DNA of 64,000 nucleotides, from positions 5,857 through 69,856 of the IMG/VR virus record IMGVR_UViG_3300037524_000636; one strand, written 5' to 3'. The translations under genes were made by a program, and so were the position numbers. Below, one piece after another: positions 1 through 64,000 of the stretch; positions within the stretch are counted from its first letter, which is position 1, and each line of letters begins with the position of its first letter. The stretch is from a virus. Taxonomy: Duplodnaviria; Caudoviricetes. The notes below the pieces were generated by a model, which did no database searches, was not told where the DNA came from, and was given only the letters and a program-made list of their open reading frames with translations.

Positions 1-1425
1 CTGCGCGTGATGACCGACGCGCTCAACGCGAGCGTCACCGCGGCCGAGACCTACGTCAACACGATCGTTGGCATCTACGATCGCTTCCTACCGGGCAAGT
101 TTGGCAAAGTCGAGTTTGGGCGCTTTGAAGCACCGGAAATTGGCAAGATCGAGCCACCCAATTTCCGCGGGTTCCTTGACGAACTTGACGCGATGAGGGG
201 TGCAGTATCAGAAACGCGAAAGGAAGTCGTGGCTGAGCTGGAAAAGCTCTCCAACGTCAATCCATGGGCCACTGCGATGTCGAAGCTTGATCAGACGCAG
301 CAGGTGCGTGAGGCCGATCGAGCGACAACGAAGGCGATGAAGTCGCTTTCCGAATACTTCGCCGAGTTCGACAAGCAGATTGAGGAGAGCCCGCACCGCA
401 AGGCGCTGGCCGAGCTTCGCAAATACTTCGACAACCTCGACATGCTCATGGAGGGCGTTCGCGAGAAGCCGCTCGTTACTCCGCAGATGCGCGAGTTTGA
501 GAACTTCATGTCCAGCCCGTTGACACAGGCGATGGAAGCGATTGCGAAGTTTGACGAGCTGCTTGCCGAGAACCAAATCTCCGCCGAGCAATACGCCGTC
601 GCCGTCAAGTATGCGCTTGAGCAGGCAAGCGAGCTGTTCGCGCCTGTCGCGCCGACTGGGATCGCCGAAGTCGATCAAATGGCGACGTTTCTCGACCAGC
701 AACGGCTGCTTGAGGAGAGCCACAATCGGCAGATCGCCGAGATTGAGAGCTTCTACGAGCGCAAGCGCGAGCTTGGGCAGATGACCGAGGAGTTGGAGCG
801 TCAGCGCCTTGAACGACTCGCGCAAGCCGAAGAGGGATTCACGAAGCGCACGGAGGCCTTTCAGTTCCAGCGCCAACAGCTCATCTTGCAGACTGCGCAG
901 GCCACATTTGCGTCACTCGCTGATGCGGCGCGGGACTTTGCTGGTGAACAGTCTGGCGTTTACAAGGCGATGTTTGCCATCTCGAAAGCGTTCGCGATCG
1001 CCGAGTCGATCGTCGCGATTCAAACCGGCATCGCGAAGGCGTCGAGCCTTCAGTTCCCGCTCAATCTCGCCGCGATGGCGAGCGTTGCCGCCGCGACTGC
1101 TTCGCTCGTGTCGAACATCATGGCGGTGAGCCTGAGCTTTGAGGGCGGTGGCTTGACGCCCGTTGGCTCGCGGAGCGGCGGGCTAGATGGCCGTGGTGGC
1201 TTCACCGCGATTCTGCACCCGAACGAGAAAGTGGTCGACTTGACGCAGGAGCGGGACGAGCGTCAGGAAGCTTCGTATCTAAACATCACATACAACATTG
1301 AGTCCGGAGTCACGCGCAACGAGCTGGCGCCAATTCTTGAGGTGCACGCCCGCCGGGTGAAGGGCGAGATAAGCGACGCACTGCGGCGTGGCGGCTCAGC
1401 AGCTCGTCAATTCACGCAACGATAG
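1..1425 (+). CDS. Tail tape measure protein, C-terminal part (5' truncated)
   Basis: Frame open from base 1; Ala/Glu/Gln-rich helical sequence; C-terminal SFEGGGLT..GGLDGRGGF..LHPNE.V motif typical of siphophage tape measures; followed by tail-tip genes. Confidence 0.8.
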   Translation: MRVMTDALNASVTAAETYVNTIVGIYDRFLPGKFGKVEFGRFEAPEIGKIEPPNFRGFLDELDAMRGAVSETRKEVVAELEKLSNVNPWATAMSKLDQTQQVREADRATTKAMKSLSEYFAEFDKQIEESPHRKALAELRKYFDNLDMLMEGVREKPLVTPQMREFENFMSSPLTQAMEAIAKFDELLAENQISAEQYAVAVKYALEQASELFAPVAPTGIAEVDQMATFLDQQRLLEESHNRQIAEIESFYERKRELGQMTEELERQRLERLAQAEEGFTKRTEAFQFQRQQLILQTAQATFASLADAARDFAGEQSGVYKAMFAISKAFAIAESIVAIQTGIAKASSLQFPLNLAAMASVAAATASLVSNIMAVSLSFEGGGLTPVGSRSGGLDGRGGFTAILHPNEKVVDLTQERDERQEASYLNITYNIESGVTRNELAPILEVHARRVKGEISDALRRGGSAARQFTQR

Positions 1426-1431
1426 ACGCCC

Positions 1432-2016
1432 ATGTCCTTGTCCTATCCACTCACGATGCCGAGCACGCACGGCTTGCGCAGCCTGTTCATGTATCCACGC
1501 TCGATCGTCGGCATCAACGTCTCCGAGTTCACTGGGCAGCAGCAAGTATATGCCCACGCCGGCCAGTGGTGGGAGGCGTCAGGCGAGCTGCAAAGATTGC
1601 CGAGAGAAGACGCAGCGCCGTGGATCGCCTTCTTCACCGCGCTCCACGGGCGGTATGGCACTTTCTACTTGAGCGACCCGCTTGGCGCGAGCCCACGCGG
1701 TGCCATCTCTGGCTCAGTCACGGTGGGCAGCGGCGCGAGCCGGGGCAGCACGACATTGCCGCTGTCTGGTGGTATCGGTAGTTTTGCTGTCGGTGACTGG
1801 CTGCAAGTTGGCACCAGTCTACACTTGGTGGTGCAGGTCAACTCGGGCTCGGTCGACGTGTTCCCCAAGCTTCGCGCCAGCCACGCGCAAGGCACGGCGG
1901 TTGTCTACACCAACGCCAAGGGAGTATTTCGGCTGAAAGAAGCCGTGCCGTTCTTCGCACGAGATGACAAGCTCTACGATGGGTTGGTCTTTGAGGCAAT
2001 CGAGGTGATCACATGA
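1432..2016 (+). CDS. Distal tail (Dit-like) protein
   Basis: SEFTGQQQV..H.GQWW..L.GRYGTF.L.DP pattern; directly after tape measure. Confidence 0.6.
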   Translation: MSLSYPLTMPSTHGLRSLFMYPRSIVGINVSEFTGQQQVYAHAGQWWEASGELQRLPREDAAPWIAFFTALHGRYGTFYLSDPLGASPRGAISGSVTVGSGASRGSTTLPLSGGIGSFAVGDWLQVGTSLHLVVQVNSGSVDVFPKLRASHAQGTAVVYTNAKGVFRLKEAVPFFARDDKLYDGLVFEAIEVIT

Positions 2017-2663
2017 GCAGAAGCTTGACCAGTGCGGTTCAGACGCAGGCGGCGGCCAGCCAACAAACGCTTGTATTGTTGGCGGAACTACTATTCGACA
2101 GCGGGGCCGTCAGGGTGTGGACTGGCGTGGGCTCGTTGAGTTGGAACAGCTACACGTGGTCCGGCACCGGCCTGCTCGGAACTGTCTCACCGCCCAACGA
2201 GTCGGTTGACGTGCGGGCGACCAACATTCAGCTCCGTCTCTCAGGCATTCCGAGTGAGTTGTTGTCCGTTGTGCTTGGTGAGCAGTATCAGGGACGTCCA
2301 GCGACAATCTGGCAGGCCTATCTCGACGCAAACGGCGCGATCGTCGCCGACCCGTTCATTCTCTTTCAAGGCAGGATGGACACCTGCGAGGTGCACGAGT
2401 CCGGCAGCACTTGCTCGGTGAGCATCAGCGCCGAGTCGCATCTCGTCAGCTTGCGCCGCACGGTTGAGCGTCGATACACCGACGAAGACCAGAAAGAGCA
2501 GTTCGCTGGCGATCGTGGGCTGGAGTTCATCGCCGCCTTGCAGACGAAGGAGGTCGTGTGGGGAGGCAAGTCGATCCCATCACCAACGACTGATGGCGGG
2601 ACAGGAACGGGCACAGGCGGCCGTGTGATCGAGGACCCATGGCTTGATGAGGAAGAACCATGA
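2013..2663 (+). CDS. Tail hub / minor tail protein (DUF2163- or gpL-like)
   Basis: ELLFDSG.VRVWTG.G.L ... RRYTDEDQ..FAGDRGLEFI..LQ.KEVVWG; ATGA overlap with the previous gene. Confidence 0.6.
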   Translation: MSRSLTSAVQTQAAASQQTLVLLAELLFDSGAVRVWTGVGSLSWNSYTWSGTGLLGTVSPPNESVDVRATNIQLRLSGIPSELLSVVLGEQYQGRPATIWQAYLDANGAIVADPFILFQGRMDTCEVHESGSTCSVSISAESHLVSLRRTVERRYTDEDQKEQFAGDRGLEFIAALQTKEVVWGGKSIPSPTTDGGTGTGTGGRVIEDPWLDEEEP

Positions 2664-3064
2664 ACTTGAGACGTGACCAAGTGCTGCTTCTGTTTGAGCG
2701 CAGCAAACGCCTTGTCCCATTCCAATGGGGCATCAACGACTGTTGCCTCTTCGCGGCTGATTGGGTCTACATGCTGACTGGCGTTGACCCAGCGGCGAAG
2801 TGGCGCGGTGAATACAGTAACGCGCTTGAGGCTGCGCGACTCGCCGCTGACTACGGGGGTGTGATCGGGCTTGTCACTGCTGCTGGCAATTGGACAGCAC
2901 AAGAGCCAACGGCAGCGCGTCGCGGCGATCTTGTCTTGATTCCTGCACCGACGTTTGGTTCCGCCGTCGGGGTGTGCGCCGGTTCGTATCTTCTCATCCC
3001 GGGCGAGTCTGGCCTGCTCACTGTCTCGATGGAGCAGGCCACCAACTCTTGGAGAATTGACTGA
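2660..3064 (+). CDS. DUF6950 / NlpC-P60-like tail assembly protein (gpK position)
   Basis: PFQWGINDCCLFAADWV..LTG.DPA and RRGDLV motifs; between hub and tip genes. Confidence 0.65.
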   Translation: MNLRRDQVLLLFERSKRLVPFQWGINDCCLFAADWVYMLTGVDPAAKWRGEYSNALEAARLAADYGGVIGLVTAAGNWTAQEPTAARRGDLVLIPAPTFGSAVGVCAGSYLLIPGESGLLTVSMEQATNSWRID

Positions 3065-6000
3065 TGCCACAAGCTGCTGCTGCTGTCGTTGCTTACGTCG
3101 TTTCATTCGGAGCGACCACCACGCTCGCCGCACTCACGACGGCTCAGATCGTGACGTTTGCTGTCGTGAGCGGATTGTCCGCGCTCACGGTGGTGCAAGG
3201 CTTGAAGGCGCGCCGTTTGGCTGCCGGCGTGAAAGATCGAGATGGTGGTCGAAAGATGATGATCCGCGATCCGATCGCACCGCGTGAGCTGGTGTATGGA
3301 ACTGTGCGCAAGTCCGGCCCGGTTGCCTTCATGCACACGACCGGCACGACGAATGAGTGGCTGCATCTGGTCATTCTGCTCGCCGGTCACAAGGTTGCCG
3401 CGATCAACGACATCTTCTTCGGTGATGAGCTTGTGCCGCTCGATGGCAGCGGCAACGCCACTGGTCGTCTTGCTGGCTTCGCGACAGTAAAGAAGCACCT
3501 GGGAGACGACAATCAGACCGCCGACACCGACTTGATCGCAGCCGCACCGGGATTGTGGACAAGCGATCATCGTTTGCGCGGTGTGGCTTACCTGTATGTA
3601 AAGCTCAAATACGATGCTGACCGTTACCCCAACGGCCTGCCCAACATCTCGGCCAACGTCGACGGGCTTGAGGTTTACGACCCACGGGATGCTGGCACGC
3701 GGCACACGACCAACCCTGCTCTTGTTCTGCGAGACTACCTGACGAGAACCAAGCTTGGTCCGAAGTTCCCTACGTCAAGCATTGACGACACCGAGCTGGC
3801 GGCGTCGGCGAACATCAGCGACGAGTCGATTGGACTCAATGGTGGGTTCACCCGCACTTGCGACATGGAGAGCGGGAACAAGCACATTGGCTGCACCGAC
3901 CTGTCAAACGTCCACATCGGCCAACGAATCTCTGGCACTGGTATTCCCGTTGGCACGATCATCGTTGCCATCCACAACGTGCCGGACCTGACGTTCTTCA
4001 CTGTCAACAAGGACCCGACAGCGACGAACAGCTCCGCGTCGTTGACGTTTGGTGACGCCGAGCCACGCTACGCCTTCAACGGGGTGCTTTACAGCGACGT
4101 CCTGCCAGAGGAAGCCATCGCCCGTATTCAACTTTGCATGGCGGGCAGCGTCGTCTACTCAGGCGGCAAATGGGTGGTCAAGGCCGGGGCCCACCAATCA
4201 CCATCAGCGACATTCACCGACGGTGACATCGTTGGCCCGGTCACGATCGCGCCGCGACTCTCGCGCAACGAGCTTTGCAATCGGGTCAAGGGGACGCGCA
4301 TGAGTCCGGAGGATCAGTGGGTGATGAAAGACTTTCCACCGGTCAAGAACGCGACCTACCTTTCGCAAGACAGTGGTGAGGAGCTTTGGCTCGATCTTGA
4401 GCTGCCCGACGTCACGACCAACTCGCTCGCGCAACGGTTGGCGAAAATCCTGCTTGAGCAATCCCGTCAGCAAATCACCACTACGGTATCACTCAGCTTG
4501 AAGGCTCTCAACGTGCGGGCCGGTGAAGTGATTGCGTTGTCGATCGAGCGACTGGGCTGGTCGAGCAAGCCGTTTCTCGTCTATGATTGGCGACTCGTGC
4601 CTGATGAGACGCCGAGAGTCGAGTTGATGTTGCGCGAGACGGCTGAGGGCGTGTGGGACTGGAACAACGGCGAGGAGACGACGGTCGACTTGTCACCGGA
4701 CACAAATCTGCCGGACCCGCGCATCGTCACCGCGCCAGAGTGGGAGGAGACCGACCCGTTCCTCAGCGGCACCGACCAGCTGATCAAGCTCGCCGACGGC
4801 ACCATCATCTCCCGGCTGCGCATCGCGTGGCAAGAGCCGCCCAACATTGCCGTGACCGCTGGTGGCCGCATTGAGTTGCAATGGCGCGCGCCGAGCGAAG
4901 GCGGCGACAATGAATGGTTGTCCGTCGAGCTGCCCGGTGATGCTCGCTACCACTACATCTTCCCGGTTGTCGACGGCGAGTTCCTAGAGGTGCGTATTCG
5001 TGCCATCAATGCACTGGGCGTTCACAGCCAGTGGAACCTTTCCGAACCGATCGAAATCATCGGCAAGACCGAGCCGCCTGACCCGCCGCTGACGGTCGAC
5101 TCCTTTGCCATCGTTGGTGGTGCCGTCATCGTCTACACGCCGCCGAGCGAGGTTGATTTCAGCCACGTCAAGGCAACGTGGGGAACGGTTGATGACATCG
5201 ACAACCTCGACAACGAGAGCGCGGAGTTCTATGGCGACCGCATCACCATCACCGGCCTTGAGCGCGGCGTCACCTACTACGTTTGGCTTCAGTCGATCGA
5301 CACGACGGGCAACGTCGGCGACCCCACCCTCAGCATCACCGTCGAGGCTTTGTTCCCGGGCTTGGTCACCGGCCTGACACTCGACAGCGGCACCGACCAG
5401 CTTGTCAGCCTGCAGGACGGCACCGTCGTGCCACGGCTGCGCGTCGATTGGACCGCGCCCACTGAGAATTGGGACGCCGACTTCGACTTCATCGAGGTCC
5501 AGTCCCGGCTGACCGGCGAGACGGAGTGGGACGACCAAGGCCGTGTTCGGGAGGCGCATACCTTCATCGCCCCGGTCATTCAGGGCGTGGAGTATGATGT
5601 GCGCGTGCGCGGCGTCACCATCAACGGCTACGCGGGTGGCTGGACAACTGTCACGGCACATGAAATTGTCGGCAAGGGCGCGCTGCCCAACGTGGTGACG
5701 AGCTTGGCGGCTGCGGCGATTCGCGGCGGCGTCGTACTCACCTACACGCTGCCAGCCGACTTGGACCTGTCCCACGTCGAGATCATTTGGAACGCGGTCA
5801 ACGACCTCGAGCACGTTGGCGGGTGGGGCGGCGCGGAGTTCTATGGCGACCGCTTCACCATCAGCAACCTGACGCCGGGCACGCCGCTCTACTTTTGGGT
5901 CCGCACCGTCGACACGACGCGCAATAAGAGCAGCTACGTGGGCAGCGTCACCGCAACACCGCTTGAGCTGGCGGAGACGATTGCTGAGTCGCTTGCCTCG

Positions 6001-9000
6001 CTGCCGTTGGCCTGCGTGTTGCCGGCCGATCCGGATGGCGTTGTTTCATCGTGGGTGCCGAGCCGGTTCACTCCAGCCGTCGTGCTTGGCGTGACGGCTA
6101 TCAGCTACAACGGCACGCCGACGGACGGCACGTGGCGATACGGCACCTTCTCGGTTGAGAATTGCACCCGCGACACCGGGCTGACCGCGCCGGAGATTGG
6201 CATCAACGCGATGAGTGCCGACGCGGCCAAGCTGACGTTCCAGATCATTTACCGCGACGCCGGCGAGGACTTCGCCATCACCTCGTTCATCAGCTACGCC
6301 AAGGCGCGGCAGGGAGTCGTGGGGCCGACGGGGCAAACCGGCACAACAGGTGGCACGGGGCCAAGCGGCGCAACGGGCGGCACGGGTCCGTCCGGGCCCA
6401 CCGGGCAGACTGGGCAAACCGGCAGCGCCGGCCCAACCGGCGCAGATGCGACGCTCTACTACATCAAGCCGATTGCCGGCACTGCGATCAAGAACCACAC
6501 GGGACAGCTCACCGTCGAAGCCCACCGGGTTGTCGGCGGCGTCGACTCACTCCTGAGCAGCGGCACCATCAAGCTCTATGACCCGTCAAACCTCGAGGTT
6601 ACGGCGGCGAACGGCTACGTCACCGGCTCCAACGGCTACACGGGCATCCTCGACTCCGGCGACATCAACGGGGCGAAGGTCATCACGTTGAAGAACGGCA
6701 CCGGCGGCACGCCGCTCGACACGATCACGCTGGTCGACGTTGCCGACGGCGCGGATGGCGTTGACGGAACCGACGGCGAGAATGTCGTTCTTGGCTACAT
6801 CGAGCCGGACGCAACCTTGTTCTGGACGCGGGCGGCAGGCGCAGGCGCGTGGAGTCCGGTCGACACCATCACGGACCTCGACTGCACCTTCGTCGAGGCC
6901 GGGGTTGCCGTGGCCCGTATTGCTCGCCGCATTACGCTGAACACGAGCGACGGCACGCTGTCAGCCGGCACCGTCGCGCACAAGTCAGGCGACCTCAACA
7001 CCACCCGCGTCACCGTCACCGTCACCGGCAGCAGCACAACGGCGATCACCGTTTCGTTCGCCTACAGCTACGGGGGCAAGGCTTTCACGGTTGCCGAGAC
7101 GGTGGGCTCGGCTCAAGGCGGCGCGACCGGCCCGACAGGCGGCACGGGGCAGACGGGTGGCACAGGCCCGACAGGCCCAACGGGCGGCACCGGCGCGACG
7201 GGGCAGACAGGCGGCACGGGTCCCACCGGCACCGCAGGGACCAGCGCGTCGCATGTGCAGGTGTCGGCGACCGGCTACGTGTTCGCCCATCCGATCGCAG
7301 GCGGCGTGACGCCCTCGACGATCACGCTGACGGCCAGCCCGCTCAACATCTCCGGCCCAACCTATCAGTGGCAATACTGGAACGGGAGCAACTGGACCAA
7401 CGCGCCGGGCACGTCGACGAATCAGACCTATGTCGTCGACGATGAGGACTTCACCGGCGTTCGGACCTACCGTTGTCTGGTCAGCGGGACGTATTACGAC
7501 ACGATGACGCTGACCCACGTCTATGACGGCGTGACTGGCAGCACCGGCTCGACTGGCAGCACCGGCTCGACGGGTCCCACCGGCCCAACGGGCAGCGCAG
7601 GCGCAACGGGCTCGGCTGGCAGCGACGCCTTCTCGGTCATCCTCACCAACGAAACCCACGCGGTGCCGGCGACATCGGCAGGAACGGTTTCCGACAGCGA
7701 CGCGCAGGCTGCGGCAGGCGACATCCTTGCCTTCAAGGGCGCAACACAACTCACCGCAGTCGCCTCGTCGCCAACCACCGGACAGTTCTCGTTCACCGTT
7801 CCCACCGGCATCACGAAGGTGGACAACGACTCATACCGCGTCACCAACGCGGCAGCCTTGCCGGCGAACTACAACATCTTCGTCCTCTCGGTCAGTTGCG
7901 AAGGCGTGGCGACGTTCAACAAGCGATTCGTCGTGACGAAGGCGTTGGCTGGAGCGGTGGGTGCGACCGGCGGCACGGGACCGAGCGGCCCGACAGGCGG
8001 CACGGGCGCGACAGGGCAGACGGGAGGCACGGGACCATCCGGCCCAACCGGCATCACCGGCAGCGCAGGCGCAACCGGCGCGGCTGGCGATGTTGGTCCC
8101 GGCATTGTCTTCCGCGGCACGTATTCAGCTTCCGCCTACTACTATCAGGGGGCCTACCGCCGCGACGCCGTAGCTTATGGTGGCAGCTACTACATCGCAA
8201 ACAACGCCGCCAAGGACGGCTCCAACACCTGGGGCACGCCGGGCGTGGCGGACTGGACGGTGATGCCCAACTACGGCAACATCGCCACCGGGCTGTTGCT
8301 GGCTGAGGATGCCACCATCCTCCGGACCCTCGTCATGGGGGACGGATCCGCCAACGCCGGAATCATCCGCTCCAACGGAGCCAGCGCCTACGCCACCGGA
8401 GCCGGTTTCTGGCTCGGATACGACGGCACCACCGCCAAATTCCGCATCGGAAACCCCGCCGGCGCCCGCCTGCAATGGGACGGGAGCGCCGTCGAGCTCC
8501 ACAACGCCGCCATTTACTCCGCCGGGAGCAGTTCCGAAGTCCTTGCCCTGGGATCCGGGACTCTCATCGGACAACGCGCCCGCCCCGTCGGGGGAGCCCT
8601 CGACGCCTTTTCCCTTTCCGTCATCGACGGGACCCCCCAGCTTGCCCTCTCCCAAGACGACGGGGACGACACCGCCACCCTTTCCATCGCCGGGGGAAGC
8701 CCCAAACTCGCCCTCTGGAACAGTTACGCTCAATTCGACGTTGAGGACGGAGGATTTGCCACCCGCCGCGCCGCGGACAGCGCTTACCGCTTCACCCAGG
8801 ACCGCGACGGACTCCACACCTGGGGGGACGGAACCAACACCCCCGACACCAATCTCTACCGCTCCGCCGCTAACGTCCTCAAAACCGACGACAAATTCAT
8901 CATCGGGATCGCCTCCAGCGGAAAAGATCAACTCCAGATCACCGACACCACCGCCGGAGCAGGACTCACCATCGGCGCCGACACCAACCTCTACCGCTCC

Positions 9001-9900
9001 GCCGCTAACGTCCTCAAAACCGACGACACTTTCGAAGCCGCCGGCACCGGCACCCACAAACTCGGAACCACGCAAGTCACCGCCACCGCCGTCAACGTCA
9101 ACGCCGGGGGGAGTGGAAACCGCGCCGCCCTTGTCGCCCTCATCGGAGACACCACTTACACCGCCTATGGGACGCGCCTCGCCCGCGCCGCCGACGGAGC
9201 CAACGCCGAAGCCGGGATCGAGCACCGCGGGACGGGGACCCTCTCCCTCTACACCGCCGAAGCCGCCAACATCGCCTTTCACACCGGAGCCACCTTGCGC
9301 GGATACTTCGACGGATCCGACGGAAAGCTCTACCTCGGAAACGCCTCCGACACCAACCTCTACCGCAGCGCCGCCAACACCCTAAAGACCGACGACGCGC
9401 TTACCGTCGGAGGGACGCTGCTCTGTGAAAATGGTTTTCTTTACCTCAACCGTACCGACACCACCAACGAGGGAGCCGAAATCATCCTGCGCCGCGCCGC
9501 AGACAATGCCAGCGCATGGCATATCGACGTTTATCAGAACAAGCTGCGCATCTTTCGCGATGGCACAAGCAATGCCGACGGAGCCCTCGACCTCATGGTT
9601 GGAGGAGCCCTCACCTTCCAAACCGGCAACACGATCGCGACGAGAATGGTGATTCCCGCCAACCTCGACGGATTCACACTCGGCAGCGCAGGCGACACCA
9701 ATCTCTACCGCCACGCTGCGAACGTATTGAGGACTGACGACACGTTCCGAGCCGCTGCTTATCAGGACACGAACGGCGCACAGGTCGTCGGCACCCAACA
9801 GGCGGCGGTCGCCAACGCCACCTTCGACCTTGGTAGCGTCATGGGCCAGCTCAACACCTTGCTGGCCCACTTGCGAACCCACGGACTCATCGCAACGTAA
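3064..9900 (+). CDS. Tail tip / host-specificity protein (gpJ-like) with FN3-like, collagen-like and fibre domains, 2278 aa
   Basis: PRELVYGTVRKSG, HRLRGVAYLYV, YDPRD..NPAL.LRDYL tip motifs; FN3-like modules; four Gly-X-Y tracts; fibre-type C-terminus LLAHLRTHGLIA. Confidence 0.85.
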   Translation: MPQAAAAVVAYVVSFGATTTLAALTTAQIVTFAVVSGLSALTVVQGLKARRLAAGVKDRDGGRKMMIRDPIAPRELVYGTVRKSGPVAFMHTTGTTNEWLHLVILLAGHKVAAINDIFFGDELVPLDGSGNATGRLAGFATVKKHLGDDNQTADTDLIAAAPGLWTSDHRLRGVAYLYVKLKYDADRYPNGLPNISANVDGLEVYDPRDAGTRHTTNPALVLRDYLTRTKLGPKFPTSSIDDTELAASANISDESIGLNGGFTRTCDMESGNKHIGCTDLSNVHIGQRISGTGIPVGTIIVAIHNVPDLTFFTVNKDPTATNSSASLTFGDAEPRYAFNGVLYSDVLPEEAIARIQLCMAGSVVYSGGKWVVKAGAHQSPSATFTDGDIVGPVTIAPRLSRNELCNRVKGTRMSPEDQWVMKDFPPVKNATYLSQDSGEELWLDLELPDVTTNSLAQRLAKILLEQSRQQITTTVSLSLKALNVRAGEVIALSIERLGWSSKPFLVYDWRLVPDETPRVELMLRETAEGVWDWNNGEETTVDLSPDTNLPDPRIVTAPEWEETDPFLSGTDQLIKLADGTIISRLRIAWQEPPNIAVTAGGRIELQWRAPSEGGDNEWLSVELPGDARYHYIFPVVDGEFLEVRIRAINALGVHSQWNLSEPIEIIGKTEPPDPPLTVDSFAIVGGAVIVYTPPSEVDFSHVKATWGTVDDIDNLDNESAEFYGDRITITGLERGVTYYVWLQSIDTTGNVGDPTLSITVEALFPGLVTGLTLDSGTDQLVSLQDGTVVPRLRVDWTAPTENWDADFDFIEVQSRLTGETEWDDQGRVREAHTFIAPVIQGVEYDVRVRGVTINGYAGGWTTVTAHEIVGKGALPNVVTSLAAAAIRGGVVLTYTLPADLDLSHVEIIWNAVNDLEHVGGWGGAEFYGDRFTISNLTPGTPLYFWVRTVDTTRNKSSYVGSVTATPLELAETIAESLASLPLACVLPADPDGVVSSWVPSRFTPAVVLGVTAISYNGTPTDGTWRYGTFSVENCTRDTGLTAPEIGINAMSADAAKLTFQIIYRDAGEDFAITSFISYAKARQGVVGPTGQTGTTGGTGPSGATGGTGPSGPTGQTGQTGSAGPTGADATLYYIKPIAGTAIKNHTGQLTVEAHRVVGGVDSLLSSGTIKLYDPSNLEVTAANGYVTGSNGYTGILDSGDINGAKVITLKNGTGGTPLDTITLVDVADGADGVDGTDGENVVLGYIEPDATLFWTRAAGAGAWSPVDTITDLDCTFVEAGVAVARIARRITLNTSDGTLSAGTVAHKSGDLNTTRVTVTVTGSSTTAITVSFAYSYGGKAFTVAETVGSAQGGATGPTGGTGQTGGTGPTGPTGGTGATGQTGGTGPTGTAGTSASHVQVSATGYVFAHPIAGGVTPSTITLTASPLNISGPTYQWQYWNGSNWTNAPGTSTNQTYVVDDEDFTGVRTYRCLVSGTYYDTMTLTHVYDGVTGSTGSTGSTGSTGPTGPTGSAGATGSAGSDAFSVILTNETHAVPATSAGTVSDSDAQAAAGDILAFKGATQLTAVASSPTTGQFSFTVPTGITKVDNDSYRVTNAAALPANYNIFVLSVSCEGVATFNKRFVVTKALAGAVGATGGTGPSGPTGGTGATGQTGGTGPSGPTGITGSAGATGAAGDVGPGIVFRGTYSASAYYYQGAYRRDAVAYGGSYYIANNAAKDGSNTWGTPGVADWTVMPNYGNIATGLLLAEDATILRTLVMGDGSANAGIIRSNGASAYATGAGFWLGYDGTTAKFRIGNPAGARLQWDGSAVELHNAAIYSAGSSSEVLALGSGTLIGQRARPVGGALDAFSLSVIDGTPQLALSQDDGDDTATLSIAGGSPKLALWNSYAQFDVEDGGFATRRAADSAYRFTQDRDGLHTWGDGTNTPDTNLYRSAANVLKTDDKFIIGIASSGKDQLQITDTTAGAGLTIGADTNLYRSAANVLKTDDTFEAAGTGTHKLGTTQVTATAVNVNAGGSGNRAALVALIGDTTYTAYGTRLARAADGANAEAGIEHRGTGTLSLYTAEAANIAFHTGATLRGYFDGSDGKLYLGNASDTNLYRSAANTLKTDDALTVGGTLLCENGFLYLNRTDTTNEGAEIILRRAADNASAWHIDVYQNKLRIFRDGTSNADGALDLMVGGALTFQTGNTIATRMVIPANLDGFTLGSAGDTNLYRHAANVLRTDDTFRAAAYQDTNGAQVVGTQQAAVANATFDLGSVMGQLNTLLAHLRTHGLIAT
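6313..8103 (+). repeat. Four collagen-like Gly-X-Thr tracts (6313-6447, 7117-7248, 7528-7626, 7951-8103)
   Basis: GPTGQTGTTGGTGPSGATGGTG-type triplets in the translation. Confidence 0.9.
8845..9741 (+). repeat. Four 48-bp DTNLYR(S/H)AAN(V/T)L(K/R)TDD repeats (8845, 8980, 9349, 9694)
   Basis: Read directly; copies 1 and 2 differ at 1 of 48 nt. Confidence 0.9.
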
Positions 9901-9918
9901 CTCAAAACCAAATACACC

Positions 9919-10239
9919 ATGTCCTTAACCAAGTCGATCGTTCACGAAACGTCAGTCAACGTGCCGCACTGGCGCATCACCGAAGTGGTGATTCAGCCCG
10001 TCCAGCGTGGCATCAGCGTCGAGGTATCTGGCTGGGTCAGCCTCGCGGCCTTTCAAGCCGGTGCCCAGCCGATCGCCCGCAAGGCCATTTCACTCAGCGG
10101 AACAAACATGCTCGACGCGCTGCAGGCCGTCAGCGCGGTTGCTGCCGCCAAGACCTTACTGGCCAAGCTGGAGGAGATGGTGAAAGCCCGCCGCGAGGAG
10201 CTTGCCGACGCCACGCAGGATTCTGCTGACGTGCTGTGA
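9919..10239 (+). CDS. Hypothetical protein, possible fibre assembly chaperone
   Basis: Follows the tip gene; AAATACAC leader; HWRITEV..VSGWVS pattern. Confidence 0.5.
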   Translation: MSLTKSIVHETSVNVPHWRITEVVIQPVQRGISVEVSGWVSLAAFQAGAQPIARKAISLSGTNMLDALQAVSAVAAAKTLLAKLEEMVKARREELADATQDSADVL

Positions 10240-10282
10240 AAGGTTTTGCTTAGCCGCCACAAAGCGTTAAATACAAACCAAC

Positions 10283-10510
10283 ATGGAGACGACCACCCAA
10301 CCCACCGCACCGTCACTGAGCCTGCGCGAGCGCATGAAGATGGAAATTCACGCCTTGCAGCAGCAACACGACCAGCTCGCCACGCAACACGCGATGAGCC
10401 AGAAGCAGACTGAAGCCCTTGGCAACGCGCTCCAGCGCACCAAGGGAGCCATCAGCGCGCTGGAGGCTTTGGTCGGTCCGGACGGCCCACCGGCTCCCAC
10501 CGCCACTTAA
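10283..10510 (+). CDS. Small coiled-coil hypothetical protein
   Basis: Heptad-like EIHALQQQHDQL..LQRTKGAISALEAL; A/C-rich leader. Confidence 0.6.
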   Translation: METTTQPTAPSLSLRERMKMEIHALQQQHDQLATQHAMSQKQTEALGNALQRTKGAISALEALVGPDGPPAPTAT

Positions 10511-10522
10511 CCCGTATTCGCC

Positions 10523-11263
10523 ATGTCATTACCGACCCCGTTAGCACTCACGATGATGCGAGGTGACACGACCACCTTCGTCATCCCAACCACGTGGAAC
10601 GATGCCACCTTCATCCCTGCCGCTGCCGACTGGGATTTGATACACACCGTCAAGGAGAACGAAAGCGACGCGGACGGAGACGCGCTCTACCAAAAGGAGA
10701 CAGGGGCCGGCATCGCTCCCACAACGGGCTCGGTGCCTTCCGTCGATGTCTCCATCCTGCCGGCCGACAGCGCGAGTGCCGTGCTTGGCCACCGCTACTC
10801 GTGGGACGTGCAGGCGCAGCACAAGACAACCAGCGAGGTGCGGACTATCGCCCGTGGCACGCTGGTCTTCGTGCGCGACATCACGCAAGGCACAACGACG
10901 GCGGTGCCGGTCAACACGACTGCGCCGGCCAACGTCATGTCCGGTCGGCGCTGGGCGCAGATGTTCCAATACTTGGAGCCGACAACCGATGTTGAGCTGG
11001 ACCCGGACGTTCATCGCGCTGGCATCGACATCAACCCTGTCGCGGGAATCATTGACGTGATCCTGCCAGCGGCGGTCGCGGCGGTCGACGGCAACGAGGA
11101 CGAGGTGAGCTGGCGGTTCGTGCTGGCAAACGTCGGAGACGGCACCTACATGTTCCGCGTCTGGCTCAACGACGGCACGACGCCGTTCGAGGGAGGGCAC
11201 GAGGTCGAGGCACCGGCTGCGGTTGTCGCAGGCTGGAACGGCCACACCTACGTCATCAGCTAA
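10523..11263 (+). CDS. Virion structural protein with BppU-like N-terminal domain
   Basis: LTMMRGDTTTF..HTVK..YSWDVQ..RTIARGTL pattern resembles BppU N-terminal beta-sandwiches. Confidence 0.45.
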   Translation: MSLPTPLALTMMRGDTTTFVIPTTWNDATFIPAAADWDLIHTVKENESDADGDALYQKETGAGIAPTTGSVPSVDVSILPADSASAVLGHRYSWDVQAQHKTTSEVRTIARGTLVFVRDITQGTTTAVPVNTTAPANVMSGRRWAQMFQYLEPTTDVELDPDVHRAGIDINPVAGIIDVILPAAVAAVDGNEDEVSWRFVLANVGDGTYMFRVWLNDGTTPFEGGHEVEAPAAVVAGWNGHTYVIS

Positions 11264-11278
11264 CGGAGGGACGACCTG

Positions 11279-14200
11279 ATGCTTTTTCCTCGAAAGACTT
11301 CGCGGCTCAAAGCTGCCACGGTGTGCGTGATGCCGAAGGACTACGACTCGTCCTTTCAGGCGTATCGGAACATCGGGCTAAACCGGAGAAACCAGTGGGG
11401 GCCATTTCGTTGCTTTACGACGGCTGCGGCTGACAGGTGGACCGTGCCGTATGACGCAGTTCGAATCGGTGACAAGATTGAGCTGTTCATCGACCACGCG
11501 CCCAACAGCACGGCGACCGGCAGCACTCAGTTCCTCTTGCATCAGGGCACCAGCTCACTTGCGGCGAACCTCTCTTATGCCTTGTCGTGGAACACCTCGG
11601 GGCTTCTTCGCTTTCAGGTGTCAGACGGAACGAACATCATTGACGTTGCTTCCGGTTCTAGCGTCGCGGGGATTTCAGGTGGCGCAGGAGTTCGTCAGCG
11701 CATCAAGGTGCTTTACATCCGTGACACGGGCGCGGGGCAATTCAGCCTGCGCTACTACCGCACATCGGACTTCTCCGTTCCGGTGCATGAGGTGACCGAT
11801 TGGGTTGAGCGCGATAATGGAGAGATGACGGGAACTTCAATCGGAGCGACGAGAGTTGTCAGTGCCGTGCTCACCATCTGCTCGTTCTACGATGCGTTGG
11901 CGGGTGGCACCTACGGTAGCTGGTTCGGAGCCTCAATTCGCGTCAACGATGTGCTGGTCTATGCGGTTGACTGGACCACCGGCACCGAAGGCTTCCCTGT
12001 TGCTTATCCGCCTTTGGCTGGGTTGCCGGGAGATTGCTATGTCAAGGACGGTATTCTGGTTACGCCGGGGAAAAATTGGGCGGCGTGTCTCTTGCCTCTT
12101 TTGGGTGCAACCGATGATTTTGACCTGATCATGCGGGTGAAGCCCGCCACTGGTGCTGGCAGTTACTATGTGATCGGACAGCTTCACACCGGGGTGCTCG
12201 GCTCGTGGGGGCTGATCTATGCTGACGCAACGAATGTCACCTTCCGGGTGTTCGACAACAGCGGGGTGGCGGTAAACCACACACTGCTTAGTAGTTCTCT
12301 GGTCACGGCTGATTGGAAGTGGCTTCGGTTGACCAGAGTGGCGTCAACTGGGGTGGTTCAATTCTGGCTGAAGGATGGGACATCTCCAGTGGTGCCTGAG
12401 TCATGGGGAACTGCTGATGGTTCAGTCACGGCAGTAAGTGGAACGCTGAGTTCCACGAATCGCCTCTTGATTGGTCACGGCGGCAACGTATGGAAAGGCG
12501 AGTGTTCATGGGTTCAATACGCCACTGAGATTGACGGCGACCCAATTTGCTTCATCGACTTTAGGCAGGTAAGTGACAAGGCCCACCTGATGACCATTCC
12601 TTCTGGCGTGGCCGGGGATGCTGATATCTGGGGAGCTTACGGAGCGACGAGAGTTGGCAATGCCAGAATCGCCAAAGCAGGATGGGCATTGAAGCCGTTA
12701 GGAACGGCTGACCCGGTTGAGGTCGATTGGACCGGGAAGCCGGTTTTTGACTTTCCGGGCGGCACCAAGCTGGGAGGATACGATGCGATCACCATCGCCA
12801 ACCCCAACGGGGCGGCAGCGACCGAAACGACCTTGACTTATGAGGACGACACAACGGCAGTCATTTCGCCTCAAGGCGCGACTCTGCAATACGGTTGCCG
12901 GTCTATCGTTACAGAGGTCAAGGGACCGACTCCCGGCACGTCGCTGAATGGCTCCCGTTACATTGAGGTGCGCGGGAACTACGCCTACGTCTGTTGTTAC
13001 TCCTACGATGCTGTTGCCATTATCGACATCACCGATCCTGCGGTTCCAGTGTGGGTGAGTGCATTTCGAGGCCCAACTCCCGGCACCTCGCTTGATGGTG
13101 CGAGGGCCATTGTATTCAGTGGAAACTACGCCTTTGTTGGATGCGGGGATCGTAACTCGGTTGCCGTGCTCGACTTTACCGACCCCGTGGCCCCCGTTTG
13201 GGTGACAGAGACTCAGGGTCCAACTCCAGACACGTCGCTTGATGGGGTTTACCATGTGGCGTTGTCAGGGAACTACCTATACGTCGCCTGCACCGACCGG
13301 GACAGCCTTGCGATCATCGACGTTACAGATCCGACCGTGCCCGTTTGGGTGACTGAAGTTCGCGGCCCGACTCCCGGCACCTCGCTTGATGGCGCGTCTG
13401 GTGTTCTGATCAACGGGAACTACGCCTACGTTGGATGCCAGACCAGACGCAACGTAGCGGTGATCGACATCACCACGCCAACCTCGCCAGTCTGGGTGAC
13501 TGAAGTTCGCGGCCCGACTCCCGGCACCTCGCTTGATGGCGCTACGTTCTGCACCCTACTAGGGAACTACCTTCTTGTCGGCACACAGAGCCGAGGCTCG
13601 ATGGCGGTGCTGGACGTGACTAACCCAGCCAGCCCGACATGGGTGACTGAGATTCGAGGACCAGAAAGCAACGCTTTCATGGGAGGCTCAACCAACGTCT
13701 CTGTGTCAGGGAATCGGGCTTATGTTTCCTCTTCAGTGCGAGAATCGCTGACGGTGATCGACATCACCAACCCTGCCGCGCCTCTGTGGATCGGAGAAAT
13801 TGCAGGTGATATCTATGGCACTACAATGGACCAGTGCTTCTACAACGTCGTGGTAGGTGACTATGTGCTTACAGCGTCGTTGAACGGAGACGTGTTTCAT
13901 TCCCATGATCGGTTCATTCTCGACAACCTGAACAAGTATCAGGGCAAGCGCATCACCAAGATCGAATCGACGGACGGCAAGATTCTGTTGCTGCCAGACC
14001 ATCAGACCGCGCCGACCAATCGTGGCACGGCTGGAGGCAGCGCCTCAATCACGCGCAGGACGAGAAGGGTCCAGCTTGCCGTGATGACCGGAGAAACTGG
14101 CCGCATTTGGGTGGGCGATGGAGTCGATGATCGCTTGTTTTTCCTGAACGACGGCCTGCTTGATTGTAACGTGGGCGACATGTTCATACTGTCGGCGCTC

Positions 14201-14656
14201 CACCGGACTCATTTTCATACTCCCTACGGAGACATTCTATTTAAGAAAAGCCCGGTCGGGGGGAACGCGTCGGCTGGGGTGCGCCTAGCTGAGCACTACA
14301 CCGAGCCGGGTTACACCGCCATCATTGGCGATGGGACAAACTCAGTCATTGCTTACGGTCTTTTAAGTGGCTTGTCTGAGCTTCACCAGCCAATGGTCGT
14401 TCGGAATGGTCCAGCCAGTCGCGTTTTTTGTGTAAAGGCAGGCAGCAGCTACACCAAGACCAGTGGATATTCCGATATCACGGGCGACTTGAGAACAACT
14501 ACGGTCCTGTCTGCCTTCTCGTCTATAAACGCATACAAGAACTGCGAGATTGGAGGCTTGCTGATGGCTAGAAGCTGGATTCAACCAAAGGAGCTGTCAC
14601 TCATCAAGTGGCAGATGAAGAACTACCGCCGCGCCCAGTCACTCATCGCCGCGTAA
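11279..14656 (+). CDS. Large adhesin-like protein with LamG/ConA-like domains and an LVIVD-repeat beta-propeller
   Basis: Seven ~49-aa repeats (GNYAYV...AIIDITDP..PVWV); GDGVDDRL LamG-like motif; upstream GGAGG. Confidence 0.7.
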   Translation: MLFPRKTSRLKAATVCVMPKDYDSSFQAYRNIGLNRRNQWGPFRCFTTAAADRWTVPYDAVRIGDKIELFIDHAPNSTATGSTQFLLHQGTSSLAANLSYALSWNTSGLLRFQVSDGTNIIDVASGSSVAGISGGAGVRQRIKVLYIRDTGAGQFSLRYYRTSDFSVPVHEVTDWVERDNGEMTGTSIGATRVVSAVLTICSFYDALAGGTYGSWFGASIRVNDVLVYAVDWTTGTEGFPVAYPPLAGLPGDCYVKDGILVTPGKNWAACLLPLLGATDDFDLIMRVKPATGAGSYYVIGQLHTGVLGSWGLIYADATNVTFRVFDNSGVAVNHTLLSSSLVTADWKWLRLTRVASTGVVQFWLKDGTSPVVPESWGTADGSVTAVSGTLSSTNRLLIGHGGNVWKGECSWVQYATEIDGDPICFIDFRQVSDKAHLMTIPSGVAGDADIWGAYGATRVGNARIAKAGWALKPLGTADPVEVDWTGKPVFDFPGGTKLGGYDAITIANPNGAAATETTLTYEDDTTAVISPQGATLQYGCRSIVTEVKGPTPGTSLNGSRYIEVRGNYAYVCCYSYDAVAIIDITDPAVPVWVSAFRGPTPGTSLDGARAIVFSGNYAFVGCGDRNSVAVLDFTDPVAPVWVTETQGPTPDTSLDGVYHVALSGNYLYVACTDRDSLAIIDVTDPTVPVWVTEVRGPTPGTSLDGASGVLINGNYAYVGCQTRRNVAVIDITTPTSPVWVTEVRGPTPGTSLDGATFCTLLGNYLLVGTQSRGSMAVLDVTNPASPTWVTEIRGPESNAFMGGSTNVSVSGNRAYVSSSVRESLTVIDITNPAAPLWIGEIAGDIYGTTMDQCFYNVVVGDYVLTASLNGDVFHSHDRFILDNLNKYQGKRITKIESTDGKILLLPDHQTAPTNRGTAGGSASITRRTRRVQLAVMTGETGRIWVGDGVDDRLFFLNDGLLDCNVGDMFILSALHRTHFHTPYGDILFKKSPVGGNASAGVRLAEHYTEPGYTAIIGDGTNSVIAYGLLSGLSELHQPMVVRNGPASRVFCVKAGSSYTKTSGYSDITGDLRTTTVLSAFSSINAYKNCEIGGLLMARSWIQPKELSLIKWQMKNYRRAQSLIAA
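12908..13880 (+). repeat. Seven tandem 147-bp LVIVD-type repeats
   Basis: Trp codons at 13052 and 13199 are 147 nt apart; GPTPGTSLDG recurs. Confidence 0.85.
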
Positions 14657-14675
14657 CAATCAACCCAATATACCG

Positions 14676-15071
14676 ATGGCTATGCTTCAACTCGTTCACT
14701 TCAACAAGGACAAGAGCTTCAACCGCTTTTTCCTCGGCACGCAGGAGCAACTGAGCAAGACGCTCTTCACCGACGACGGCCTGCCGCGCACGCAGCTTGT
14801 CGGCTTGCCGCCAGCGCACGACCCAAGCAGGGAGGAGGTTCGCCGCACGATCGAAGGGTGGATCAAGCTCGACATCCCAGCGGACGTCATTGCCGCACGC
14901 GAAGCGGTAGCGATGGCGCAGGTCGAGGAGGAGGCGGAGAAAGACCGCATCCGCAAGTTCAAGGACAAGCTCGACGAGCACATTGCCGCCGAAAGCATGA
15001 CCGGCGCGCAGATGTTCGCGGCGATCAAAACTCACGCCCGCATCCTCCGCTACCTGATCAAGAACATCTGA
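14676..15071 (+). CDS. Hypothetical protein
   Basis: Compact ORF with A/C-rich leader and charged C-terminal helix. Confidence 0.6.
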   Translation: MAMLQLVHFNKDKSFNRFFLGTQEQLSKTLFTDDGLPRTQLVGLPPAHDPSREEVRRTIEGWIKLDIPADVIAAREAVAMAQVEEEAEKDRIRKFKDKLDEHIAAESMTGAQMFAAIKTHARILRYLIKNI

Positions 15072-15072
15072 C

Positions 15073-15213
15073 ATGAGCACCCCAAGTCCACAACTCCTGA
15101 CGGCCTTCGACGTTTTCTCGACCGAGGCCGCAGACAGTGGCGTTGCTTTCGACCTGATCGTCACGCCGACCTCCGTCCGCGACGGAATCGACATTGGCAA
15201 CATCATGGCTTGA
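15073..15213 (+). CDS. Small hypothetical protein (46 aa, MSTPSPQLL...; not in ORF track)
   Basis: ATG 15073 to TGA 15211-13 fills the gap between two genes. Confidence 0.45.
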   Translation: MSTPSPQLLTAFDVFSTEAADSGVAFDLIVTPTSVRDGIDIGNIMA

Positions 15214-15226
15214 GACCGTAGAACAA

Positions 15227-15733
15227 ATGAACACCATCAACCACATCGACCCAACGGTGGCCCTTGGAGAAGGCTGCCAAGTCTGGCACTTCGCCGTCGT
15301 GCTGGCCGGGACTGTCCTCGGCCGCAACGTGAGCGTCGGCTCGCGGGTGGAGATAGGCCGAGGCAGCACCATCGGCGACAACACGCGAATTGGCAGTGGC
15401 GCGTTTCTGCCAGCGAACAGCAAAGTCGGCAACGGGGTTTTCATCGGCCCCAACGTCACGTTCACGGACGACCGATGGCCCATCGCCGGGAACTATGACT
15501 ACGTGGCCGAGCCTCCTAACGTTGGCGACTTTGCCAGCATCGGAGCCGGTGCTGTCATTCTGCCCGGCGTCATCATCGGTGCGCACGCCATGATTGGTGC
15601 CGGCGCGGTTGTCGCCCACCACGTCGAGCCCGGCGGGGTCGTGCGTGGGGAGCCGGCCAAGTTGCGTCGTGTCATCTCACAGCCGCACCCATTGCACCGT
15701 CCGCAAGCCTTGCAAGAGGCCTTGTCGTCATGA
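15227..15733 (+). CDS. Hexapeptide-repeat sugar N/O-acetyltransferase (WbpD/WxcM-like)
   Basis: Left-handed beta-helix repeats (IGRGSTIGDNTRIG), IGPNVTFTDD..P, IGAGAVV..V...GEPA. Confidence 0.85.
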   Translation: MNTINHIDPTVALGEGCQVWHFAVVLAGTVLGRNVSVGSRVEIGRGSTIGDNTRIGSGAFLPANSKVGNGVFIGPNVTFTDDRWPIAGNYDYVAEPPNVGDFASIGAGAVILPGVIIGAHAMIGAGAVVAHHVEPGGVVRGEPAKLRRVISQPHPLHRPQALQEALSS

Positions 15734-16623
15734 AGTCGATACGGCTTGGCGCCTACATGATCGTCCGGAACGAGCGGGCCTTGATCGAGCGGGCGCTGTC
15801 GAGTCTTCACAGCGTTGACGAGTTGATCGTCGCCGACACTGGCTCGACCGACGGCACGCAAGAGTTGATCGCCACAAGCTTCCCAGATGTCCGGTTGCTG
15901 CAAACGGAGTGGGACGACGATTTCGCAAGGGCGCGCAACTTCGCCCGGATGCACGCCACCGCCGACTGGTGCATCATTCTCGATGCCGATGAGTATCTGT
16001 CGCCCATGTCGGTCTCGGTGATTCGCGAAGCCATCATCAGTCGTGCGCAGGACGACCAGAACGCGTTCCGCCTGCTTTGTCAGGCCGAGCGCGTTCCGAG
16101 GCAGAAGCACACGATGATCCGGGTTCACCGAAACAAGCCGGACATCTTTTGGATCGGTGCGATTCACGAAGCCCTTAACGTCTTCGATGAAACCGTAATT
16201 GAGGGAGCAATACTGACCTACGGTTACAGCCCTTCGCACGAGAAGGACCCAGAGCGCACGATGCGGATACTTGAGCGCGAGCATGCCCGCATGCCTGACG
16301 AGCCACGAACGCTCTACTACCTAGCTAGGGAGCACTTCAATTCGTTCAACTACAAGCGGGCGACAGAACTGTTTGAGAGGAGAGTCAAACAACCGGGATA
16401 TCTGCCCGAGTTAGCTGACGCCTGGCTCTACCTGGCCAGGTCTCACTGGATCAATGGGCGCCCGGACGATGCACGAACAGCCTGCGCTCAGGCTCTCGTT
16501 GTCAACGCCGACTTCCGCGAAGCCCTGATGTTCATGGCCGAGATGAGTTGGCCGCACAACGCGTCGCGATGGCGCGAATACGCAATGCACGCCACAAACG
16601 AGCGCGTGCTTTTCATCCGATGA
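15730..16623 (+). CDS. GT2 glycosyltransferase with TPR-like C-terminus (SunS/SgtA-like)
   Basis: MIVRNE..L.S..VDELIVADTGSTDGT, W.DDFA.ARN, ILDADE, W.GAIHE, R.LYYLARE. Confidence 0.88.
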   Translation: MKSIRLGAYMIVRNERALIERALSSLHSVDELIVADTGSTDGTQELIATSFPDVRLLQTEWDDDFARARNFARMHATADWCIILDADEYLSPMSVSVIREAIISRAQDDQNAFRLLCQAERVPRQKHTMIRVHRNKPDIFWIGAIHEALNVFDETVIEGAILTYGYSPSHEKDPERTMRILEREHARMPDEPRTLYYLAREHFNSFNYKRATELFERRVKQPGYLPELADAWLYLARSHWINGRPDDARTACAQALVVNADFREALMFMAEMSWPHNASRWREYAMHATNERVLFIR

Positions 16624-17810
16624 ACTGGCAACCTGTCATTGCCTACCGCAGCCTGATCGAGGTCGAGTGCCGCCGTTGGTGTGGCGGCAGCGACATCGTC
16701 CACGACGAAATGATCATGCTCTCGCAAGACTACATTGCACGATATTGGCCGGCGCGCATCGAAACCACCGAGCACACCGTTGTCCGTCAACTCTGTCGTT
16801 GGGCGTGCCAGCACGTTTGGAAGCGCAGACGCGACGAACGCCGCTTGTTCGTCGAACTCAAGCACGCGCAGAAGACAGTTCCTGACACGCCAACAGCTTT
16901 TCCCACACTCGCCCTTGTCTCTGTATGCTCTGCGATAGAAAAGCTCAGTGGAAGCGATAGGATTGTCTTCCACGAACATTTCGAGTGCGGCTTGAGTTGG
17001 ACTGACGCAATGCGGGCCGCCGGACTGTCGAGCGTCCGCAGTGTCACCAGACATCGCGACAGGTTCCTGCGACGCTTTCGACGGACCATGGCAAGTCTCG
17101 TCATGCTTTCGTCACTACCAGTGATTGCCAGCGACCTTGGCCCGCCTCCGGAGCCCGCCTACCTAAGCAACGCACGAGTCAAGGCCACGTGGACGTGGGC
17201 GCAGGATGCGTGGGTCGTAATGCAACAGCAGGCCGACCGCATTGCCGAGCTTGAGCAACAGCTCGCCGAGAAGCCTGTTGAGGTGCCAGAGCCGGTCGCA
17301 ACGGTCACCTTTCCTTCCTCGGTGCTCATGCGCTGGGAGTTGCTGGAGTGGGGGCGTGAGAGTCTGTATCGCGTTCACTTCAGCGAGCCTCTCGGAGTGC
17401 TTGACCCGCAGCCGTTGCCGGCCGAGCCAGTCATCATCAGCTCGCAGGACTTCGTTGCTTGGGGCTCCTTCCCTGGGAGCAACTGGACCGGGGCGGGCGC
17501 GCCTATGCCCTCCGGCGATGGCCTTGGCTGGTTCGCTCCGGCGAACTGGCTGGAGTATGACGTGCCGGCTGGCTCGTGGAGCAAGGTGGCCGTGGCAATG
17601 GCTGTGCCGGAGGGCGGAGGGGAGCTTGCCCTGACCGTGGGCGACCGAACCGTCACGCTGCCTGTTCCCGGCACCGGCGCGTGGAGCACGTTCGCCGATC
17701 TGGTATTTGACTTCCCATTACTGGGACCGGCCCGCCTGCGCGTGACCGGGGCCAAAGGCGGCACCGGTTACTGGGTCGGCGACATCAAAGAAGTGAGATT
17801 GCTGCCATGA
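16620..17810 (+). CDS. ECF-sigma-like N-terminus fused through a hydrophobic segment to a CBM6-like domain
   Basis: Sigma region 4-like IEKLSGSDRIVFHEHFECGLSW..; hydrophobic ASLVMLSSLPVIA; CBM6-like LGWFAPANWLEYDV..VPGTGAWSTF; ATGA overlap gives start 16620. Confidence 0.55.
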   Translation: MNWQPVIAYRSLIEVECRRWCGGSDIVHDEMIMLSQDYIARYWPARIETTEHTVVRQLCRWACQHVWKRRRDERRLFVELKHAQKTVPDTPTAFPTLALVSVCSAIEKLSGSDRIVFHEHFECGLSWTDAMRAAGLSSVRSVTRHRDRFLRRFRRTMASLVMLSSLPVIASDLGPPPEPAYLSNARVKATWTWAQDAWVVMQQQADRIAELEQQLAEKPVEVPEPVATVTFPSSVLMRWELLEWGRESLYRVHFSEPLGVLDPQPLPAEPVIISSQDFVAWGSFPGSNWTGAGAPMPSGDGLGWFAPANWLEYDVPAGSWSKVAVAMAVPEGGGELALTVGDRTVTLPVPGTGAWSTFADLVFDFPLLGPARLRVTGAKGGTGYWVGDIKEVRLLP

Positions 17811-18064
17811 ATGAAATACTACTCGACCCGGAATATACCTACATCATCGGCGTGTTGCTGGCCATCGGAGCGGTGCTGAAACACGCACTCCCGACCTTCC
17901 CCAATCGGTTTATCCCGCTCGTCACGCTGGTCGCCGGCACCGTCGCTGTCTGTTGGTGGGCGGAAGCATGGGACAAGCACACCATTTTGGCCGGCATCAT
18001 CGTCGCATTGACGGCAACCGGCTTTCACTCCGCTACGAAAAGTCTGTCTGGAAAGGAACTATGA
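17807..18064 (+). CDS. Holin
   Basis: 85 aa, three hydrophobic segments, IGAVLK..P.RFIP..G..TGFH pattern of phage holins. Confidence 0.8.
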   Translation: MNEILLDPEYTYIIGVLLAIGAVLKHALPTFPNRFIPLVTLVAGTVAVCWWAEAWDKHTILAGIIVALTATGFHSATKSLSGKEL

Positions 18065-18495
18065 GAACCTACTTCATTTCGCTGCTGGCGGCACTGCTGC
18101 TGGCTTTCACTGGATGCACGACGTCCAACTCACTTCAGCCAGTCGCGGCTCAGTTGGCAGTCCAATACGCCACGCTCAAGGTGCTTGAGGATCATCCGGA
18201 GTATGGGCCGCGCATCATCGAGATTACCCAGCACGTCCGAGCCGTTGCTTCAGGCGACGCGGCGGCGACCGTCTCCGTCATTGACTCGTTGATACGCTCG
18301 CAGATCGACTGGAAGAAGCTGAATCAATCTCCGGCGGACGCGCTGATGGTCAACACGCTCCTGCTCGCCATTCGCAGTGAGCTTGAGACACGCATCGGCA
18401 ACGGCATCATCGACGAGAAGGCGATGCTGACGATTGCGCAGGTCGCCGGATGGATCGAGGAGGCCGCCGCCTCAACGGTTCCGCGCACTGGGTAA
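18061..18495 (+). CDS. Lipoprotein in lysis cassette (possible spanin)
   Basis: Signal peptide with lipobox AFTG-C; after holin. Confidence 0.65.
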   Translation: MRTYFISLLAALLLAFTGCTTSNSLQPVAAQLAVQYATLKVLEDHPEYGPRIIEITQHVRAVASGDAAATVSVIDSLIRSQIDWKKLNQSPADALMVNTLLLAIRSELETRIGNGIIDEKAMLTIAQVAGWIEEAAASTVPRTG

Positions 18496-18502
18496 CCCCA
18501 AC

Positions 18503-19045
18503 ATGGCACCCCGCACGGCAGCGCACGAGGCGCCAACTGTCACGCATCACGAGAGCCGCATCAGCCGGGTCGAGGCCGGCCTCGATGCGTTGCGCGGAGA
18601 CTTCGATGCGTTGCGTGGTGAGTTCCGCAACCTCACCACCGCGATCGAGAACTGGCGCAGGGACGAGAACCAACGGCAGCGGCCACAATACGGCGCACTT
18701 GGAGCGTTCGCGCTCGGCATCATCGGCATCACGTTTTCATTCGTCGCTCTTGTCCGCGCCCCCATCGCCGAGAACCAAGCACGCATGGAGCAGCAAATGC
18801 TGCGCATGGAGCAGAAGCAGGACAACCGGCTGCTGTCATTGGCTGACGACTACGAGCGGTTCGGACGCTCACAGGAAAATATCATCCACACGCACGACTT
18901 GGTCACGGACCTGAAAGCGCGGGTGCGGGAACTGGAGATGAAGGTGGCGGCAGATGGCGCGGCAATGAAGCATCTGGAGGGCAGGCTGGAGGACGTCGAC
19001 ATCGTTGGCAGCCGCCGCTGGATCAAGGGCGACGGCGCGCCGTAA
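18503..19045 (+). CDS. Coiled-coil protein with a central TM helix (lysis-associated)
   Basis: Heptads on both sides of LGAFALGIIGITFSFVALV. Confidence 0.6.
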   Translation: MAPRTAAHEAPTVTHHESRISRVEAGLDALRGDFDALRGEFRNLTTAIENWRRDENQRQRPQYGALGAFALGIIGITFSFVALVRAPIAENQARMEQQMLRMEQKQDNRLLSLADDYERFGRSQENIIHTHDLVTDLKARVRELEMKVAADGAAMKHLEGRLEDVDIVGSRRWIKGDGAP

Positions 19046-19056
19046 TCAACTTTCCC

Positions 19057-19368
19057 TCAGGGTTCTGGTGTTCTTTTCCCTAAGGGTTCAGGCGGGACCG
19101 GGTTGTCTCCTCCCGGTCCCGCCGCTCCCCCAGTTCCTGAAATCTGGTTGCTGATTCGATTGAGCAGCGTGTCAATCCGGCCCCGCTCTGCTTCATCGGG
19201 ATACCACTCGTCGTCGCCGCTCATGGTGTTGCGCCACATCTCTCCAGAGTGTGCTCTTGCTTTGCGTAAGTAGGGAACACACTCAGCCAGCACCCGCCGC
19301 AACTCCAGCAGGTGGGCCTCCAGATAGACGACGCGCTCGCTGCGCTCGGTGATGGCATGGTTGCTCAT
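19057..19368 (-). CDS. Hypothetical protein
   Basis: Last gene of an overlapping minus-strand run. Confidence 0.5.
   Translation of the reverse strand: MSNHAITERSERVVYLEAHLLELRRVLAECVPYLRKARAHSGEMWRNTMSGDDEWYPDEAERGRIDTLLNRISNQISGTGGAAGPGGDNPVPPEPLGKRTPEP
19091..19123. terminator. 12-bp perfect hairpin at the convergent junction of late and minus-strand operons
   Basis: ggcgggaccggg / cccggtcccgcc; no clear U-tract. Confidence 0.45.
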
Positions 19369-19622
19369 GGGTTTCTAGGCTCGCAGTGAGGCAACATCAC
19401 GGAATCCACGAAGCAGCCAGTCTGGTAGAACCGTTTCGGTTTCTTGGTCCAGTCGATCACCCCGTCACACTCGCGCATCAACGTAAGCTGATGCCCGTCG
19501 GGAAATACGTCGAGTGGGCCATGTCCTGTCCCGCCTCCGGTCATGGTAGTTGAAACCACACGGTAGAGACCGGGACCTAGTTTCGGGTGCTCTATCACGT
19601 CACCTGTCTTGTTCAGTTTCAT
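19365..19622 (-). CDS. Hypothetical protein
   Basis: 4-nt overlap with neighbour; GGGTGHGP.DVFPDG motif. Confidence 0.6.
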   Translation of the reverse strand: MKLNKTGDVIEHPKLGPGLYRVVSTTMTGGGTGHGPLDVFPDGHQLTLMRECDGVIDWTKKPKRFYQTGCFVDSVMLPHCEPRNP

Positions 19623-19646
19623 TGTTGTCGGAAATTGGCGTGCCGC

Positions 19647-19865
19647 TCATGGCTTAGTGACGTAGAGTCGCCGGTGGGCCTTGGCGCTACGCGGACCACC
19701 GAACGCTCCCGGCTGTGCGCCATTGTGTTTGCCGTGACCGTGACCGCGCCGTTCGGTCTCACGGTATTTGTCCGACTCCCGGTCGATGCCAAGAGATAGC
19801 AGGCTCGCGAGAGCTGCGAAGAATCCGCGCTTGGCGCGGAACGGTTGCTTTGGTCGTGTTTCCAT
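19647..19865 (-). CDS. Small basic hypothetical protein
   Basis: Fits the minus-strand operon; Arg/Lys-rich. Confidence 0.4.
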   Translation of the reverse strand: METRPKQPFRAKRGFFAALASLLSLGIDRESDKYRETERRGHGHGKHNGAQPGAFGGPRSAKAHRRLYVTKP

Positions 19866-19878
19866 AGTGAATACGGTT

Positions 19879-20061
19879 TCAGGGTTTGGCTTTCTCCGAT
19901 GCCTCCTTCAGCTCAGTGTAGTTCACCATGCAGAAGATGAACTGCTCCCGGTTGAGCTTGGCCTCCCGCATGGCCCGCGGGTCAAACATATTGAACCGGC
20001 CGCCGAGACGGACCTTTTCGTAGGACCGCCAGTCTTCAATTTGCTGCTTGGTGAATATCAT
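19879..20061 (-). CDS. Small hypothetical protein
   Basis: F..YE.VR.GGRFNMFDPRA pattern seen in small phage proteins. Confidence 0.6.
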   Translation of the reverse strand: MIFTKQQIEDWRSYEKVRLGGRFNMFDPRAMREAKLNREQFIFCMVNYTELKEASEKAKP

Positions 20062-20198
20062 CGAAACAACCTCCAGAACAGGCGCGACCAGACGACGCCA
20101 AGCAAGCCGCGCCGGACCGACTTGGCACTGCGAAAGGCCAGCCCGTGCGAGATGCGTGGGCGACGGCCAAGAATGATGACGGGGCGGAACAATCTCAT
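20058..20198 (-). CDS. Small hypothetical protein
   Basis: ATGA-coupled on both sides. Confidence 0.35.
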   Translation of the reverse strand: MRLFRPVIILGRRPRISHGLAFRSAKSVRRGLLGVVWSRLFWRLFR

Positions 20199-20389
20199 GG
20201 CCCGTCCGTGACGATCTTCAGCATGCCGAGCCGCTTGCATCGTTCGACTGCCTTGAGCACATCGTCACGAGAGAGCCCAAGCTGATTGTGTATCTTGTCA
20301 GCGACTACGGCGGGCGGGCGCATGACTTCGCCCGTTCCCATCGTGCGGTAGGATTGAACTCGCTTGGGTCTTGGAATGTATCGGCTCAT
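20195..20389 (-). CDS. Small hypothetical protein (MSRYIPRP..., possible HTH)
   Basis: ATG overlaps the methyltransferase stop; LGLSRDDV..AV.R..RLG.L. Confidence 0.5.
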   Translation of the reverse strand: MSRYIPRPKRVQSYRTMGTGEVMRPPAVVADKIHNQLGLSRDDVLKAVERCKRLGMLKIVTDGP

Positions 20390-20925
20390 TTGCGAATCCA
20401 CCAGCTGGGGAATTGAAGCTTGTCCTGATCGTATTCGCTGATGACAGACAGCTTGCGCTTCACCGATCGGCAAAAGCCATCGACCATCTCGACGTTGAAC
20501 GGCCAGCGTGCGTGATGGTAGTCGTGACCAGCCATGATGCCGTGTGGCTTCACTTTGGGCCACCATAGGTGCATTGTCTGCCCCGCGTCTTGTCCTAGGT
20601 GCGCGTATCCGTCAACGTAGACCAGATCAGCAAACCCGTCTCGGAACAACAGCACCGCGTCGTGAAAGAACGAGCGCACGATCACCGCCCTGTCGCCAAA
20701 TCTGGAGAGCCGGTTCTGTGCCTGCGCGTGTTCGTCATCGTGGTGTCCGCGCTCAGGATCCCTCCACGCGTCGATCGCGTAGAGCGTCACGTCGCGGCGT
20801 CGATCGAGCATCTGCTCTGAGAACTCACCACGGGCGACTCCAAGCTCGATGACGACCGCTCCGGTTGGAAGCAGGTCGGCTAGCTCGACCCGGCTTCGTA
20901 GTCCATCACCATCATTTGTAGTCAT
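20386..20925 (-). CDS. Class I SAM-dependent methyltransferase (Methyltransf_24-like)
   Basis: VIELGVARGEFS, LYAIDAW, DLVYVDG..H, WPKVKPHGIMAGHDY. Confidence 0.85.
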   Translation of the reverse strand: MTTNDGDGLRSRVELADLLPTGAVVIELGVARGEFSEQMLDRRRDVTLYAIDAWRDPERGHHDDEHAQAQNRLSRFGDRAVIVRSFFHDAVLLFRDGFADLVYVDGYAHLGQDAGQTMHLWWPKVKPHGIMAGHDYHHARWPFNVEMVDGFCRSVKRKLSVISEYDQDKLQFPSWWIRK

Positions 20926-21572
20926 ATTTCAATTACGTTGTCCGAAATCAATGCCTTGTTGTGCGTCACCATGACGATTTGGATTCCAAGCTCGCGCGCG
21001 AGCTGATCAAGCATCATTCGCACCTGGCCCTGGTATTGCTCCGAGACGAAGCGAAACGGCTCGTCCAGGACCAACAGGCGTCGACGCTGCGGGCGCACGA
21101 GCGCGAGGCACGACACGCGCAACGCGAATGCTGCGACGTCAACGACGCCTCCGCCCGTCTCCGTAAGCGGGTCGAACTCGACGCCGTCGCGCTCGAAGAC
21201 GAGACGGGCCTGCGTGTGATTGCGCTTGCGGTCGAACAGGATCCTGAAGGCATACGGCTCGTCAAATACCGACGACAGGCACGCGCTCACCGTTTTGACG
21301 ATGCGCTCATGGGCGCGTTGCTGGACGATTTGCGCGACCGATTGAAGCAACTCAAGCGCGCGCAACCGAGCCCTCGACTCGCGCCGTGCTTCACGGTGGG
21401 CAAGCTTCGTTCGTCGAAGCAACTCGCGTGCTGTCTCCCGTCTTTGCAGTAACGCGTCACGCTGCCTGCCACGGGCCGCGATCCACGTAGTCGCTACGTC
21501 GACACTCCCCTGTCCCACGTCGACTGTTTCCTGCTGTAATCCTGGCAGGGACTGGCTGCGCTTCTCACTCAT
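20922..21572 (-). CDS. SbcC/Rad50 (gp46-like) C-terminal ATPase half
   Basis: Signature-like TGGGVVDV, Walker B LLVLDEPF, H-loop MVTHN. Confidence 0.8.
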   Translation of the reverse strand: MSEKRSQSLPGLQQETVDVGQGSVDVATTWIAARGRQRDALLQRRETARELLRRTKLAHREARRESRARLRALELLQSVAQIVQQRAHERIVKTVSACLSSVFDEPYAFRILFDRKRNHTQARLVFERDGVEFDPLTETGGGVVDVAAFALRVSCLALVRPQRRRLLVLDEPFRFVSEQYQGQVRMMLDQLARELGIQIVMVTHNKALISDNVIEI

Positions 21573-21810
21573 GGGGCCAGGCTTGATCGAAGGCCTTGAT
21601 CTTCGCCGCGAGCGACTTCTCCAGCGCTCGCAATTCGGCCTGCATTTCCTTGAGCTTCGCTCGCGCCGCGTCGACGCTCGCGACGCTGAACTCGGCGCGC
21701 AGGCGACGCAGTGCCTCGTCCCGCGCGCCTTGTGCGCGCTCGGCGTTCGTCTTTGCCGAGCGCACGCGCTCTTGCAATCTCTCAAATTCGGTGGTGTTCA
21801 TTTCCGGCAA
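21565..21810 (-). CDS. Coiled-coil protein, probable piece of split SbcC
   Basis: Continuous heptads; between nuclease and C-terminal ATPase half. Confidence 0.6.
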   Translation of the reverse strand: MPEMNTTEFERLQERVRSAKTNAERAQGARDEALRRLRAEFSVASVDAARAKLKEMQAELRALEKSLAAKIKAFDQAWPHE

Positions 21811-22718
21811 TGCTCAATGATCTCCCTGGTTGTCCGTATTGTTCTCTTCGATACGCCTGGCGACTGAAGTGCCTCTTCGACCGCCTGACAGAAATCAAGC
21901 TCGTCGCGCTCGATCGATTCGAGCGCGTCGAGAAAGTCGCGCCCGAGCACGCCTGTCCCATTGGACTCGCTCGCTCGCTCGTCGACCACGTCTTGTGAGC
22001 AATCGAGGGCGATCGAGTTGACCCTGCCGCTCGACATGAGCACGCCCACGCGTGGCTTCGTCGCGATGTCAGGCTTGTGGCGCCGGAAGAACGTCCCGTG
22101 GTTGAAGACGAGGCATCCCGAGCACTTGCTCACGAACGGCTGGTGGTTGTCACCAAACAGGGCGACGTCGAACCCGATCAAGCGAGGCGCCCACGACTTG
22201 AGCGCGCTCGCTTTCGCCGCTCCCGTGTATGCGTTCTCTCGTGACGACCAGATATAGGCGTGGACGACGGCGACGTCCAATCCAGGCTCTTTCTTTTCAA
22301 TCGGCTCGACGTCGCTCCCCCACGGAAAGCCCCAGAAGCGAAACCAATCCTCGAGCACGAGCGGCACGCCTGGCTCGATCAACTTCAGCGCACCAGCCTC
22401 GACCAACGTCCAGAACGCCGAGCGGCGAATGTCCTGATACGAGTGGTGCGGCAAGTCGTGCTGTCCAGGAATCGCGTGCATCACTGGAAGGTGATGGATC
22501 GCGAAGTTGATCAACTCGGGCGGAGCGTTCCACCGATCGAAGACGTCGCCAGCGCACACTATGGGGACGCGAGGACGCCACTTATTACTCAACTCTGAGA
22601 GATGGGCTAGCCCACGAGCTTGGGCGGCGAGCCAGTCTGGCTCTCGCGCGCGCATGACTGGGGGCTTGAGCGACAAGTGGATGTCACTGCACAGGATTGC
22701 GATCGGCTCGTCTTTCAT
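21798..22718 (-). CDS. SbcD/Mre11 (gp47-like) metallophosphoesterase nuclease
   Basis: SDIH, AGDVFD, PGQHD, VVH, GDNH motifs. Confidence 0.88.
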   Translation of the reverse strand: MKDEPIAILCSDIHLSLKPPVMRAREPDWLAAQARGLAHLSELSNKWRPRVPIVCAGDVFDRWNAPPELINFAIHHLPVMHAIPGQHDLPHHSYQDIRRSAFWTLVEAGALKLIEPGVPLVLEDWFRFWGFPWGSDVEPIEKKEPGLDVAVVHAYIWSSRENAYTGAAKASALKSWAPRLIGFDVALFGDNHQPFVSKCSGCLVFNHGTFFRRHKPDIATKPRVGVLMSSGRVNSIALDCSQDVVDERASESNGTGVLGRDFLDALESIERDELDFCQAVEEALQSPGVSKRTIRTTREIIEHCRK

Positions 22719-23743
22719 GGTAGTCGCTTTCCGCATATTGGACACGGCCTGCCCTTGGTTTGTCGAGCGAAGTCGAATTCGGCGATGCGAAGTTCAGACT
22801 CCCTGTCGCTCAGGGCCTTGTCCTTCTCGACGCAGGCTTGGATCAAATCTTGTATCAAGCCAATCGATACGGAAAGAGCGCGCCCCTTCTCCAGCTCGCG
22901 CAAGCATGCGCCGAAGTCGAACGCGCCCGCCTCGCGCTCGAAGCGATCGACGATGGAGATCAGCTCGCACAACGTCTTGCACTGCTCGTCAATCTTGTTG
23001 CAGCTCTCTATCACCGTCGAGAGTTTGTCCCCAAGCGTGGACGCAACCTTCGCGCGCGCCAGGATTTGCTCGAAGCTTGCAGTCTCGATCATCAGCGAGT
23101 TGAGTCGAGCGCACGACGCGCGCAACGCGCGAGCCTTGCCATCCATGGCTTCGATCCCGGAAAGATCACGATCGAAGCGTGGCGCATGCGCAAAGCGGGA
23201 AACCTCAACCTTCGCCTCGCGCAATTGAGAGGCAAGCATACCACATCGGCTCTTCGCCTCGCGCACGAGCGAGGACGCGCGCGCGAGCGTCTTGTCGATG
23301 ATGCCGAGGTCGACGATCGCGTTCAGGTGCTCTGCGACCTGCCTGCCTGTCTCGACGAACCACAACGGAGAATCGTGCTGGAGCTGAAAGTTCAGCTCGT
23401 CGACGCTCAACCGTTGCGCGATGGGTGCAGGCACGTCGTTGCCGAACGAGACGAACTGCTTGTCGTCGAGAACGTAGGTATTCACCGACCGACTACGGGC
23501 ACGCTCGATCCTCGTCCCGTCGCTCAAGACAAGAGCGACCCGACACCGCTTGCGCCCGCGCTCGATGAATGTCGCACCCAGGGGCCTGTTCGAGCACAGC
23601 CAGCGCAAGGCTCGAATCACTGCGCTCTTGCCGCTGTCAGTCGCACCAATGATCGTGGTGACCGTGGGCGCGAGTGCCACCTTGAGCTTGCGGTGGCATT
23701 GGAAGCTTCTCAGCTCAAGCTCTCGCAACACGGTATCTTTCAT
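22715..23743 (-). CDS. SbcC/Rad50 (gp46-like) N-terminal ATPase half ending in a zinc hook
   Basis: L.LRSFQCH..L, Walker A GATDSGKS, Q-loop FQLQHD, coiled coil, terminal CPIC. Confidence 0.85.
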   Translation of the reverse strand: MKDTVLRELELRSFQCHRKLKVALAPTVTTIIGATDSGKSAVIRALRWLCSNRPLGATFIERGRKRCRVALVLSDGTRIERARSRSVNTYVLDDKQFVSFGNDVPAPIAQRLSVDELNFQLQHDSPLWFVETGRQVAEHLNAIVDLGIIDKTLARASSLVREAKSRCGMLASQLREAKVEVSRFAHAPRFDRDLSGIEAMDGKARALRASCARLNSLMIETASFEQILARAKVASTLGDKLSTVIESCNKIDEQCKTLCELISIVDRFEREAGAFDFGACLRELEKGRALSVSIGLIQDLIQACVEKDKALSDRESELRIAEFDFARQTKGRPCPICGKRLP

Positions 23744-23974
23744 CGTTACGCCGATCGGGTTTGGATTTGTGTGCGCGGCCAGCACACTCGACCAGAACGC
23801 TCATCGGAAGGGTGCGCAACCGAACTGGCAACTCGCTCATTGCCTCGCCATTACGCAAGCGCTCAACGATTTCTTGCTTGATCTTCAAGGTAACTTTGAC
23901 TGACTTCATCGAGTTATTATCGACGCTGGGCTTGTACTGAGAAACTGCTTACCAAGTTTACTACAAAAAAAAGC

Positions 23975-24003
23975 TTGCGTGATGTGCTTGTTGCACGTAG
24001 GAT
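23975..24003 (+). promoter_or_regulatory. Sigma70-type early promoter TTGCGT-N17-TAGGAT with upstream A-tract
   Basis: Read directly; ATG 8 nt after the -10 box. Confidence 0.7.
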
Positions 24004-24011
24004 TGCTGACG

Positions 24012-24762
24012 ATGAAGAACAAGATCAACCTGATCACGCACTGTGGTGCGTCGAGAGCAACACGGGCCGAGCTCGCTCGCTCCATCACGCCGGAGGGCAC
24101 CGACCGTTGGTGCCCGATCCCGCACAACCGGCTCTTGGAGCTGGTCGACGACTCGCTCAAGAGCGCGAAGCTGACCGTCGTCAATGAGGCTCACGCGATG
24201 ACGCAGGACCGATACTTTGGGATGCTGCAAATCACGAGCCGAGCGTCACGAAACGATGAATACAGCTGGGTGCTGGGTCTTCGCAACTCGCACGACAAGC
24301 GATTCCCGGCCGGGCTCGTCGTGGGGGAGCGGCGTCTTCGTTTGCGACAACCTCGCGTTCTCCGGCGAGATTCAGGTCGCGCGTCGTCACACGACGAACA
24401 TTCAGCGCGACTTGCCGAGACTCGTCAACACTGCCGTCGCGCAACTCGTCGAGAAGTGGACGAGCCAAGACAATCGCATCGCTGCCTACAAGCAGCTTAC
24501 GCTCACCGACGAGGAAGTGCACGACATCGCGATTCGGAGCGTCGACTTGAACGTCTTCCCGATCACGATGGTCCCGAAGCTTCTCTCCGAGTGGCGCGAG
24601 CCAACCTACGAAGAGTTCGAGCCGCGCACCGGCTGGAGCCTGTTCAACGCCTACACGCAAGTCTTGAAGGACGCGGGCTCGCTCGCGCTCTTGCCGAAGC
24701 GGACGATGGCATTGCACGGGCTCTTCGATGGTCGCGCCGGACTAGCGTCGGGTGTGAACTGA
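24012..24762 (+). pseudogene. DUF932-family protein interrupted by a +1 frameshift in a G5 run at 24323-24327
   Basis: Frame 1 ends ...RNSHDKRFPAGLVVG; the next frame continues SGVFVCDNLAFSG; removing one G restores one ORF. Confidence 0.7.
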
Positions 24763-24783
24763 CGCGCGTCACTCGACGACAAG

Positions 24784-24817
24784 ACCCCCACTCCTTCGGC
24801 AGGAGTGGGGGTTTTTT
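24784..24817 (+). terminator. Rho-independent terminator
   Basis: 12-bp stem acccccactcct/aggagtgggggt plus T-run. Confidence 0.9.
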
Positions 24818-24884
24818 GTGGTGTGCAAGCTCTTGATGTGCAAGCAACTTGTGCAACGTCTCACTCGACATCGCAAAAAAGGTC

Positions 24885-24912
24885 TTGTGTAATAAACCCG
24901 TTGGTCGATGAT
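24885..24912 (+). promoter_or_regulatory. Putative early promoter TTGTGT-N16-GATGAT
   Basis: ATG 8 nt after GATGAT, as in four other promoters. Confidence 0.5.
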
Positions 24913-24920
24913 GCAAGTCG

Positions 24921-25343
24921 ATGACACACAAAGAGGCACACAACACCGCCCGGGGCAAAGACGTTTGGCAGGGCATGAACTGGATTCGCCCAAGCAAGCG
25001 CCTCGCGATCTACCTCCGCGACGGACTGGCTTGTTGCTATTGCGGTGACACGATCGAGCAGGGCGCAAAGCTCTCTCTCGATCACGTCAAGCCTCACTCG
25101 AAGGGTGGCACGAACCACACAACCAACCTGGTGACGTGCTGCAAGCGGTGCAACGACTCCCGTGGTAACCGGAGCGTCGCGAAGTTCTCGCGCGACGTTG
25201 CTACCTACCTGAATCACGGAGTGACGGCAGAGTCGATCGTCGCCCACGTTCGGAACTGCCGGTTCCGCAAGATCGACGTCGACGAGGCGAAGGAACTGAT
25301 TTCACGGCGTGGCGGATTCACCGCTGCGCTGAACAACAAGTGA
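24921..25343 (+). CDS. HNH endonuclease
   Basis: RDGLACCYCG..SLDHVKPHSKGG.N..NLVTCCKRCN. Confidence 0.92.
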   Translation: MTHKEAHNTARGKDVWQGMNWIRPSKRLAIYLRDGLACCYCGDTIEQGAKLSLDHVKPHSKGGTNHTTNLVTCCKRCNDSRGNRSVAKFSRDVATYLNHGVTAESIVAHVRNCRFRKIDVDEAKELISRRGGFTAALNNK

Positions 25344-25354
25344 GACACACAACG

Positions 25355-25537
25355 ATGACACACACAAAGACCGAGACGACAACAATGTGGTTCACCGCCG
25401 AAGAGCGCGCTGGCTTCCAGCTCCAGGTCGACGGCAAGTCCTGGCTCTTGGACGACGAGATCTGGGCCGAGCTTTGGGAGATTCCGAATTCCGTGAGCCC
25501 GACCGGGCTTCACTTCATCGCGTCGTGGGAGAGCTGA
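25355..25537 (+). CDS. Small early hypothetical protein
   Basis: CA-rich start region; coupled to next gene. Confidence 0.55.
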   Translation: MTHTKTETTTMWFTAEERAGFQLQVDGKSWLLDDEIWAELWEIPNSVSPTGLHFIASWES

Positions 25538-25815
25538 TGAAGACACGAGTCACACACAACGGCAGTGCGATCACCATGACCGAGTTCGAGGTCCGCGAGA
25601 TCGACGAGCACGGCGACGCGCAAGACGTCAATCACTACAATGACGCATCAAGCGCGTTGATCGCAGCCCAAAGGTTGATCTCGACTGGCGTCGCCGCCGT
25701 AGTCGTTGAACGGCACACTTCGCGACATCCGGCGCACTTGTTCGGCACGCCGGACACTTACGCTTTGATTGCCAGGTTTGGCAACCGCTCCGCGCTCAAA
25801 GCGTGGGGCGCATGA
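25537..25815 (+). CDS. Early hypothetical protein
   Basis: TGATG coupling; MKTRVTH start. Confidence 0.6.
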   Translation: MKTRVTHNGSAITMTEFEVREIDEHGDAQDVNHYNDASSALIAAQRLISTGVAAVVVERHTSRHPAHLFGTPDTYALIARFGNRSALKAWGA

Positions 25816-25852
25816 CCAGTAACAACAAACCGAATACGGAGACACACACAAG

Positions 25853-26155
25853 ATGAGATACTTCGCACTGCAACACCAGGGAGAAGACGGGTTCGTCGAG
25901 TTGAACCCACTCCCGTATCCGACGTCGCGCCGCAAGTTGATGACGGCGCTTTACCGCTGGTGGCCCCGGCACGGCACCAACCGCACGATCGCCGACATGC
26001 AGCGACGTGGCTTGATCGTCGTTTGCGCGATGAGCGAGGACGAGCACGAGCGCGACATACGCCAAGTCGAGCGCGACATACGCCAGGTCGAGCGCGACGC
26101 GCGCGAGGCCGAGGCGTTCTTCGCCAGGGCTGCGACGGAAGGGCTCGAACGATGA
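25853..26155 (+). CDS. Early hypothetical protein with a 21-bp tandem duplication (ERDIRQV x2, 26048-26089)
   Basis: GGAG leader; repeat read directly. Confidence 0.6.
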   Translation: MRYFALQHQGEDGFVELNPLPYPTSRRKLMTALYRWWPRHGTNRTIADMQRRGLIVVCAMSEDEHERDIRQVERDIRQVERDAREAEAFFARAATEGLER

Positions 26156-26853
26156 AGCGCGCGAAGACATCGAAGCCCGCACCAGTGTTCGACGACTTCT
26201 GGCTTGAGTGCTCGAAACCACCGAAGGGCTTGCTCAAGATCGAGCTGGTGCCCACGCGTCGACGCATCTATGGCGACGAGATCCTGGCCGACCACGCGAG
26301 CACAAGCGAGTCCATCAAGTCGATTGCGAGCGCACCCACACCCGCGCAAAGCAAGCCCACTCCGAAGCCGACATCGCTCGACGTGGTCGGCCAGTCCCTC
26401 CTGTCGTTGTGGAATGACTACGGCGTCGAGTATGTCGACTTGCGCAAAGGTCGAGTCAAACTTGTGCGCAATGAGAGCGAAGCCAGCCACCAGCTCGTGC
26501 CGACGTCGTTCAACGTCGATCGCGACCTGTGCGACGCGCCCGAGTGGCACGCACTCTCCGTGATGATCGAGCCTGTCCAGGCGCGGCCAGTCCTGAAGCG
26601 AGGCCCGCTTGGAAAGTTCAAGGTGAGACGACGCTTCACTCGCGCGACACGGCCCGCCTACAAGCTGGGATCGCCCGTCGATGGACGCCGCAAGAGCATC
26701 ATGCAAATGCTGGACGTTCTCAAGGTCACGCCTCGCGCCGACGCGCGTCGTTACGTCAAGACTGCGGACAGCGCCGAGCTGCACGAAGTCTACCTCAGTC
26801 TATGTCGCGCCGAGCACAACCTGCGCCTGGCCAGGAAGGAGAAGTCACGATGA
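26152..26853 (+). CDS. Hypothetical protein
   Basis: ATGA-coupled at both ends. Confidence 0.6.
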   Translation: MKRAKTSKPAPVFDDFWLECSKPPKGLLKIELVPTRRRIYGDEILADHASTSESIKSIASAPTPAQSKPTPKPTSLDVVGQSLLSLWNDYGVEYVDLRKGRVKLVRNESEASHQLVPTSFNVDRDLCDAPEWHALSVMIEPVQARPVLKRGPLGKFKVRRRFTRATRPAYKLGSPVDGRRKSIMQMLDVLKVTPRADARRYVKTADSAELHEVYLSLCRAEHNLRLARKEKSR

Positions 26854-27152
26854 GCATATTCGGCTGGAGTTACCCACCCGGCGCTGCGGACGATCCGTCA
26901 GCGCCTTACAATCAAGACGACGATCGGTGCTGGATTTGCGGGGGCGACGTCGACTCTTGCGTCTGCGACGAGTGCCCAGTATGTGGCACGATCGGCGATC
27001 CAGACTGCTACACCGAGCACGGCATGAAGCACAACGCCACGCAGCTCGCTGTGATCGAGCGACATAAGCTCGAAGAGCGCGAGCGCATCGAGCGTGAGAA
27101 CGCGCTTTACCAGATGTCACTGGACGAGCACAAGAACGAGGAACAAATATGA
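26850..27152 (+). CDS. Small Cys-rich (zinc-binding) hypothetical protein
   Basis: SYPPG..DP.APYN start; CWIC..C.C..CPVC..C. Confidence 0.65.
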   Translation: MSIFGWSYPPGAADDPSAPYNQDDDRCWICGGDVDSCVCDECPVCGTIGDPDCYTEHGMKHNATQLAVIERHKLEERERIERENALYQMSLDEHKNEEQI

Positions 27153-27877
27153 GAACACGAACCGAAGGCGCGCCGTCGCGCGCCATGATGCTTGCGAGCC
27201 CGCGCCCTGAGAGCGCGGGTTCGCGCTTTCTACCGATCTCGCATCAGCGCGTGCTGCATGCGTTGATCGATGCAACCAAGTCGATGGGTGCCAATCTCGT
27301 GCCCATGATGACTGTCGCGAACCAGTGGCAATACAACGGCCTTTTCCGGGTCTTGTATCAAGGTCGTCAATACGTAATGGGGGTTCACAACAGCAACGAT
27401 CGCCGAAGCGTGATGTCGATTTACTTCGGGAGCATGACGACGAGCGACGACGACACCGCGCTCTTCATCCCGTTCCGGCTTCCCGTTGGGCGCAAGCGCA
27501 CGGGGGTCTTCGACGTCGACGCGCGCGTCCTGAACGCCGTGAAGACGTTCCTGTCGCCTGACTCGCCTCAGGCAGAGGTCTTGCGCAAGCTGACGACGGA
27601 CGTGACGACGAGCTGGCACGACAAGCTTCTGGACTGGCCCCAGTCCCTCAAGCTGTGCGACACGCTCAGGCGCAACGGTATCGTCCCCACAACTACGGCG
27701 ATGAAGATGTTGCATTGGATGTCCGACCTGCTCGTGCGCGACGCCAGCTCGTGCAGCATGCTCGCCCTGGCGCGATGCTTCACTCGGCTGACGAGCGGGC
27801 GCGCCCCAATCCAGTATCTCAATCGGCAATACAACTTCGCGACCACGCTCATCCAACACGGCGTGCTCCGCAAATGA
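27149..27877 (+). CDS. Divergent DUF932-like protein
   Basis: PISHQRV and GVHNSNDRR match PIPHNRL and GLRNSHDKR of the 24012 gene. Confidence 0.45.
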   Translation: MRTRTEGAPSRAMMLASPRPESAGSRFLPISHQRVLHALIDATKSMGANLVPMMTVANQWQYNGLFRVLYQGRQYVMGVHNSNDRRSVMSIYFGSMTTSDDDTALFIPFRLPVGRKRTGVFDVDARVLNAVKTFLSPDSPQAEVLRKLTTDVTTSWHDKLLDWPQSLKLCDTLRRNGIVPTTTAMKMLHWMSDLLVRDASSCSMLALARCFTRLTSGRAPIQYLNRQYNFATTLIQHGVLRK

Positions 27878-28452
27878 AGCGAGGTAAACACATCGGGAGA
27901 AAGCGAGCCACCCAAGAGTTCGAGCGACTGCACCTCATGTTGTGCAAGCTCGCGCACGAGGCCGCGGGTGTCTACTCGATTCCGTTCCAGGAGTTGCTGA
28001 GCGAGGCGAACGCGATCTTCATGAGCGAGCTGTCTCGGTTCGACCAGGGCAAGTCGTCGCTCACGACTTGGATCTACTCGAAGGTGCGGTGGGGCTTGAT
28101 CGACTACGGGAGGCGCGAGATCAAGCGTCAGCGCCGATTCGTCAGCGCGACGCTCAATGGGATCGACCTCGAGTTGCTTGCTGGAAGCGTGCAGCACGAG
28201 GCGTCGAACGTATTGCTGGAGTCGATACGAGCGAGCGGCCTGATAGGCGCGCACGCGAAGGAGCTCGCGTTGCTGCTCGCGAGCGACCTCGACGAATCAC
28301 TCGCGAGCAAGATCGAGAGTTGCAAGCGCGCGCAAGTGCACCTGCGCAAGGCGCTGCGCGAGCACCTGATCAACGAACTGAACTGGGAGGAGAGACACGT
28401 CGACGAGGCGTTCTCGGAATTGTCATGGATCGTCACTCGCACAAGACCCTGA
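27874..28452 (+). CDS. Phage sigma-factor-like protein (region 2-like)
   Basis: FQELLSEANAIFMSELSRFDQGKSSLTTWIYSKVRWGLIDYGRRE. Confidence 0.65.
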   Translation: MKRGKHIGRKRATQEFERLHLMLCKLAHEAAGVYSIPFQELLSEANAIFMSELSRFDQGKSSLTTWIYSKVRWGLIDYGRREIKRQRRFVSATLNGIDLELLAGSVQHEASNVLLESIRASGLIGAHAKELALLLASDLDESLASKIESCKRAQVHLRKALREHLINELNWEERHVDEAFSELSWIVTRTRP

Positions 28453-29804
28453 AGCTCTTGCCCTACCAGGTCGAGGGCGTCGCTGCGCTTGAGCGCAACG
28501 GAGACGCAACCCTTCTCGCCGACGAGATGGGGCTCGGCAAGACGATCCAGGTCCTGGCTTGGCTACACAAGCATCCTGAGCACCACCCGTGCGTCGTCGT
28601 GTGTCCTGCCAGCGTCAAATACAATTGGCAGTATGAGGCATCGCGCTTCGGCATCTACGTCGACGTCCTGGGAGGTCGCAAGCCCCCACGCCACGCCGCT
28701 GAGTGGCTCGTCAAGCACGGCGTCGTCGTGATCAACTACGATGTGCTAACCGAGTGGGTGCCAATCTTCAAGCAAGCCCAGATCAAGGTAATCATCTTCG
28801 ACGAAGGCCATTACCTCAAGTCGCGCTCGTCACGCCGATTCCAGGCTGCGCGCGAGATCGCCCGGCGCGCGCGTATTCGGATCGTGATGACGGGCACGCC
28901 ATTGACGAACCGGCCCATGGACCTGTGGCCCTTGTTGCACATCCTCTGGCCGGATCTCTACCCAGGCTTCTATCCGTTCGCACACCGCTACTGTCGACCG
29001 CAGCGCAAGCCTTGGGGCTGGACGTTCAACGGCGCGACCAGGCTGCCCGAGCTGCACTCCCGGCTCGTCGAGCTCGGGATGGTACGGCGCCTGAAGAGCG
29101 ATGTCTTGACCCAGCTCCCGCTCAAGAATCGCCGGGTGGTCCCAATCCCGATGCGCAAGCGCGAGGAGTACTGCTTCGCCCGCGATGACTTCGTGAGCTG
29201 GCTCAAGACCCACTCGCGCTCTCGCGCGTCGCGCGCGATCAGGGCGCAAGCTGTGACCCGGGTCGGATACCTGCTCAGGCTATGCGCGCGACTCAAGCGA
29301 CGCGCGGCGCTGGAATGGGTCGACGACTACCTCCAGGCGAACGATGGCAAGATCGTAGTCTTTGCCGCACTACGGAAGACGATCCTGCGCCTGAAGAAGC
29401 GATATGGCAACGAGTGCGTCGTCGTTGACGGAAGCGTCACTGGACGCGACCGCTCGAACGCAATCCGGGCGTTTCAAAACAACCCACGGATCAGGGTCTT
29501 CGCAGGCAACATCAAGGCGGCAGGCGTGGGCAACACGCTCACTGCGGCGGACACTTGCGCGTTCTTCGAGTTCCCATGGACGCCGGGCGACCTCGTCCAG
29601 TGCGAGGACCGGCTTCACCGCATCGGCCAATCGAAGCCGGTTTGGATCAACTACCTCGTCGCGCGCGACACGATCGAAGAGCACGTCTGCTCGATGCTCC
29701 AGGACAAGCAGCGCACGTTCAACGCGATTGTCGACGGGACGAGGGCAAAGGATGATCTTTCCGTATTCAACCAATTGCTACAACTCTTGGAGAAACAACG
29801 ATGA
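28425..29804 (+). CDS. SNF2/HARP-like DEAH helicase
   Basis: LLADEMGLGKT, IFDEGHY, MTGTP..NRP.DLW, G.TLTAA, Q.EDRLHRIGQ. Confidence 0.92.
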   Translation: MDRHSHKTLKLLPYQVEGVAALERNGDATLLADEMGLGKTIQVLAWLHKHPEHHPCVVVCPASVKYNWQYEASRFGIYVDVLGGRKPPRHAAEWLVKHGVVVINYDVLTEWVPIFKQAQIKVIIFDEGHYLKSRSSRRFQAAREIARRARIRIVMTGTPLTNRPMDLWPLLHILWPDLYPGFYPFAHRYCRPQRKPWGWTFNGATRLPELHSRLVELGMVRRLKSDVLTQLPLKNRRVVPIPMRKREEYCFARDDFVSWLKTHSRSRASRAIRAQAVTRVGYLLRLCARLKRRAALEWVDDYLQANDGKIVVFAALRKTILRLKKRYGNECVVVDGSVTGRDRSNAIRAFQNNPRIRVFAGNIKAAGVGNTLTAADTCAFFEFPWTPGDLVQCEDRLHRIGQSKPVWINYLVARDTIEEHVCSMLQDKQRTFNAIVDGTRAKDDLSVFNQLLQLLEKQR

Positions 29805-30085
29805 AACCACGATCACAAAAGAAACGGCGCGAGCCCCGCAGCATCCAATATGCGATTCGGGAAAGCGCGCGCCCACTGCCACGAGGCGATGCCTGTCTTT
29901 TCTTTCGCAACATCCCCCGCACCGTGCGCGACGCGTTCCATGGCAAGTGCGCAGAGCAGGGTCGGACGATGACGGGCCTGATCCTTGCTGTGCTCGAGGA
30001 CGTCACGCGCGCGGACGTCGACGACGACGACCCGCGCGTCATCGACTTGGCCGCACTCTCGCTACGATACCCAGACCCACGATGA
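29801..30085 (+). CDS. Ribbon-helix-helix-like small regulator
   Basis: FRNIPRTVRDAF..CAEQGRTMTGLILAVL. Confidence 0.5.
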   Translation: MKPRSQKKRREPRSIQYAIRESARPLPRGDACLFFRNIPRTVRDAFHGKCAEQGRTMTGLILAVLEDVTRADVDDDDPRVIDLAALSLRYPDPR

Positions 30086-30990
30086 GCATCACCGATCTAC
30101 TCAATCGGCACGGCATCGCTCACGCAACGGAAGGCAAGCACTGCCGTCCAGGCTGGGTGAACATGGACTGTCCGTTCTGTGGTCCCGGGAGCGGGAAGCT
30201 TCATCTCGGCTTCAGCCTGCAGCACGCGCGCTTTTCCTGCTGGAAGTGTGGACCGCATCGCCTGGACGAAACCCTGGCCGAGCTCACTGGGCTCGAAACG
30301 AGCGTGTGCGGCAGGCTCGCGCTTGCTCTCCGAAGTGACCTGGGCACGCCAGGCGTCGACCTGGACGAGGTCGCGCTCGCGCCTGCCAGGGCCCGGGCAG
30401 TCCTCCCGCCAGGACGGGCAGATCTTTCCCGGCGTCATCGTGACTACCTCGAGGCGCGCGGCTTCGATCCACGCGCGATTGCTGAGCTCTGGTCTGTCCA
30501 AGGCATCAAGCTCTCGCGCCAGTTCATGTGGCGACTCTTCATCCCGATCCTGCACGGGGGCGAGATCGTGAGCTGGACGACGCGCGCGATCGACGACGCC
30601 GTGACGCAGCGCTACATCTCAGCGGCGAGCGACCAGGAGAAGATCCATCACAAGCACCTGCTCTACGGCGAGTGGCGCGCGAAGCGTGGGCACGTCGCGA
30701 TCTGCGTCGAGGGGCCCACGGACGTCTGGCGCGTGGGTCCGGGAGCTGTGGGCACGTTCGGCACGTCATACACGCAGCAACAAGTCGCCCAACTCGCGCA
30801 ATTCCAGGTCCGGGCGATCTGCTTCGACTCCGAGCCCGTGGCGCAATCGCAGGCGCGCAAGCTCGCAGACACGCTGAGCGCGCTGCCAGGCCGAACGCTC
30901 GTGATCGAGCTGGACGCGCCCGATCCCGGAAGCGCGAGCGCGCGCGAGATCGCGCGCCTGCGAAGAACCATCGGCTTGGAACGACAATAG
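30082..30990 (+). CDS. DNA primase (zinc finger plus TOPRIM)
   Basis: CPFC..HL..CWKC zinc finger; ICVEGPTDV and ICFDSE TOPRIM motifs. Confidence 0.88.
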   Translation: MSITDLLNRHGIAHATEGKHCRPGWVNMDCPFCGPGSGKLHLGFSLQHARFSCWKCGPHRLDETLAELTGLETSVCGRLALALRSDLGTPGVDLDEVALAPARARAVLPPGRADLSRRHRDYLEARGFDPRAIAELWSVQGIKLSRQFMWRLFIPILHGGEIVSWTTRAIDDAVTQRYISAASDQEKIHHKHLLYGEWRAKRGHVAICVEGPTDVWRVGPGAVGTFGTSYTQQQVAQLAQFQVRAICFDSEPVAQSQARKLADTLSALPGRTLVIELDAPDPGSASAREIARLRRTIGLERQ

Positions 30991-31109
30991 ACTTGCGCCG
31001 CCCGGGGTGGCAGGACGTTCCACACGTTGAGGTATTCAGTTGTGTGTCTCCTTCAACTACAGAACGAAGCTTCCTGCACCCCGGGCGGTGTCATTGACGA
31101 ACACGAGAC

Positions 31110-32579
31110 ATGAACACGACACAATTTCCAACGTCGTTAGCAACACAACCAGAGGAAATCCGTTATCAGTACATCTTGCAGGATCTCATTTTCCCCGGAC
31201 AGCATCGGTATGACGAGACGTTCGCATGGTTGCGCGAGATGAGCGGACGCACCTCCAGCATGTTGCTCTACTTGCTGTTGGAGAACGACATGATTGGTAG
31301 GCGATCGCTCAACCGAAAGCGCTGGCGAAGAATCAAGCTGCCCAGCGTCGCAACGATCGAGCGCGAGCTCGGGATGAATCAATCCAAGCAATGGCGCGCG
31401 CTCAGCGACTTGCGCAAGCTCGGGCTCGTCACCGTGCGCATCAAGCGGAATCAACGGTGGATAAAGATCAACTTTGATCGGACTGCCGAACTCTTCGCGA
31501 AGTTGACCTCCCAATACGGAATTGAGCGTGTCACGCGACTTGCTGCGATCCTCGAAAAAAGAGAGCAGAATGCACCCGAACACCAGATTTCCGACGAGAT
31601 TTCTCCTGCTGCAAAACTGGTTTTTGGCTCGAGGATTTCTCAAATCGCGAAAAAGCAGAAAGCACATGTGCATTCTGCTTCCGACAGTTTTATCAATAAG
31701 CTGCCAGATGCGGGGAAAACTGAGAATCTGTCCGACGGGGGATTTTCCGAATCTCCTCTCGCGCGTGGGCGCATAATGCACGAGCGCACGCGAGCGCACA
31801 CGCCCACGCCCCCACGCGCCATCGTTCGCCCCCCCTTTAGGGGGGCTCACTCTACCTCAGTTTTCAATAAGCGAAAAACAACCGACCGTAGTAGAAAACA
31901 AAATACCGATCATCCTGGAAGCGAAGCGACGACCAGTCTGCTGGAAAGCACTGCTGGAAAAGACTGGGCAAACGACGCAGCACAGAAGCTTGCGTCAATC
32001 CTGTTCCGTAATCGTCACCTTGTGCCATCGGCAAAGATCAAGAACTGGCACAACGACATCCGGAAGATTGTCAGGGTCGACGGGTTCGACGAGCATACGG
32101 TCACTGCAACCCTGGACTGGTATGTCGAGAACTACGGAAAGAGCAACTACACGCCTGTAGCCGACAGTGGTCGTTCGTTCCGGGCGAAGTTTCCGCGCAT
32201 CCTGGCTGCGCGCAAGCGCGCCGTAGGTCCTGCGCTCAACGATGCCCCCACGCAATCTGTCGGCGAGATGAGGCGCCGAGGCTGGAGGTCTGGACGGGAC
32301 GTGTATCTACGGGACTATTACCGATATGTGAAGCTGCCCCCACGCAATGAGCGCGAGCTTTACCGCATCCAGGCCCACCAGCCCGATAATTGCCCGCCGA
32401 GAAATTGGCTCGTCGTCGTGCATCGGAGCCATCGCGACGCAATCAAGTGCAAGATCAAGTTGCCTCCCGACAGCCGCTTCTACAACACGCTGCAGACGAA
32501 GATCAAGGGCCGCACGAGGCACTTTGCGATCTTCGAGCTTGCACCTGGACAGCCACCTGCTGGCGTCGAGAATCTTTGA
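31110..32579 (+). CDS. Replication initiator with N-terminal winged HTH
   Basis: LPSVATIERELGM..RALSDLRKLGLV; between primase and helicase; low-complexity ori-like centre. Confidence 0.6.
   Translation: MNTTQFPTSLATQPEEIRYQYILQDLIFPGQHRYDETFAWLREMSGRTSSMLLYLLLENDMIGRRSLNRKRWRRIKLPSVATIERELGMNQSKQWRALSDLRKLGLVTVRIKRNQRWIKINFDRTAELFAKLTSQYGIERVTRLAAILEKREQNAPEHQISDEISPAAKLVFGSRISQIAKKQKAHVHSASDSFINKLPDAGKTENLSDGGFSESPLARGRIMHERTRAHTPTPPRAIVRPPFRGAHSTSVFNKRKTTDRSRKQNTDHPGSEATTSLLESTAGKDWANDAAQKLASILFRNRHLVPSAKIKNWHNDIRKIVRVDGFDEHTVTATLDWYVENYGKSNYTPVADSGRSFRAKFPRILAARKRAVGPALNDAPTQSVGEMRRRGWRSGRDVYLRDYYRYVKLPPRNERELYRIQAHQPDNCPPRNWLVVVHRSHRDAIKCKIKLPPDSRFYNTLQTKIKGRTRHFAIFELAPGQPPAGVENL
31763..31920. 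other. Putative replication origin inside the initiator gene
   Basis: RY-alternating tract, C7-TTTA-G6 hairpin at 31829-31845, AT-rich segment after it. Confidence 0.45.
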
Positions 32580-32596
32580 ACACACTTTGAAACCCA

Positions 32597-34009
32597 ATGA
32601 AGATCCGAGAGATCAAGGGAGACACCGAGCGGCGCGTCTTGCGCGCCCTCATCACCGACACTCAGGTCCTGGCCCGGGTCGCACCCATCTGGAAGGATGG
32701 CGCGCTGCGCTCGAAGTGGTCGAACATCGTCGCCTCGATGTGCGTCGACTACTTCAACCGATACGAGCGCGCGCCGCGTCGGGCGATCGAGCCCCTGTTC
32801 GTCGCCTGGGCGACGAAGATCAACGACGACGCGCTCGTCCAGCCGATCGAGAAGTTTCTCGCGTCGTTGTCGAAGGACTACACGAAGCGCGAGACGAACT
32901 CGAAATTCCTCATCGACCTCGCGGCACAGCACCTCAACGCGCTTCGACTTGAGCGACTGAGCCGTCAGGTCGGCGCGCTCGTCGAGTCGGGCGACACGAG
33001 CAAGGCGCTGGAGACAGTGACGTCGTTCGGGAAGATCGAGATGGGTGTTGGCGTTGGCGTTGACGTCTTCACTGATCGCAAGGCGCAGGACCGCGCGTTC
33101 GCTGAGCGCGCCCGTCCGTTGTTCACGCTCAAGGGCGCGGTGGGACGCTTCTTTGGAACGTCGCTCGTGCGCGAGGGCTTTCTCGCGTTTCTCGCGCCGG
33201 AGAAGCGAGGCAAGACCTGGTTTCTCGTCAACATGGCATACCACGCGATGCTGCAACGGTTGCGGGTTGCCTTCTTCGTCGTCGGCGACGAGAGCGAGGA
33301 AGAGATGATCCACCGATTTCTTATCCGTGCGGCGCGTCATCCGTTGCGCAAGGGTCGCGAGAGCATCCCGACGATGGTTGGTGTGAGAAAGGGCGAGCCG
33401 CACACGGACCCCAGAACAGTCATGTTCAAGCGCGACCTCACGGCGTCGCTCGCGCGCAAGCGCATGGGCAAGGTTTTGCGGGCGAAGCTTCACAGCGACC
33501 AGAGCTTCCTTCGGATGAGCGTGCACGCGAGCGACGCCCTCACGGTGTCGCAACTCAACGCGATCTTGACGGATTGGAATCGCGGCGGGTGGGTGCCAGA
33601 CGTCATCGTCATCGACTACCCGGACAACATGGCTTTCGAGGGTGGTGACCGAAACAACGACTTCCGTCAACAGACGAACGTATTGTGGAAACGACTACGA
33701 GGCACGGCGCAAAAGTGGCGCGCGCTCATGCTCGTTGCGACGCAGGCGAACCCAGACAAGAACGCGGACGGCAGGCCTCCAGTCGTGCTCGATCGCCGTC
33801 ACTTCACGGAAGACCGGCGCAAGCTTGCACACGTCACTGGCATGATCGGAATCAATCAGGACGAGGGATTGGAGAAGGAGCTTGGCGTCTTCCGATTGAA
33901 TTGGATTGTGCGGCGCGGCGCTGCCTACTCGTCGATGACGATTTGCTCCGTCGCTGGATGCCTGGGAATTGGCAACCCCATGATGCAAAGCCGCTTCCGT
34001 GGGCGGTGA
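32597..34009 (+). CDS. DnaB/gp41-like replicative helicase
   Basis: Walker A-like APEKRGKT, VIVIDYPD, LVATQAN, C-terminal R..W.VRR. Confidence 0.85.
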   Translation: MKIREIKGDTERRVLRALITDTQVLARVAPIWKDGALRSKWSNIVASMCVDYFNRYERAPRRAIEPLFVAWATKINDDALVQPIEKFLASLSKDYTKRETNSKFLIDLAAQHLNALRLERLSRQVGALVESGDTSKALETVTSFGKIEMGVGVGVDVFTDRKAQDRAFAERARPLFTLKGAVGRFFGTSLVREGFLAFLAPEKRGKTWFLVNMAYHAMLQRLRVAFFVVGDESEEEMIHRFLIRAARHPLRKGRESIPTMVGVRKGEPHTDPRTVMFKRDLTASLARKRMGKVLRAKLHSDQSFLRMSVHASDALTVSQLNAILTDWNRGGWVPDVIVIDYPDNMAFEGGDRNNDFRQQTNVLWKRLRGTAQKWRALMLVATQANPDKNADGRPPVVLDRRHFTEDRRKLAHVTGMIGINQDEGLEKELGVFRLNWIVRRGAAYSSMTICSVAGCLGIGNPMMQSRFRGR

Positions 34010-34028
34010 AAATATCGGAAGAAAGTTG

Positions 34029-34056
34029 TTGACCGCCCGACCGTCGACAATAGGCT
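34029..34056 (+). promoter_or_regulatory. Promoter TTGACC-N16-TAGGCT overlapping a CGACAATAG motif
   Basis: Read directly; upstream of a terminator-bounded gene. Confidence 0.55.
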
Positions 34057-34099
34057 CATGCAAGACTCAGATTCCGAGTCACAACAAGAGACACGAGAC

Positions 34100-34831
34100 A
34101 TGAAGAACAAGAACAAGAACACGAAGAACGACAACACCGCCGATGCGGTCATCACCCGTGACGAGGCCAACCGCCTTTTCGTCGCGCTCAACTTCGGGTC
34201 CGCCCCGAAGTGGTCGCCGGAGAAAATGGGCACGATGTTGACGCGGCTCCGCAAGCACATCGACGAGGCCGACGAGGTTGCACCCGAGGGCAAGACGATC
34301 TTTGACGTGGTCAACACCGCCTGGAAGGCTGGCCGCAACGTCGTCCTCGAGCAGGTCGACTCCGCGATCGCGAGTGACCCCGAGCCCGCGCCCGAGCCCG
34401 CCGACGACGACGCGAAGCCCGCGAAGAAAGTGAAGAAAGCGAAGCGCGCGGCCGAGCCCGCCGAGAGCGACGACGCCGAGAGCGACGACGCCGAGAGCGA
34501 CGACGCCGAGAGCGACGACGCGAAGCCCGCGAAGAAAGTGAAGAAAGCGAAGCCCGCGAAGCCCGCGAAGGCCGCGAAGGCGAAGGCCGCCGTCGTTACC
34601 GACGCGATGCTCGCGAAGCTCACGAAGGGGCTGACCGAGGATTGGTCGAAGCAGGCGAAGGTCGTCGAGCGCGCGAAGCTCGACTCGGCGATCTACTGGG
34701 GCGTCTACACCGCCGCCCTCAAGACGCTCGTCGAGCGTGGGGTCGCTGAGATGCAGCACATGCCTGGCTCGAAGCTCGACTGGCGCGCCGCGAGCGCGAA
34801 GCCGACGAAGAAGGCGAAGGCGAAGAAGTAA
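34100..34831 (+). CDS. Lys/Ala-rich histone-H1-like protein with an acidic (AESDD)x4 insert
   Basis: AKPAKKVKKAK duplicated around a 15-bp x4 repeat (34460-34519); alternative start at 34058. Confidence 0.6.
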   Translation: MKNKNKNTKNDNTADAVITRDEANRLFVALNFGSAPKWSPEKMGTMLTRLRKHIDEADEVAPEGKTIFDVVNTAWKAGRNVVLEQVDSAIASDPEPAPEPADDDAKPAKKVKKAKRAAEPAESDDAESDDAESDDAESDDAKPAKKVKKAKPAKPAKAAKAKAAVVTDAMLAKLTKGLTEDWSKQAKVVERAKLDSAIYWGVYTAALKTLVERGVAEMQHMPGSKLDWRAASAKPTKKAKAKK

Positions 34832-34858
34832 CTCGCGCGAGTCGCTTCGACAATAGAC

Positions 34859-34898
34859 ACGCCCATGGGTTTCGATGCCCATGGGCGTTTTCTTTTTT
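34859..34898 (+). terminator. Rho-independent terminator
   Basis: Stem acgcccatggg/cccatgggcgt plus T-rich tail. Confidence 0.85.
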
Positions 34899-34931
34899 GC
34901 AACTGCAGTGTCATTGGGAACCGAATACAAC

Positions 34932-35975
34932 ATGAAGAACACGAACAGGGAAGAGTTGCTGTCGAAGCTCGAACTCGTCCAGCCAGGACTGGCAACGCGC
35001 GAGACGATCGAGCAGAGCGGATGCTTCGTCTTTCGCGACGGATGCGTTCACACCTACAACGAGGAAATCGCATGCCGCATGCTATGCGACATCGACCTGG
35101 TCGGCGCTGTGAGCGCACAACCACTCCTTGACATCTTGCGCAAGCTCACGGAGGAGACGATCGAGATTGGGGTCGACGCGAGCAAGGAAGGTTATCTGAT
35201 CATCCGAGGCAAGCGCAAGGAGGCAGGCATTGTGTGCGAGTCAGTCGTCAATCTACCGATCGAGAGTGTCGAGAAGCCGGAGAAGTGGCGCCCGCTTCCC
35301 GCGTCGTTTCTTGAGGCGATCAATCTTGTCCAGCATTGCGCTTCGAGCGATGACTCAAAGTTCAAGCTGACCTGCATTCACGTCCATCCGAAGTATTTGG
35401 AAAGTTGTGACAACGTGCAAGCGATGCGCGTCCGCCTGGACACGGGATTCTCAAAGCCCGTGCTCATGCGACGCGACTCCGTGAAGCACCTGGTCCTGCT
35501 GGGCGTCGTCTCGGTGAGCGAGACCGACTCGTGGGTGCACTTTCAAACGACGTCGGGCTTGATCTTCTCCTGCCGTAGGTTCGTCGAGGACTTTTACCCG
35601 CTCGACAAGGTCTTTGGCGTGACTGGCGCAAAGGTCGTGTTGCCCAAGGGCCTCTCCGAGGCCTCCGAGAAGGCAGCGATCTTCACGCGCGACGACGTCG
35701 GCGACAAGAACATGTCCGTGTCGCTCAAGCGGGGGCACGTTCGCATCGAGGGCACCGGCGCGATGGGCTATTACACCGAGCGCCGCAAGCTCAAATACTC
35801 CGGGCCCGAGATGTCGTTCAACATCGCGCCCGCGATGCTCACGGACATCTCGACGAAGTATCGGGAGGCAGAGGTCGCGACAGATAAGCTCATCGTGCGC
35901 GGCGGGAAGTGGATCTACGTCTCCGTGCTGTCGACGCGCAAGCGAGTGAAGCCCACACCTGAGCAGGCGTCATGA
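34932..35975 (+). CDS. DNA polymerase sliding clamp (DnaN beta-like)
   Basis: 347 aa; NREELL..L..V start, V.A..L.DILRKL, A.D..R pattern; next to the polymerase. Confidence 0.65.
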   Translation: MKNTNREELLSKLELVQPGLATRETIEQSGCFVFRDGCVHTYNEEIACRMLCDIDLVGAVSAQPLLDILRKLTEETIEIGVDASKEGYLIIRGKRKEAGIVCESVVNLPIESVEKPEKWRPLPASFLEAINLVQHCASSDDSKFKLTCIHVHPKYLESCDNVQAMRVRLDTGFSKPVLMRRDSVKHLVLLGVVSVSETDSWVHFQTTSGLIFSCRRFVEDFYPLDKVFGVTGAKVVLPKGLSEASEKAAIFTRDDVGDKNMSVSLKRGHVRIEGTGAMGYYTERRKLKYSGPEMSFNIAPAMLTDISTKYREAEVATDKLIVRGGKWIYVSVLSTRKRVKPTPEQAS

Positions 35976-37246
35976 CCAGTGGTTTCTTCTCCGAGACGAG
36001 CCTGGAGGCGCGCTCGTCGACGTCGCAGCTCGCCCTGCTCGTCCCCCGGTGTGGCGCGTGCGGTCTTTATCGCAGGTGCAACTCGCCCAAGATGCGAGTT
36101 GATGGTAAGGGGCTTCGGCGCGTGCTCGTCGTGGGTGAGGCACCAGGCGCGCTCGAGGACGAGACGGGCCGTCCGTTCGTGGGCAAGTCAGGCGACTTGC
36201 TCTCAAGCGTCTTCGCTGGCCTGGACTGGAGCCTGCGCCGGCATTGCTGGATCACGAACGCGCTGATCTGTCGTCCTCCCGGGAACAAGATCCCCGACCC
36301 GCGCATGATCGACTACTGTCGACCAAACGTGGTCTCGGCGATCAACACACACAAGCCCACAGTGATCCTGCTGCTCGGCGCGAGCGCAGTTGCCAGCGTC
36401 GTGCGCTGGCTGACAAGCGACTCGATTGGTCAGCTCTCGCGATGGGTGGGGATGAGCATACCCGCGCACAAGATTGGCGCCTGGATCTGCCCCACGTTCC
36501 ACCCGTCGTTCGTCATGCGCGAGGCGCACAACCAGGGGATCGAGCGTCTGTTCCGCTCACACATCGAGTCTGCCCTGGCGCGTCGCTCGTCTCCTCCCGA
36601 CCCGTCATTCTTCAACGAATACCAGGCGAAGGGCTGGCTGCGCATCGAGCACGACGTCTCCGCTGTCGCGAAGGAGCTCGACCGTTTCACGCGCGCAGGG
36701 GGCACAGTTGCGTTCGACTACGAGACGGAGTCGATCAAGCCCGAGCTCGCTGGCACGTCGATCGTCTGCTGCGCGGTGTGCATGAACGGCGGCCAGACGA
36801 TCGTCTTTCCTTGGCACGGCGAGGCCGTGGGCGCGATGCGGCGACTCTTGCGCTCGGAGAACGTGCGCAAGATCGCGGCGAACCTGAAGATGGAGCACCG
36901 TTGGTCGCGACACGCCCTGGGCGTCGTCACCCGTAATTGGGTTTTCGATACAATGCTGGCTGCGCATGTGCTCGACTCGCGCCCTGGAATCTGCTCGCTC
37001 GGCTTCCAGGCGTTCGTCGAGCTCGGCGTGCCGAACTATTACAGCCACATTGACCCGTTCCTGACGAGCGACCGCTCCAGCAACGGCTTGAACCAGGCCC
37101 GAAGCTGCCCGATCGACGAGCTGATGGAGTATTGCGCGACCGACGCTTTCCTGACGTTCGAGCTGGCCAAACGCCAGTTGCGACGCTTGCAAGCGAGACG
37201 CCTGGCCAGGAAACCCGCCAAAACTGGCAGGAAACAGGGGATTTGA
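35972..37246 (+). CDS. Family-4 uracil-DNA-glycosylase domain plus 3'-5' exonuclease (N-terminal part of a SPO1-type PolA)
   Basis: C..C.L...C, VGEAPG..ED..GRPFVG, TNAL.CRPP, TFHPS; exonuclease AFDYET, FDTMLAAH, YCATDA. Confidence 0.88.
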   Translation: MTSGFFSETSLEARSSTSQLALLVPRCGACGLYRRCNSPKMRVDGKGLRRVLVVGEAPGALEDETGRPFVGKSGDLLSSVFAGLDWSLRRHCWITNALICRPPGNKIPDPRMIDYCRPNVVSAINTHKPTVILLLGASAVASVVRWLTSDSIGQLSRWVGMSIPAHKIGAWICPTFHPSFVMREAHNQGIERLFRSHIESALARRSSPPDPSFFNEYQAKGWLRIEHDVSAVAKELDRFTRAGGTVAFDYETESIKPELAGTSIVCCAVCMNGGQTIVFPWHGEAVGAMRRLLRSENVRKIAANLKMEHRWSRHALGVVTRNWVFDTMLAAHVLDSRPGICSLGFQAFVELGVPNYYSHIDPFLTSDRSSNGLNQARSCPIDELMEYCATDAFLTFELAKRQLRRLQARRLARKPAKTGRKQGI

Positions 37247-37249
37247 GTC

Positions 37250-38773
37250 ATGAACGAGACAAGATGCCCGTTTGACGATTCGCACCTGTTGGAAGCTGTC
37301 GAACTGTCAGCGCTTCGCCTGCTCCAAGACGGCGTCGTCGCCCTCGCTCGCGTTGAGCACGACGGAGTGCGGGTCGACGTCGACTACCTCAAGGCGAGCC
37401 TCGAGCAAACCTCGCGCAAGTGCACGCGATTGCGCGAGCAGCTTATGTCCGACCCAGTGTGGTCGAAGTGGACCCGACGCTTCCGCGACAGGTCGAAGCT
37501 CGATTCCCGCCAGCAACTCGGCGAGGTTCTCTTCGACGTGCTTGGGTTCCATAGTGAGGCAATCACTACGACTGGGCGCCACCAGGTCGACGAGGCTGCG
37601 CTTGAGCGCGTCGACCACCCGTTCATCAGGCACTACCTCGAGCTGGCGAAGCTTGAGAAGGCGCGCGGGACGTATCTCAAGGGGATCGAGCGCGAAGTCG
37701 TCTACGGATTCGTGCACTGTAGTTTCAACCTGCATACGGTGACGACGTATCGGGGAAGCTGCGACTCGCCCAACCTGCAGAACATCCCGATCCGGAATCC
37801 AGAGATTGGCAAGCTTGTCCGGCGCTGTTTCATCGCGCGCGACGGCCACGTGCTGGTCGAGAACGATTTCAAGGGGATTGAGGTCGGCGTTGCGGCCTGC
37901 TACAATCGCGACCCCAACCTGATCGCCTACGTCCGGGATGAAACGCTCGACATGCACCGGGACGCCGCGATGGAGTTGTTCTTTCTCGACCGCAGTGAAG
38001 TGACAAAGCAAATACGGCACATCGCGAAGAACAGCTTCGTCTTCCCGCAATTCTACGGCGACTGGTATCTCTCATGCGCCCGGAGTATGGTCGACGAGAT
38101 CGAGAAGCGGGCGATCAAGTTCGCTGGCCGCTCGTTCAAGAAGCACCTGGCCAGGCATGGAATCATGTCAATGGGCGCGATGCGCTCGGGCACGGATCCT
38201 GTCGCTGGATCGTTTGAGCAGCACGTCGCGCGCGTCGAACGCTTGTTCTGGGAAAAACGCTTCCGGGTCTACAACCAATGGCGCAACCGGGTTTACCGCC
38301 GCTATCTCGAGGACGGCTACTTCGACACGCACACGGGATTCCGACTGGAGGGCGCGCTCGACCGGAAGCAAGTAGTCAATCACCCAATACAAGGCAGCGC
38401 GTTCCACTGCCTGCTCTGGAGCCTGATCGAGATTCAGCGCGAGTTGGTCCAACACAAGATGCGCTCGAAGATCGTCCTGCAGGTGCATGACTCGATCCTG
38501 GGCGATGTGCACGTTGACGAGGTCGACCAGTATCTCGCGATCGTGCGCGACGTGATCGAGCGACGACTCCGCAAGCATTGGAAGTGGATCGTCGTGCCGC
38601 TTCGGGTCGAGTGTGAGATGTCGCCCGTGGGTGGCTCGTGGTTCGACAAGCGGGAGGTTCACGTCAGCAGCGACAATTACGCCTGGAACGATTTCTCTGG
38701 AAGTGCGAGCGATTTGCTGAGACACTGGACACATGAAACCAAAGTTGAGACTGAAGAAGATCCGGAAAGGTGA
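37250..38773 (+). CDS. DNA polymerase family A, polymerase domain
   Basis: SCDSPNLQNIP, motif A DFKGIE, motif B R..AKNSFVFPQFYG, N.PIQG.A, motif C QVHDS. Confidence 0.93.
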   Translation: MNETRCPFDDSHLLEAVELSALRLLQDGVVALARVEHDGVRVDVDYLKASLEQTSRKCTRLREQLMSDPVWSKWTRRFRDRSKLDSRQQLGEVLFDVLGFHSEAITTTGRHQVDEAALERVDHPFIRHYLELAKLEKARGTYLKGIEREVVYGFVHCSFNLHTVTTYRGSCDSPNLQNIPIRNPEIGKLVRRCFIARDGHVLVENDFKGIEVGVAACYNRDPNLIAYVRDETLDMHRDAAMELFFLDRSEVTKQIRHIAKNSFVFPQFYGDWYLSCARSMVDEIEKRAIKFAGRSFKKHLARHGIMSMGAMRSGTDPVAGSFEQHVARVERLFWEKRFRVYNQWRNRVYRRYLEDGYFDTHTGFRLEGALDRKQVVNHPIQGSAFHCLLWSLIEIQRELVQHKMRSKIVLQVHDSILGDVHVDEVDQYLAIVRDVIERRLRKHWKWIVVPLRVECEMSPVGGSWFDKREVHVSSDNYAWNDFSGSASDLLRHWTHETKVETEEDPER

Positions 38774-39053
38774 CGACCCCGTGAAGTCGCTGCTCCGCCC
38801 CACCGTTGACAACGAGCCAGCGGCGCTGTTGGAGATCGAGCCGGACTGGCACGATCATTGGTGGGGCATGCCACAGTTCGTCATGGGCAACGCAATGCCA
38901 CAGTATCAGGTCGTCGTCAACTTCATGACCGTCGAGGACGTCATCGCCCTCGGCAAGCGTATTGGGATTCCACTTACCGCCAGGTCGAAGTCGATCTGGT
39001 ATCCGCCACAAACCTCTGACGAGCCAAAGCTCTGGGCCTATGTCGAAGACTGA
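38733..39053 (+). CDS. Small partner of TAGT-like glycosyltransferase
   Basis: PDWHDHWWGMPQF..QVVVNFMT homologous to the N-terminus of 53403-54563. Confidence 0.7.
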   Translation: MKPKLRLKKIRKGDDPVKSLLRPTVDNEPAALLEIEPDWHDHWWGMPQFVMGNAMPQYQVVVNFMTVEDVIALGKRIGIPLTARSKSIWYPPQTSDEPKLWAYVED

Positions 39054-39909
39054 CTATCCGATTTACATCCCGACGAAGGGACGCTGGGAGACGTGTCACA
39101 CCGCGCGCCGTTTGTCCGAGATGGATTGCCCGTTCTTTCTCGTCGTCGAGGAGACCGAGGCGAAGAAGTATCGACGCCTGGGTCTCGGCGAGGTTCTCGT
39201 GCTCCCGTTTCACGACCTGGGCAAGGGTTCCATCCCGGCCCGGAACTGGATCTGGGATCATGCGAAGAGCAACGGACACGCGCGACACTGGGTGATGGAC
39301 GACAACGTGGTTCGCTTCTACCGGACGAACTTCAACCGCCGCATCCCGTCGCGCACTGCCGCCATCTTTCGGTGCATTGAGCATTGGTGCGATCGGTATG
39401 AGAACATCGCCTTCGCTGGATTGCAGTATATGACGTTCGCCGTCGATCGTCGTGCTGACATCGCGCCGTTCCAGCTCAACACGCGAGTCTACTCGATGAT
39501 CCTGGTCAACACGGACCTGCCCTATCGCTGGCGTGGACGCTACAACGAGGACACCGACATCTGCCTGCGCGCGCTCAAGGACGGCTGGTGCACAGTCGTC
39601 TTCAACGCGTTCCTCGGTGACAAGACGACCACGATGAAGATGAGGGGCGGCAACACCGACAACGTCTACAACACCGGCGACAAGCGGCTGGCGTTTGCCC
39701 GGAGTCTTGCCAAGCAGCATCCCGACGTCGCGCGCGTCGTCTGGCGATACGATCGTTGGCACCACCACGTCGACTACTCATCCTTCAGGCGCAACGCGCT
39801 TCGTCTTCGGAAAGGCATTACGCCAACCCTGGGATTCGACGAGCACGGCATGCGCTTGGTCCGTCTCCAGAAACCAGATACCGATGAAAAAGAAACCAAC
39901 AACGACTGA
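39040..39909 (+). CDS. TAGT/GREB1-like (GT-A fold) glycosyltransferase, copy 1
   Basis: YPIYIPTKGR, ARNWIWDHA, HWVMDDN, WRGRYNEDTD, GGNT. Confidence 0.75.
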   Translation: MSKTDYPIYIPTKGRWETCHTARRLSEMDCPFFLVVEETEAKKYRRLGLGEVLVLPFHDLGKGSIPARNWIWDHAKSNGHARHWVMDDNVVRFYRTNFNRRIPSRTAAIFRCIEHWCDRYENIAFAGLQYMTFAVDRRADIAPFQLNTRVYSMILVNTDLPYRWRGRYNEDTDICLRALKDGWCTVVFNAFLGDKTTTMKMRGGNTDNVYNTGDKRLAFARSLAKQHPDVARVVWRYDRWHHHVDYSSFRRNALRLRKGITPTLGFDEHGMRLVRLQKPDTDEKETNND

Positions 39910-40900
39910 ACCGTCCGAGGAGCTTTACAAGCGCCATCGTCCCAGCTTGTTCAAGCAGGTCCTGGGCCAACCAGCGGCGATCAAGTCACTTACCTCGATG
40001 CTGGAGAAGAACGCCGTCCCGCACGCGCTTCTCTTCACGGGCCCGTCTGGCGTGGGCAAGACGACGCTCGCGCGCATCATGCAGCGCAAGCTTGGGTGTG
40101 CGGATAGCAACTACACTGAGATCAACGCGGCGAACTTTCGCGGGATCGACACCGTGCGCGACGTTCTCTCGACGATGAGGCTTGCGCCGATCGAGGGCCG
40201 CACCCGGATCTACCTCCTGGACGAGGTGCACAAGCTCACGAGCGATGCGCAGAACGCGTTTCTCAAGGCGCTGGAGGACACGCCAGAGCATGTCTACTTC
40301 TTCCTGTGTACGACCGAGCCCGCTCGCTTGATCCAGACTGTGCTTACGCGATGCACCGAGATCAAGCTCTCGGCGTTGACGGCCGCGAGCATCCGCAAGC
40401 TGGTCGAGGACGTCACCGTGCGCGAGGGCTTCAAGCTTGATGACGAGGTGATAGACCGTCTGGTCGAGGTCGCGAATGGAAGCGCGAGAGTTGCGCTCGT
40501 CGTCCTGCACAAGATCGCTGCGTTGGGCGATGACGTCGGCGTTGACGAGCAGATCGCCGCGATCGAGTCCAGCGACTTCCGTGCGCAGTCGATCGACTTG
40601 GCGCGCGAGCTGACGTCGACGAAGGCGACCTGGCACGAGGTTGCGAAGAAGCTTGTCCTGATCGAGGACGACGCCGAGGGCGTCCGCCGTCTCGTGCTCG
40701 CGTATTGCGCGAAGGCGCTGATCTCTCCGCCTGGCGACGGCAAGCAGCCCGCAGGCGCGAAGGCGAATGCCTACGAGTCCTGGCGACGAGATCGGCTTGC
40801 CGCGATCATCAGCGCCTTCGAGTGCAATTTCTACGACAGCGGTCGCGCGGGCTTGGTCTTCGCTTGCTATCGGATTCTCAGCACAAACGACAATAGGTGA
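39884..40900 (+). CDS. Clamp-loader AAA+ ATPase (DnaX/RFC-like)
   Basis: LY.RHRP.LF..VLGQ, GPSGVGKTT, LDEVHKL, LLK-type FLKALEDTP, TVLTRC. Confidence 0.92.
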   Translation: MKKKPTTTEPSEELYKRHRPSLFKQVLGQPAAIKSLTSMLEKNAVPHALLFTGPSGVGKTTLARIMQRKLGCADSNYTEINAANFRGIDTVRDVLSTMRLAPIEGRTRIYLLDEVHKLTSDAQNAFLKALEDTPEHVYFFLCTTEPARLIQTVLTRCTEIKLSALTAASIRKLVEDVTVREGFKLDDEVIDRLVEVANGSARVALVVLHKIAALGDDVGVDEQIAAIESSDFRAQSIDLARELTSTKATWHEVAKKLVLIEDDAEGVRRLVLAYCAKALISPPGDGKQPAGAKANAYESWRRDRLAAIISAFECNFYDSGRAGLVFACYRILSTNDNR

Positions 40901-40916
40901 CAACGAAGCACGACAC

Positions 40917-41450
40917 ATGAAGAAACCGAAGACAAGCAACCCAATGACGCGCTCGCGCGTCACGCCGGACGTCCTGGCGATCGACGAGCTGCGCCTAGAC
41001 AAGGAGTGGGTGGGTCAGCCACAACTCGCGCTGAACTGGAATGAGAAGCTTGCCGAAGCCAGGCATGTTCACGACTTGGCAAAGGCTGACCTCGACACGC
41101 TCGCGGCGCGCCTGGGCGCATCGATCCGGCTCAAGCCAGAGAGGTATCAGATCGAGAAGATCACCGAGTCAGCGATCACGATGGCCGTGCAATTGGATCT
41201 TGAATACATCGCACAACAACGCCGGGTGATCGACGCGCGCCACGAGGTCGAGCTTGTCCAGGCCGTCGTCACGGCGATCGAACACCGCAAGCGCGCCCTG
41301 ACGAAGCTGGTTGATCTGCATCTCTCGAACTACTTCAGCGAGCCTGGTCGCACGAAAGCGGGCGACCTCTCCGGCAACGCCAAGCGAATCCGATCTCGCG
41401 AGAACACCCGCCGCGCGCTTTCCGAGAACGAAGTGGGCGACGAGGATTGA
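40917..41450 (+). CDS. UvsY-like recombination mediator
   Basis: L.IDE..LD.EW..QP.L helical pattern; before SSB and RecA-like genes. Confidence 0.55.
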   Translation: MKKPKTSNPMTRSRVTPDVLAIDELRLDKEWVGQPQLALNWNEKLAEARHVHDLAKADLDTLAARLGASIRLKPERYQIEKITESAITMAVQLDLEYIAQQRRVIDARHEVELVQAVVTAIEHRKRALTKLVDLHLSNYFSEPGRTKAGDLSGNAKRIRSRENTRRALSENEVGDED

Positions 41451-41453
41451 CCG

Positions 41454-41648
41454 ATGTCGCTCATGCACACGATCATCCTGGTGTTGGTTGTCACATTGAC
41501 GACGTTCCTGCTCCTGCCCATGCTCGTGTTTATCATTGTCCGTATGGTGAAGAGGGCCTGGTATTTGCCCATTCACTACACACCACAAAACCAAACAACA
41601 AAAAGCAATGGCAACGAACAGACAAAAGCAAAAGAAGACGACCGATGA
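41454..41648 (+). CDS. Small membrane protein
   Basis: Long N-terminal hydrophobic stretch. Confidence 0.45.
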   Translation: MSLMHTIILVLVVTLTTFLLLPMLVFIIVRMVKRAWYLPIHYTPQNQTTKSNGNEQTKAKEDDR

Positions 41649-42879
41649 CGAGTTCTTGGGCGCCAAGAACCGTCACGAGCGACACAAGGCTGCGGGCGAG
41701 TTCTCGCCTGACACGCTCAAACTGTCCAAGGGCGCGAAGCTCTTCCGCTTCCGACAGGAGGGCGTCTACTACCTCGACATCATTCCGTATCGAGTGGGCA
41801 AGGGCAACCCGAACGCCGACGAGGGCAAGGTGTATTGGGAGCGCACGTTCTACGTTCACCGGATGCCAGAGGGCGGCCAGCACGTGTGCTTGCGCCGCAC
41901 GTTGAACCAGCCGTGCCCGATTTGCGAGTTCTCTCGCAATCTCGCGAACAGCGACGACGTGGACGAGAAGCTGGTCACGGACCTGCGCTCGAAGGAGCGG
42001 CAGCTCTTCAACGTCATTGACACGCGCGACCGCAAGGCTGGTATTCAACTCCTGGAGATCAGCTATCATCTCTTCGGGACGCTGCTCGATGATCGCACGC
42101 AGCCCAACGAGGACGACCCGGATGACGACGGCAGTGTGTATTCGGACTTCGCGCACTGGGCGAAGGGCTTCACGCTTCGGCTCACGGTGAAGAAGAAGAA
42201 AATGGGAATGAACTCGTTCATGGAGGTCACGGCAATCGATTTCAAGCCCCGTCGCCAACAGTATGAGAAGTCGATCCTGGACGAAGCCTATTGCCTCGAC
42301 GACCTGCTCGTGGTCAAGACCTACGATGAGTTGAAGAAGCTGGTGCTGGGTCTCGACGCATCGAGCGCGGGCGACGACGACGATGCCGAGCCGTTCCCGG
42401 CGAAGAAGAAGGCGAAGAGCAAGCCGCCCGTCGACGATGACGACGACGAGTCCGACGACGACGACGATGAGGAGGACGACGAGTCCGACGACGACGAGTC
42501 CGACGACGAGGATGACGACGAGGAGGAGGACGAGGTTCCGGCGAAGACGAAGACGAAGACGAAGACGGCGAAGAGCAAGCCACCCGTCGACGACGACGAG
42601 GACGACGACGAAGACGAGGACGAGTCCGACGACGACGAGGACGACGACGAAGACGAAGACGAGTCTGACGACGACGACGACGAAGACGAGGACGAGTCCG
42701 ACGACGACGACGACGACGAGGACGACGACGAAGACGACGAGGACGACGACGAAGACGAGACTGACGACGACGACGACGACGATGACGACGACGAAGACGA
42801 CGAATCACGCAAGCCCTCGCGTGGAAAGCCCGCCCCTGCTAGCAAACGGGCAGCGCCTGCCCGCAAGCGCGGCAAGTAA
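41608..42879 (+). CDS. gp32-like single-stranded DNA-binding protein with a very long acidic tail
   Basis: LDIIPY, FYVHR..CL..CPICE, NVID, G..LRL; about 140-aa Asp/Glu tail. Confidence 0.7.
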   Translation: MATNRQKQKKTTDDEFLGAKNRHERHKAAGEFSPDTLKLSKGAKLFRFRQEGVYYLDIIPYRVGKGNPNADEGKVYWERTFYVHRMPEGGQHVCLRRTLNQPCPICEFSRNLANSDDVDEKLVTDLRSKERQLFNVIDTRDRKAGIQLLEISYHLFGTLLDDRTQPNEDDPDDDGSVYSDFAHWAKGFTLRLTVKKKKMGMNSFMEVTAIDFKPRRQQYEKSILDEAYCLDDLLVVKTYDELKKLVLGLDASSAGDDDDAEPFPAKKKAKSKPPVDDDDDESDDDDDEEDDESDDDESDDEDDDEEEDEVPAKTKTKTKTAKSKPPVDDDEDDDEDEDESDDDEDDDEDEDESDDDDDEDEDESDDDDDDEDDDEDDEDDDEDETDDDDDDDDDDEDDESRKPSRGKPAPASKRAAPARKRGK

Positions 42880-42914
42880 ACGAACACCAAGCCCGCAACC
42901 AACAAACGCGATGA

Positions 42915-42947
42915 GGCCCCGGTTGAACTCGACATTCAACCGGGGCC
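42915..42947 (+). other. 13-bp perfect hairpin between ssb and the recA-like gene
   Basis: ggccccggttgaa/ttcaaccggggcc; no U-tract. Confidence 0.7.
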
Positions 42948-42962
42948 GATTCGTTTGAAGCC

Positions 42963-44060
42963 ATGTCGAAGATCAAGAGAGAAGTCGCGAGCGCGATCGC
43001 AAGCCTGCACAAGGTCGCTGGACCGCCGGACAAGAAGATCGCACTCAACTCGGGGAGCACATTGGTCAATCTTGCCTTCACGGGAACGCCGAACGCCGCG
43101 TATTTGCCTGGCAAATACTACTTGCTGGTCGGAGATTCGAGTGCAGGCAAGACGTTCCTTGCGATGACGGCACTGGCGGAAGCCTGCCAGTCGAAGCTTT
43201 TCGAGAACCACGAGTTGTATCTCGACAACGTGGAGGACGGCGCGCTCATGGACGTTGAGCACTTCTTCGGGAAGAAGCTAGCGGAGCGATTGCGCCCACC
43301 GAGATACGAAAAAGGAATTCCCGTCTACAGTTCGACCGTCGAGGACTTCTATGACAACCTGTCGCGGGCGCATGCGCGCGCCGTGAATACGGGAAAGCCC
43401 TACGTCTACATCCTGGACAGTGAGAACGCACTCAGCAGTGAAGCCGAGCAAAAGAAGCACGAAGCGCAGCGCAAGGCGCGAGTCAAGGACGTCGAAGCGG
43501 CTGGAAGCTATGGCGACGCGAAAGCGGCCTACCACAGCCAGCATCTCAGGATCGCGCGTATCAATCTTCGGGATACGGCGAGCATCCTGATCATCCTCAG
43601 TCAAACGCGCGACAACCTGGGCTTTGGCTTTGAGAAGAAGACGAGAAGTGGCGGCCGTGCGCTCAAGTTCTATGCCTCTGTTGAAGCGTGGTTGTCCGTG
43701 GAGAAAGTGCTGAAGAAGACTGTCCGGGGAAAGCCGCGCGAGATCGGTATCATGACCAAGCTGCAAGTGCGCAAGAATCGCACGACGGGGCGCCTGCGCG
43801 TGGTCTCGGTACCCATCCTGCACTCGGCAGGCGTCGACGACCTGGGCTCGTGCATCGACTACCTGGTCGAAGAGAGCTACTGGAAGGCGATCAAGAAGAC
43901 GATCAAGGCGCCGGACTTCGAGTTCGAGGGCTCGCGCTCGGGGCTGATCGAGTTGATCGAGAAGAGCAACCGAGAGCGCGAGCTGCGCGCTCTCGTCACC
44001 GACGTCTGGCGCGAGATTGAGGAGGCGTGCGAGGCGTCGCGAAAGCCTCGATACCGATGA
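42963..44060 (+). CDS. RecA/UvsX-like recombinase
   Basis: GS..VNLA, Walker A GDSSAGKT, ILDS, SQTRD, GGRALKFYASV. Confidence 0.9.
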   Translation: MSKIKREVASAIASLHKVAGPPDKKIALNSGSTLVNLAFTGTPNAAYLPGKYYLLVGDSSAGKTFLAMTALAEACQSKLFENHELYLDNVEDGALMDVEHFFGKKLAERLRPPRYEKGIPVYSSTVEDFYDNLSRAHARAVNTGKPYVYILDSENALSSEAEQKKHEAQRKARVKDVEAAGSYGDAKAAYHSQHLRIARINLRDTASILIILSQTRDNLGFGFEKKTRSGGRALKFYASVEAWLSVEKVLKKTVRGKPREIGIMTKLQVRKNRTTGRLRVVSVPILHSAGVDDLGSCIDYLVEESYWKAIKKTIKAPDFEFEGSRSGLIELIEKSNRERELRALVTDVWREIEEACEASRKPRYR

Positions 44061-44932
44061 GCGCGCCCGAGTCTACGATGACGTCCGAGCCTGCGGTCGA
44101 CCTGATGCTGATCGACTGCGACTTCATGTGCCACCGTGCCTACTACTCGACAGGCATGTTGCAGCACAATGGTCGACCGACGGGAGTCATCTACGGGTTC
44201 ATGGTTGCGCTCGCCGACTTGATCGATCGCTTCGCGCCTGCCACGATTGGGTTCTGCTTCGACTACGGGCTGCCGAAGCGAGTGTCGTTGTTTCCTGCAT
44301 ACAAGGCGAATCGCCGGGCTACAGGCGAGAGCCGAACCAGGGAGGAGATCGAGCAGCGCAAGCGATTCGACCAGCAACGCGACGAGTTGCGCCACAGGAT
44401 GATCAACTCGCTCGGCTTCCAGAACGTGTTCTACCAACGGCACTACGAGGCGGACGACCTGATCGCGAAGCTGGCGATCGAGTTGTCGGCTCATCGCGTC
44501 GTCATCGTGAGCGCAGACAGCGACTTGTGGCAACTCCTGCGCCCTGGACTGCGGATCTTCAACCCGATCAACAAGCGCGTCGCGACGAAGAAGTGGTTCA
44601 TCAAGGCTTACGGAATCGATCCTGACCACTGGGCGCTGGTCAAGGCAATCGCTGGATGCACGAGCGACAACATTCCAGGTGTGCGTGGCATCGGCACAGC
44701 GAGCGCGATTGCTTACTTGAATGGCGCGCTCAGGCATACTGGGCGCCTCGAGTTGATCGAGAGCGCAATCAAGAATGGCGAGATCGAGCAATACCTCGCC
44801 TTGACTAGGCTACCGATGAAGGGGGTCGAGTCGATGCGAATACGCAAGGAGCGATTCGACCCGCAGGCCTGGATCGACCTGGCGACGACAATAGGCTCGC
44901 CCGTACTCAAAAAACACTTACCGAGGATTTGA
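44057..44932 (+). CDS. 5'-3' exonuclease / flap endonuclease (RNase H-like)
   Basis: LID.DF..HRA, FD, YKANR, EADDLI, SADSDL.QL, G.TSDNIPGVRGIG. Confidence 0.92.
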   Translation: MSAPESTMTSEPAVDLMLIDCDFMCHRAYYSTGMLQHNGRPTGVIYGFMVALADLIDRFAPATIGFCFDYGLPKRVSLFPAYKANRRATGESRTREEIEQRKRFDQQRDELRHRMINSLGFQNVFYQRHYEADDLIAKLAIELSAHRVVIVSADSDLWQLLRPGLRIFNPINKRVATKKWFIKAYGIDPDHWALVKAIAGCTSDNIPGVRGIGTASAIAYLNGALRHTGRLELIESAIKNGEIEQYLALTRLPMKGVESMRIRKERFDPQAWIDLATTIGSPVLKKHLPRI

Positions 44933-44933
44933 C

Positions 44934-45539
44934 ATGGCTAAGGGATCATCATTCGAGCGCGACGTTTGCAAGCGGCTTTCGCTCTGGTGGACCAGCGACA
45001 AGCGCGACGACATCTTTTGGCGCACGGCGTCGAGTGGCGCCCGAGCGACGCAGCGACGCAAGCAGGGCAAGCGCACGGCGAACAGCTATGGCGACGTCTG
45101 CGCGACTGATCCGATTGGGCAGCCCCTCATCGACCTGCTCTCGATCGAGCTGAAGCGCGGCTACAACCGCACGCACTTCGCCGACCCGTTCGACGCGCCT
45201 GAGATGTCGCAGCCCAGCGCCTGGGAATCGTTCGTGCTCAAGGCATCGCGCGACGCGACTGTGGCCCGCTCGTTCTCCTGGATGCTCATCACCAGGCGTG
45301 ATCGTCATCGAAGCGTCGCGACGATGCCGAAACACTTGTTTGTTGGACTGCAGTCTGTGGGAGCGTTTGGCAAGCGCACACCGATCCCGTTCGTCACGTT
45401 CAACGCGCGACTTCGGGCGAAGGGCGAGAAGCCGATTGTATTCAAGCTCAGGATATGCTTGCTGGACGACTTCCTCGACTCAGTAACACCCGCCCATGTC
45501 CGGGCTCTCGCGATGAGGCACAAGCATGCAACACCGTGA
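44934..45539 (+). CDS. Holliday junction resolvase (PD-(D/E)XK)
   Basis: KGSSFER.V.K.LS.WW, R...SG, GD, SIELKRG. Confidence 0.75.
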   Translation: MAKGSSFERDVCKRLSLWWTSDKRDDIFWRTASSGARATQRRKQGKRTANSYGDVCATDPIGQPLIDLLSIELKRGYNRTHFADPFDAPEMSQPSAWESFVLKASRDATVARSFSWMLITRRDRHRSVATMPKHLFVGLQSVGAFGKRTPIPFVTFNARLRAKGEKPIVFKLRICLLDDFLDSVTPAHVRALAMRHKHATP

Positions 45540-45969
45540 TCTCAAGCTGTTCCTCGAGCTGCAACGCGCGCTGCGCAAGGCGTCGACGCAGATCGAGAAG
45601 CGCGCCATCATCATAAACTGGATACGGGAGCATCCGGGGCTCTTCGAGTATCTCAGCCTGTGCAAGGACCCGAAGCGTCGCTTCATGCTTCGCCCCGACG
45701 AGTGCGACGTGCCCCCGGCTGAGTTCGCGGCACAGCACATGCGCGGCCCGATCGAGATCCTGCGCCTGTTTGAGCGCAACGTCGTTCGTCGCGACATCGC
45801 CCGCGCGATGTGGTCTGGGTATCTCGCCCGCCTGCGCAGGCGTTCGCTCAAGCGCGCTGCGAATTGCCTGCTGGAAAAGCGACTCCGTTGCGGGGTGCGG
45901 AACAAGACCCTGGATTCCGCGCTCGTCAAGCTTGGGTTTCGCCCGTTCTTCACTCGACAACGGGACTGA
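45526..45969 (+). CDS. Stand-alone domain resembling the N-terminal DNA-binding domain of phage ATP-dependent ligases
   Basis: L..L..AST..EK..I start and LL.KRLRCGV..KT motif; no KxDG catalytic motif. Confidence 0.4.
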   Translation: MQHRDLKLFLELQRALRKASTQIEKRAIIINWIREHPGLFEYLSLCKDPKRRFMLRPDECDVPPAEFAAQHMRGPIEILRLFERNVVRRDIARAMWSGYLARLRRRSLKRAANCLLEKRLRCGVRNKTLDSALVKLGFRPFFTRQRD

Positions 45970-45987
45970 GCTTATTACGCAAAAGCG

Positions 45988-46016
45988 TTGACGTCGTCTG
46001 GTGTTTCGAGTAGGCT
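45988..46016 (+). promoter_or_regulatory. Sigma70-type early promoter TTGACG-N17-TAGGCT
   Basis: Near consensus; ATG 8 nt downstream at 46025. Confidence 0.8.
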
Positions 46017-46024
46017 CCGAGACG

Positions 46025-46213
46025 ATGAAGACACACACGAATCGGAAGCGTTCGGCGTTCTGGAAGGATGCCGAACCAATAGTGCGCAAGGGACGGGATC
46101 GGTTCCTGCTCACGCTCATTGACGGGAAGCGCGAGAAGGTGAGGGCGACGAGCTTCGCCGACGCCGCACGTCGCTTCGGGTATTTGGGGATCAAATACAT
46201 CGTTCGGAGGTGA
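46025..46213 (+). CDS. Small early protein (MKTHTN...)
   Basis: Directly after promoter. Confidence 0.6.
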   Translation: MKTHTNRKRSAFWKDAEPIVRKGRDRFLLTLIDGKREKVRATSFADAARRFGYLGIKYIVRR

Positions 46214-46216
46214 CAC

Positions 46217-46432
46217 ATGGACAAGCAACGCGTCATTGACCTGTCGATGCTCATGGGCCTTCGGCTCAAGGAGATTTTCGACAAGCGAGAGCAGCTTGAG
46301 ATCGTCGCTGCGCAACTCTCGCGCGACGACATGTTCGGCAAGCTCATCATCGCCCTGGACCGGGGCGACATCGTGGTCGTGCACAAGCACGACGATGGAA
46401 CTGAAATCTACGTCGCCGAAAAGAAGTCATGA
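46217..46432 (+). CDS. Small early protein
   Basis: GGAGG upstream; ATGA coupling downstream. Confidence 0.65.
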   Translation: MDKQRVIDLSMLMGLRLKEIFDKREQLEIVAAQLSRDDMFGKLIIALDRGDIVVVHKHDDGTEIYVAEKKS

Positions 46433-47424
46433 GCAGCACCGACTACCAAATTGTGGCCAAGATTTGCGAGGAGCTTCCCGAAGTGTGGCGCGTGTCATAC
46501 CCACGGCGATACGAGAACCTGGGCAAGTGGTGCTCGCCGAAGATTGCGAGCGTCGCCCTGGCGCACCCCGTTGTCACACTTCAGGTTTTGGGCGAGAACT
46601 TCAACGCGATGCCCATGGCTGCTGTGAATCAGTTCCTGGTCGCGGCGAAGTGCGTCGAGCACGATGTGCCGACCTACTTCGTCCCGAACGCCCTGCTGCA
46701 CGCGATCGACAACACGACCCCCGACGGGTCGATCGACTGGACCCAGCTCAAGCTCCCGCACGATGGCGCAGTGTTCGTCTTTGAGCGCGGCGCGATTTGC
46801 CACCCGAACGCGGCGATTGGCGAGATTCCGTTTGCAGCCTACGCGCGCACACACTCAGGCGAACGCTTGAGGCACCCGTGTATTCGCGACGCAATCACCG
46901 TGCAGGGCGGTGGCTTCGTCGTCATGACGATGGCGCACGAGTCCGATAAGGCCTACACGTTCGACCTGTGCATGAGCGAACACACGAGCCAGCGCTTGTG
47001 CGACGTGGTCAACACTGAGAAGCATCACGACCGCGCGCTCACGCCCAGCGAGTGGGACCCATGCGCTGTCGTCATGTCGCCCGATGAAACGAAGTTCAAC
47101 ACCTGGCTGACGACGCTCGTGTTGAAGTTGTTGCTCTTCATGCTCGCGCGACCGAACGACGTTCAGCACGGCTCAATCGCTCGCGTCGTCAAGCAGCGAC
47201 GAACGGGAAGCCCGATCGAGTTCTGGCACCCGAACGTCATGGGTCGCAACTACGTGACGGCACGAGAGATGAGTGCGGGCACCCACGCGTCGCCGCGCTT
47301 GCATTGGCGCCGGGGGCACTTCCGTAATCAACGACATGGTCCAGGCTTTTCACTCGTGAAAACGATCTGGATCGAGCCCGTGCTCGTCGCACCATCGGAA
47401 AATAAACAACCTGCAACCACTTGA
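46429..47424 (+). CDS. Conserved phage hypothetical protein
   Basis: C-terminal HASPRLHWRRGHFR..WIEP.LV motif common in phage proteins. Confidence 0.7.
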   Translation: MSSTDYQIVAKICEELPEVWRVSYPRRYENLGKWCSPKIASVALAHPVVTLQVLGENFNAMPMAAVNQFLVAAKCVEHDVPTYFVPNALLHAIDNTTPDGSIDWTQLKLPHDGAVFVFERGAICHPNAAIGEIPFAAYARTHSGERLRHPCIRDAITVQGGGFVVMTMAHESDKAYTFDLCMSEHTSQRLCDVVNTEKHHDRALTPSEWDPCAVVMSPDETKFNTWLTTLVLKLLLFMLARPNDVQHGSIARVVKQRRTGSPIEFWHPNVMGRNYVTAREMSAGTHASPRLHWRRGHFRNQRHGPGFSLVKTIWIEPVLVAPSENKQPATT

Positions 47425-47498
47425 TTCCCGTAGACTTGCGCAACCATCGGAACAATTCCGACGATTGTTGTCGACTACGGCGTTCCGATGACGATGAT
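47421..47498 (+). promoter_or_regulatory. Promoter/operator block (GTCGAC-N17-GATGAT) duplicated at 54591-54680
   Basis: 19/21 match TTGA.T.CCGTAGACTTGCGC plus shared downstream boxes; ATG 8 nt after GATGAT. Confidence 0.6.
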
Positions 47499-47506
47499 GG
47501 ACGTCG

Positions 47507-47776
47507 ATGACACACAACACACACAACACCGCAACCGAAGCAACGTCCCGCCGCCGCGTGACGTTCCGCACGCTCGTCGACTCCGACGTGGGTGAGCCGA
47601 TCATGGTCGAGATCGACGCGCGCTCATTCGCATCGATCCACGACGCTTGCCCGTCGAAGGGCTGGCCGGTTCTCGTGATCTTCACCGATCGCCGGATCCG
47701 CACCCGTCGCTTTCGCACTGTGCGCGACGCGATCAAGGGCGTCCGCTCCGTCGCCCGCAACTTCATCAACCTTTGA
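47507..47776 (+). CDS. Small early protein (MTHNTHNT...)
   Basis: Directly after promoter block. Confidence 0.6.
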   Translation: MTHNTHNTATEATSRRRVTFRTLVDSDVGEPIMVEIDARSFASIHDACPSKGWPVLVIFTDRRIRTRRFRTVRDAIKGVRSVARNFINL

Positions 47777-47787
47777 GCCGCACAACG

Positions 47788-48153
47788 ATGACGACTCCAG
47801 CCGATCTCCGAATCATCAACGAGCGCAACAAAGCGCGAGCGCGCTTGCCCGAGCTCGTCGCCGCGATCAAGGGCACGCATCGCGACCCGTCGCAGGTCGC
47901 CGAGCGTGGTCGCTTGCTCAACGAATACGCCGCCGCAGTTTGGGCAGCGAACGCGCGCACTGGCGCCGAGATGGACGCGATGGCAGACGCGATCGACCGC
48001 GCGATCAAGCGCGACGAAGAGCGACGCACCCGCGAGGTCGCCGAGCTCGAGGCAAAGCAACAAGCGCACCGCGACGCGCTCAAGCCGTCCGGCGTGAAGA
48101 TCGAGCCCGCGTCGCTCGCCGCGATCCTGGGCAATATCGATTTCCGGGGCTGA
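47788..48153 (+). CDS. Early helical hypothetical protein
   Basis: CA-rich leader; coiled-coil. Confidence 0.6.
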   Translation: MTTPADLRIINERNKARARLPELVAAIKGTHRDPSQVAERGRLLNEYAAAVWAANARTGAEMDAMADAIDRAIKRDEERRTREVAELEAKQQAHRDALKPSGVKIEPASLAAILGNIDFRG

Positions 48154-48204
48154 TCAGCTCCAGCAACGACAACAACACGAGACACACAACACGAGACACA
48201 CAAC

Positions 48205-48447
48205 ATGGCACACAACACGACACGCAACACGACGACCCGATGCCGGCTCGTCATCTGGGACTGGGAAGACCAGCCCGATTGGGACAGCATCAACGACGCA
48301 CTCGCCGAATTCGAGTCGCCGATGATTCACGCGATCGCGAGCGACAACGACGACAACAACCGCGTCCTGATTTCCGAGCGCAACGCGTTCAGGAACAGGG
48401 CCGAGATCGAGCGCGCCGCGCGCGACGAGGAGGAAGAAAACTCATGA
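48205..48447 (+). CDS. Early hypothetical protein
   Basis: Preceded by a 14-bp CA-rich tandem (48173-48214); WDWEDQPDW motif. Confidence 0.6.
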   Translation: MAHNTTRNTTTRCRLVIWDWEDQPDWDSINDALAEFESPMIHAIASDNDDNNRVLISERNAFRNRAEIERAARDEEEENS

Positions 48448-49040
48448 AGACGGGACACAACGCGAAAGCGACGAACGCGAAGCCGCCCTTGCGGACGGCT
48501 TCGTCCGTTAAGGCGAAGACGAAGCCCGCTCCAAAGACGAGCGCGAAGACGAAGCCCGCTCCAAAGACGAGCGCGAAGACGAAACCCGCGAAGACGAAGA
48601 GGCAGCTGCCGAGTGAGCGTCTCGGCGTGCCAGCGACGACGCCGGACGTCGACATCAAGCTGGATCGAATCTCGGCGATCATGAAGAAGAAGAGCCAGAA
48701 GAGCCCGTTTTGGGACGACGATGACGACGCGCAGGAGCCCGCGCCTGTCCAGTCCCTGCCCGCCCCTGGCTCGAATGGCACGAGCGCGAGCGACGACACG
48801 TCCTTGGCACCTCCAGGCCCGCGTGAGCTGAAGAACCCGCAACCCGTTGCCGGCTACTTCAACGTGACGACGCGCGCAGGCAGTCACGTCGTCATCGTCG
48901 ACGTTGCGGACAAGACGTCGCATGACCTCCAGGTCTATGCGCGCGACCTCCGCACGACGATGACCGTGAAGCGTAGCGACCTCATTCCTGCCGACGTCGT
49001 CGACGCGATCGTCGACCAGTTGCGCAAGCTCAAGAGCTGA
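48444..49040 (+). CDS. Lys/Ala/Pro-rich protein with a 30-bp tandem repeat (AKTKPAPKTS x2, 48513-48583)
   Basis: Repeat read directly; small beta domain at C-terminus. Confidence 0.6.
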   Translation: MKTGHNAKATNAKPPLRTASSVKAKTKPAPKTSAKTKPAPKTSAKTKPAKTKRQLPSERLGVPATTPDVDIKLDRISAIMKKKSQKSPFWDDDDDAQEPAPVQSLPAPGSNGTSASDDTSLAPPGPRELKNPQPVAGYFNVTTRAGSHVVIVDVADKTSHDLQVYARDLRTTMTVKRSDLIPADVVDAIVDQLRKLKS

Positions 49041-49078
49041 ACACCGTAACAACAAACCGAATACAGGAGACACACAAG

Positions 49079-49263
49079 ATGAGAACACAACAGATGAAAC
49101 CAAGTGCGGCGCTCGTCACGACGAGCGTCTGGAGGGCCTGGAGCGGATTCTCCGCTTGCAATTCCTGGATGAGCGCGACCGCCCGAAATACGAGATCGAG
49201 CGATTCCAGTTGCTCAGGATCCAACTCGACAACCTCGCGAGACAGGACCAACCCAAGCCGTAG
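49079..49263 (+). pseudogene. Small gene with an apparent frameshift near its start
   Basis: Protein-like frame DETKCGARHDERLEGLERILRL..KP* ends at TAG 49261-63 but is out of frame with the leader-supported ATG 49079. Confidence 0.4.
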
Positions 49264-49284
49264 TCATCGAGCAAATACCAAGCA

Positions 49285-49491
49285 ATGAGCACCGTGCCAA
49301 AGAGGATCAGCTTGAAATTGTTGGGCCTGGATGGAAACGCGTTCGCCCTGATGGGCGCGTTCAGGAAGCAGGCCAGGATCGAGGGCTGGACCGACGACGA
49401 GATTGCGGTCGTGCTCGTCGACGCAATGAGCGGAGACTACTCGCGCCTGCTTTACGTTCTTTCGAGCCATTGCGAGCCTCCGCACGAGTAG
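49285..49491 (+). CDS. Conserved small phage protein
   Basis: L.GLDGNAFALMG..R..G..EI..AMSGDY..LL motif. Confidence 0.75.
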   Translation: MSTVPKRISLKLLGLDGNAFALMGAFRKQARIEGWTDDEIAVVLVDAMSGDYSRLLYVLSSHCEPPHE

Positions 49492-49516
49492 TCATCGAGC
49501 AAATACATCGGAAGGA

Positions 49517-49553
49517 GCAAAAGGGCGTTGCAAGTGCGGCGCCCTTTTGCTTT
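49517..49553. terminator. Bidirectional-type Rho-independent terminator
   Basis: gcaaaagggcg/cgcccttttgc stem ending early island 2. Confidence 0.75.
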
Positions 49554-49565
49554 GCCTCGATCAAC

Positions 49566-50522
49566 ATGCCCACGAAGCGCAAGAGAACAGGCAAGGGAAA
49601 ATACACCGACCAGCTCGCGATCGACATCGCCCTGCTCGCCCTGACAGGCGCGAATGATCGCACGATTGCGAAGACGATCGGAATACACGAGCGCGTCCTC
49701 GCCGACTGGAGGGACGCAAAGCCCCTGGTCGCCTACGCCTTGAATCGAGCCCGATCAAGCGACTTCCAGTCCGTGAAGTCCTTCAGCAAATACGTCTACA
49801 AGTGCCTCTCGCCGAAGATGCGTCGCCTGTGGGACCGGATCGAGTTCTACCAGGAGCACCCCAACGCCCATCAACGCATCAACGCCCTCCTGGCTGAGCA
49901 GGGCCTCAGGGTCAGGCAGAGCCTCTTCGTCCACGCGATGATCCAGGCGAACTTCAACGCATCGGAAGCCTGCCGAATGATTTCCCTCCCCTACGCCCAA
50001 TTCCGTAGATGGGTGTATGATGATCCTGGATTCCGGCAACTGCTGGACGAGGTGCATTGGCACAAACAAAATTGGGTGGAGGGAAGCCTCATGAATCTGA
50101 TCGCCACCGGAAACACCCTGGCGACCATTTTTGCCAGCAGGACCCTCAATAGGGACAGGGGCTATTCCGACAAGGTGGACGTCAATGTAACTGGAACGAT
50201 CAAGCACGATGTATCAGTCAAGGTCGTGCGAGTCGACGAGCTGAAACTGAGCATTGAGACAAGAAGGGAGTTGTTGCAAGCCCTGCGAGAGAGAAAGCAG
50301 CCCCTGTATCAGCGCGCCCTCGACGTGCCACAAGAGAACGCGCTCGCATTGCCAACTGCTGGTGTGAATGGGGAGAACACACGCGCAGCAGGATCACACG
50401 AATCTGGGCATGCGAGAAATGTTGAATTCGGGCATGCGAGAAATGTTGAATTCGTGCCCGATCCCTCGCCTACGCCCGCCCGCGGGCCAGGTCTCTCGCC
50501 GATTGAGGTCGTCGACGAGTGA
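49566..50522 (+). CDS. terS: Terminase small subunit
   Basis: Two HTH-like segments; EGSL..G..ATIF..RT..RDRGY.DK.V.V motif; upstream of terL. Confidence 0.65.
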   Translation: MPTKRKRTGKGKYTDQLAIDIALLALTGANDRTIAKTIGIHERVLADWRDAKPLVAYALNRARSSDFQSVKSFSKYVYKCLSPKMRRLWDRIEFYQEHPNAHQRINALLAEQGLRVRQSLFVHAMIQANFNASEACRMISLPYAQFRRWVYDDPGFRQLLDEVHWHKQNWVEGSLMNLIATGNTLATIFASRTLNRDRGYSDKVDVNVTGTIKHDVSVKVVRVDELKLSIETRRELLQALRERKQPLYQRALDVPQENALALPTAGVNGENTRAAGSHESGHARNVEFGHARNVEFVPDPSPTPARGPGLSPIEVVDE

Positions 50523-50903
50523 CGCAACGGTCGGCAGGACGACGCGAGCGAGTGACGAACCATCGGAGATGAAGCTACGGCGAAGAGCGCACTACGGAAA
50601 CGGGCCTTTCCTCCTGCGCTTGTGCATCATGCGCAGGCTTGAGCGCGCGCATGCGTGGGCGCATTGCACGAGCACACGCGCGCAATTACACGCACGCACA
50701 CGCGAGGGCGCATGGCATGCGAGCGCGAAAAGCTGCCAGTCCTGGGTCGGAAGAGCCCGTGCCCATGTCTCGCACGCATTCACGAGTGAAGGGCGGGAAT
50801 TCTTGCCCGCCCTGGTCAGCCCTGGCCAGGCCATCGACGCACCACGACGCGGTTTCGAGCCCCCACCACTCAACCGATCACTCCATGCGACAATAACGAC
50901 GCC

Positions 50904-51131
50904 ATGACGACACAACACGACACACCGCACCTGAGCGCGAGCGCGTTCGATGATGCGCTCGCGCTCAACGCACTTCCAGCCGAGTGCACGGTTTCGTTCG
51001 ACGAGCGAGACGTCGAACAAACTTCCCATCGCCTGCTTCGCCTGCTTCGGTTGGGCTACATTGCACAAGCTGAACGAAGGGATGGTCTCAGCTCTCTCCG
51101 AACCTGGCGCATCGCGCGCAAGACGACATGA
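50904..51131 (+). CDS. Small hypothetical protein
   Basis: ATGA coupling to next gene; CA-rich start. Confidence 0.5.
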   Translation: MTTQHDTPHLSASAFDDALALNALPAECTVSFDERDVEQTSHRLLRLLRLGYIAQAERRDGLSSLRTWRIARKTT

Positions 51132-51841
51132 ACGTCAGCAACAATCTGATCCGTCTCGTCTACGTTTGCTTCGGCTCGGAGTCATTCGCGCGACTTGCCC
51201 GATGGTCGCTCTCGACTCTCCGGGCGACGAAGACAAGGTTGCCCGTCTGGGTCTTGACCAATCGCACTATGGCGCACGACTTCTCGGAGTTCGACCACGT
51301 CGTGCGGGTCGATCCCGATCCCGCGCTCGTGCGCGTGGGCCATCGCGCGGCCCACCTCGACTACAAGGGTGCGCTCATTGTCGCGCTCCTTGAGCGAGAG
51401 TGGTTGCCGATCGTTACGGTCGACGTTGACAGCGAGTTCCTCCGGGACCCATCGCCTGAGTTGGAGTCGATCGTCGAGCCGTTCGCAATGTGCCCGGCTC
51501 CCGATGATCCGATCATTGAGCATGCGCAAGGGAGCTGCATCGAGCGTCAGAGTGGCCTCATGGCCTTCCCGATCGCGCGCGATCACGAGAGCATCGCCCG
51601 GCTTTACCGAAGAGCGTTCGACGAGCTTCGCCTGCACACGAGCGAAGGCTGGCGAAGCGATGCCTTGCTTGAAGAGCGCGCTTGGTCGCTCGTGCACGCC
51701 AGGCTCGCGCCGCAAGTCACACTCTTGCCCAGGACGTTGAACTGGTCGCGCCTGTGGGGCATGCCTCCGCACGATGTTGCGCTCGTGCATCATCATGGGA
51801 ATGCGAAGTTCATCCTGCCGAACTTGGAGGGCTTGCGATGA
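51128..51841 (+). CDS. GT-A fold nucleotide-diphospho-sugar transferase (GT8-like)
   Basis: VWVLTN, DXD (VDVDSEF..DP), QSGLM.F, LLP..LNW, LVHHHG..K. Confidence 0.6.
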   Translation: MNVSNNLIRLVYVCFGSESFARLARWSLSTLRATKTRLPVWVLTNRTMAHDFSEFDHVVRVDPDPALVRVGHRAAHLDYKGALIVALLEREWLPIVTVDVDSEFLRDPSPELESIVEPFAMCPAPDDPIIEHAQGSCIERQSGLMAFPIARDHESIARLYRRAFDELRLHTSEGWRSDALLEERAWSLVHARLAPQVTLLPRTLNWSRLWGMPPHDVALVHHHGNAKFILPNLEGLR

Positions 51842-53406
51842 CTCGCACCTACACGGAGCAAGCGTCGAGACGCGCCTGGAGTGATGCCCTCACGACCGAC
51901 CGGGGGCGCAAGGACGCACCTGCCCTGGACGAGGACGATCTTGTCGCGTCGACGTGCCGAGACTCGCTCGAGGACTTCGTCCGGGAGTTCTGGGACGAGG
52001 TCGTGCCGCAGCCCCTGGTCTGGAATTGGCACATGACGTGCATTTGCGAGGCATTGCAGCGCGTCGCCGAGCGCGTCTTCGCTGGCAAGCCGAAGCTGTA
52101 TGACCTGATCGTCAACGTCCCGCCAGGCACGAGCAAGAGCACGATTTGCAGCGTCATGTTTCCGGCCTGGACGTGGACCCGGATGCAAAGCGCGATCACG
52201 ATAGGCGTCAGCTACACCGAGCGACTCGCGCTCAATCTCGCGCGCAAGCAGCGCGAGTTGATCCGAAGCGACAAGTATCAGCGCGTCTTCGGGCTCGGCA
52301 AGCTCAAGGTCGACCAGGACCTGAAGGGTCACTACGAGAACGAGCAGGGAGGCGCGCGCATCTCGTTTGGCACCGGGGGCACGACCGGCTACCACGCCCA
52401 CTTCCTCATCGTCGACGATCCGCTCAATCCGAACGAGGCGGCAAGCGAGACTGAGCTTCGCTCCTGCAACGACTGGATGGACTCGACCTTGTTCACTCGC
52501 AAGGTCGACAAGGAGGTCTCGGCGACGATCCTGATCATGCAGCGCTTGCACCAGGCGGATCCGACGCAGCACATGCTGGACCGGGCGAACGACGACAACC
52601 CGATCAAGCACATCAGGCTGCCAGGCGAGCTGGTCGCAGGCATCGAGCCCGTTCCGGCGTCGTTGCGCGAGCACTACGTCGACGGCCTGCTCGACGTGCA
52701 TCGGTTGAAGCGACGACAGCTCGCCGAGCTCCGGATCAAGCTGGGCGACTACGGTTACGCCTCGCAAATCCTCCAGGTTCCTGTGCCCCCGGAGGGAGGC
52801 ACGTTCATCGTCGAGCGGTTTCGCATCGCGCATCCCACGGTGACGATCGTTCGGCAAGCCCGGTTTTGGGACAAGGCGGCGACGCCTGGGAAGGGCGACT
52901 GGTGCGCGGGAGTCCTGGTGGGTCGCGACATCAACAACGCCTGGTGGGTGCTCGATGTGCGGCGTGGCCGGTGGGACACGCACACGCGAGAGCAGGTCAT
53001 CCGGGACACGGCAGAGCGCGACGGGGCGGCGACGTTGATCGGGATCGAGCAGGAGCCCGGGAGCGGGGGCGTCGACTCGGCCTGGATGACGATTTCTAAC
53101 CTGGACGGATTCAACGTGCGGGCCTTTCGCTCGACTGGCTCGAAGGTCGAGCGCGCGACGCCAGTCTCCGTGCAAGTCAACGCGCGCAACTTTCTCATTG
53201 CCGCCCAGGCGTCGTGGCTCTCCGACTTCATCTCCGAGCTGCATCACTTCCCATTCGGCCTGCACGATGATCAAGTCGACGCTCTCGCCGGAGCGTTCAA
53301 CATGCTGGCAGGGGTGGGTCCGCGCAAGCGAGCAGGCGCGCTCATGCGCAGGCGAGTCGTGCGTCCGCCTTCGCCCGACGATCGAGCGACGACAATACAG
53401 GCATGA
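51838..53406 (+). CDS. terL: Terminase large subunit
   Basis: WNWH, Walker A NVPPGTSKS, Walker B LIVDDP, nuclease WDKA..D..G, G.KV.RA, HDDQVDA. Confidence 0.93.
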   Translation: MTRTYTEQASRRAWSDALTTDRGRKDAPALDEDDLVASTCRDSLEDFVREFWDEVVPQPLVWNWHMTCICEALQRVAERVFAGKPKLYDLIVNVPPGTSKSTICSVMFPAWTWTRMQSAITIGVSYTERLALNLARKQRELIRSDKYQRVFGLGKLKVDQDLKGHYENEQGGARISFGTGGTTGYHAHFLIVDDPLNPNEAASETELRSCNDWMDSTLFTRKVDKEVSATILIMQRLHQADPTQHMLDRANDDNPIKHIRLPGELVAGIEPVPASLREHYVDGLLDVHRLKRRQLAELRIKLGDYGYASQILQVPVPPEGGTFIVERFRIAHPTVTIVRQARFWDKAATPGKGDWCAGVLVGRDINNAWWVLDVRRGRWDTHTREQVIRDTAERDGAATLIGIEQEPGSGGVDSAWMTISNLDGFNVRAFRSTGSKVERATPVSVQVNARNFLIAAQASWLSDFISELHHFPFGLHDDQVDALAGAFNMLAGVGPRKRAGALMRRRVVRPPSPDDRATTIQA

Positions 53407-54563
53407 GTTGCATGCACGACGACGAGGCTGCCCGCAGGCTGGCCAGGCCTGTGCGCCAAAGCGCGCCTGACGCGCTCTTCGAGATCCCACCGGACTGGCG
53501 CGAGCACTGGTGGCAGATGCCCAGCTTCCGGATGCGCGACGCGACCGCGTTGCATCAGGTCGTCGTCAACTTCATGACCCGCGAGGACATCGAGTGTTTC
53601 TCGCAGCTCACTGGTCTTCCAGTCGCGGAGACCTCGTCGTCGACCTGGTTCCCACACCAATTGCGCCTGAATGGCAGCTACGAATACGACGGCGGCCCAG
53701 TGCCCAACAAGTATCCGATCTGTCTTCCGTCGAAGGGGCGCGCGGACTGCCAACGCACGGCGCGCGTCCTTGATCGCATGGGCCTGCCATATCGCTTCTT
53801 CGTCGAGAAAACCGAGTTCCGGGAATACGTCAGGCACCTGGGGCGCGAGCGCGTCGTCCGGATGCCGTTTCACGATCTGGGCAAGGGTTCCATCCCTGCG
53901 CGCAACTACATTTGGGACTGGGCGCGCGATCACGGGCATCGGAGGCATTGGGTCGTCGATGACAATATCATCGCCTTTGCGCGCTGCAACGACAATCGGC
54001 GCCTGTGCGTGCGCGGGGGCGGGTTCTTCCGGGCGATGGAGGACTTTGTCGATCGGTATGAGAACATTGCCCTGGCCGGGCCGCACGAGCGCGGTTTCAT
54101 GCCAGATCGCAACGGGCGCGCGTCGCCCTACCTCCTGAACACCCGGGTCTACTCCTGTATCCTGATCGACACTACACTGCCAGATCGGTGGCGGGGTCGC
54201 TACAACGAGGACACGGACCTGTCGCTCCGCCTGCTCAAGCAGGGCTGGTGCACGCTCGTCTTCCGCGCCCTGCTCATGCGCAAGTGGTCCACCGTGGGTG
54301 TCGTGGGGGCGAAGGCACTCAGGGGCGGCAACACTGACCATGTCTACAACACCGGCGACCACCGGCGCGAGTTCGCCGAGAGCATCGCGCGCCAGCACCC
54401 GGACGTCGCTCGCGTCGTGTGGCGCTTCAACCGGTGGCATCATCTCGTCGACTACTCGCTTTTTCGGCACAACAAGCTGCGACTCAAGCCCGGTGTGGTT
54501 CCCGTTCCGGGCGACAACGAATACGGGATGAAGCTCGTCCGGACGAAGAAGCTGGCAAAATAG
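53403..54563 (+). CDS. TAGT/GREB1-like glycosyltransferase, copy 2, fused to its small partner domain
   Basis: N-terminus matches 38733-39053 and the rest matches 39040-39909 (KYPICLPSKGR, ARNYIWDWA, HWVVDDN, WRGRYNEDTD). Confidence 0.78.
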   Translation: MSCMHDDEAARRLARPVRQSAPDALFEIPPDWREHWWQMPSFRMRDATALHQVVVNFMTREDIECFSQLTGLPVAETSSSTWFPHQLRLNGSYEYDGGPVPNKYPICLPSKGRADCQRTARVLDRMGLPYRFFVEKTEFREYVRHLGRERVVRMPFHDLGKGSIPARNYIWDWARDHGHRRHWVVDDNIIAFARCNDNRRLCVRGGGFFRAMEDFVDRYENIALAGPHERGFMPDRNGRASPYLLNTRVYSCILIDTTLPDRWRGRYNEDTDLSLRLLKQGWCTLVFRALLMRKWSTVGVVGAKALRGGNTDHVYNTGDHRREFAESIARQHPDVARVVWRFNRWHHLVDYSLFRHNKLRLKPGVVPVPGDNEYGMKLVRTKKLAK

Positions 54564-54590
54564 ATTGGATCCTCGCCGCTTCCGAAGTCG

Positions 54591-54680
54591 TTGACTTCCG
54601 TAGACTTGCGCGCCCCCTCGCTCTGCGGGGCGATTTCATCGGAAAATTGTAGTCGACAACGCCCTGCCGATGGCGATGAT
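54591..54680 (+). promoter_or_regulatory. Second copy of promoter/operator block (GTCGAC-N17-GATGAT)
   Basis: Aligns with 47421-47498; ATG 8 nt after GATGAT. Confidence 0.6.
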
Positions 54681-54688
54681 CGTCGTCG

Positions 54689-55114
54689 ATGAAGACACAT
54701 ACGCTCTTGAATCGCAGAACACACAACATGATTGCGCTCGTGGCTGCACGGCAGATCAGCGACCTATATCGCCAGACGGCTCGGCGGTTCAACTCGGTTG
54801 GCGTTGACGAGACGTTCAAGTGGTTCGGTTTCCCGGCGACGATCGACGCTCATCTCGCGCAACCGGGATTCCGATCAGGCATCATCGAGCACACCGAAGC
54901 GATCTACGGCAAACTTGATCGCCGGGTGAAGATCGACTGGATCCGTGTGCTACAGATCGCTGACGCCGAGATTCGTTTCGCGTTCTCTTGCGACGTCGAG
55001 CTGCACAAGACCGCAACGACGATCGCACTTTTTCGCGCTGCTCGCGATCGCGCCGAGCAGGAAGCCGAGATGCGCAAGAACGATCCCGCGCTTCTCAAAC
55101 ACGCAACGAACTGA
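54689..55114 (+). CDS. Early-type hypothetical protein (MKTHTL...)
   Basis: Directly after promoter block. Confidence 0.6.
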   Translation: MKTHTLLNRRTHNMIALVAARQISDLYRQTARRFNSVGVDETFKWFGFPATIDAHLAQPGFRSGIIEHTEAIYGKLDRRVKIDWIRVLQIADAEIRFAFSCDVELHKTATTIALFRAARDRAEQEAEMRKNDPALLKHATN

Positions 55115-55126
55115 TGCACACACACA

Positions 55127-55423
55127 ATGAAGACACACACGACACGACAGACGCTCGCGGGACCGATCCCGCATGCGAACGACACGCTCTCACGATGCGC
55201 AAGCGCAGTGCTCGCGATCAAGCGCAGGCAAGCAATCGGCGAGGAGCTTGACGCGCAGTTCGACGGGGGCGAGTTCAGCCGTCCCGCTCACGCTCGCATC
55301 TTGCAAGACGAGCTGATGCGCTGCGTCGCCCGCTTTGGCTTCACGCCGACAGGCTACGACATCGCGGTTGGCCGCCGGGTGTGCAACCGCTTCGCTCACT
55401 TCAATGAACTCCTGATCGACTGA
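55127..55423 (+). CDS. Early-type hypothetical protein (MKTHTT...)
   Basis: CA-rich leader. Confidence 0.6.
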   Translation: MKTHTTRQTLAGPIPHANDTLSRCASAVLAIKRRQAIGEELDAQFDGGEFSRPAHARILQDELMRCVARFGFTPTGYDIAVGRRVCNRFAHFNELLID

Positions 55424-55446
55424 CAACAACTGAGGGGACACGCAAC

Positions 55447-55875
55447 ATGACATCAGCACGAAAGAAACTGGCCGAGGCGATCCGCTTTGCGGGGCACGGC
55501 TTCTCACACGAGCAAGTCAAGGTGGTCGCAGACGCGCTCACGACAAGCGAGCGCGAGCGCGCCCGCTTCACCGAAGCGGCGACGCCGAGCTGCCTGAAGG
55601 TGAAGGGCAGCGATCGCGTCATCCGCATGGGCGCGCCGCTCTCTGCAATCGTCACGATCTGCGAGCGCATCCTTGACACTGAGAACTGGAAGAATGGCAC
55701 CGCGTGTCCGTTCTTCACGAGCGACTACATGCTCGCGCTCGACGTCGAGAGTGCGCTCGCGTTCTACTGCGGCGGCGCAGAGCGTCACGAAATCACGCTT
55801 AAAGGCCCGGGTGGCATGCTCGTCAGGCTTCACAAGGTGACATCGAAAGGGTACTATCACTACACGGGTGCGTGA
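55447..55875 (+). CDS. Early-type hypothetical protein
   Basis: GAGG leader; compact ORF. Confidence 0.6.
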   Translation: MTSARKKLAEAIRFAGHGFSHEQVKVVADALTTSERERARFTEAATPSCLKVKGSDRVIRMGAPLSAIVTICERILDTENWKNGTACPFFTSDYMLALDVESALAFYCGGAERHEITLKGPGGMLVRLHKVTSKGYYHYTGA

Positions 55876-55904
55876 TTGACAAGCGCGACACGATCGCGTA
55901 GGCG
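55876..55904 (+). promoter_or_regulatory. Promoter TTGACA-N17-TAGGCG upstream of portal
   Basis: Consensus -35 with 17-nt spacer. Confidence 0.55.
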
Positions 55905-55907
55905 ACC

Positions 55908-55944
55908 AGGGCGATGGGCATGGGCTCATCGCCCTTCTTCTTTT
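55908..55944 (+). terminator. Terminator/attenuator hairpin before portal
   Basis: agggcgatg/catcgccct stem plus ttcttctttt. Confidence 0.7.
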
Positions 55945-55965
55945 GTATCATCCGATCAAATACAC

Positions 55966-57537
55966 ATGACTGCCAATCAAGCCTTCGCCCGCACCCTTGT
56001 GCGCAATATTCTGATGTCCCGGGGTGCGCTCGCGTCGCACCTCATCGATCCGAAGAGAAACATCGACGCCGAGTGCGGCTACCCGAGCGAGCCAACCTTG
56101 CAGGACTATGACGCGCTTTACTCTCGCGAGGGCATCGCAACTCGCGTCGTGCATGTGCTCCCGGACGAAAGCTGGTCAATGGACCCCGAGATTGTCGAGG
56201 GCGAGCAGTCGAAGGAGACGAAGTTCGAGACCGAGCTCGCCAAACTGATCGAGGAGCACAACCTGTTCAGCGTGCTTTGTCGCGCGGATGGGTTGAGCGG
56301 GATTGGATCGTTTGGCGTCATCGTCTTGGGTATCGACGACGGCAATACACTGGACCAGCCAGTTGACGGCGTGACTGCTGACTCGGACATTCATCCCGTC
56401 AAGACCAAGAGCAAGTTCAAGCTGCTTTATGTTCGCCCGCTCGACGAGAGCGCAGTGTCGATCAAGGAGCGCGATCGCGACCCGCGCTCGCCTCGCTTCA
56501 TGCGCCCGTCGATGTATGCAATCCGCTTTGACACGGCGAGCCAGGCGGTCGCTGGGGGCACGAGTGTTGCGACGATCACACCGTCGACAGAAACGCTCGT
56601 GCATTGGTCGCGCGTCATTCACCTTGCCGACAACCGACGCAATGACGACACATTTGGCACGCCGCGCATGCGTCCAGTATTCAATCGGCTGTATGATCTT
56701 CGTAAGCTCATGAGCGGCGCGACGGAGATGTTCTGGAAGGGAGGGTTTCCTGGAATCGGGATCGAAGCGAACTCGGGTGGCGCGAACATCGCGATGGACC
56801 TGGACGTCGAATCGATCTCGGAGGAGCTGGAGAAATACTTCAACGGCTTGCAGCGCTCGATCGCCGTCGAGAATGCCGCGATCAAGTCTCTGGCGCCACA
56901 GGTCGCTGACCCGCTCCCGCACTTCGAGATGAATATCAAGGCGATCTGCATCGCGTTGCGCGTTCCCTACCGGATCTTCATGGGCACGGAGGAAGCGCAG
57001 CTCGCAGGATCGCAGGACATGCGGGTATTCAATCGACGACTACAAACCCGGCAACAGAAGTATCTCACGCCGTACATCGTTCGCCCGCTCGTCAATCGGC
57101 TGATCACCTATGGGACAATTTCGTTCGTCGATGCGTTCGACGTGAACTGGAAGGACCTCAACACCCTGGGCGACATCGAGAAGGCGGACGTCACGGTGAA
57201 GCGCACGGATGCCCTGGCGAAGTATCTCTCTGGAGGCGTCGACACGCTTGTCCCGCCGCGCGAGTACATGATCCAGTTCCTCGACATGCCTGCCGACGAG
57301 GTCGACGCGATCGAGAAGGCTGCAGAGAAGTATACGGCAGAGCTCGAGGAGAAGGCCGAAGAAGAGGCCGAGCTCATGCGCGAAGACCTGGCGGAGCAGG
57401 ACGTCGACGGCAACGACCAAATCGAGCTGGCGGCGCCAAACGACAAGATGAAGCAAGCGAACGGGACCCAAAAGCTGCCAGCCACGGGCCGGGGCGTCCA
57501 GGCCCAAGTCAAGACACGCACCACCACGAGGAATTGA
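55966..57537 (+). CDS. Portal protein (DUF1073 type)
   Basis: Y.R.GIA.RVV..PDE.W, H.SR.IH, G..R...VFN.L.DL.K..G..E.FW, RVPYRI.MG.E.QLA. Confidence 0.88.
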   Translation: MTANQAFARTLVRNILMSRGALASHLIDPKRNIDAECGYPSEPTLQDYDALYSREGIATRVVHVLPDESWSMDPEIVEGEQSKETKFETELAKLIEEHNLFSVLCRADGLSGIGSFGVIVLGIDDGNTLDQPVDGVTADSDIHPVKTKSKFKLLYVRPLDESAVSIKERDRDPRSPRFMRPSMYAIRFDTASQAVAGGTSVATITPSTETLVHWSRVIHLADNRRNDDTFGTPRMRPVFNRLYDLRKLMSGATEMFWKGGFPGIGIEANSGGANIAMDLDVESISEELEKYFNGLQRSIAVENAAIKSLAPQVADPLPHFEMNIKAICIALRVPYRIFMGTEEAQLAGSQDMRVFNRRLQTRQQKYLTPYIVRPLVNRLITYGTISFVDAFDVNWKDLNTLGDIEKADVTVKRTDALAKYLSGGVDTLVPPREYMIQFLDMPADEVDAIEKAAEKYTAELEEKAEEEAELMREDLAEQDVDGNDQIELAAPNDKMKQANGTQKLPATGRGVQAQVKTRTTTRN

Positions 57538-57632
57538 CAGGAATCGACCCGTCCTGACGACCCTAAAGCGGTGGAACGTCGCACGATGAGCGAGCAACGC
57601 AAGGTCCTGTCATTCCGGGTGGGAAAGACGAC

Positions 57633-60215
57633 ATGAGCGCGCCAGCACTTGCCCGTTACCGCGCGATCAGGAACGGCTGGCGTCCAGCTCCGTTTGTCAC
57701 GTCGAACGCACGGGTGGTGCGTGCTGGTCGCGCGCAACGCATCGACCCCACGAAGCTGGGGGGCGTCCGTCGCAGGTATCTTGCAGACATCAATCGGCAA
57801 TTCGCAGAGCTGTGGAAGCGCATCCGGAAAGAGTTCGTCGACGATGACATCTTTGGGCTGGACCCGGCGCGCAGGCAAACTGGTCTTGGTGGTGTGCACA
57901 ACGCGGACGGGATCGTGCGCAATCTCTACCAATACCTGACCGACAAGGACAAGGTTGTTGCCTTCAAGCAATGGCTTGATCAGCAATTCCAGGCGGGCGT
58001 GATCTCGAATCCAGTGGGGGCGACGCACATCGAGAGCGCATACCGCAAGGCAGTCGTTGATGCCTACGCCCGCAAGTTTCCTGAGGTAGTTGCTGAGTCA
58101 CTACCATTTTACCGTGGTTCGCGCGAGGAGTTTCTTCGCAGCGCGTTCACTGGTGGCGTTGCCCGACAGAAGATCGAGTTGCTGGCAACGCGCGTTTTTG
58201 AGGAGATGAAGGGACTGACCGAGCAAATGAAGACTGGGATGAACCGGGTCCTGGCGGATGGGATGCTCAGGGGTGCTGGTCCGATGGAGATTGCGCGCGA
58301 GTTGAAGAACGTCATGGGGATTGGCACACGCCGCGCGCGCACGATCGCCCGCACCGAGCTCACACGCGCGCATGCTGAAGGAACGCTCGACAGCTACAAG
58401 GAACTTGGAATCGAGGACGTTGGTGTGCTTGCCGAGTGGAGCACGGCAGGCGATGACCAGGTATGCATTGAGTGCATACAAATGGAGGGCAAGACGTTCA
58501 CAGTGGACGAGGCTCGTGGCATGATCCCAGTGCATCCAAACTGTCGGTGCGCCTGGATTCCATCTGAGGGCGCGCCCATGGGCATGCCGACGCCAGAGAA
58601 GAAGACGACGCTGGAGCCCATGGTGGGACTTGATACGTCGATGACGCTCTCCGATGTCGTTGACGCGAAAGTTGACAGCGCGGTGCAGTTGGGAGGCTCG
58701 ACTGGCGCGCGCTTGCTCAACGTCACGGATAGCCAAGGCGCGACGACGCGCTGGGTCGCGAAGAACTACAGTGGGCGCGTCGAGAACGTCCTGAACGAGT
58801 TCCTGACGAATCGCTACTACCTCGAGTTCGGGAGTGGTAATGTCGTCCCGGATACGCGGCTGGCGATGTTCGAGGGCAAGGCGACGTTGCTGACCAGGTT
58901 CAACCCGAACCTGAAGTTCCTCAAGGACATGATGCCAGCTGAGGCGAAGGCGTTCAAGCTTGCTGCACGCAAGGATTTTGTCACTGACGCCTGGCTCGCG
59001 AACTGGGACGTCGTTGGTCTCTCGCAAGACAACATCGCCTGGGACACAGTTGCAAAGAAGGTCGTCCGAATCGACAATGGTGGCGCGCTTCGCTTTCGCG
59101 CGCAAGGCACGCCAAAGGCAAATCTCTTTGGCTACGATGTAAACGAGATCAAGACCCTGCTCGACCCAACGATCAACCCAGCCTCGTCGGATTTCTTTGG
59201 CAAGATTGCGCCGAACACGATGTGGTCCGAGTTGACGGACTTCATCAAGCGACAGCAGGGCAAGACCGACATCTGGACCCGTGTCCAGACAATCGCTACA
59301 CAGGCGACAGACGCGCTTGCAAAGCGTGGGTTGGTCACGTCGAACACAGCCAGTTCGCTCGTCACCGAATATGCTAAGACCCTGACTCTTCGCTTCGAGA
59401 GCATCAAGAAGCAGCGCACGTTGCTGGGTGCAGCGAACACCGCCGCAGCGAAGGCGAAGAAGTTCTCGGCAGCAATTCCAGCGACGCGATCAGTTGGAGC
59501 TGGCACTCGACCCAAGGTCACCTCGATCGCCGAACATCAAGAATGGGAGAACAAAGTGGGTTGGAAACTGACATACGATGAGAAACAGGCCGTGCGCGAG
59601 TTCACAGGCTACAACTACACTGACATCAATAACGACTTGATTCAGGCGCACCGCGCTGTCCGTGCTGGAACCTACGCAACGGTTGACGATGCACTGCAGG
59701 GCCGCGCCTGGAGAAAGGTCATTCACAACCTTGATCGAGCGTTCGAGAAGTCGCCTGAATATGACGCGCCTGTCATCCGGGGCGTTTACTTCGGTGGGCC
59801 GAAGGGTGACGCGATGCTCAACCAATGGAAAACTGGCGCGTGGGCGAACATGGACATGGCTGGGTTCTCGTCGGCTTCACCGCTCAAGTCTTTTCGGGTC
59901 AACACGCAACTCTACTTCCCACGCGGGCACGGTGGGATGTATGTCGACGCGATCAGCGAGAACGCCGGCGAGTATGAGGTCTTGATTCCGCGCGGGACGA
60001 ACTGGCGGGTCACCCACTTTCATGTTGATGCGAATGGGACGAATCACATTGCCCTGGAGCCCGCACAACCTGGCGCGCTCTTGTCGCAAGTCACGCCCAC
60101 GGATCCTGGTATTGCCTTCTTCAAGACACTCCAAAGAGAGGCGAAGAATCAAGCCTTGAGGACACACAACGGTAATTCGGCGATGACTGCATACGGGACA
60201 ATCATTCAAATCTAG
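57633..60215 (+). CDS. MuF/SPP1 gp7 minor head protein with kinase-like and ADP-ribosyltransferase extensions
   Basis: MuF RARTIARTE..RAH, D.VC..C, HPNCRC; kinase-like DAWLANWD..DN..RIDNGG; ART R716, S746-S749, E780-x-E782. Confidence 0.85.
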   Translation: MSAPALARYRAIRNGWRPAPFVTSNARVVRAGRAQRIDPTKLGGVRRRYLADINRQFAELWKRIRKEFVDDDIFGLDPARRQTGLGGVHNADGIVRNLYQYLTDKDKVVAFKQWLDQQFQAGVISNPVGATHIESAYRKAVVDAYARKFPEVVAESLPFYRGSREEFLRSAFTGGVARQKIELLATRVFEEMKGLTEQMKTGMNRVLADGMLRGAGPMEIARELKNVMGIGTRRARTIARTELTRAHAEGTLDSYKELGIEDVGVLAEWSTAGDDQVCIECIQMEGKTFTVDEARGMIPVHPNCRCAWIPSEGAPMGMPTPEKKTTLEPMVGLDTSMTLSDVVDAKVDSAVQLGGSTGARLLNVTDSQGATTRWVAKNYSGRVENVLNEFLTNRYYLEFGSGNVVPDTRLAMFEGKATLLTRFNPNLKFLKDMMPAEAKAFKLAARKDFVTDAWLANWDVVGLSQDNIAWDTVAKKVVRIDNGGALRFRAQGTPKANLFGYDVNEIKTLLDPTINPASSDFFGKIAPNTMWSELTDFIKRQQGKTDIWTRVQTIATQATDALAKRGLVTSNTASSLVTEYAKTLTLRFESIKKQRTLLGAANTAAAKAKKFSAAIPATRSVGAGTRPKVTSIAEHQEWENKVGWKLTYDEKQAVREFTGYNYTDINNDLIQAHRAVRAGTYATVDDALQGRAWRKVIHNLDRAFEKSPEYDAPVIRGVYFGGPKGDAMLNQWKTGAWANMDMAGFSSASPLKSFRVNTQLYFPRGHGGMYVDAISENAGEYEVLIPRGTNWRVTHFHVDANGTNHIALEPAQPGALLSQVTPTDPGIAFFKTLQREAKNQALRTHNGNSAMTAYGTIIQI

Positions 60216-60246
60216 GCGCACAACGAGCGTCGACAATAGACACACG

Positions 60247-60585
60247 ATGAAGAAAAAGCAGGATGAGGAGCGACCCTACCAAGGAGCAGGACACGCCGAC
60301 ACGATGTCAGACGTCTTCGACATGCCACCGTGCATGTCGTGCAAGCACCTGTTGCACGTAGGGACGCAGGACTTGACGAGCGGCTGGACCTGCAAGGCCT
60401 GGCCGACCGAGATCCCGTGGTCGATTCTCACGCGCGAGCGCAAGCACGACGTAGTTGTTCCGCACACACAGGAGGGCGACTACGTTTTTGACTCGCACTT
60501 GATCGACTTCCCGGATGGCACAGTCCGAAAGGAAGATTGGGACGGCAAGCTCATCATCGTCGGGCGCGCGAAGAAGAAGGGCTAG
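60247..60585 (+). CDS. Small Cys/His-rich protein, candidate immunity/partner of the MuF toxin
   Basis: C..CKH..CKAWP.EIP..I..R.H..Q.GD..F; immediately downstream of MuF-ART. Confidence 0.55.
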   Translation: MKKKQDEERPYQGAGHADTMSDVFDMPPCMSCKHLLHVGTQDLTSGWTCKAWPTEIPWSILTRERKHDVVVPHTQEGDYVFDSHLIDFPDGTVRKEDWDGKLIIVGRAKKKG

Positions 60586-60674
60586 CCAGCACCCGTTCAC
60601 TCTTTGGTGGCCCGGCGCACGACGCGCTGGGCACCAAGTAATGGAAAAACCAATACACACAGCCAAAAACAACC

Positions 60675-60884
60675 ATGCCCAAAAGCAACAGCACGAGCAT
60701 AGTCCTGATGAGTGAAGAAGAGGAACGGTCCAGACTCATCGATTGGGCTGAGCACAAACTGCACCGTTGTGTCCAGCGCCAATTCTATGGCAAGGTCACG
60801 TTTCTACTCGAGTGTGGACGGATCGTTCGCTCCGTCACCGAAGAAAGCGAGATGCCAGGATCTCCGAGCGTAGTGGACGACTAA
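60675..60884 (+). CDS. Small DUF2292-like protein
   Basis: FYGKVTFLLECGRIV..EES. Confidence 0.5.
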   Translation: MPKSNSTSIVLMSEEEERSRLIDWAEHKLHRCVQRQFYGKVTFLLECGRIVRSVTEESEMPGSPSVVDD

Positions 60885-60983
60885 ATACGATTTTGCTTGA
60901 TGTCCGTTCTTTTTTGAACAAATAGCCGAGTCTGAAGTATCAACGAAAGAGCTTCACCGCGCAGCTTCAGGTATCGACGAACG

Positions 60984-61012
60984 AGCCTCACCCTGTGCGG
61001 TGAGGCTTTTTT
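60984..61012 (+). terminator. Rho-independent terminator before the head operon
   Basis: agcctcacc/ggtgaggct stem plus T-run. Confidence 0.75.
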
Positions 61013-61040
61013 GTATTCTCAAATCAAGCATAATCCCAAA

Positions 61041-62591
61041 ATGACGAAAAGGAAGCAGGCAGGTTTCTGGGCGGAGGCCCGAAGTGGCTCTCGGCGCACT
61101 TCAAAAAGTTCACTTGTGAGAAACGACTCAGCGCCGCCTGCCGAAGACCAGGCGACGATTGAGCACCTCACATTCAACCTGAAGACGTCGCTGGTTCGGA
61201 ACGACAAGATGGAAGGTCGCGACTACCTGGTTGTTCCGATGGTGATGATGGTCGAGGGCGTACATGTGGGCTCGAATGGCCCGCTACTCTACCCAGCGGA
61301 CGAGCTGAAGAAGACTCCAGAAGTCTGGAACATGAAGCCGGTGGTCGTCTATCATCCGGAAATCAACGGACAGGGAGTCACCGCATGCGATCCCGACGTT
61401 GCGACCAAGCAAAAGATTGGCGTGATCATGAACACGCGCTGGGACGCGCGCGCGAAGCGACTCAAGGCCGAAGCGTGGCTGGAGGAGCATCGCGTGCGGG
61501 AAGTCGACGATCGCATTGCCAACGCGATCGAGGAGAATCAGGTCCTCGAGTTGTCGACTGGGCTCTTCACTGACAACGAGACCAAGACTGGCGAGCACAA
61601 TGGCGAGGCCTACGTTGCGATCGCGCGCAATTATCGGCCTGATCATCTCGCTGTCCTGCCCGACAGGATTGGTGCATGCTCGGTTGCCGATGGCGCTGGC
61701 TTCATCCGCAATGAGCTGATCGGGCACAACGTGCCGCGCGAGCAGATCGACAAGGTCCGTGCGTTGGTCTTGAATACGGTGGAGACACTGGGCTTGCGCG
61801 AGCTTGTCGTGAATGAGCTGTCACACGGCGCCGTCCGCGACCAGCTGTTTGACGCGCTGATCAAGCGGTTCCCGGGCAAGAAAACGGAGCTCGGCAACGC
61901 TCCCGGTCCGTGGGTGGAGTCCGTCTTTGATGGCTTTGTCATCTTTGAGCGCGAGGGAAAGCTGTATCGGCTTCCCTACACGATCGAGGATGACACCGTG
62001 CTTTTGGCTGACAAGGAACCAACGATGGTCAACCGAGTCGTCGAATATCGAACCGTGGCAGGCGCCGTGATTGGAAACAACCTGACCACCAACAGTCCGA
62101 AACTCAGTAACAACGAAGCAAATACACAAATGAAAGAGAAACTGGTCAATGACCTGATCGCCAACCACGGCTGGGAGGAAACCGACCGCGCGTTCCTGCT
62201 CAGTCTCAACGAGGACGGCTTGTCCAAGCTGTCCAAGTTCAAGAAGGACGTGCCCGTCGCATCCCCGCACGGCGCATCCCCGCCCGTCGCGAACAAGCAG
62301 ATGACTCCCGAGGAGTTCATCGCTCAGGCACCCGAGGGCATGCGCGACATGCTGCAAAGCGGGCTGATCTCGTTCAACGAGCAGCGCGCCAGCCTGATCG
62401 CTTCGATCAAGACGAACGAGCTGAACGAGTTCAGCGACGACGAGCTCGGCGCGAAGAGCCTACGGGAACTGAAAGTCCTGGCGAAGCTCGCGACGAAGCC
62501 AGCCGTGCACAACTACGCCGGACTTGCGCCGGTCGCGGGCGCACCCGCGAAGAGCGTCGAGACCTGCCTTCCCCTTCCGAAGTGGGAGTGA
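61041..62591 (+). CDS. Prohead protease/scaffold (DUF2213-like)
   Basis: VP..EGV..G..YP.EL..WN.KPVVV.HP, ELSTG, PDHLAVLP..GACS.ADG; helical scaffold C-terminus. Confidence 0.85.
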   Translation: MTKRKQAGFWAEARSGSRRTSKSSLVRNDSAPPAEDQATIEHLTFNLKTSLVRNDKMEGRDYLVVPMVMMVEGVHVGSNGPLLYPADELKKTPEVWNMKPVVVYHPEINGQGVTACDPDVATKQKIGVIMNTRWDARAKRLKAEAWLEEHRVREVDDRIANAIEENQVLELSTGLFTDNETKTGEHNGEAYVAIARNYRPDHLAVLPDRIGACSVADGAGFIRNELIGHNVPREQIDKVRALVLNTVETLGLRELVVNELSHGAVRDQLFDALIKRFPGKKTELGNAPGPWVESVFDGFVIFEREGKLYRLPYTIEDDTVLLADKEPTMVNRVVEYRTVAGAVIGNNLTTNSPKLSNNEANTQMKEKLVNDLIANHGWEETDRAFLLSLNEDGLSKLSKFKKDVPVASPHGASPPVANKQMTPEEFIAQAPEGMRDMLQSGLISFNEQRASLIASIKTNELNEFSDDELGAKSLRELKVLAKLATKPAVHNYAGLAPVAGAPAKSVETCLPLPKWE

Positions 62592-62651
62592 ACCGTATTC
62601 ACTAACACAAGACAACTCAGCAACCCAATAACTCAGTAATCAAAGCAAGCA

Positions 62652-63113
62652 ATGTCCACCAACACAAAGACGATCGTGGTTCGGGGCAACCTGAACCAAT
62701 ACCACGACGAGTTTCCGGCCGACGCTGCATTGTCGCCGGGGCACGTCCTCCAGAAGAACAGCGATGGTGAGGTCCTCAAGACGACGAGCGCGGAAGGCAA
62801 AGCCTGGAATCGCCTCATCGCGAAGGAGAACGCCCTGCTCGGCGCGACCGAGGATGACGCCTACGCTGCCGCCGACGTCGTTCCCGTTCACGTCTGCCAG
62901 CCCGGAGACATCGTGCGCGCGTTTCTCACGCCTGGTGTCTCCTACGCGATCGGTGACCAGCTCATCCTGAGCGACACTGCTGGCCAGCTCAAGAAACTGG
63001 CGTCCGTGTCATCTGGCGTCACCGTGCGCAAGGTCGTGGGCGAGATCCGCACCGCACTCAACCTGAGCGCGTCCGGAGCCGTCGCGACGAAGGGCGAAGT
63101 CTTCATCTACTGA
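62652..63113 (+). CDS. Head decoration protein
   Basis: Between protease and capsid; A.A.SPG.VL, A.EN.L.G..DAYA pattern. Confidence 0.7.
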   Translation: MSTNTKTIVVRGNLNQYHDEFPADAALSPGHVLQKNSDGEVLKTTSAEGKAWNRLIAKENALLGATEDDAYAAADVVPVHVCQPGDIVRAFLTPGVSYAIGDQLILSDTAGQLKKLASVSSGVTVRKVVGEIRTALNLSASGAVATKGEVFIY

Positions 63114-63177
63114 CCTCGCACAAGTCCCACAAGCACACAATCAACAATCGTCAGTAACAAAAAACTCAATACACGAA

Positions 63178-64000
63178 ATGAACTTGGATTTCATCATCAA
63201 CGGACAAGCACAGGGTAGCACCGCCTCCCGCCTGCTTGCCATGAATGGCGACACGCGCGCCCTCCGCCCGTGGCTTGGCGAAGATGGTCGCAGCTACATC
63301 GGCGTCACGATCGACGGCAAAGAGGAGCCTGTTCCGGTCCAGAATGCGACTGCCACCCTCCGCAAGGACGAGTGGATTCAGCTCGATACTGCGATCCTCA
63401 AGGCTGCGAAGCCGCGACTCAAGCTCGTTGCTAACCTGCGCGCTGCCGGACTCACCTACTCGATTCCGAATGGACTTGGGAAGACGGTCCTCCAGCACCA
63501 GGCACAGAGCGACATCAACGAGGCGTCCATCAGCATGGATGGACTCAAGCGAGGTGACCGTGACCGTCCGCACTACGACATCACGAACCTGCCGCTTCCC
63601 ATCATCCACAAGGACTTTTCGTTTTCGCTGCGCGAGATTCTCGCGTCGCGCAACGCGGGAAGCCCGCTCGACACAACCGTCGCGGAGCTTGCTGCGCGCC
63701 GGGTGGCCGAGAGCGTCGAGAAGCTGGCGACCGGCACGTTCGGCCAGTATTCGTTCGGGGGCGGCACCGTCTACGGTGTCACCAACTTCCCGAGTCGAAT
63801 CACCCACACGGTTACGGCTCCCACGACGAGTGGCTGGACTCCGTCGGTCGCAGTGACGCAGGTCCTCGAGATGATGCAGAAGTCTCGCGTGAAGAAGCAC
63901 TATGGCCCATGGAAGCTGTATGTCTCCAGCGCCTGGGACGGCTACATGGACCGCGACTACTCCACCAGCTACGCTGGAGAGACGCTGCGGTCCCGCCTGC
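63178..64000 (+). CDS. Major capsid protein, HK97 fold, Linocin-M18/encapsulin-like (3' truncated; not in ORF track)
   Basis: ATG 63178 open to window end; LRKDEW..LD.A..L..L.AAGL, LPLPIIHKDFSFSLRE..ASR..LDTT..A.R.VAE, YG.TN.P.R. Confidence 0.85.
   Translation, partial: MNLDFIINGQAQGSTASRLLAMNGDTRALRPWLGEDGRSYIGVTIDGKEEPVPVQNATATLRKDEWIQLDTAILKAAKPRLKLVANLRAAGLTYSIPNGLGKTVLQHQAQSDINEASISMDGLKRGDRDRPHYDITNLPLPIIHKDFSFSLREILASRNAGSPLDTTVAELAARRVAESVEKLATGTFGQYSFGGGTVYGVTNFPSRITHTVTAPTTSGWTPSVAVTQVLEMMQKSRVKKHYGPWKLYVSSAWDGYMDRDYSTSYAGETLRSRL

Follow-up and report, generated by a model that had tools for sequence, protein, structure and literature searches.

A phage open reading frame joining a predicted ECF-like sigma fold, a signal-peptide-like segment and a CBM6-fold domain

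Introduction

Does a phage reading frame that runs from a sigma factor-like domain through a hydrophobic segment into a carbohydrate-binding module (CBM) encode one protein, and how could such a sigma factor act? The question is raised by an uncultured wetland phage (Duplodnaviria; Caudoviricetes) whose IMG/VR virus contig (IMGVR_UViG_3300037524_000636; completeness estimate 91%) is 69,856 bp long. The window analyzed here comprises 64,000 nucleotides, corresponding to positions 5,857 to 69,856 of that record, and all coordinates refer to it. A preliminary description of the locus left two options: a one-component carbohydrate-sensing regulator, or a sigma gene and a gene for a secreted protein that had been fused by a frameshift.

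Results

Gene structure and genomic setting

The enclosing open reading frame (ORF) extends from 16548 to 17810 on the + strand. With ATG 16620 as the start codon, it encodes a protein of 396 residues (P0001), whose N-terminus agrees with those of the homologs P0006 and P0019. The codon log-likelihood is highest in this frame from approximately 16590 to 17700, including the junction, and the GC content per codon position is 0.64/0.51/0.72. As the preliminary description had it, the sigma-like domain, the hydrophobic segment, the Pro-rich and coiled part, and the CBM6-like domain follow one another in a single ORF, with the best codon score throughout (Table 1).

The gene is part of a chain linked by ATGA overlaps. 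The stop codon of the acyltransferase gene overlaps the start of the GT2-TPR gene, whose stop codon overlaps the fusion start, and the fusion stop codon in turn overlaps the holin start. The fusion gene is thus located between glycosylation and lysis genes, as stated before, with the GT2-TPR and hexapeptide acetyltransferase genes upstream and the holin gene downstream. Pfam and PHROG searches gave no match for the 144-residue predicted lipoprotein and weak matches throughout for the coiled-coil protein. No recognizable endolysin was found in the phage genome, indicating that the lysis system is unconventional. The fusion ORF was itself considered as the missing endolysin and rejected, because its N-terminus has a predicted sigma fold and residues 171–270 offer nothing beyond a helix, a hairpin, and a linker. 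A scan of positions 14500–19500 for sigma-70-type promoters and terminators remained at chance level.

Table 1. Features of the fusion gene and its neighbors in the window
Feature	Position	Strand	Basis and remarks
Hexapeptide-repeat acyltransferase	15194..15733	+	Pfam Hexapep 5.5e-27; heads the ATGA-linked chain; TTG start uncertain
GT2 glycosyltransferase with TPR tail	15730..16623	+	Pfam Glycos_transf_2 1.2e-17 and TPR families
Sigma / signal-anchor / CBM6 fusion gene (putative functions)	16620..17810	+	ORF translation; 396 aa plus stop
Sigma-2-like domain, residues 1-76	16620..16847	+	AF2 pLDDT 84-95; structure superposition
Flexible sigma-2/sigma-4 linker, residues 77-95	16848..16904	+	pLDDT <50 at 77-94
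Sigma-4-like helix-turn-helix domain, residues 96-156	16905..17087	+	VIA-align; RRFRR at end
Weakly hydrophobic, signal-peptide-like segment, residues 157-170, MASLVMLSSLPVIA	17088..17129	+	Hydropathy
Conserved juxtamembrane motif LGPPPEPAYLSNARV..W.WAQ.AW and long helix, residues 171-220	17130..17279	+	Homolog conservation
Short beta-hairpin and Pro-rich linker, residues 221-270	17280..17429	+	AF2 strands 234-241 and 246-253, low confidence
Predicted CBM6/CBM35-fold beta-sandwich, residues ~271-396	17430..17807	+	Foldseek against PDB
Holin	17807..18064	+	Phage_holin_5_2, 35.4 bits (cut-off 29.2); phrog_1129, 1.4e-14
Predicted lipoprotein, 144 aa, LAFTGC	18061..18495	+	Start overlaps holin stop (ATGA)
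Coiled-coil protein, single central hydrophobic helix	18503..19045	+	ATG 18503; closes the + strand block

The N-terminal part resembles ECF sigma factors in its predicted fold

Structural comparison indicates that residues 1–156 fold as a divergent, two-domain (sigma-2 and sigma-4) ECF-like sigma factor. When residues 1–159 were compared with the PDB by Foldseek, the best matches were almost all sigma factors (WhiG, SigL, RpoE, SigH; E 0.017–0.1). VIA-align gave a Z score of 7.8 for SigK, with sigma-2 and sigma-4 each superposed at 2–3 Å. Residues 1–85 superposed on the sigma-2 domains of RpoE, AlgU, sigma70, SigE, SigR, and SigC over 66–81 residues at 2–3.3 Å, with Z scores of 6.5–7.6 that are modest for a helical domain. 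Among these were RpoE (5uxx; Z 7.6, 81 residues, 3.3 Å), AlgU (8z6g; Z 7.5, 74 residues, 2.7 Å), and sigma70 region 2 (1sig; Z 7.5, 68 residues, 2.0 Å), and the match list consisted almost purely of sigma factors. Residues 94–159 superposed on the sigma-4 domains of SigL, SigD, SigE, SigC, SigF, and SigR over 57–72 residues at 2–4 Å. The Z score was 7.3 for both SigL sigma-4 (3hug) and SigD4 (3vep), and 6.6 for both SigE region 4 on DNA (2h27; 66 residues, 3.0 Å) and SigF (8jzt; 57 residues, 2.0 Å). ECF structures aligned on both sides of the linker at residues 77–95, without a sigma-3 domain. The predicted layout corresponds to that of ECF factors, which have sigma-2 and sigma-4 only and are without sigma-1.1 or sigma-3; the two domains are joined by an 18-residue linker and total 156 residues. 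Overall, the fold statistics are modest (Foldseek E at least 0.017, VIA-align Z below 8).

Profile searches of Pfam and NCBIfam with P0001 gave no match to Sigma70_r2, Sigma70_r4_2, or TIGR02937, and a six-frame scan of the phage genome for sigma families found none. A weak match to phrog_36 covers residues 102–154. The homolog P0005 passes Sigma70_r4_2 alone, at the aligned place (27.1 bits; cut-off 25.7), and remains below the cut-off for TIGR02937 (sigma70-ECF; residues 11–154, E 3e-6, 26.9 vs. 42.9). The BFVD matches of the sigma part were phage sigma factors without exception, and the best named feature clusters in ESM-Atlas belonged to sigma or related helix-turn-helix families (top scores 0.95–0.97). 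Both sigma domains are conserved in P0006 and P0019 and are predicted with pLDDT values of up to 95 in the fusion. A sigma-like N-terminus with a region 4-like helix-turn-helix, as proposed in the preliminary description, is thus in line with the folds that Foldseek and VIA-align assign to residues 1–156. A crude k-mer enrichment analysis of 27 intergenic regions yielded no candidate target promoter for the sigma factor.

The C-terminal part has a predicted CBM6/CBM35 fold

Residues ~271–396 are predicted to form a beta-sandwich of the CBM6/CBM35 fold. Foldseek matched them in the PDB to 2cdo, 5fui, 2w1w, 1uxz, and 1w9s with a probability of 1.0 and E values of 2e-6 to 2e-5. The TM scores by target were 0.63–0.76 (0.65–0.76 for the best four, 2cdo, 5fui, 2w1w, and 1uxz), which supports the earlier assignment of a CBM6-like C-terminus; WLEYDV and TGAW are present in it. 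The Pfam CBM_6 profile (PF03422) matched the fusion protein below the gathering cut-off (E 0.0067, 17.2 bits vs. 28.9), and the homologs P0006, P0016, and P0010 pass it at 52–55 bits. W304 (GW) and W355 (TGAW) align with GW and TGGW of the beta-1,3-glucan-binding CBM6 1w9s; they are candidates for the sugar-stacking aromatic pair of the cleft A loop site. The usual Asn of the C-terminal N-x-D is replaced by Asp (GDI) in the fusion and retained in P0006.

The connecting region contains a weak, signal-peptide-like stretch

The region of residues 157–170 forms the highest hydrophobicity peak of the protein (Kyte–Doolittle 15-mer 1.8; peak spanning 156–173). It is preceded by RRFRR and directly followed by a small-x-small site (VIA/SD), with flanking charges of +6 (N-terminal) and −2 (C-terminal). 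A signal- or TM-like stretch had been noted here. The hydrophobic segment does exist and has the appearance of an internal signal peptide that may be cleavable, but it is too short and weak for a classical membrane helix (Kyte–Doolittle 19-mer 1.37; summed Hessa scale +6.9 kcal/mol). For the same reason, its stable insertion into the membrane is not assured.

The same junction layout is present in the fused homologs P0005 (ASA/QT) and P0006 (AAA/D). Although their identity is 33–36%, all three fused proteins retain the basic cluster, the hydrophobic stretch, and the small-x-small site; the stretch ranks first among the hydrophobic peaks in two of them and second in P0006. It is rich in Ala, Ser, and Gly, most clearly so in P0005, and aligns with the N-terminal signal peptides of stand-alone homologs.

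The juxtamembrane motif is kept in P0003, P0004, P0026, P0016, and P0010, right after their signal peptides. AF2 predicts a helix at residues 185–217. No known family in Pfam or ESM Atlas matched residues 171–220, and ESM Atlas gave no usable match for residues 157–275. Besides GPPPEP, there is a Pro-rich stretch at residues 258–272. The Pro-rich and coiled segments of the preliminary description can thus be identified as the GPPPEP motif, the coiled helix, and the Pro-rich linker.

The fusion is real, and its halves also occur separately

The junction was checked in assembled contigs from three DNA runs (X1, X2, X3) and one RNA library (X4). None of them contained an indel or variant at the junction. 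The X3 contig, from a different sample, covers 16886–17228, and the X4 contig covers 17049–17239, both with 0 differences and 0 gaps. Furthermore, the distant homologs P0005 and P0006 (33–36% identity) are fused in like manner. P0005 originates from the isolate assembly of Thiocapsa sp. N5-Cardenillas (WP_374239020.1), and a single HMMER stretch aligns P0001 103–396 with P0005 104–414, covering sigma-4, the hydrophobic stretch, and the CBM. Three independently assembled proteins carry the fusion. With no indel at 17085–17095 in the contigs of the three DNA runs and the RNA library, and with two distant fused homologs, the frameshift-fused gene pair that had been considered as an alternative has to be dismissed. 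We conclude that the sigma part, the hydrophobic segment, the Pro-rich and coiled part, and the CBM6 fold lie in one polypeptide and are no frameshift artefact.

The search for full-length homologs had a divided outcome: P0005 and P0006 are fused over their full length, and split versions of both halves occur elsewhere, too. The closest homologs, P0003 and P0004 (48–49% identity), are called as separate proteins starting at the hydrophobic stretch. P0019 is a stand-alone sigma factor, and P0026, P0016, and P0010 are stand-alone C-terminal modules that open with charged, strongly hydrophobic signal peptides of their own, directly followed by GPPPEP. One stand-alone homolog with a signal peptide also carries a GH71 glycosidase. 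P0003, P0004, P0019, P0005, and P0006 are encoded on contigs of 3.8, 72.1, 6.1, 68.2, and 10.5 kb, respectively.

A phage example of the fusion was sought by tblastn against GenBank phages (INPHARED), without a match, and alignment-based searches of viral (IMG/VR), metagenome, and genome contigs gave no confirmed relative locus. P0005 as the query found no related locus in genome contigs, P0003 retrieved nothing but ordinary GH5-CBM6 enzymes from metagenome contigs, and the sole match of P0004 in viral contigs was the chance word EAWSEIQQ in an unrelated phage protein. No related virus record was found with the GT2-TPR gene, a 574-aa ORF (51682–53406), or a 526-aa ORF (61011–62591); the latter two are taken to be putative genes for the large terminase and the major capsid protein, respectively. 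The holin query led to one distant locus, without a sigma fusion upstream. A word-indexed protein search revealed no homolog beyond those of the exhaustive search. The earlier remark that no phage example is known holds for INPHARED and IMG/VR as well.

Discussion

The preliminary description had pointed to ECF sigma factors with membrane-spanning extensions in Planctomycetes and some other phyla. Membrane-linked sigma factors do provide the closest known analogues, but these are ECF52 of Actinobacteria and IutY of Pseudomonas putida (PMC5826349, PMC8999054). ECF52, represented by SCO4117 of Streptomyces coelicolor, combines an ECF sigma factor, a membrane segment, a Pro-rich extracytoplasmic linker, and a carbohydrate-binding module, and its release by proteolysis has been proposed (PMC5826349, PMC8999054). 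The phage fusion likewise has a sigma-like domain, a Pro-rich linker, and a C-terminal carbohydrate-binding module in one polypeptide, and the CBM part of the S. clavuligerus ECF52 is a separate ORF, in parallel to the split homologs described above. In contrast to the phage fusion, ECF52 is chromosomal, is reported from Actinobacteria only, and has an anti-sigma domain of the zinc-finger (ZAS) type that separates sigma-4 from the membrane. In the fusion, sigma-4 extends to approximately residue 155 and the hydrophobic stretch begins at 157, which leaves no room for such a domain, and there is no HxxxCxxC motif. The putative membrane segment of the fusion is weak and signal-peptide-like, unlike that of ECF52, and its carbohydrate module has a predicted CBM6/35 fold, whereas that of SCO4117 is smart00776 (PMC5826349).

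In IutY, an ECF243 sigma/anti-sigma hybrid, activation by sequential Prc and RseP proteolysis has been shown experimentally, and the truncated sigma factor is constitutively active (PMC8999054). As proposed for the fusion, one membrane segment connects its sigma domain with a part in the periplasm. However, IutY has a FecR-type anti-sigma part, receives its signal from a TonB-dependent siderophore receptor, is without a CBM, and is not of phage origin. In SigI/RsgI of Clostridium thermocellum, extracytoplasmic carbohydrate-binding modules control sigma release through autoproteolysis followed by RseP (PMC10328401, PMC12203970). This system of a Gram-positive host divides sigma factor and sensor between two proteins, the latter being an anti-sigma factor that brings a sigma-binding domain of its own. 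Stand-alone phage sigma factors (BFVD; PMC7826278) share with the fusion a divergent sigma-2/sigma-4 part of ~160 residues that is missed by standard HMMs, but they are soluble, about 130–250 residues long, and usually encoded in early or middle blocks, whereas the fusion has a putatively exported module and belongs to a lysis cassette.

Our main reading, to which we assign a probability of roughly 0.5, is that the sigma domain is cytoplasmic and membrane-tethered, that the CBM6 module is exported, and that the sigma factor acts only after proteolytic release. Membrane topology, cleavage, sugar ligand, sigma activity, and target promoters are what we infer here. A single 396-residue protein would be made late in infection, translationally chained to the holin. 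Residues 1–156 would remain in the cytoplasm as an ECF-like sigma factor, and the stretch of 14–17 residues, located one residue past the last sigma-4 helix and preceded by RRFRR, would serve as an internal signal-anchor. The remaining ~225 residues (GPPPEP, long helix, Pro-rich linker, and CBM6) would thereby pass through the inner membrane. In favor of export, the C-terminal module is homologous to proteins with real N-terminal signal peptides. The sigma factor would be held at the membrane through its −35-binding domain, without a linker, and is, therefore, probably inactive in this position. Only proteolysis would free it, either by signal peptidase I at the small-x-small site and subsequently an intramembrane (site-2) protease, or by a regulated cascade set off by glycan binding of the CBM6 domain. 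Such a release by proteolysis is patterned on what has been shown for IutY and proposed for ECF52.

Several observations speak against a tethered sigma factor. The protein differs from ECF52 and IutY in having no anti-sigma domain and no linker that would separate sigma-4 from the hydrophobic stretch, and the very end of a late operon is an odd time for a new sigma factor. Moreover, the closest homologs, P0003 and P0004, are called as separate proteins, the crude k-mer analysis found no candidate promoter, and P0001 does not reach the thresholds of the sigma HMMs in Pfam and NCBIfam.

An unlikely alternative is that the gene gives rise to two products, the full-length fusion and, from an internal start at Met157 (ATG 17088), a small secreted protein composed of the MASLVMLSSLPVIA signal peptide, GPPPEP, and CBM6. 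This protein could have a periplasmic role of its own, for example, in envelope-glycan binding at lysis, and the fusion would have arisen recently, when a sigma gene came to be read together with one for a secreted protein. In the alignment, Met157 indeed corresponds to residue 1 of P0003 (MSALW...), the stand-alone homolog closest to the fusion (P0004 begins a few residues later), and both halves occur separately elsewhere (P0019 vs. P0026, P0016, and P0010). However, the more distant fused proteins P0005 and P0006 have no Met at this position, and a signal peptide starting at Met157 would be without a basic n-region. The 22 nt preceding ATG 17088 are G+C-rich, without a Shine-Dalgarno sequence or the A/C-rich leader seen before many genes of this phage, although the Shine-Dalgarno test is weak because most of these genes are without one. 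Since there is no stop codon, the full-length fusion would be left in place in any case.

Likewise unlikely, in our estimation, is a sigma factor that resides entirely in the cytoplasm and is regulated through a C-terminal extension, like ECF41/ECF42. The hydrophobic stretch would not be membrane-inserted, and the CBM6-like domain would bind a cytoplasmic sugar or nucleotide-sugar, perhaps a product of the acetyltransferase and GT2 enzymes, and fold back to switch the sigma factor. This would fit a hydrophobicity under the usual membrane-helix threshold and the position of the gene after two sugar-modifying enzymes in one ATGA-linked chain, and C-terminal extensions are the second most common mode of ECF sigma regulation (PMC7826278). 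Against it stand the clear N-terminal signal peptides of the C-terminal module homologs, one of them with a GH71 glycosidase, and the basic cluster, hydrophobic stretch, and small-x-small site kept in three fused proteins at 33–36% identity.

The overlap of the fusion stop with the holin start, the Ala/Ser/Gly-rich stretch (clearest in P0005), and the lack of a recognizable endolysin would also suit a lysis accessory, such as an antiholin or lysis-timing regulator, that modulates the neighboring holin and has a SAR-like anchor, an envelope-binding CBM6, and a sigma part that is no longer transcriptional. We consider this quite improbable, as AF2 predicts the two sigma domains with confidence (pLDDT up to 95) and they are shared with P0006 and P0019 as conserved domains. 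Known SAR domains, the weakly hydrophobic, Gly/Ala/Ser-rich segments of lysis-cassette proteins such as SAR endolysins and T4 RI, are N-terminal. In the fusion, the segment is internal, behind a folded domain of 156 residues; its composition is suggestive, and the gene abuts that of the holin. An assembly or sequencing artefact that joined two genes, which the split homologs might suggest, is highly improbable given the X3 and X4 contigs that cross the junction without differences or gaps and the three independently assembled fused proteins.

One may also speculate, with little confidence, that the signal peptide works like a fuse: the sigma factor, made in one piece with an exported protein, would wait next to the holin at the membrane. 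Release could then be brought about by the Sec/signal-peptidase/site-2-protease route, by a particular envelope glycan met by CBM6, or by the collapse of the membrane upon holin action. If true, last-minute transcription or lysis timing would be tied to the condition of the cell envelope, a principle of control that is not known to have been described for any phage.

The linkage of a sigma factor to a sugar-binding domain is already known from a few bacterial one-component sigma factors, and no phage example was found in INPHARED or IMG/VR. To our knowledge, few sigma factors are fused to a membrane sensor of their own, IutY alone has been dissected experimentally, and all described fusions of this kind are bacterial and possess an anti-sigma domain. 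The phage protein is smaller and simpler than the described cases, as sigma-4 leads directly into a signal-peptide-like stretch, in an operon that ends with the holin. Its C-terminal part is a member of a very rare, uncharacterized secreted module marked by the GPPPEP motif. If the sigma part is inactive, the gene still marks an unconventional lysis cassette without a recognizable endolysin. If it is active, phages can link transcription to a signal from outside the cytoplasm with no anti-sigma factor involved, and the protein, with 396 residues and three modules, would be a compact model for the silencing of a sigma factor by tethering alone.

Gene context of the fusion

The window holds 64,000 bases of the 69,856-bp IMG/VR virus record, whose estimated completeness is 91%; its left end carries tail genes (tape measure, distal tail protein, and LVIVD-repeat proteins of 2278 and 1125 aa; Pfam/PHROG). 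The frame of the fusion gene is open from 16548 to 17810 on the plus strand. The ATG at 16620, taken as the start in the preliminary description, yields a protein of 396 aa (P0001). It aligns with the N-termini of the homologs P0006 and P0019 and overlaps the stop codon of the upstream GT2-TPR gene as ATGA. Since codon scores favoured the fusion frame in each 180-nt window between ~16590 and 17700, also across the junction with the hydrophobic stretch, and GC content by codon position was 0.64/0.51/0.72, we regard this frame as a real gene. Four ATGA start/stop overlaps link five successive genes into one translationally coupled unit (Table), in which the fusion gene, as previously described, adjoins glycan-modifying and lysis functions (Pfam/PHROG).

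Table. Genes around the sigma/CBM6 fusion and motifs near gene starts in the window
Feature	Position	Strand	Remark
Hexapeptide acyltransferase	15194-15733	+	ATGA chain, gene 1
GT2 glycosyltransferase with TPR tail	15730-16623	+	ATGA chain, gene 2; overlap at 15730
Sigma/CBM6 fusion	16620-17810	+	ATGA chain, gene 3; overlap at 16620
Holin	17807-18064	+	ATGA chain, gene 4; overlap at 17807
Predicted lipoprotein (LAFTGC), 144 aa, all-helical	18061-18495	+	ATGA chain, gene 5; overlap at 18061
180-aa protein, central hydrophobic helix between coiled coils	18503-19045	+	downstream of holin
CGACAATAG, six exact copies	30982, 34045, 34848, 40888, 44886, 60231	+	shortly before start codons
A/C-rich leaders, examples	41608, 9919, 63178		

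PHROG and Pfam recognised no endolysin in ~35 ORFs, a scan outside which the large tail proteins lay, in this record with a holin and 91% completeness. Six-frame scans of the whole record for Phage_lysozyme, Amidase_2, SLT, Peptidase_M15_4, and Glyco_hydro_19 were empty. Neither the 144-aa lipoprotein nor the 180-aa coiled-coil protein matched a spanin or any other family, and their order and shapes are unlike those of the usual i-spanin/o-spanin pair.

A promoter scan and an intergenic k-mer search revealed no target promoter for the sigma part. The exact copies of CGACAATAG have no visible shared -35 element beside them, and the 15 copies found with one mismatch were not above shuffles (10 ± 3.2). 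Most of ~36 gene starts in the window lack a Shine-Dalgarno motif, which suggests a host with weak use of this signal; A/C-rich leaders precede many genes.

A sigma fold and a CBM6 fold in one protein

P0001 itself matched none of the sigma models of Pfam and NCBIfam, and residues 102–154 gave only a weak match to a PHROG "transcriptional regulator". The AlphaFold2 model of residues 1–159 (four-sequence input) had a mean pLDDT of 78.5, with 84–95 in the first 70 residues. Its Foldseek matches in the PDB were almost all sigma factors (WhiG, SigL, RpoE, SigH, AlgU, SigW, CnrH; E from 0.017). An exhaustive VIA-align search gave Z values of 7.8 for SigK and 7.5–7.6 for RpoE, BldN, and AlgU, which, taken alone, are borderline for helical proteins. 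In VIA-align superpositions, residues 1–85 fit sigma-2 (66–81 aa at 2–3.3 Å) and residues 94–159 fit sigma-4 (57–72 aa at 2–4 Å), including SigE region 4 on -35 DNA. The two domains are connected by a flexible linker of 18 residues, and sigma-3 is absent. We base the fold assignment on the purity of the match list and the correct order of both domains, not on Z alone. Fold matches in BFVD were phage sigma factors only, and the best named ESM-Atlas feature clusters (top scores 0.95–0.97) carried families of sigma factors or related HTH proteins. The homolog P0005 exceeded the Pfam Sigma70_r4_2 cut-off at the aligned place, and its residues 11–154 matched TIGR02937 below cut-off (E 3e-6). We conclude that the N-terminal part, described earlier as sigma-like, is by its predicted fold a sigma factor with ECF layout. 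Three sigma-like phage proteins in BFVD are far above sigma size, A0A6C0RTV6 (546 aa), A0A0Y0AU18 (506 aa), and A0A9E8S4J0 (455 aa), and may be other phage sigma fusions.

The CBM6-like C-terminus of the preliminary description was likewise recovered. The full-length model reached a pLDDT of 84–95 across residues ~270–396, and this fold matched the CBM6/CBM35 modules 2cdo, 5fui, 2w1w, 1uxz, and 1w9s with probability 1.0 (TM by target 0.63–0.76). Pfam CBM_6 scored 17.2 bits on P0001, below cut-off, and 52–55 bits on the homologs P0006, P0016, and P0010. Aligned with the glucan-binding CBM6 1w9s, P0001 retains the tryptophans of GW and TGxW, which we take to be the sugar-stacking pair of the CBM6 loop site; near the C-terminus, Asp replaces the usual Asn. 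Residues ~270–396 are thus modelled as a CBM6/35 fold and putative sugar binder.

The fusion is conserved

Searched exhaustively, a set of 1.84 billion representative proteins yielded very few relatives outside the CBM core. Two share the full fusion, P0005 (414 aa; RefSeq WP_374239020.1, Thiocapsa sp. N5-Cardenillas, "sigma factor-like helix-turn-helix DNA-binding protein") and P0006 (397 aa). The sigma part stands alone in P0019 (179 aa), and the C-terminal module stands alone in P0003 (240 aa), P0004 (197 aa), P0026 (258 aa), P0010 (303 aa), as well as in P0016 (711 aa), which has a GH71 domain in addition. Residues 103–396 of P0001 align with 104–414 of P0005 in one HMMER stretch at 36% identity, through sigma-4, hydrophobic stretch, and CBM. 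All three fused proteins have the same junction: a basic cluster, 14–17 small or hydrophobic residues, a small-x-small triplet (VIA, ASA, AAA), a polar residue, and prolines.

We compared the assembled contigs of public sequencing runs over 16300–18300, and no indel was reported. Two wetland DNA runs, both possibly the source runs of this DNA, carry the whole stretch identically. A third DNA run from a different sample has a contig (16886–17228) spanning the junction with 0 differences and 0 gaps, and a metatranscriptome contig (17049–17239) is identical across it, a weak hint of transcription. Neither contains the indel suspected near 17085–17095; the sole difference in the region is T for G at 17420 in one contig of the third run (depth 2.15). 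Because the fusion is kept over divergence on the scale of 36% identity in three independent assemblies, it is not an error. The earlier alternative of sigma and secreted-protein genes joined by a frameshift is rejected on the strength of the indel-free contigs and the two fused homologs.

Hydrophobic stretch and topology

Sigma-4 ends with FLRRFRR at residue 155. Residues 157–170 (MASLVMLSSLPVIA) form the top hydrophobic peak of P0001, flanked by charges of +6 (N-terminal side) and -2 (C-terminal side). The signal/TM-like layout followed by Pro-rich segments is present as described, but the peak is weak (Kyte-Doolittle 1.8 over 15 residues, 1.37 over 19). After it come VIA and then SD, a small-x-small motif; signal peptidase I uses sites of this type. 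Sequence and model then give LGPPPEPAYLSNARV..W.WAQ.AW, a long helix (185–217), a hairpin modelled at low confidence, and a Pro-rich linker. Pfam and ESM Atlas yielded no family for this juxtamembrane part.

P0026, P0016, and P0010 each have an ordinary signal peptide at the start (Lys or Arg followed by a strongly hydrophobic core, KD 2.2–2.55), and the GPPPEP motif comes directly after it, so their free module should be extracytoplasmic. In the fused proteins, the hydrophobic stretch occupies the exact place of these signal peptides, which is our main reason for proposing an N-in/C-out topology. The closest relatives, P0003 and P0004 (48–49% identity), called as separate proteins, begin at or just within the stretch and lack a basic residue. 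In P0016, signal peptide, GPPPEP, and CBM6 are joined to GH71, an alpha-1,3-glucanase family; the juxtamembrane module is therefore a portable N-terminal element, rare in occurrence, of secreted proteins that bind glycans.

A putative membrane-tethered sigma factor

By analogy, we give roughly even odds that P0001 is a membrane-tethered one-component sigma factor freed by cutting. The sigma part would lie in the cytoplasm and the CBM6 module outside. Tethered through its -35-binding domain without a spacer, the sigma factor would be silent until released. Release could be constitutive, by signal peptidase at the small-x-small site and a site-2 protease clearing the leftover peptide, or regulated, by a proteolytic cascade set off by glycan binding.

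IutY has been shown to be released by Prc and RseP; release by proteolysis has been suggested for ECF52, in which the parts follow one another as in P0001 and a zinc-finger anti-sigma domain is added (PMC8999054, PMC5826349). That sigma release can be controlled by carbohydrate-binding modules is known from SigI/RsgI systems (PMC10328401). Compared with both ECF52 and IutY, P0001 has no anti-sigma domain, is viral, and carries a CBM6-fold module and a signal-peptide-like rather than robust membrane segment. Phage ECFs escaped the classification of a large ECF census (PMC7826278). The preliminary description named no phage example, and searches of INPHARED and IMG/VR found no phage protein with this architecture; a full-text literature search for phage-encoded sigma plus transmembrane returned nothing relevant.

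As a less likely possibility, translation may also begin internally at 17088 and give a secreted product, as Met157, encoded there, aligns with Met1 of the stand-alone P0003. However, P0005 and P0006 have no Met at the equivalent position, and G+C-rich sequence without a ribosome-binding motif precedes 17088, a weak argument given that most of the phage genes lack one too. A wholly cytoplasmic sigma factor with a sugar-binding regulatory tail is possible in view of the poor hydrophobicity of the stretch. The Ala/Ser/Gly-rich stretch, the coupling to the holin, and the position third from last in a ~40-kb late transcription block suggest a link to lysis control, and this position is strange for a gene-expression switch; yet the sigma domains look intact, and the stretch is internal, whereas SAR-type segments are N-terminal.

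The contigs encoding P0004 and P0005 measure 72,093 and 68,170 bp, near the 69,856 bp of the phage record, and may represent related phages or prophages. If so, they would provide a lead to the host group, the purple sulfur bacteria, through the Thiocapsa sp. N5-Cardenillas isolate assembly.

Follow-up and report, generated by a model that had tools for sequence, protein, structure and literature searches.

Two loci encoding TAGT-family glycosyltransferases (GT) lie in the 64,000-nt window, that is, the whole stretch of viral DNA analysed here, each together with a small module that we call WWxMP after its W..W.MP motif (Table 1). Copy 1 sits between the polymerase part of a split PolA and a gene for a clamp-loader AAA+ ATPase, copy 2 between the large terminase and portal genes. 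Copy 1 encodes the module on its own, as a 106-aa protein that aligns to residues 7-86 of the fused 386-aa protein of copy 2 with 46% identity (E 4e-25), while the 289-aa catalytic subunit aligns to residues 104-383 with 58% identity (E 4e-113). A preliminary description of this DNA had equated the split pair with the single ORF and had placed one copy beside the polymerase and the other beside terminase. The ORFs lie at the coordinates it gave, the alignments and the family assignments of the neighbours (PF00476, Terminase_6C) agree with it on both counts, and the motifs it quoted, PFHDLGKGSIPARN, RWRGRYNEDTD and GGNTD.VYNTGD, are recovered in the 289-aa ORF.

Table 1. Genes of the two glycosyltransferase loci and their neighbours (window coordinates)
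Feature	Position	Strand	Basis
sliding-clamp-like processivity factor	34875..35975	+	phrog_947, E 1.6e-27
UDG-like domain + 3'-5' exonuclease (N-terminal part of split PolA)	35972..37246	+	PF03167, PF01612
family A DNA polymerase, polymerase part	37250..38773	+	PF00476, E 8.9e-54
small WWxMP adaptor protein, stand-alone, copy 1, 106 aa (P0001)	38733..39053	+	46% identity to N-terminus of fused copy
TAGT-family GT-A glycosyltransferase, catalytic subunit, copy 1, 289 aa	39040..39909	+	PF20691 165.3 bits, E 2.3e-48
clamp-loader-like AAA+ ATPase	39884..40900	+	PF13177 and AAA families; in-frame ATG at 39884
large terminase subunit (TerL), directly 5' of copy 2	51682..53406	+	PF17289 Terminase_6C
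fused WWxMP + TAGT glycosyltransferase, copy 2, 386 aa	53403..54563	+	PF20691 123.6 bits over residues 104-297
portal protein, downstream of copy 2	55876..57537	+	PF06381, E 4.7e-25

Arrangement and integrity of the two copies

Both loci are tightly packed. The small gene shares its first 41 nt with the end of the PolA gene, the two ORFs of copy 1 have 14 nt in common, read in different frames, and the start of the AAA+ gene overlaps the stop of the copy 1 GT by 26 nt; likewise the ATG of copy 2 overlaps the TerL stop. Promoter and terminator scans gave at most weak consensus matches, to which no weight was given on timing. Comparison of 20 kb with 50,697 phage records at the nucleotide level returned no match. 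The UDG and PolA domains, split here, are joined in a single 823-aa protein in one relative (L087).

A single indel in the linker, the meeting point of the two frames of copy 1, would join them, and no clear Shine-Dalgarno precedes the ATG at 39040. These features would suit a decaying remnant: the fused copy would then be the sole working enzyme and the split one a pseudogene created by a frameshift, or both copies would be remnants. We consider this very improbable. In an independent wetland run (X3), a 427-nt contig covers 38909-39335 with zero differences and zero gaps, so that the split is not the error of one assembly. Both parts retain all invariant residues, and their modelled complex, described below, passes its controls. 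Most of 80 related viral loci encode the small protein in an overlapping gene of its own, and dozens of diverged relatives usually show the same two overlapping ORFs. The split form is thus the common state among IMG/VR relatives and no oddity, the fused form dominating another large clade. RNA-library contigs also cover 38717-39037, a weak hint that may reflect DNA carry-over and was not counted as expression. In a quick tree the two copies fall in different clades, the copy 1 GT being the sister of a split form from another genome (L002); they do not therefore stem from a recent duplication within this genome.

A basic catalytic core and a small acidic module

The Pfam TAGT family (PF20691) was reportedly defined in Iyer et al. 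2013. Both catalytic parts cover its full 205-position profile with scores (Table 1) far over the gathering cut-off of 27.5 bits, both match phrog_842, and a six-frame search of the genome with PF20691 finds the same two places. The AF2 model of the fused protein (pLDDT 88, pTM 0.89) is a single compact body, which Foldseek relates to GT-A enzymes in the PDB and to TAGT-domain proteins in BFVD, so that the family assignment made for both genes in the preliminary description holds. The nearest folds are phage TAGT-domain proteins, including the T-even-type beta-glucosyl-HMC-alpha-glucosyltransferase; protein and teichoic-acid glycosyltransferases are among the nearest solved folds. DDN (87-89) and NEDTD (169-173) are invariant in the alignment of the copy 1 GT, with DDN so conserved in sets of 24 and 56 sequences; it is a DxD-type nucleotide-sugar/metal motif with a putative role in catalysis. 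Homologues of copy 2 number over 6,388, and those ranking highest measure about 380 aa and share 59-67% identity with it. The cores of the GTs are basic: their median pI is 9.06, and the net charges in this phage are +12 and +22.

The small WWxMP protein matches no Pfam, PHROG or NCBIfam family, and NCBIfam has no family for either part nor for seven unannotated ORFs. A single-sequence search of longer proteins with P0001 returned nothing and an alignment profile was required: built from 27 homologues, it reaches 3,294 representative clusters, and over the genome it matches these two places only. Phage P12024S, whose gp27 is a 116-aa hypothetical protein, gave no WWxMP match. W43, M46, P47, S87, W89 and P91 are invariant in the small protein, and the W..W.MP ... 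S.W.P signature is present in both copies, adjacent to or fused with the TAGT core. The module lies next to a GT in 79 of the 80 related viral loci. An overlapping ORF of its own is the rule there, but fusions also occur, and at some loci another GT stands between the two. The fusions that can be recognised join it to TAGT, less often to ParB_N (5/66) and, by a faint match, to PD-(D/E)XK.

Modelled alone, the small protein reaches a pLDDT of 68, and its best PDB match (Z 2.2 over 43 residues) is not meaningful; it probably folds fully only when on the GT. The model of the copy 1 complex gives an ipSAE of 0.87 against 0.53 for the best control, the mark applied being attained by 58/80 solved complexes and by 2/110 mismatched pairs. 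Contacts agree between runs for at least 85%, with a partner pLDDT of at least 74, and on the small protein the interface takes in residues 42-55 and 96-106; no solved complex of like kind was found among PDB fold matches. The model supports docking of the small module on the GT core through the invariant W/M/P motif. From the fusion, the preliminary description had taken the WWxMP protein for a functional subunit; with repeated fusion and fission, near-constant adjacency and a complex model that holds up against its controls, we now regard it as a genuine partner of the enzyme. A large share of orphan TAGTs are probably two-part enzymes with this conserved, unnamed module as the docking piece.

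Acceptor and target

The window belongs to a 69,856-bp contig from a wetland, with a CheckV completeness of 91%. The preliminary description had seen no base-hydroxylating partner and had proposed to search the rest of the genome for hmU/hmC-making genes. The whole contig bears it out: at E<=10, no TET/JBP (PF12851), ThyA-type hydroxymethylase (PF00303) or dCMP deaminase was found, nor any match to the C5-methylase family PF00145, the alpha-GT PF11440 or the beta-GT PF09198. Two 2OG-oxygenase families besides TET/JBP were also searched for in the genome, with no match. Such a partner belongs to the genomic context of TAGT enzymes and is no sequence criterion for the family.

The usual chemistry, i.e. 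glycosylation of hydroxymethyl- or hydroxy-pyrimidines, would then call for a hydroxylating enzyme that escaped detection: a very divergent oxygenase or hydroxymethylase in the unannotated ORFs, a gene on the 9% of the genome that the contig lacks, or a host enzyme. In favour of this reading, some ten ORFs in the range of 230-420 aa match no family and the contig is incomplete; phage-specific 5mYOX profiles yield thousands of contigs without PF12851 annotation (PMC13229309); and the cultured carriers Kuja, PTm1 and henriette encode ThyA-family proteins, which may be thymidylate synthases or hydroxymethylases. Nevertheless, six-frame searches with PF12851, PF00303, PF13640 and PF13532 give no candidate even at E<=10, and both contig ends fall in structural genes. 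Among 25 relatives, some of them rated about complete by CheckV, none matches PF00303 at the search threshold or PF12851 above the cut-off (one weak 16-bit PF12851 match lies in a 19%-complete fragment). No third gene accompanies the adaptor and GT pair across lineages, and genes 42 and 56 are absent from phages Aeh1 and 65 (PMC2993671). We therefore hold an undetected enzyme to be rather unlikely.

Several observations point to DNA as the target. Neighbouring genes belong to DNA metabolism or packaging in every lineage examined, and in relatives sugar-nucleotide genes or extra GTs adjoin the GT. ParB_N and PD-(D/E)XK, the sole recognisable non-TAGT partners of WWxMP, provide a further link to DNA; phage ParB-like proteins activate DNA-base dioxygenases (PMC13229309). 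The small module being acidic, it looks like a docking piece more than a DNA binder, which weakens the argument. To our knowledge, every characterised TAGT relative uses an acceptor hydroxyl first created by another enzyme; none being encoded here, this also counts against DNA.

We give an even chance to the proposal that the two loci encode self-contained, heterodimer-type DNA glycosyltransferases in the replication and packaging operons. Each would combine a basic GT-A TAGT core with the small acidic module, docked by its invariant W..W.MP motif and C-terminal tail, as a translationally coupled separate protein in copy 1 and as N-terminal domain in copy 2. Their most likely job would be to glycosylate the phage's own DNA after replication with a host nucleotide-sugar, copy 1 presumably being expressed alongside the replisome genes (PolA, clamp, clamp loader) and copy 2 alongside the packaging genes (terminase, portal). 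The outcome could be two different sugars or linkages, or two modification times, on an acceptor that would be neither hydroxymethyl-cytosine nor hydroxymethyl-uracil from any known route. A DNA substrate and two steps or stages, as proposed in the preliminary description, are suggested by family membership, gene neighbourhood and ParB_N fusions, and the purpose may be protection from host nucleases. A more radical form, which we rate as improbable, is that adaptor and TAGT make a complete, portable system placing sugar straight onto a canonical DNA constituent, without hydroxylation, at replication and at packaging; the site may be an exocyclic amine or another native nucleophile. We know of no DNA glycosyltransferase that attaches sugar without prior hydroxylation.

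Alternatively, these modules could glycosylate a protein or another non-DNA molecule, with WWxMP as the target-selecting adaptor. The target might be a protein of the virion or of packaging, part of the replisome, a host factor or some small molecule. We find this less probable than a DNA target, though appreciably likely. The TAGT-family protein GREB1 O-GlcNAcylates a protein (PMC7968844), protein and teichoic-acid enzymes stand among the nearest solved folds, and searches for TET/JBP and ThyA-type enzymes found no acceptor-making enzyme encoded in 26 genomes. The gene lies among terminase, portal and head genes in copy 2, in Vibrio phage 1.076.O and in relative L096. The adaptor is acidic, and its N-terminus in large contigs bears a conserved motif, also acidic, that resembles a protein-contact peptide. 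On the other hand, the closest viral relatives by profile and fold are DNA-type TAGTs, the adaptor's fusion partners are DNA-related (ParB_N), most contexts are replication/recombination operons, and the GT core is strongly basic.

The puzzle of the orphan acceptor is already in the literature, with Aeh1 and solitary TAGTs: published surveys found solitary TAGTs in 288 of 753 phages and no base-modifying enzyme nearby in about 65% of GT contigs. TAGT-type enzymes without a known route to an acceptor base occur in thousands of phage genomes, for which adaptor plus core offers a defined minimal unit for expression and assay, and Aeh1, 65, phiAS5 and 1.076.O are cultured carriers in which to seek the product. 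A new DNA modification would matter for how phages resist restriction and CRISPR, for the defence systems by which modified DNA is sensed and for DNA-labelling enzymes. A protein target would instead reveal a new and widespread phage activity of host takeover or virion decoration.

Relation to known TAGT systems

We know of no WWxMP module in human GREB1, although it belongs to the same Pfam family. GREB1 is an O-GlcNAc transferase with a protein substrate and a eukaryotic multidomain architecture (PMC7968844).

The beta-glucosyl-HMC-alpha-glucosyltransferase of T2/T6 shares with the present enzymes PF20691, the GT-A fold and its phage encoding (PMC13216743, PMC2993671), and its T-even-type homologue from Klebsiella phage PKO111 matches the model with a Foldseek E of 6.5e-11. 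The T6 enzyme glucosylates alpha-glucosyl-hmC and therefore needs the gp42 hydroxymethylase and the alpha-GT, both absent from this phage. It is moreover a weak PF20691 member (39 bits vs 124-165 here) with no WWxMP module within 1.5 kb on either side, so that function may not transfer from it.

Phage GT-A DNA glycosyltransferases associated with 5mYOX/TET or ThyS, and the trypanosome base-J glucosyltransferase, are likewise of GT-A DNA type, with replication/packaging neighbourhoods for the phage enzymes. The 5mYOX/ThyS systems involve ParB-like proteins and have in common with our relatives nearby sugar-nucleotide genes and secondary GTs (bioRxiv 10.1101/2023.12.21.572611; PMC13229309). Their substrates, however, are 5hmC or 5hmU, produced either by a methylase and a dioxygenase encoded alongside or by a ThyS homologue; none of these is present in this genome, and none scores over the cut-off in 25 relatives. 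A separate adaptor subunit was not found for them in the text consulted (Pyle et al.; PMC13229309).

A further parallel is ORF087c of Aeromonas phage Aeh1 with its homologues in 65, phiAS5, Tenacibaculum PTm1, Vibrio Kuja and Vibrio 1.076.O, which show the same fusion of WWxMP and TAGT with 35-40% identity over 80-97% of the protein. The Aeh1 protein has been entered as 'presumably modifies DNA, unknown base' (PMC8056088), and the 1.076.O gene lies within the head module, like copy 2. These phages carry one fused copy each (two in tandem in Kuja), whereas the present phage combines a split copy with a fused one, each from its own clade and in a different operon.

Two copies and their gene neighbours

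The preliminary description had proposed that a small adaptor ORF carrying the WWxMP module and the adjoining TAGT glycosyltransferase (GT) ORF (copy 1) together correspond to a single fused ORF (copy 2). The correspondence holds: the 106-aa adaptor aligns with residues 7-86 of the 386-aa fused protein at 46% identity (E 4e-25), the 289-aa GT with residues 104-383 at 58% identity (E 4e-113), and the motifs quoted at the time lie in the GT ORF. Both catalytic parts match phrog_842 and Pfam TAGT PF20691 (165 bits for copy 1 and 124 bits for copy 2; cut-off 27.5 bits). The proposed placement of one copy beside the polymerase and the other beside terminase was also confirmed, copy 1 following the polymerase ORF and copy 2 starting on the stop codon of the large terminase, with the portal gene downstream.

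The polymerase is itself a second split/fused pair in the copy 1 operon, since its domains occupy two successive ORFs (35972-38773) and are joined in a single 823-aa UDG+PolA protein (L087:13438-15909) in a related locus that shares the window's replication module. Two inverted copies of a 25-nt motif, 84% complementary and located in two intergenic gaps, bracket a unit from about 47.5 kb to the end of copy 2. Elsewhere, Rad50 may be split around Mre11, because the N-terminal ATPase ORF and the ORF with weak C-terminal matches flank the latter.

Features of the window discussed in the text
Feature	Position	Strand	Remarks
Methyltransf_24 SAM methyltransferase	20386-20925	minus	after the weak Rad50 C-terminal ORF; recombination-nuclease cluster 20386-23785
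ORF with weak ABC-signature/Rad50 C-terminal matches only	20922-21785	minus	same cluster
Mre11-like phosphoesterase	21798-22745	minus	same cluster
Rad50/SbcC-like N-terminal ATPase ORF	22715-23785	minus	same cluster
HNH endonuclease ORF	24921-25343		PF14279/PF01844; start of rightward early region
UDG-like domain + 3'-5' exonuclease	35972-37246		first ORF of split family-A polymerase, upstream of copy 1
Polymerase part	37250-38773		split family-A polymerase, directly upstream of copy 1
Copy 1, WWxMP adaptor	38733-39053	plus	
Copy 1, TAGT GT	39040-39909	plus	
Clamp-loader gene	ATG 39884		overlaps 3' end of copy 1
25-nt motif	47467-47491		
ORF of 366 aa	47940-49040		no family; ACACAAC-type 12-14-nt and 30-nt repeat units
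Short tandem repeats	48160-48233, 48513-48602		within the 366-aa ORF
Copy 2, fused WWxMP + TAGT	53403-54563	plus	
25-nt motif	54636-54660		inverted
Sigma-70-like site	54653-54680		after the second motif copy

The split form and the small WWxMP module

In copy 1 the adaptor and GT ORFs lie in different frames and share 14 nt, at the position of the linker in the fused copy, and a contig of another wetland sample spans 38909-39335 with zero differences and zero gaps. Pseudogenisation is very improbable. Among the best 80 of 424 related viral loci, the module adjoins the GT in 79, usually as an ORF of its own that is in another frame and overlaps the GT slightly, and is fused to it in a few; about 15 have an intervening gene, a GT1-type transferase or a second, divergent TAGT. 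In random picks from the profile search, the small gene is again directly ahead of the TAGT gene. From the junction confirmed in a second sample, these loci and these picks, fission and fusion have recurred and the split form is a normal state.

A quick maximum-likelihood tree groups the split copy with the split form of locus L002 as its sister (SH-aLRT 95) and puts the fused copy within a clade of fused proteins with 31 rows (SH-aLRT 99). Identity between the two copies is 58%, against 65-72% with their nearest relatives elsewhere. They are not products of a recent duplication. Only 3 of 15 genomes checked have two PF20691 matches, the second being a weak, divergent TAGT in the other two. 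Two 151-nt wetland metatranscriptome contigs match the adaptor gene (38717-39037) with 0-1 differences, possibly through DNA carry-over.

The small protein has no family in Pfam, PHROG or NCBIfam. Residues W43, M46, P47, S87, W89 and P91 are invariant in a 27-sequence alignment, and a search of 1.84 billion proteins with the module profile gives 3,294 representative clusters at E<=0.001, mostly stand-alone (80-130 aa), with some tandem repeats. Of 66 longer module-containing proteins, about 48 carry TAGT, 5 ParB_N (PF02195) and one a faint PD-(D/E)XK match. In locus L096, the ORF of a ParB_N+WWxMP protein (226 aa) overlaps a TAGT gene (311 aa) immediately 5' of terminase and portal genes; the ParB_N architecture is seen more weakly in L026 and one Atlas cluster. 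The available text of the literature on these phage enzymes holds no description of such an adaptor module, the paper defining TAGT standing outside this comparison.

The module modelled alone gives a poor fold (pLDDT 68), for which the PDB offers no match. The fused protein gives one confident body (pLDDT 88, pTM 0.89), and the complex of the window's two separate proteins scores 0.87 versus 0.53 for the best control. Of 80 solved complexes, 58 attain the mark for this score, as do 2 out of 110 mismatched pairs. The runs share 85% or more of their contacts, with partner pLDDT of at least 74. On the small protein, the modelled interface is made up of residues 42-55 (WWGMPQF motif) and the C-terminal tail (96-106); the GT contributes residues 262-276 and the hairpin that follows the DDN motif. 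As a prediction, the complex model supports binding of the adaptor to the GT core. The median pI is 9.06 for the GT cores, which are basic (net +12 and +22 in the window), and 4.9 for the acidic small proteins.

Several variations were observed among relatives. Small-protein ORFs of about 200 aa have two tandem WWxMP-type repeats in L027, L030, L057, L064, L068, L071, L073, L074 and L076; all nine of these sampled loci hold two GTs (TAGT plus a GT1-type enzyme or divergent second TAGT), a pattern that may mean one adaptor repeat for each enzyme, and some single-repeat adaptors likewise lie in two-GT clusters. Small proteins of 100-170-kb contigs (e.g. L028, L031, L049, L050) show a conserved acidic N-terminal peptide, approximately V.E(S/T).EY(E/D)(N/S)(F/C)(L/I/M), ahead of the WWxMP core (columns 15-35 of the small-protein alignment A2). 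Absent from the window's two copies, this peptide may mediate contact with another protein. In Aeromonas phage phiAS5, ORF0217 (L081:6050-6310), right after the fused TAGT gene, gives a weak additional WWxMP-like match (E 7.6e-5), suggesting a second, free adaptor copy. In Vibrio phage henriette 12B8 (NC_021073 ~20960-22158; L085:4591-4962 and 5001-5789), no RefSeq gene is annotated over the TAGT homologue, and a split WWxMP ORF lies just 5' of it, between clamp-loader genes and dUTPase/DNA polymerase.

Acceptor and substrate

The window spans bases 5857-69856 of its source contig, which is single and linear (69,856 bp, IMG/VR; G+C about 60%), and near-identical sequence is present in three wetland metagenome runs. 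It is 91% complete (CheckV) with structural genes at both ends, so almost the whole phage could be searched. The first reading had seen no TET/JBP, dCMP hydroxymethylase or dCMP deaminase and had suggested looking for hmU/hmC genes in the rest of the genome. Six-frame searches of the whole contig (E<=10) bear this out, with no match to TET/JBP, the thymidylate-synthase family, C5 DNA methylase, 2OG-FeII_Oxy_3, 2OG-FeII_Oxy_2, ParB_N, dCMP deaminase, alpha-GT or beta-GT. Among 25 longer related virus genomes, several of them approximately complete per CheckV, none has PF00303 (ThyA family) at the search threshold or PF12851 (TET/JBP) above cut-off, the single weak PF12851 match (16 bits) lying in a fragment 19% complete. 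A hydroxylase that is cryptic or missing is improbable. Among cultured phages that carry the fused form, a ThyA-family gene is absent from Vibrio phage 1.076.O, and phiAS5 has one match (315 bits), read as an ordinary thymidylate synthase.

Orphan TAGTs are already a published open problem and not new from this window, given the Aeh1 homologue listed in a 2021 survey as a glucosyltransferase that "presumably modifies DNA", "unknown base" (PMC8056088), the solitary TAGT homologues of 288 out of 753 phages (PMC13216743) and about 65% of GT contigs with no base-modifying enzyme adjacent (bioRxiv 10.1101/2023.12.21.572611). Genes 42 and 56 are recorded as absent from Aeromonas phages Aeh1 and 65 (Petrov et al., PMC2993671). 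In a 64-kb contig (L086:11142-13692), a fused TAGT is followed by NAD-dependent epimerase/dehydratase, UDP-glucose/GDP-mannose dehydrogenase and dCMP deaminase genes, a pentose or uronic-acid donor being likely made by that phage; the window has no genes of this type.

As substrate of both enzymes we favour DNA, at about an even chance, because both share their family and fold with the DNA-type TAGTs, genes of replication, recombination and packaging adjoin these loci across unrelated phage lineages, the adaptor fuses to ParB_N, the catalytic core is basic, and relatives are accompanied by sugar-nucleotide enzymes and extra GTs, which suggest glycan building. Phage ParB-like proteins have been published as activators of DNA-base dioxygenases (PMC13229309). 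A protein or other non-DNA target, the main rival, is rather unlikely, with these points in its favour: GREB1 is a protein glycosyltransferase, no acceptor-making gene travels with the module, and the module recurs among head and packaging genes. By analogy with the paired T4 transferases (PMC13216743), the location of copy 1 in the polymerase/clamp-loader operon and of copy 2 in the terminase operon is compatible with two stages of action or two products, which we only infer.

Relation to characterised glycosyltransferases

Fold matches include phage TAGT-domain proteins, among them a T-even-type beta-glucosyl-HMC-alpha-GT (E 6.5e-11), and PDB matches are generic GT-A enzymes only, at 8-15% identity. 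The T6 enzyme reaches 39 bits on PF20691, versus 165 and 124 for the window copies, and its neighbourhood is without the WWxMP module. On this evidence, WWxMP-bearing proteins form a distinct, very large branch of the TAGT family.

Follow-up and report, generated by a model that had tools for sequence, protein, structure and literature searches.

The window analyzed here, by which we mean the whole stretch of 64,000 nucleotides, comes from a viral contig of 69.9 kb that is 91% complete. It contains a head module in which the genes follow the order terminase, portal, a gene for an 860-aa protein combining MuF, kinase, and ADP-ribosyltransferase (ART) domains, protease/scaffold, decoration protein, and capsid-like protein (Table 1). 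Directly 3' of the gene for the 860-aa protein lies a small ORF encoding 112 aa, and just upstream of its start stands a copy of CGACAATAG, which may act as a promoter of the phage or as a regulatory element and whose occurrences were counted as exact plus-strand copies within the window. The hairpin that separates this gene pair from the protease/scaffold gene was picked up by a terminator consensus scan, which returned 6 sites in the region against 3.8 expected.

Neither a tyrosine integrase nor a serine recombinase/resolvase was found in the 69.9-kb record, of which the missing part could still hold one, and the phage is probably virulent. Among cultured viruses, the MuF region finds its best matches in haloarchaeal ones (Hardycor1, ChaoS9, and HJTV-4); a haloarchaeal virus origin was considered and rejected, the nearest relatives of the terminase being found in bacterial phages at about 35% identity. 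We treat the host as a bacterium.

Table 1. Coordinates in the window of the genes, domains, and signals at the locus
Feature	Position	Strand	Basis or remark
Portal protein gene	55876..57537	+	phrog_146 portal, E = 1.7e-64; immediately 5' of the MuF-kinase-ART gene
MuF-kinase-ART ORF (P0001), 860 aa	57633..60215	+	Single open frame, ATG start, stop-free
MuF/SPP1 gp7 head-morphogenesis domain, aa 36 to 312	57738..58568	+	PF04233, TIGR01641, phrog_758
Predicted atypical kinase, core aa 350 to 538, helical C-lobe to about aa 614	58680..59474	+	Fold and invariant residues
R-S-E (ExE) mono-ADP-ribosyltransferase domain, aa 641 to 808	59553..60056	+	PF03496, motif triad
CGACAATAG motif	60231..60239	+	7 nt 5' of the small ORF ATG; 6 exact copies versus 0.2 expected
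Partner ORF (P0002), 112 aa	60247..60585	+	Homologs adjoin cargo-bearing MuF/kinase-ART genes
Terminator-like hairpin, 10-pair stem and T run	60983..61008	+	Between the gene pair and the protease/scaffold gene; consensus scan only
Prohead protease/scaffold-like gene	61011..62591	+	phrog_760; head maturation protease PHROGs, E about 1e-6; 3' of the gene pair

Domain composition of the 860-aa protein

Domain bounds were set with Pfam and with purpose-built hidden Markov models, the family models being built on reference columns only. The first-pass annotation had read the protein as a MuF head domain reaching to about position 58560, followed by a HipA/PI3-PI4-kinase-like region and an ART, and each of these readings was upheld. 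The N-terminal region is recognized by PF04233 (aa 204 to 308; E = 3.2e-15; 57.3 bits against a curated cutoff of 29.6), by TIGR01641 (aa 205 to 310; E = 7.7e-20; 71.3 bits against a cutoff of 39.65), and by phrog_758 (E = 1.5e-33); this domain is presumably the capsid anchor of the protein. The C-terminal region is recovered by PF03496 (ADPrib_exo_Tox) at aa 641 to 804 (E = 6.1e-15; 55.5 bits against a cutoff of 23.4) and displays R716, S746-S747-A-S749, and E780-Y-E782 at the residues quoted in the first-pass annotation. A profile of the family run against the PDB retrieved Vis (1e-21), followed by Vip2, Tre1, and iota, all four arginine specific, and by C3, down to 1e-9. The ExE motif denotes arginine specificity, as in ARTs of the C2/iota/Vis type, and the present domain would, from its motifs, likewise be of the arginine type.

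An atypical kinase fold in the middle domain

The region between these two domains gave no Pfam match at E values up to 1. The PI3/PI4-kinase profile (PF00454) and the HipA_C (PF07804) and HipA_2 (PF20613) profiles thus yielded no match to this protein; relatives gave weak HipA_C and HipA_2 hits, which speak for a kinase but, at 16 to 17 bits against cutoffs of 27 to 30.5, stayed below threshold. Likewise, no kinase in the PDB was recovered at the sequence level, either by phmmer or with a family profile, so that the likeness is one of fold. The region does contain a series of recognizable motifs, namely, LGGSTG (aa 353 to 358), K377, E389, ANWD (aa 456 to 459), D466-N467, IDNGG (aa 480 to 484), and FRAQG (aa 488 to 492), which lie where the first-pass annotation had quoted them. 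In an alignment of 33 divergent family members, the Gly loop, K377, E389, D459, D466-N467, and D481 are invariant. The AlphaFold2 model (pLDDT 91.8; pTM 0.88) sets these residues where a kinase needs them: strands 1 and 2 are joined by the Gly loop, strand 3 ends with K377, and the helix that comes next carries E389, while D459 and D466-N467 lie past a long helix and D481-N-G-G past the next pair of strands, with the helices at model residues 182 to 280 forming the C-lobe. Comparison of the model with known structures by VIA-align retrieved CtkA (Z = 15.6), CotH (Z = 14.8), PI4KIIalpha (Z = 14.5), and HipA (4pu3; Z = 12.5 over 214 aligned residues; 5k98, Z = 10.3), and a Foldseek search returned PI3K/VPS34 (VPS34, E = 3e-6) and protein kinases. 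We therefore confidently predict from the modeled fold that the middle domain is an atypical kinase of the structural group that includes CtkA, PI4KII, and HipA.

What such a kinase would phosphorylate is a separate matter: a protein substrate is not assured, because some of the nearest structural matches (PI4KII, MavQ, and Fam20) are kinases of lipids or sugars. The domain might instead phosphorylate small molecules, lipids, or nucleotides, might be an AMPylating enzyme, as is known of other atypical kinase folds, or might serve as a nucleotide-binding module that regulates or targets the ART. Among the top folds are indeed two lipid kinases, PI4KIIalpha and MavQ, together with Fam20-group sugar/protein kinases, and the LepB_N lipid-kinase domain is among the language-model neighbors, the last being a lead only. 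Moreover, the catalytic loop, which reads N457-W-D459...D466-N467 and is without a conserved His, has unusual spacing, in that D459 precedes N467 by 8 residues rather than 5 and a second Asp sits at position -1; the fixed place of the domain just before the ART would also suit a regulatory role. Against this, the best single match, CtkA, is a protein kinase, as are HipA, CotH, and actin-fragmin kinase, another of the close folds. The invariance of all the phosphotransfer residues in the 33 divergent sequences argues against a pseudoenzyme. A further point against these alternatives is that in many family members no R-S-E ART is detectable (26 kinase-only and 17 kinase-kinase proteins among 135 representatives). 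We consider it rather unlikely that the domain is something other than a protein kinase.

The kinase-ART cassette recurs in many presumably virion-associated proteins

The kinase domain defines a family of 3,883 cluster representatives for which neither Pfam nor NCBIfam holds a model; a scan with two patterns confirmed 563 stretches encoding it in IMG/VR. In 81 of the 135 representatives (about 60%), an R-S-E ART follows the kinase directly (median gap, 104 aa), and in one protein five kinase-ART units are arrayed in tandem. MuF of the present type occurs in only 34 of the 135. The distances among kinases correlate with those among the linked ARTs with a Mantel r of 0.64, compared to 0.30 to 0.32 for either domain against MuF. 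The cassette is also fused to a portal protein and is present in cultured phages, namely, Yersinia phage fHe-Yen8-01 (gp129, annotated by the depositors as "phage particle associated protein"), Pseudomonas phage Dolphis (gp117), and a Gordonia phage of the Forza type (gp77). Thus, the fusion, which had at first been taken for a one-off, is one member of a large family, and the kinase followed by the ART is an evolutionary unit that has been reused as a cassette in many virion-associated proteins. It follows that both activities probably act on one process. Our survey of the literature (open-access papers and bioRxiv) found no description of such a pairing of kinase and ART, be it on MuF or on another protein of the virion.

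A conserved partner of cargo-bearing MuF proteins

The 112-aa ORF, noted in the first-pass annotation as Cys/His rich and as a candidate immunity gene, has homologs in the same position on other viral contigs. These were found through synteny and profiles, a word-based search with the single sequence having recovered only itself; a pattern scan with the larger alignment returned the same 8 contigs again. The family is marked by the invariant residues C29, C32, H34, C49, and H67, in a CxxCxH…C…H motif. No match was obtained in Pfam, PHROG, or NCBIfam, and with a structure model of moderate quality (pLDDT 72) no PDB chain reached a Z of 2. Homologs adjoin 16 of 80 kinase loci and none of 63 loci with cargo-less MuF genes (Fisher P = 6e-5). 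The ORF is therefore a real conserved partner of cargo-bearing MuF/polyvalent proteins. Speaking against such a tie, some homologs lie beside serine recombinases on truncated contigs where no upstream MuF fusion is visible.

The more specific claim, that it encodes cognate immunity, would make the 860-aa protein a classical MuF polymorphic toxin, with the kinase and ART acting as antibacterial domains, whether in competition with other bacteria or in deciding between lysis and lysogeny, and the small protein blocking one or both by binding, as Bsi does for Bxa. A MuF domain, a C-terminal toxin, and then a small ORF is indeed the defining layout of such systems (PMC5576092), and Bxa itself is a MuF-ART that modifies arginines and that its neighbors Bsi and BAH neutralize (PMC11699363). 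Furthermore, the small ORF is kept directly 3' of MuF genes whose proteins share only 32 to 34% identity, and at one locus (L010) it follows a kinase-ART protein that has no MuF domain. Yet it is not tied to one toxin domain: members of the same small family come after MuF proteins with a HExxH peptidase-like cargo (L013 and L113), with an unassigned cargo (L116 and L138), and with an ART and no kinase (L183). Such a range of cargo would be unexpected for an immunity protein dedicated to one toxin domain, so that a cognate role of the partner is not clearly indicated. The genome context is also unfavorable, since MuF toxins were found only in temperate phages by Jamet et al. (PMC5576092), whereas this genome, at 91% completeness, shows no integrase or resolvase, and neither the ADP-ribosylhydrolase family PF03747 nor a Macro domain occurs anywhere in the record. 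On balance, a toxin with its own dedicated immunity protein seems to us improbable, and the absence of an integrase or resolvase from a genome of this completeness fits host takeover better than a weapon of lysogens.

Proposed function

We consider it fairly probable that the 860-aa protein is a minor head protein carrying a two-enzyme payload, which is ejected with the DNA to serve in takeover of the host or against its defenses. A packaged dual-enzyme payload is the best-supported inference from the place of the gene in the head module, the precedent of other MuF proteins, and the particle-associated annotation of the homolog in a cultured phage. In this scheme, the N-terminal MuF domain would seat the protein in the procapsid beside the portal, and the C-terminal 550 residues would be cargo, comprising an active atypical kinase and then an arginine-type mono-ADP-ribosyltransferase with the R-S-ExE signature. 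Each virion would release a few copies along with the DNA, and these would meet ATP and NAD+ for the first time in the host cytoplasm, where host proteins would be phosphorylated and ADP-ribosylated ahead of all phage gene expression. The end served, takeover or anti-defense, would be that which T4 Alt serves with an ART alone. The 112-aa zinc-type protein would be an accessory of cargo-bearing MuF proteins, and it may keep the cargo silent or assembly competent in the producing cell.

It is very unlikely that the cargo instead acts in the producing cell, with MuF serving head assembly only and the enzymes working late or being removed by the prohead protease: expression with the late head genes, as judged from gene order, and a prohead protease gene just 3' would be compatible with this, but other scaffolds for entry into the virion also bear the cassette (the portal fusion and the protein annotated as particle associated), packaged ARTs have precedents in T4 Alt and polyvalent proteins (PMC5512222 and PMC9503650), and an enzyme acting late has no need of a MuF fusion.

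A stronger version of the packaged-payload reading, which we offer as a quite doubtful conjecture, is that the kinase and ART are one coupled machine rather than independent effectors, with the zinc-type partner as a general silencer or chaperone of cargo during assembly. Such coupling would account for the inheritance of the two domains as a unit, their duplication in the protein with tandem repeats, and their codivergence. It could take one of three possible forms: (i) ATP-dependent autophosphorylation might turn the ART on only after ejection, in a living cell; (ii) the two enzymes might modify the same target in sequence; or (iii) the kinase might phosphorylate the attached ADP-ribose and thereby protect this mark from removal by hydrolases of the host.

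Phage proteins that are injected together with the DNA act before gene expression and so decide whether an infection survives its first minutes. To our knowledge, only a few of them are understood (T4 Alt, the N4 RNA polymerase, DarB, and some anti-restriction proteins). The present analysis ties a large kinase family lacking a Pfam or NCBIfam model to virion carriers, often in a fixed order with an arginine-type ART, and links an uncharacterized CxxCxH…C…H family to cargo-bearing MuF proteins. Should the kinase prove active, it would represent the first packaged kinase of a phage, and together with the ART it would form an early host-modifying module of a new kind; this can be tested directly, since the cassette is present in cultured phages of Yersinia, Pseudomonas, and Gordonia.

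Comparison with known systems

A functional parallel is T4 Alt, an R-S-E ART that leaves the head together with the DNA and that enters the head by means of its own N-terminal targeting sequence. The ART domains of the two proteins align with an hhalign probability of 95% (Alt aa 410 to 592). Unlike the present protein, Alt has no MuF domain and no kinase; the idea that the same kinase is hidden in its N-terminal half was rejected, as hhalign aligned the ART region alone. The kinase shares its fold with CtkA of Helicobacter pylori, HipA, and PI4KIIalpha over 214 to 228 aligned residues (Z = 12.5 to 15.6), and the D-N and I-D-N-G motifs of the PI4KII type can be read in its sequence. These relatives are, respectively, a secreted effector, the toxin of a toxin-antitoxin system, and a eukaryotic lipid kinase, and none of them is virion cargo or paired with an ART.

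With the MuF polymorphic toxins and MuF-ARTs (PMC5576092, the EFV toxin, and Bxa [PMC11699363]), the protein shares an N-terminal MuF domain encoded in the head module, a C-terminal R-S-E ART with predicted or demonstrated activity on arginine, and a small ORF directly 3'; it also shows the composition described by Jamet et al., in which a MuF N terminus is joined to a C-terminal toxin domain that occurs in other toxin families as well, the relatives of the ART here being Tre1, Vis, and Vip2. It differs in having a full kinase between MuF and ART, a domain of which PMC5576092 and PMC11699363 make no mention. Bxa, from a phage of Bacteroides stercoris, ADP-ribosylates arginines and is countered by Bsi and BAH (PMC11699363), whereas no ADP-ribosylhydrolase partner is present here. 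The described MuF toxins belong to temperate phages, whereas no integrase is visible in the 91%-complete record here; the partner ORF, moreover, accompanies more than one type of cargo.

The combination of at least two effector domains in one virion-associated polypeptide that is predicted to be injected recalls the polyvalent proteins (Iyer et al. 2017, PMC5512222), in which MuF is a common carrier and kinases and ARTs are both among the effector classes. Their kinase is of a truncated Ser/Thr/Tyr type, found mainly in the Verrucomicrobia-Chlamydia group and Bacteroidetes, that has a His...Asp catalytic pair and has lost its C-terminal subdomain (PMC5512222); in contrast, the present domain has an N-W-D...D-N loop with no conserved His and a helical C-lobe. 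In genuine polyvalent proteins, the ARTs are of the H-Y-D type, with R-S-E ARTs of the Alt/VIP2 type not found among them (PMC5512222), unlike the R-S-E domain here, and a fixed kinase-ART cassette is not among the architectures described there. MuF toxins and polyvalent proteins are already known, and what appears to be new here is the kinase-ART pair carried on MuF.

Head module and domain architecture of the MuF fusion

The IMG/VR record (69,856 bp, of which the window comprises positions 5857 to 69856; judged 91% complete) encodes an 860-amino-acid (aa) protein within a gene order that is that of a standard head module (see the table). Pfam searches with this protein recovered Phage_Mu_F at aa 204 to 308 (E = 3.2e-15) and ADPrib_exo_Tox at aa 641 to 804 (E = 6.1e-15), both well over the curated cutoffs, and the former was confirmed by TIGR01641 (SPP1 gp7). 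As phrog_595, a 513-position profile of MuF plus ADP-ribosyltransferase (ART), matched aa 196 to 809, the protein resembles a known MuF-ART fusion with ~300 additional residues in its middle. The ART motifs proposed in the first-pass annotation are present (R716, S746-S747-A-S749, and E780-Y-E782), and the family profile matches the arginine-specific Vis, Vip2, and Tre1, the iota/CDT/C2 toxins, and also C3. ExE-type ARTs provide an established basis for taking arginine as the acceptor, which we predict by analogy for this domain. The closest cultured relatives of the MuF part (57633 to 58580) are haloarchaeal tailed viruses (Hardycor1, 34% identity; ChaoS9; HJTV-4), and the terminase is bacterial-phage-like.

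Features of the head module and its putative regulatory elements
Feature	Position	Strand	Remarks
CGACAATAG copies	30982, 34045, 34848, 40888, 44886, 60231	+	Exact copies
Large terminase	51682-53406		Head module
Glucosyltransferase-like gene	53403-54563	+	phrog_842 (beta-glucosyl-HMC alpha-glucosyltransferase family), E = 2e-35; between terminase and portal
Portal	55876-57537		Head module
MuF-kinase-ART ORF	57633-60215	+	860 aa; open frame from ATG
Small partner ORF	60247-60585		112 aa
Terminator-like hairpin	60983-61008	+	Strong; 10-pair stem and T run; just before protease/scaffold gene
Protease/scaffold-like gene	61011-62591
Decoration protein	62652-63113
Capsid-like protein	From 63178

The terminase shares ~35% identity with its counterparts in phages of Croceibacter, Erythrobacter, and Rhizobium, pointing to a bacterial host, and since no integrase or resolvase was found in the 91% complete record, the phage is probably virulent. 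The glucosyltransferase-like gene hints at hypermodified DNA. Two consensus-level observations bear on expression: six exact copies of CGACAATAG in the window, all on one strand (versus 0.2 expected by chance), one of them 7 nt ahead of the ATG of the small ORF, may represent a phage-specific promoter or regulatory element common to this ORF and replication genes, and the hairpin may close the transcription unit of the MuF fusion and its partner.

The middle domain has a predicted kinase fold

Neither Pfam, NCBIfam, nor the PDB sequences gave a match to the middle domain. When aa 335 to 625 were used as the query, however, an exhaustive HMMER search recovered 3883 cluster representatives at E ≤ 1e-3 (1963 at ≤ 1e-10), whose proteins range from 272 to 7004 residues in length. 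Invariant in 33 divergent members are G355 of the LGGSTG loop, K377, E389, N457-W-D459, D466-N467, D481, G483-G484, R489-A-x-G492, and K495. The AlphaFold2 model built on the family alignment is confident (pLDDT 91.8; pTM 0.88), and in it these residues are placed as a protein-kinase-like fold requires: the glycine loop connects strands 1 and 2, strand 3 ends with the lysine, the helix after it carries the glutamate, the Asp...Asp-Asn loop comes after a long helix, and the Asp-Asn-Gly-Gly comes after the next strand pair. Foldseek searches of the PDB with the model recovered ordinary protein kinases as well as VPS34/PI3K, mTOR, and ATM/Tel1, with E values of about 1e-5 to 1e-6. An independent fold search matched, over about 210 to 234 aligned residues, H. 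pylori CtkA (Z = 15.6), CotH (14.8), PI4KIIalpha (14.5), Fam20 (12.9), HipA (12.5), MavQ (11.7), and actin-fragmin kinase (11.4). Hence, the initial guess of a HipA/PI3-PI4-kinase-like domain was right for the fold and catalytic motifs, and the MuF/kinase-like/ART architecture is borne out by the combined Pfam, TIGR01641, fold, and motif evidence. By curated sequence thresholds the domain falls outside both the HipA and PI3/PI4-kinase families, with sub-threshold HipA_C/HipA_2 matches in a few relatives. Its catalytic loop is unusual in that the first invariant Asp is 8, rather than 5, residues before the Asn; the second, at -1 of the Asn, is like the "DN" of PI4KII.

The kinase and ART domains recur together

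Among 135 representatives, each found through the kinase domain only, the R-S-E ART is present in 82 and directly follows the kinase in 81, with a median gap of 104 residues corresponding to the helical C-lobe; MuF of the window's type is found in only 34. In the metagenomic protein P0123 (3416 aa), a single polypeptide contains the kinase-ART unit five times in tandem. Judged from these architectures, kinase followed by ART is a cassette. In 25 MuF-kinase-ART proteins, distances correlated better between kinase and ART (r = 0.64) than between MuF and either (r = 0.30 to 0.32). The Mantel test used here is rough, since the sequences are related and their p-distances saturate, and its support for the two co-varying as a unit is modest. 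In IMG/VR, 563 stretches were confirmed when the kinase alignment was used in a two-pattern scan. Other arrangements include three kinase domains in a protein where no R-S-E ART could be detected (P0124) and two kinase and three ART domains (P0174; 7004 aa). A further MuF-kinase-ART protein, of 2140 aa (L018:2036-8455), weakly matches an intein-splicing domain immediately past MuF, and its gene precedes the small partner ORF.

The cassette also occurs in cultured phages, namely, Pseudomonas phage Dolphis gp117 and Yersinia phage fHe-Yen8-01 gp129 (2146 aa; kinase, 1577 to 1749; ART, 1972 to 2118), the latter annotated by its depositors as a "phage particle associated protein." In Gordonia phage Mareelih, the gene immediately following the portal (gp77) encodes only the kinase domain, and an ADP-ribosyltransferase is annotated for a distinct gene located two positions downstream of it. 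In BFVD, the kinase domain occurs in a portal-protein fusion and in an "ADP-ribosyltransferase" of Mycobacterium phage Onyinye. As originally proposed, the protein would be a packaged dual-enzyme payload; as an inference, this interpretation is largely supported.

The small downstream ORF is a cargo-linked partner

A single-sequence search with the small ORF recovered only itself. Two three-domain homologues, only 32 to 34% identical to the window's protein, are directly followed by ORFs matching the small ORF at 46 to 48% identity (E = 1e-17 to 1e-20), and a profile search recovered 33 family members, none of them named. C29, C32, H34, C49, and H67 are common to nine aligned members and probably form a zinc site; the structural model is only moderate and had no matches to solved folds.

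Eight IMG/VR loci were found via the small ORF: in six a kinase-ART gene (one without MuF) is directly upstream, and in two MuF is fused to an HExxH peptidase-like domain. The small ORF is adjacent at 16 of 80 loci found via the kinase; at the 80 found via MuF alone, it accompanies 4 of 17 long, cargo-bearing MuF genes, with cargo that is peptidase-like or without assignment, and none of 63 short ones (Fisher P = 0.0015 within this set; P = 6e-5 for kinase loci versus short MuF genes). Individual loci show MuF whose C-terminal cargo bears an HExxH motif (HEYGH) or a weak match to an anthrax-lethal-factor-like peptidase, followed by the small partner (L013:4363-5982; L113:6980-9277) and a kinase-less MuF-ART protein followed by two paralogous CxxCxH partners (L183:1-2426). 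At two others (L180:1862-3627; L182:465-2765), the partner homologues immediately precede genes for large serine recombinases; these contigs end just upstream of the homologue, with no MuF fusion visible, and may represent a prophage end.

Being found beside varied cargo types, the small ORF tracks cargo-bearing MuF/polyvalent proteins generally rather than one enzymatic domain. The initial proposal of an immunity gene thus weakens to that of a conserved cargo-linked partner. On these associations, a general cargo-handling or silencing accessory fits better than classical cognate immunity; alternatively, the protein could be a binding inhibitor. No ADP-ribosylhydrolase or macro domain was found in the 91% complete genome.

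Comparison with known systems

MuF-ART fusions, MuF toxins with small downstream ORFs, and injected polyvalent proteins have already been described (PMC5576092, PMC5512222, PMC9503650, PMC11699363); in a limited literature collection, we found no paper that describes the kinase family or its combination with an ART. The Bxa-Bsi-BAH system of a Bacteroides stercoris phage (PMC11699363) has an ADP-ribosylhydrolase, unlike the present genome. Alt/VIP2-type ARTs are described as absent from genuine polyvalent proteins (PMC5512222), and T4 Alt has only the ART in common with the window's protein. The kinase reported in polyvalent proteins (PMC5512222) belongs to a different, truncated family.
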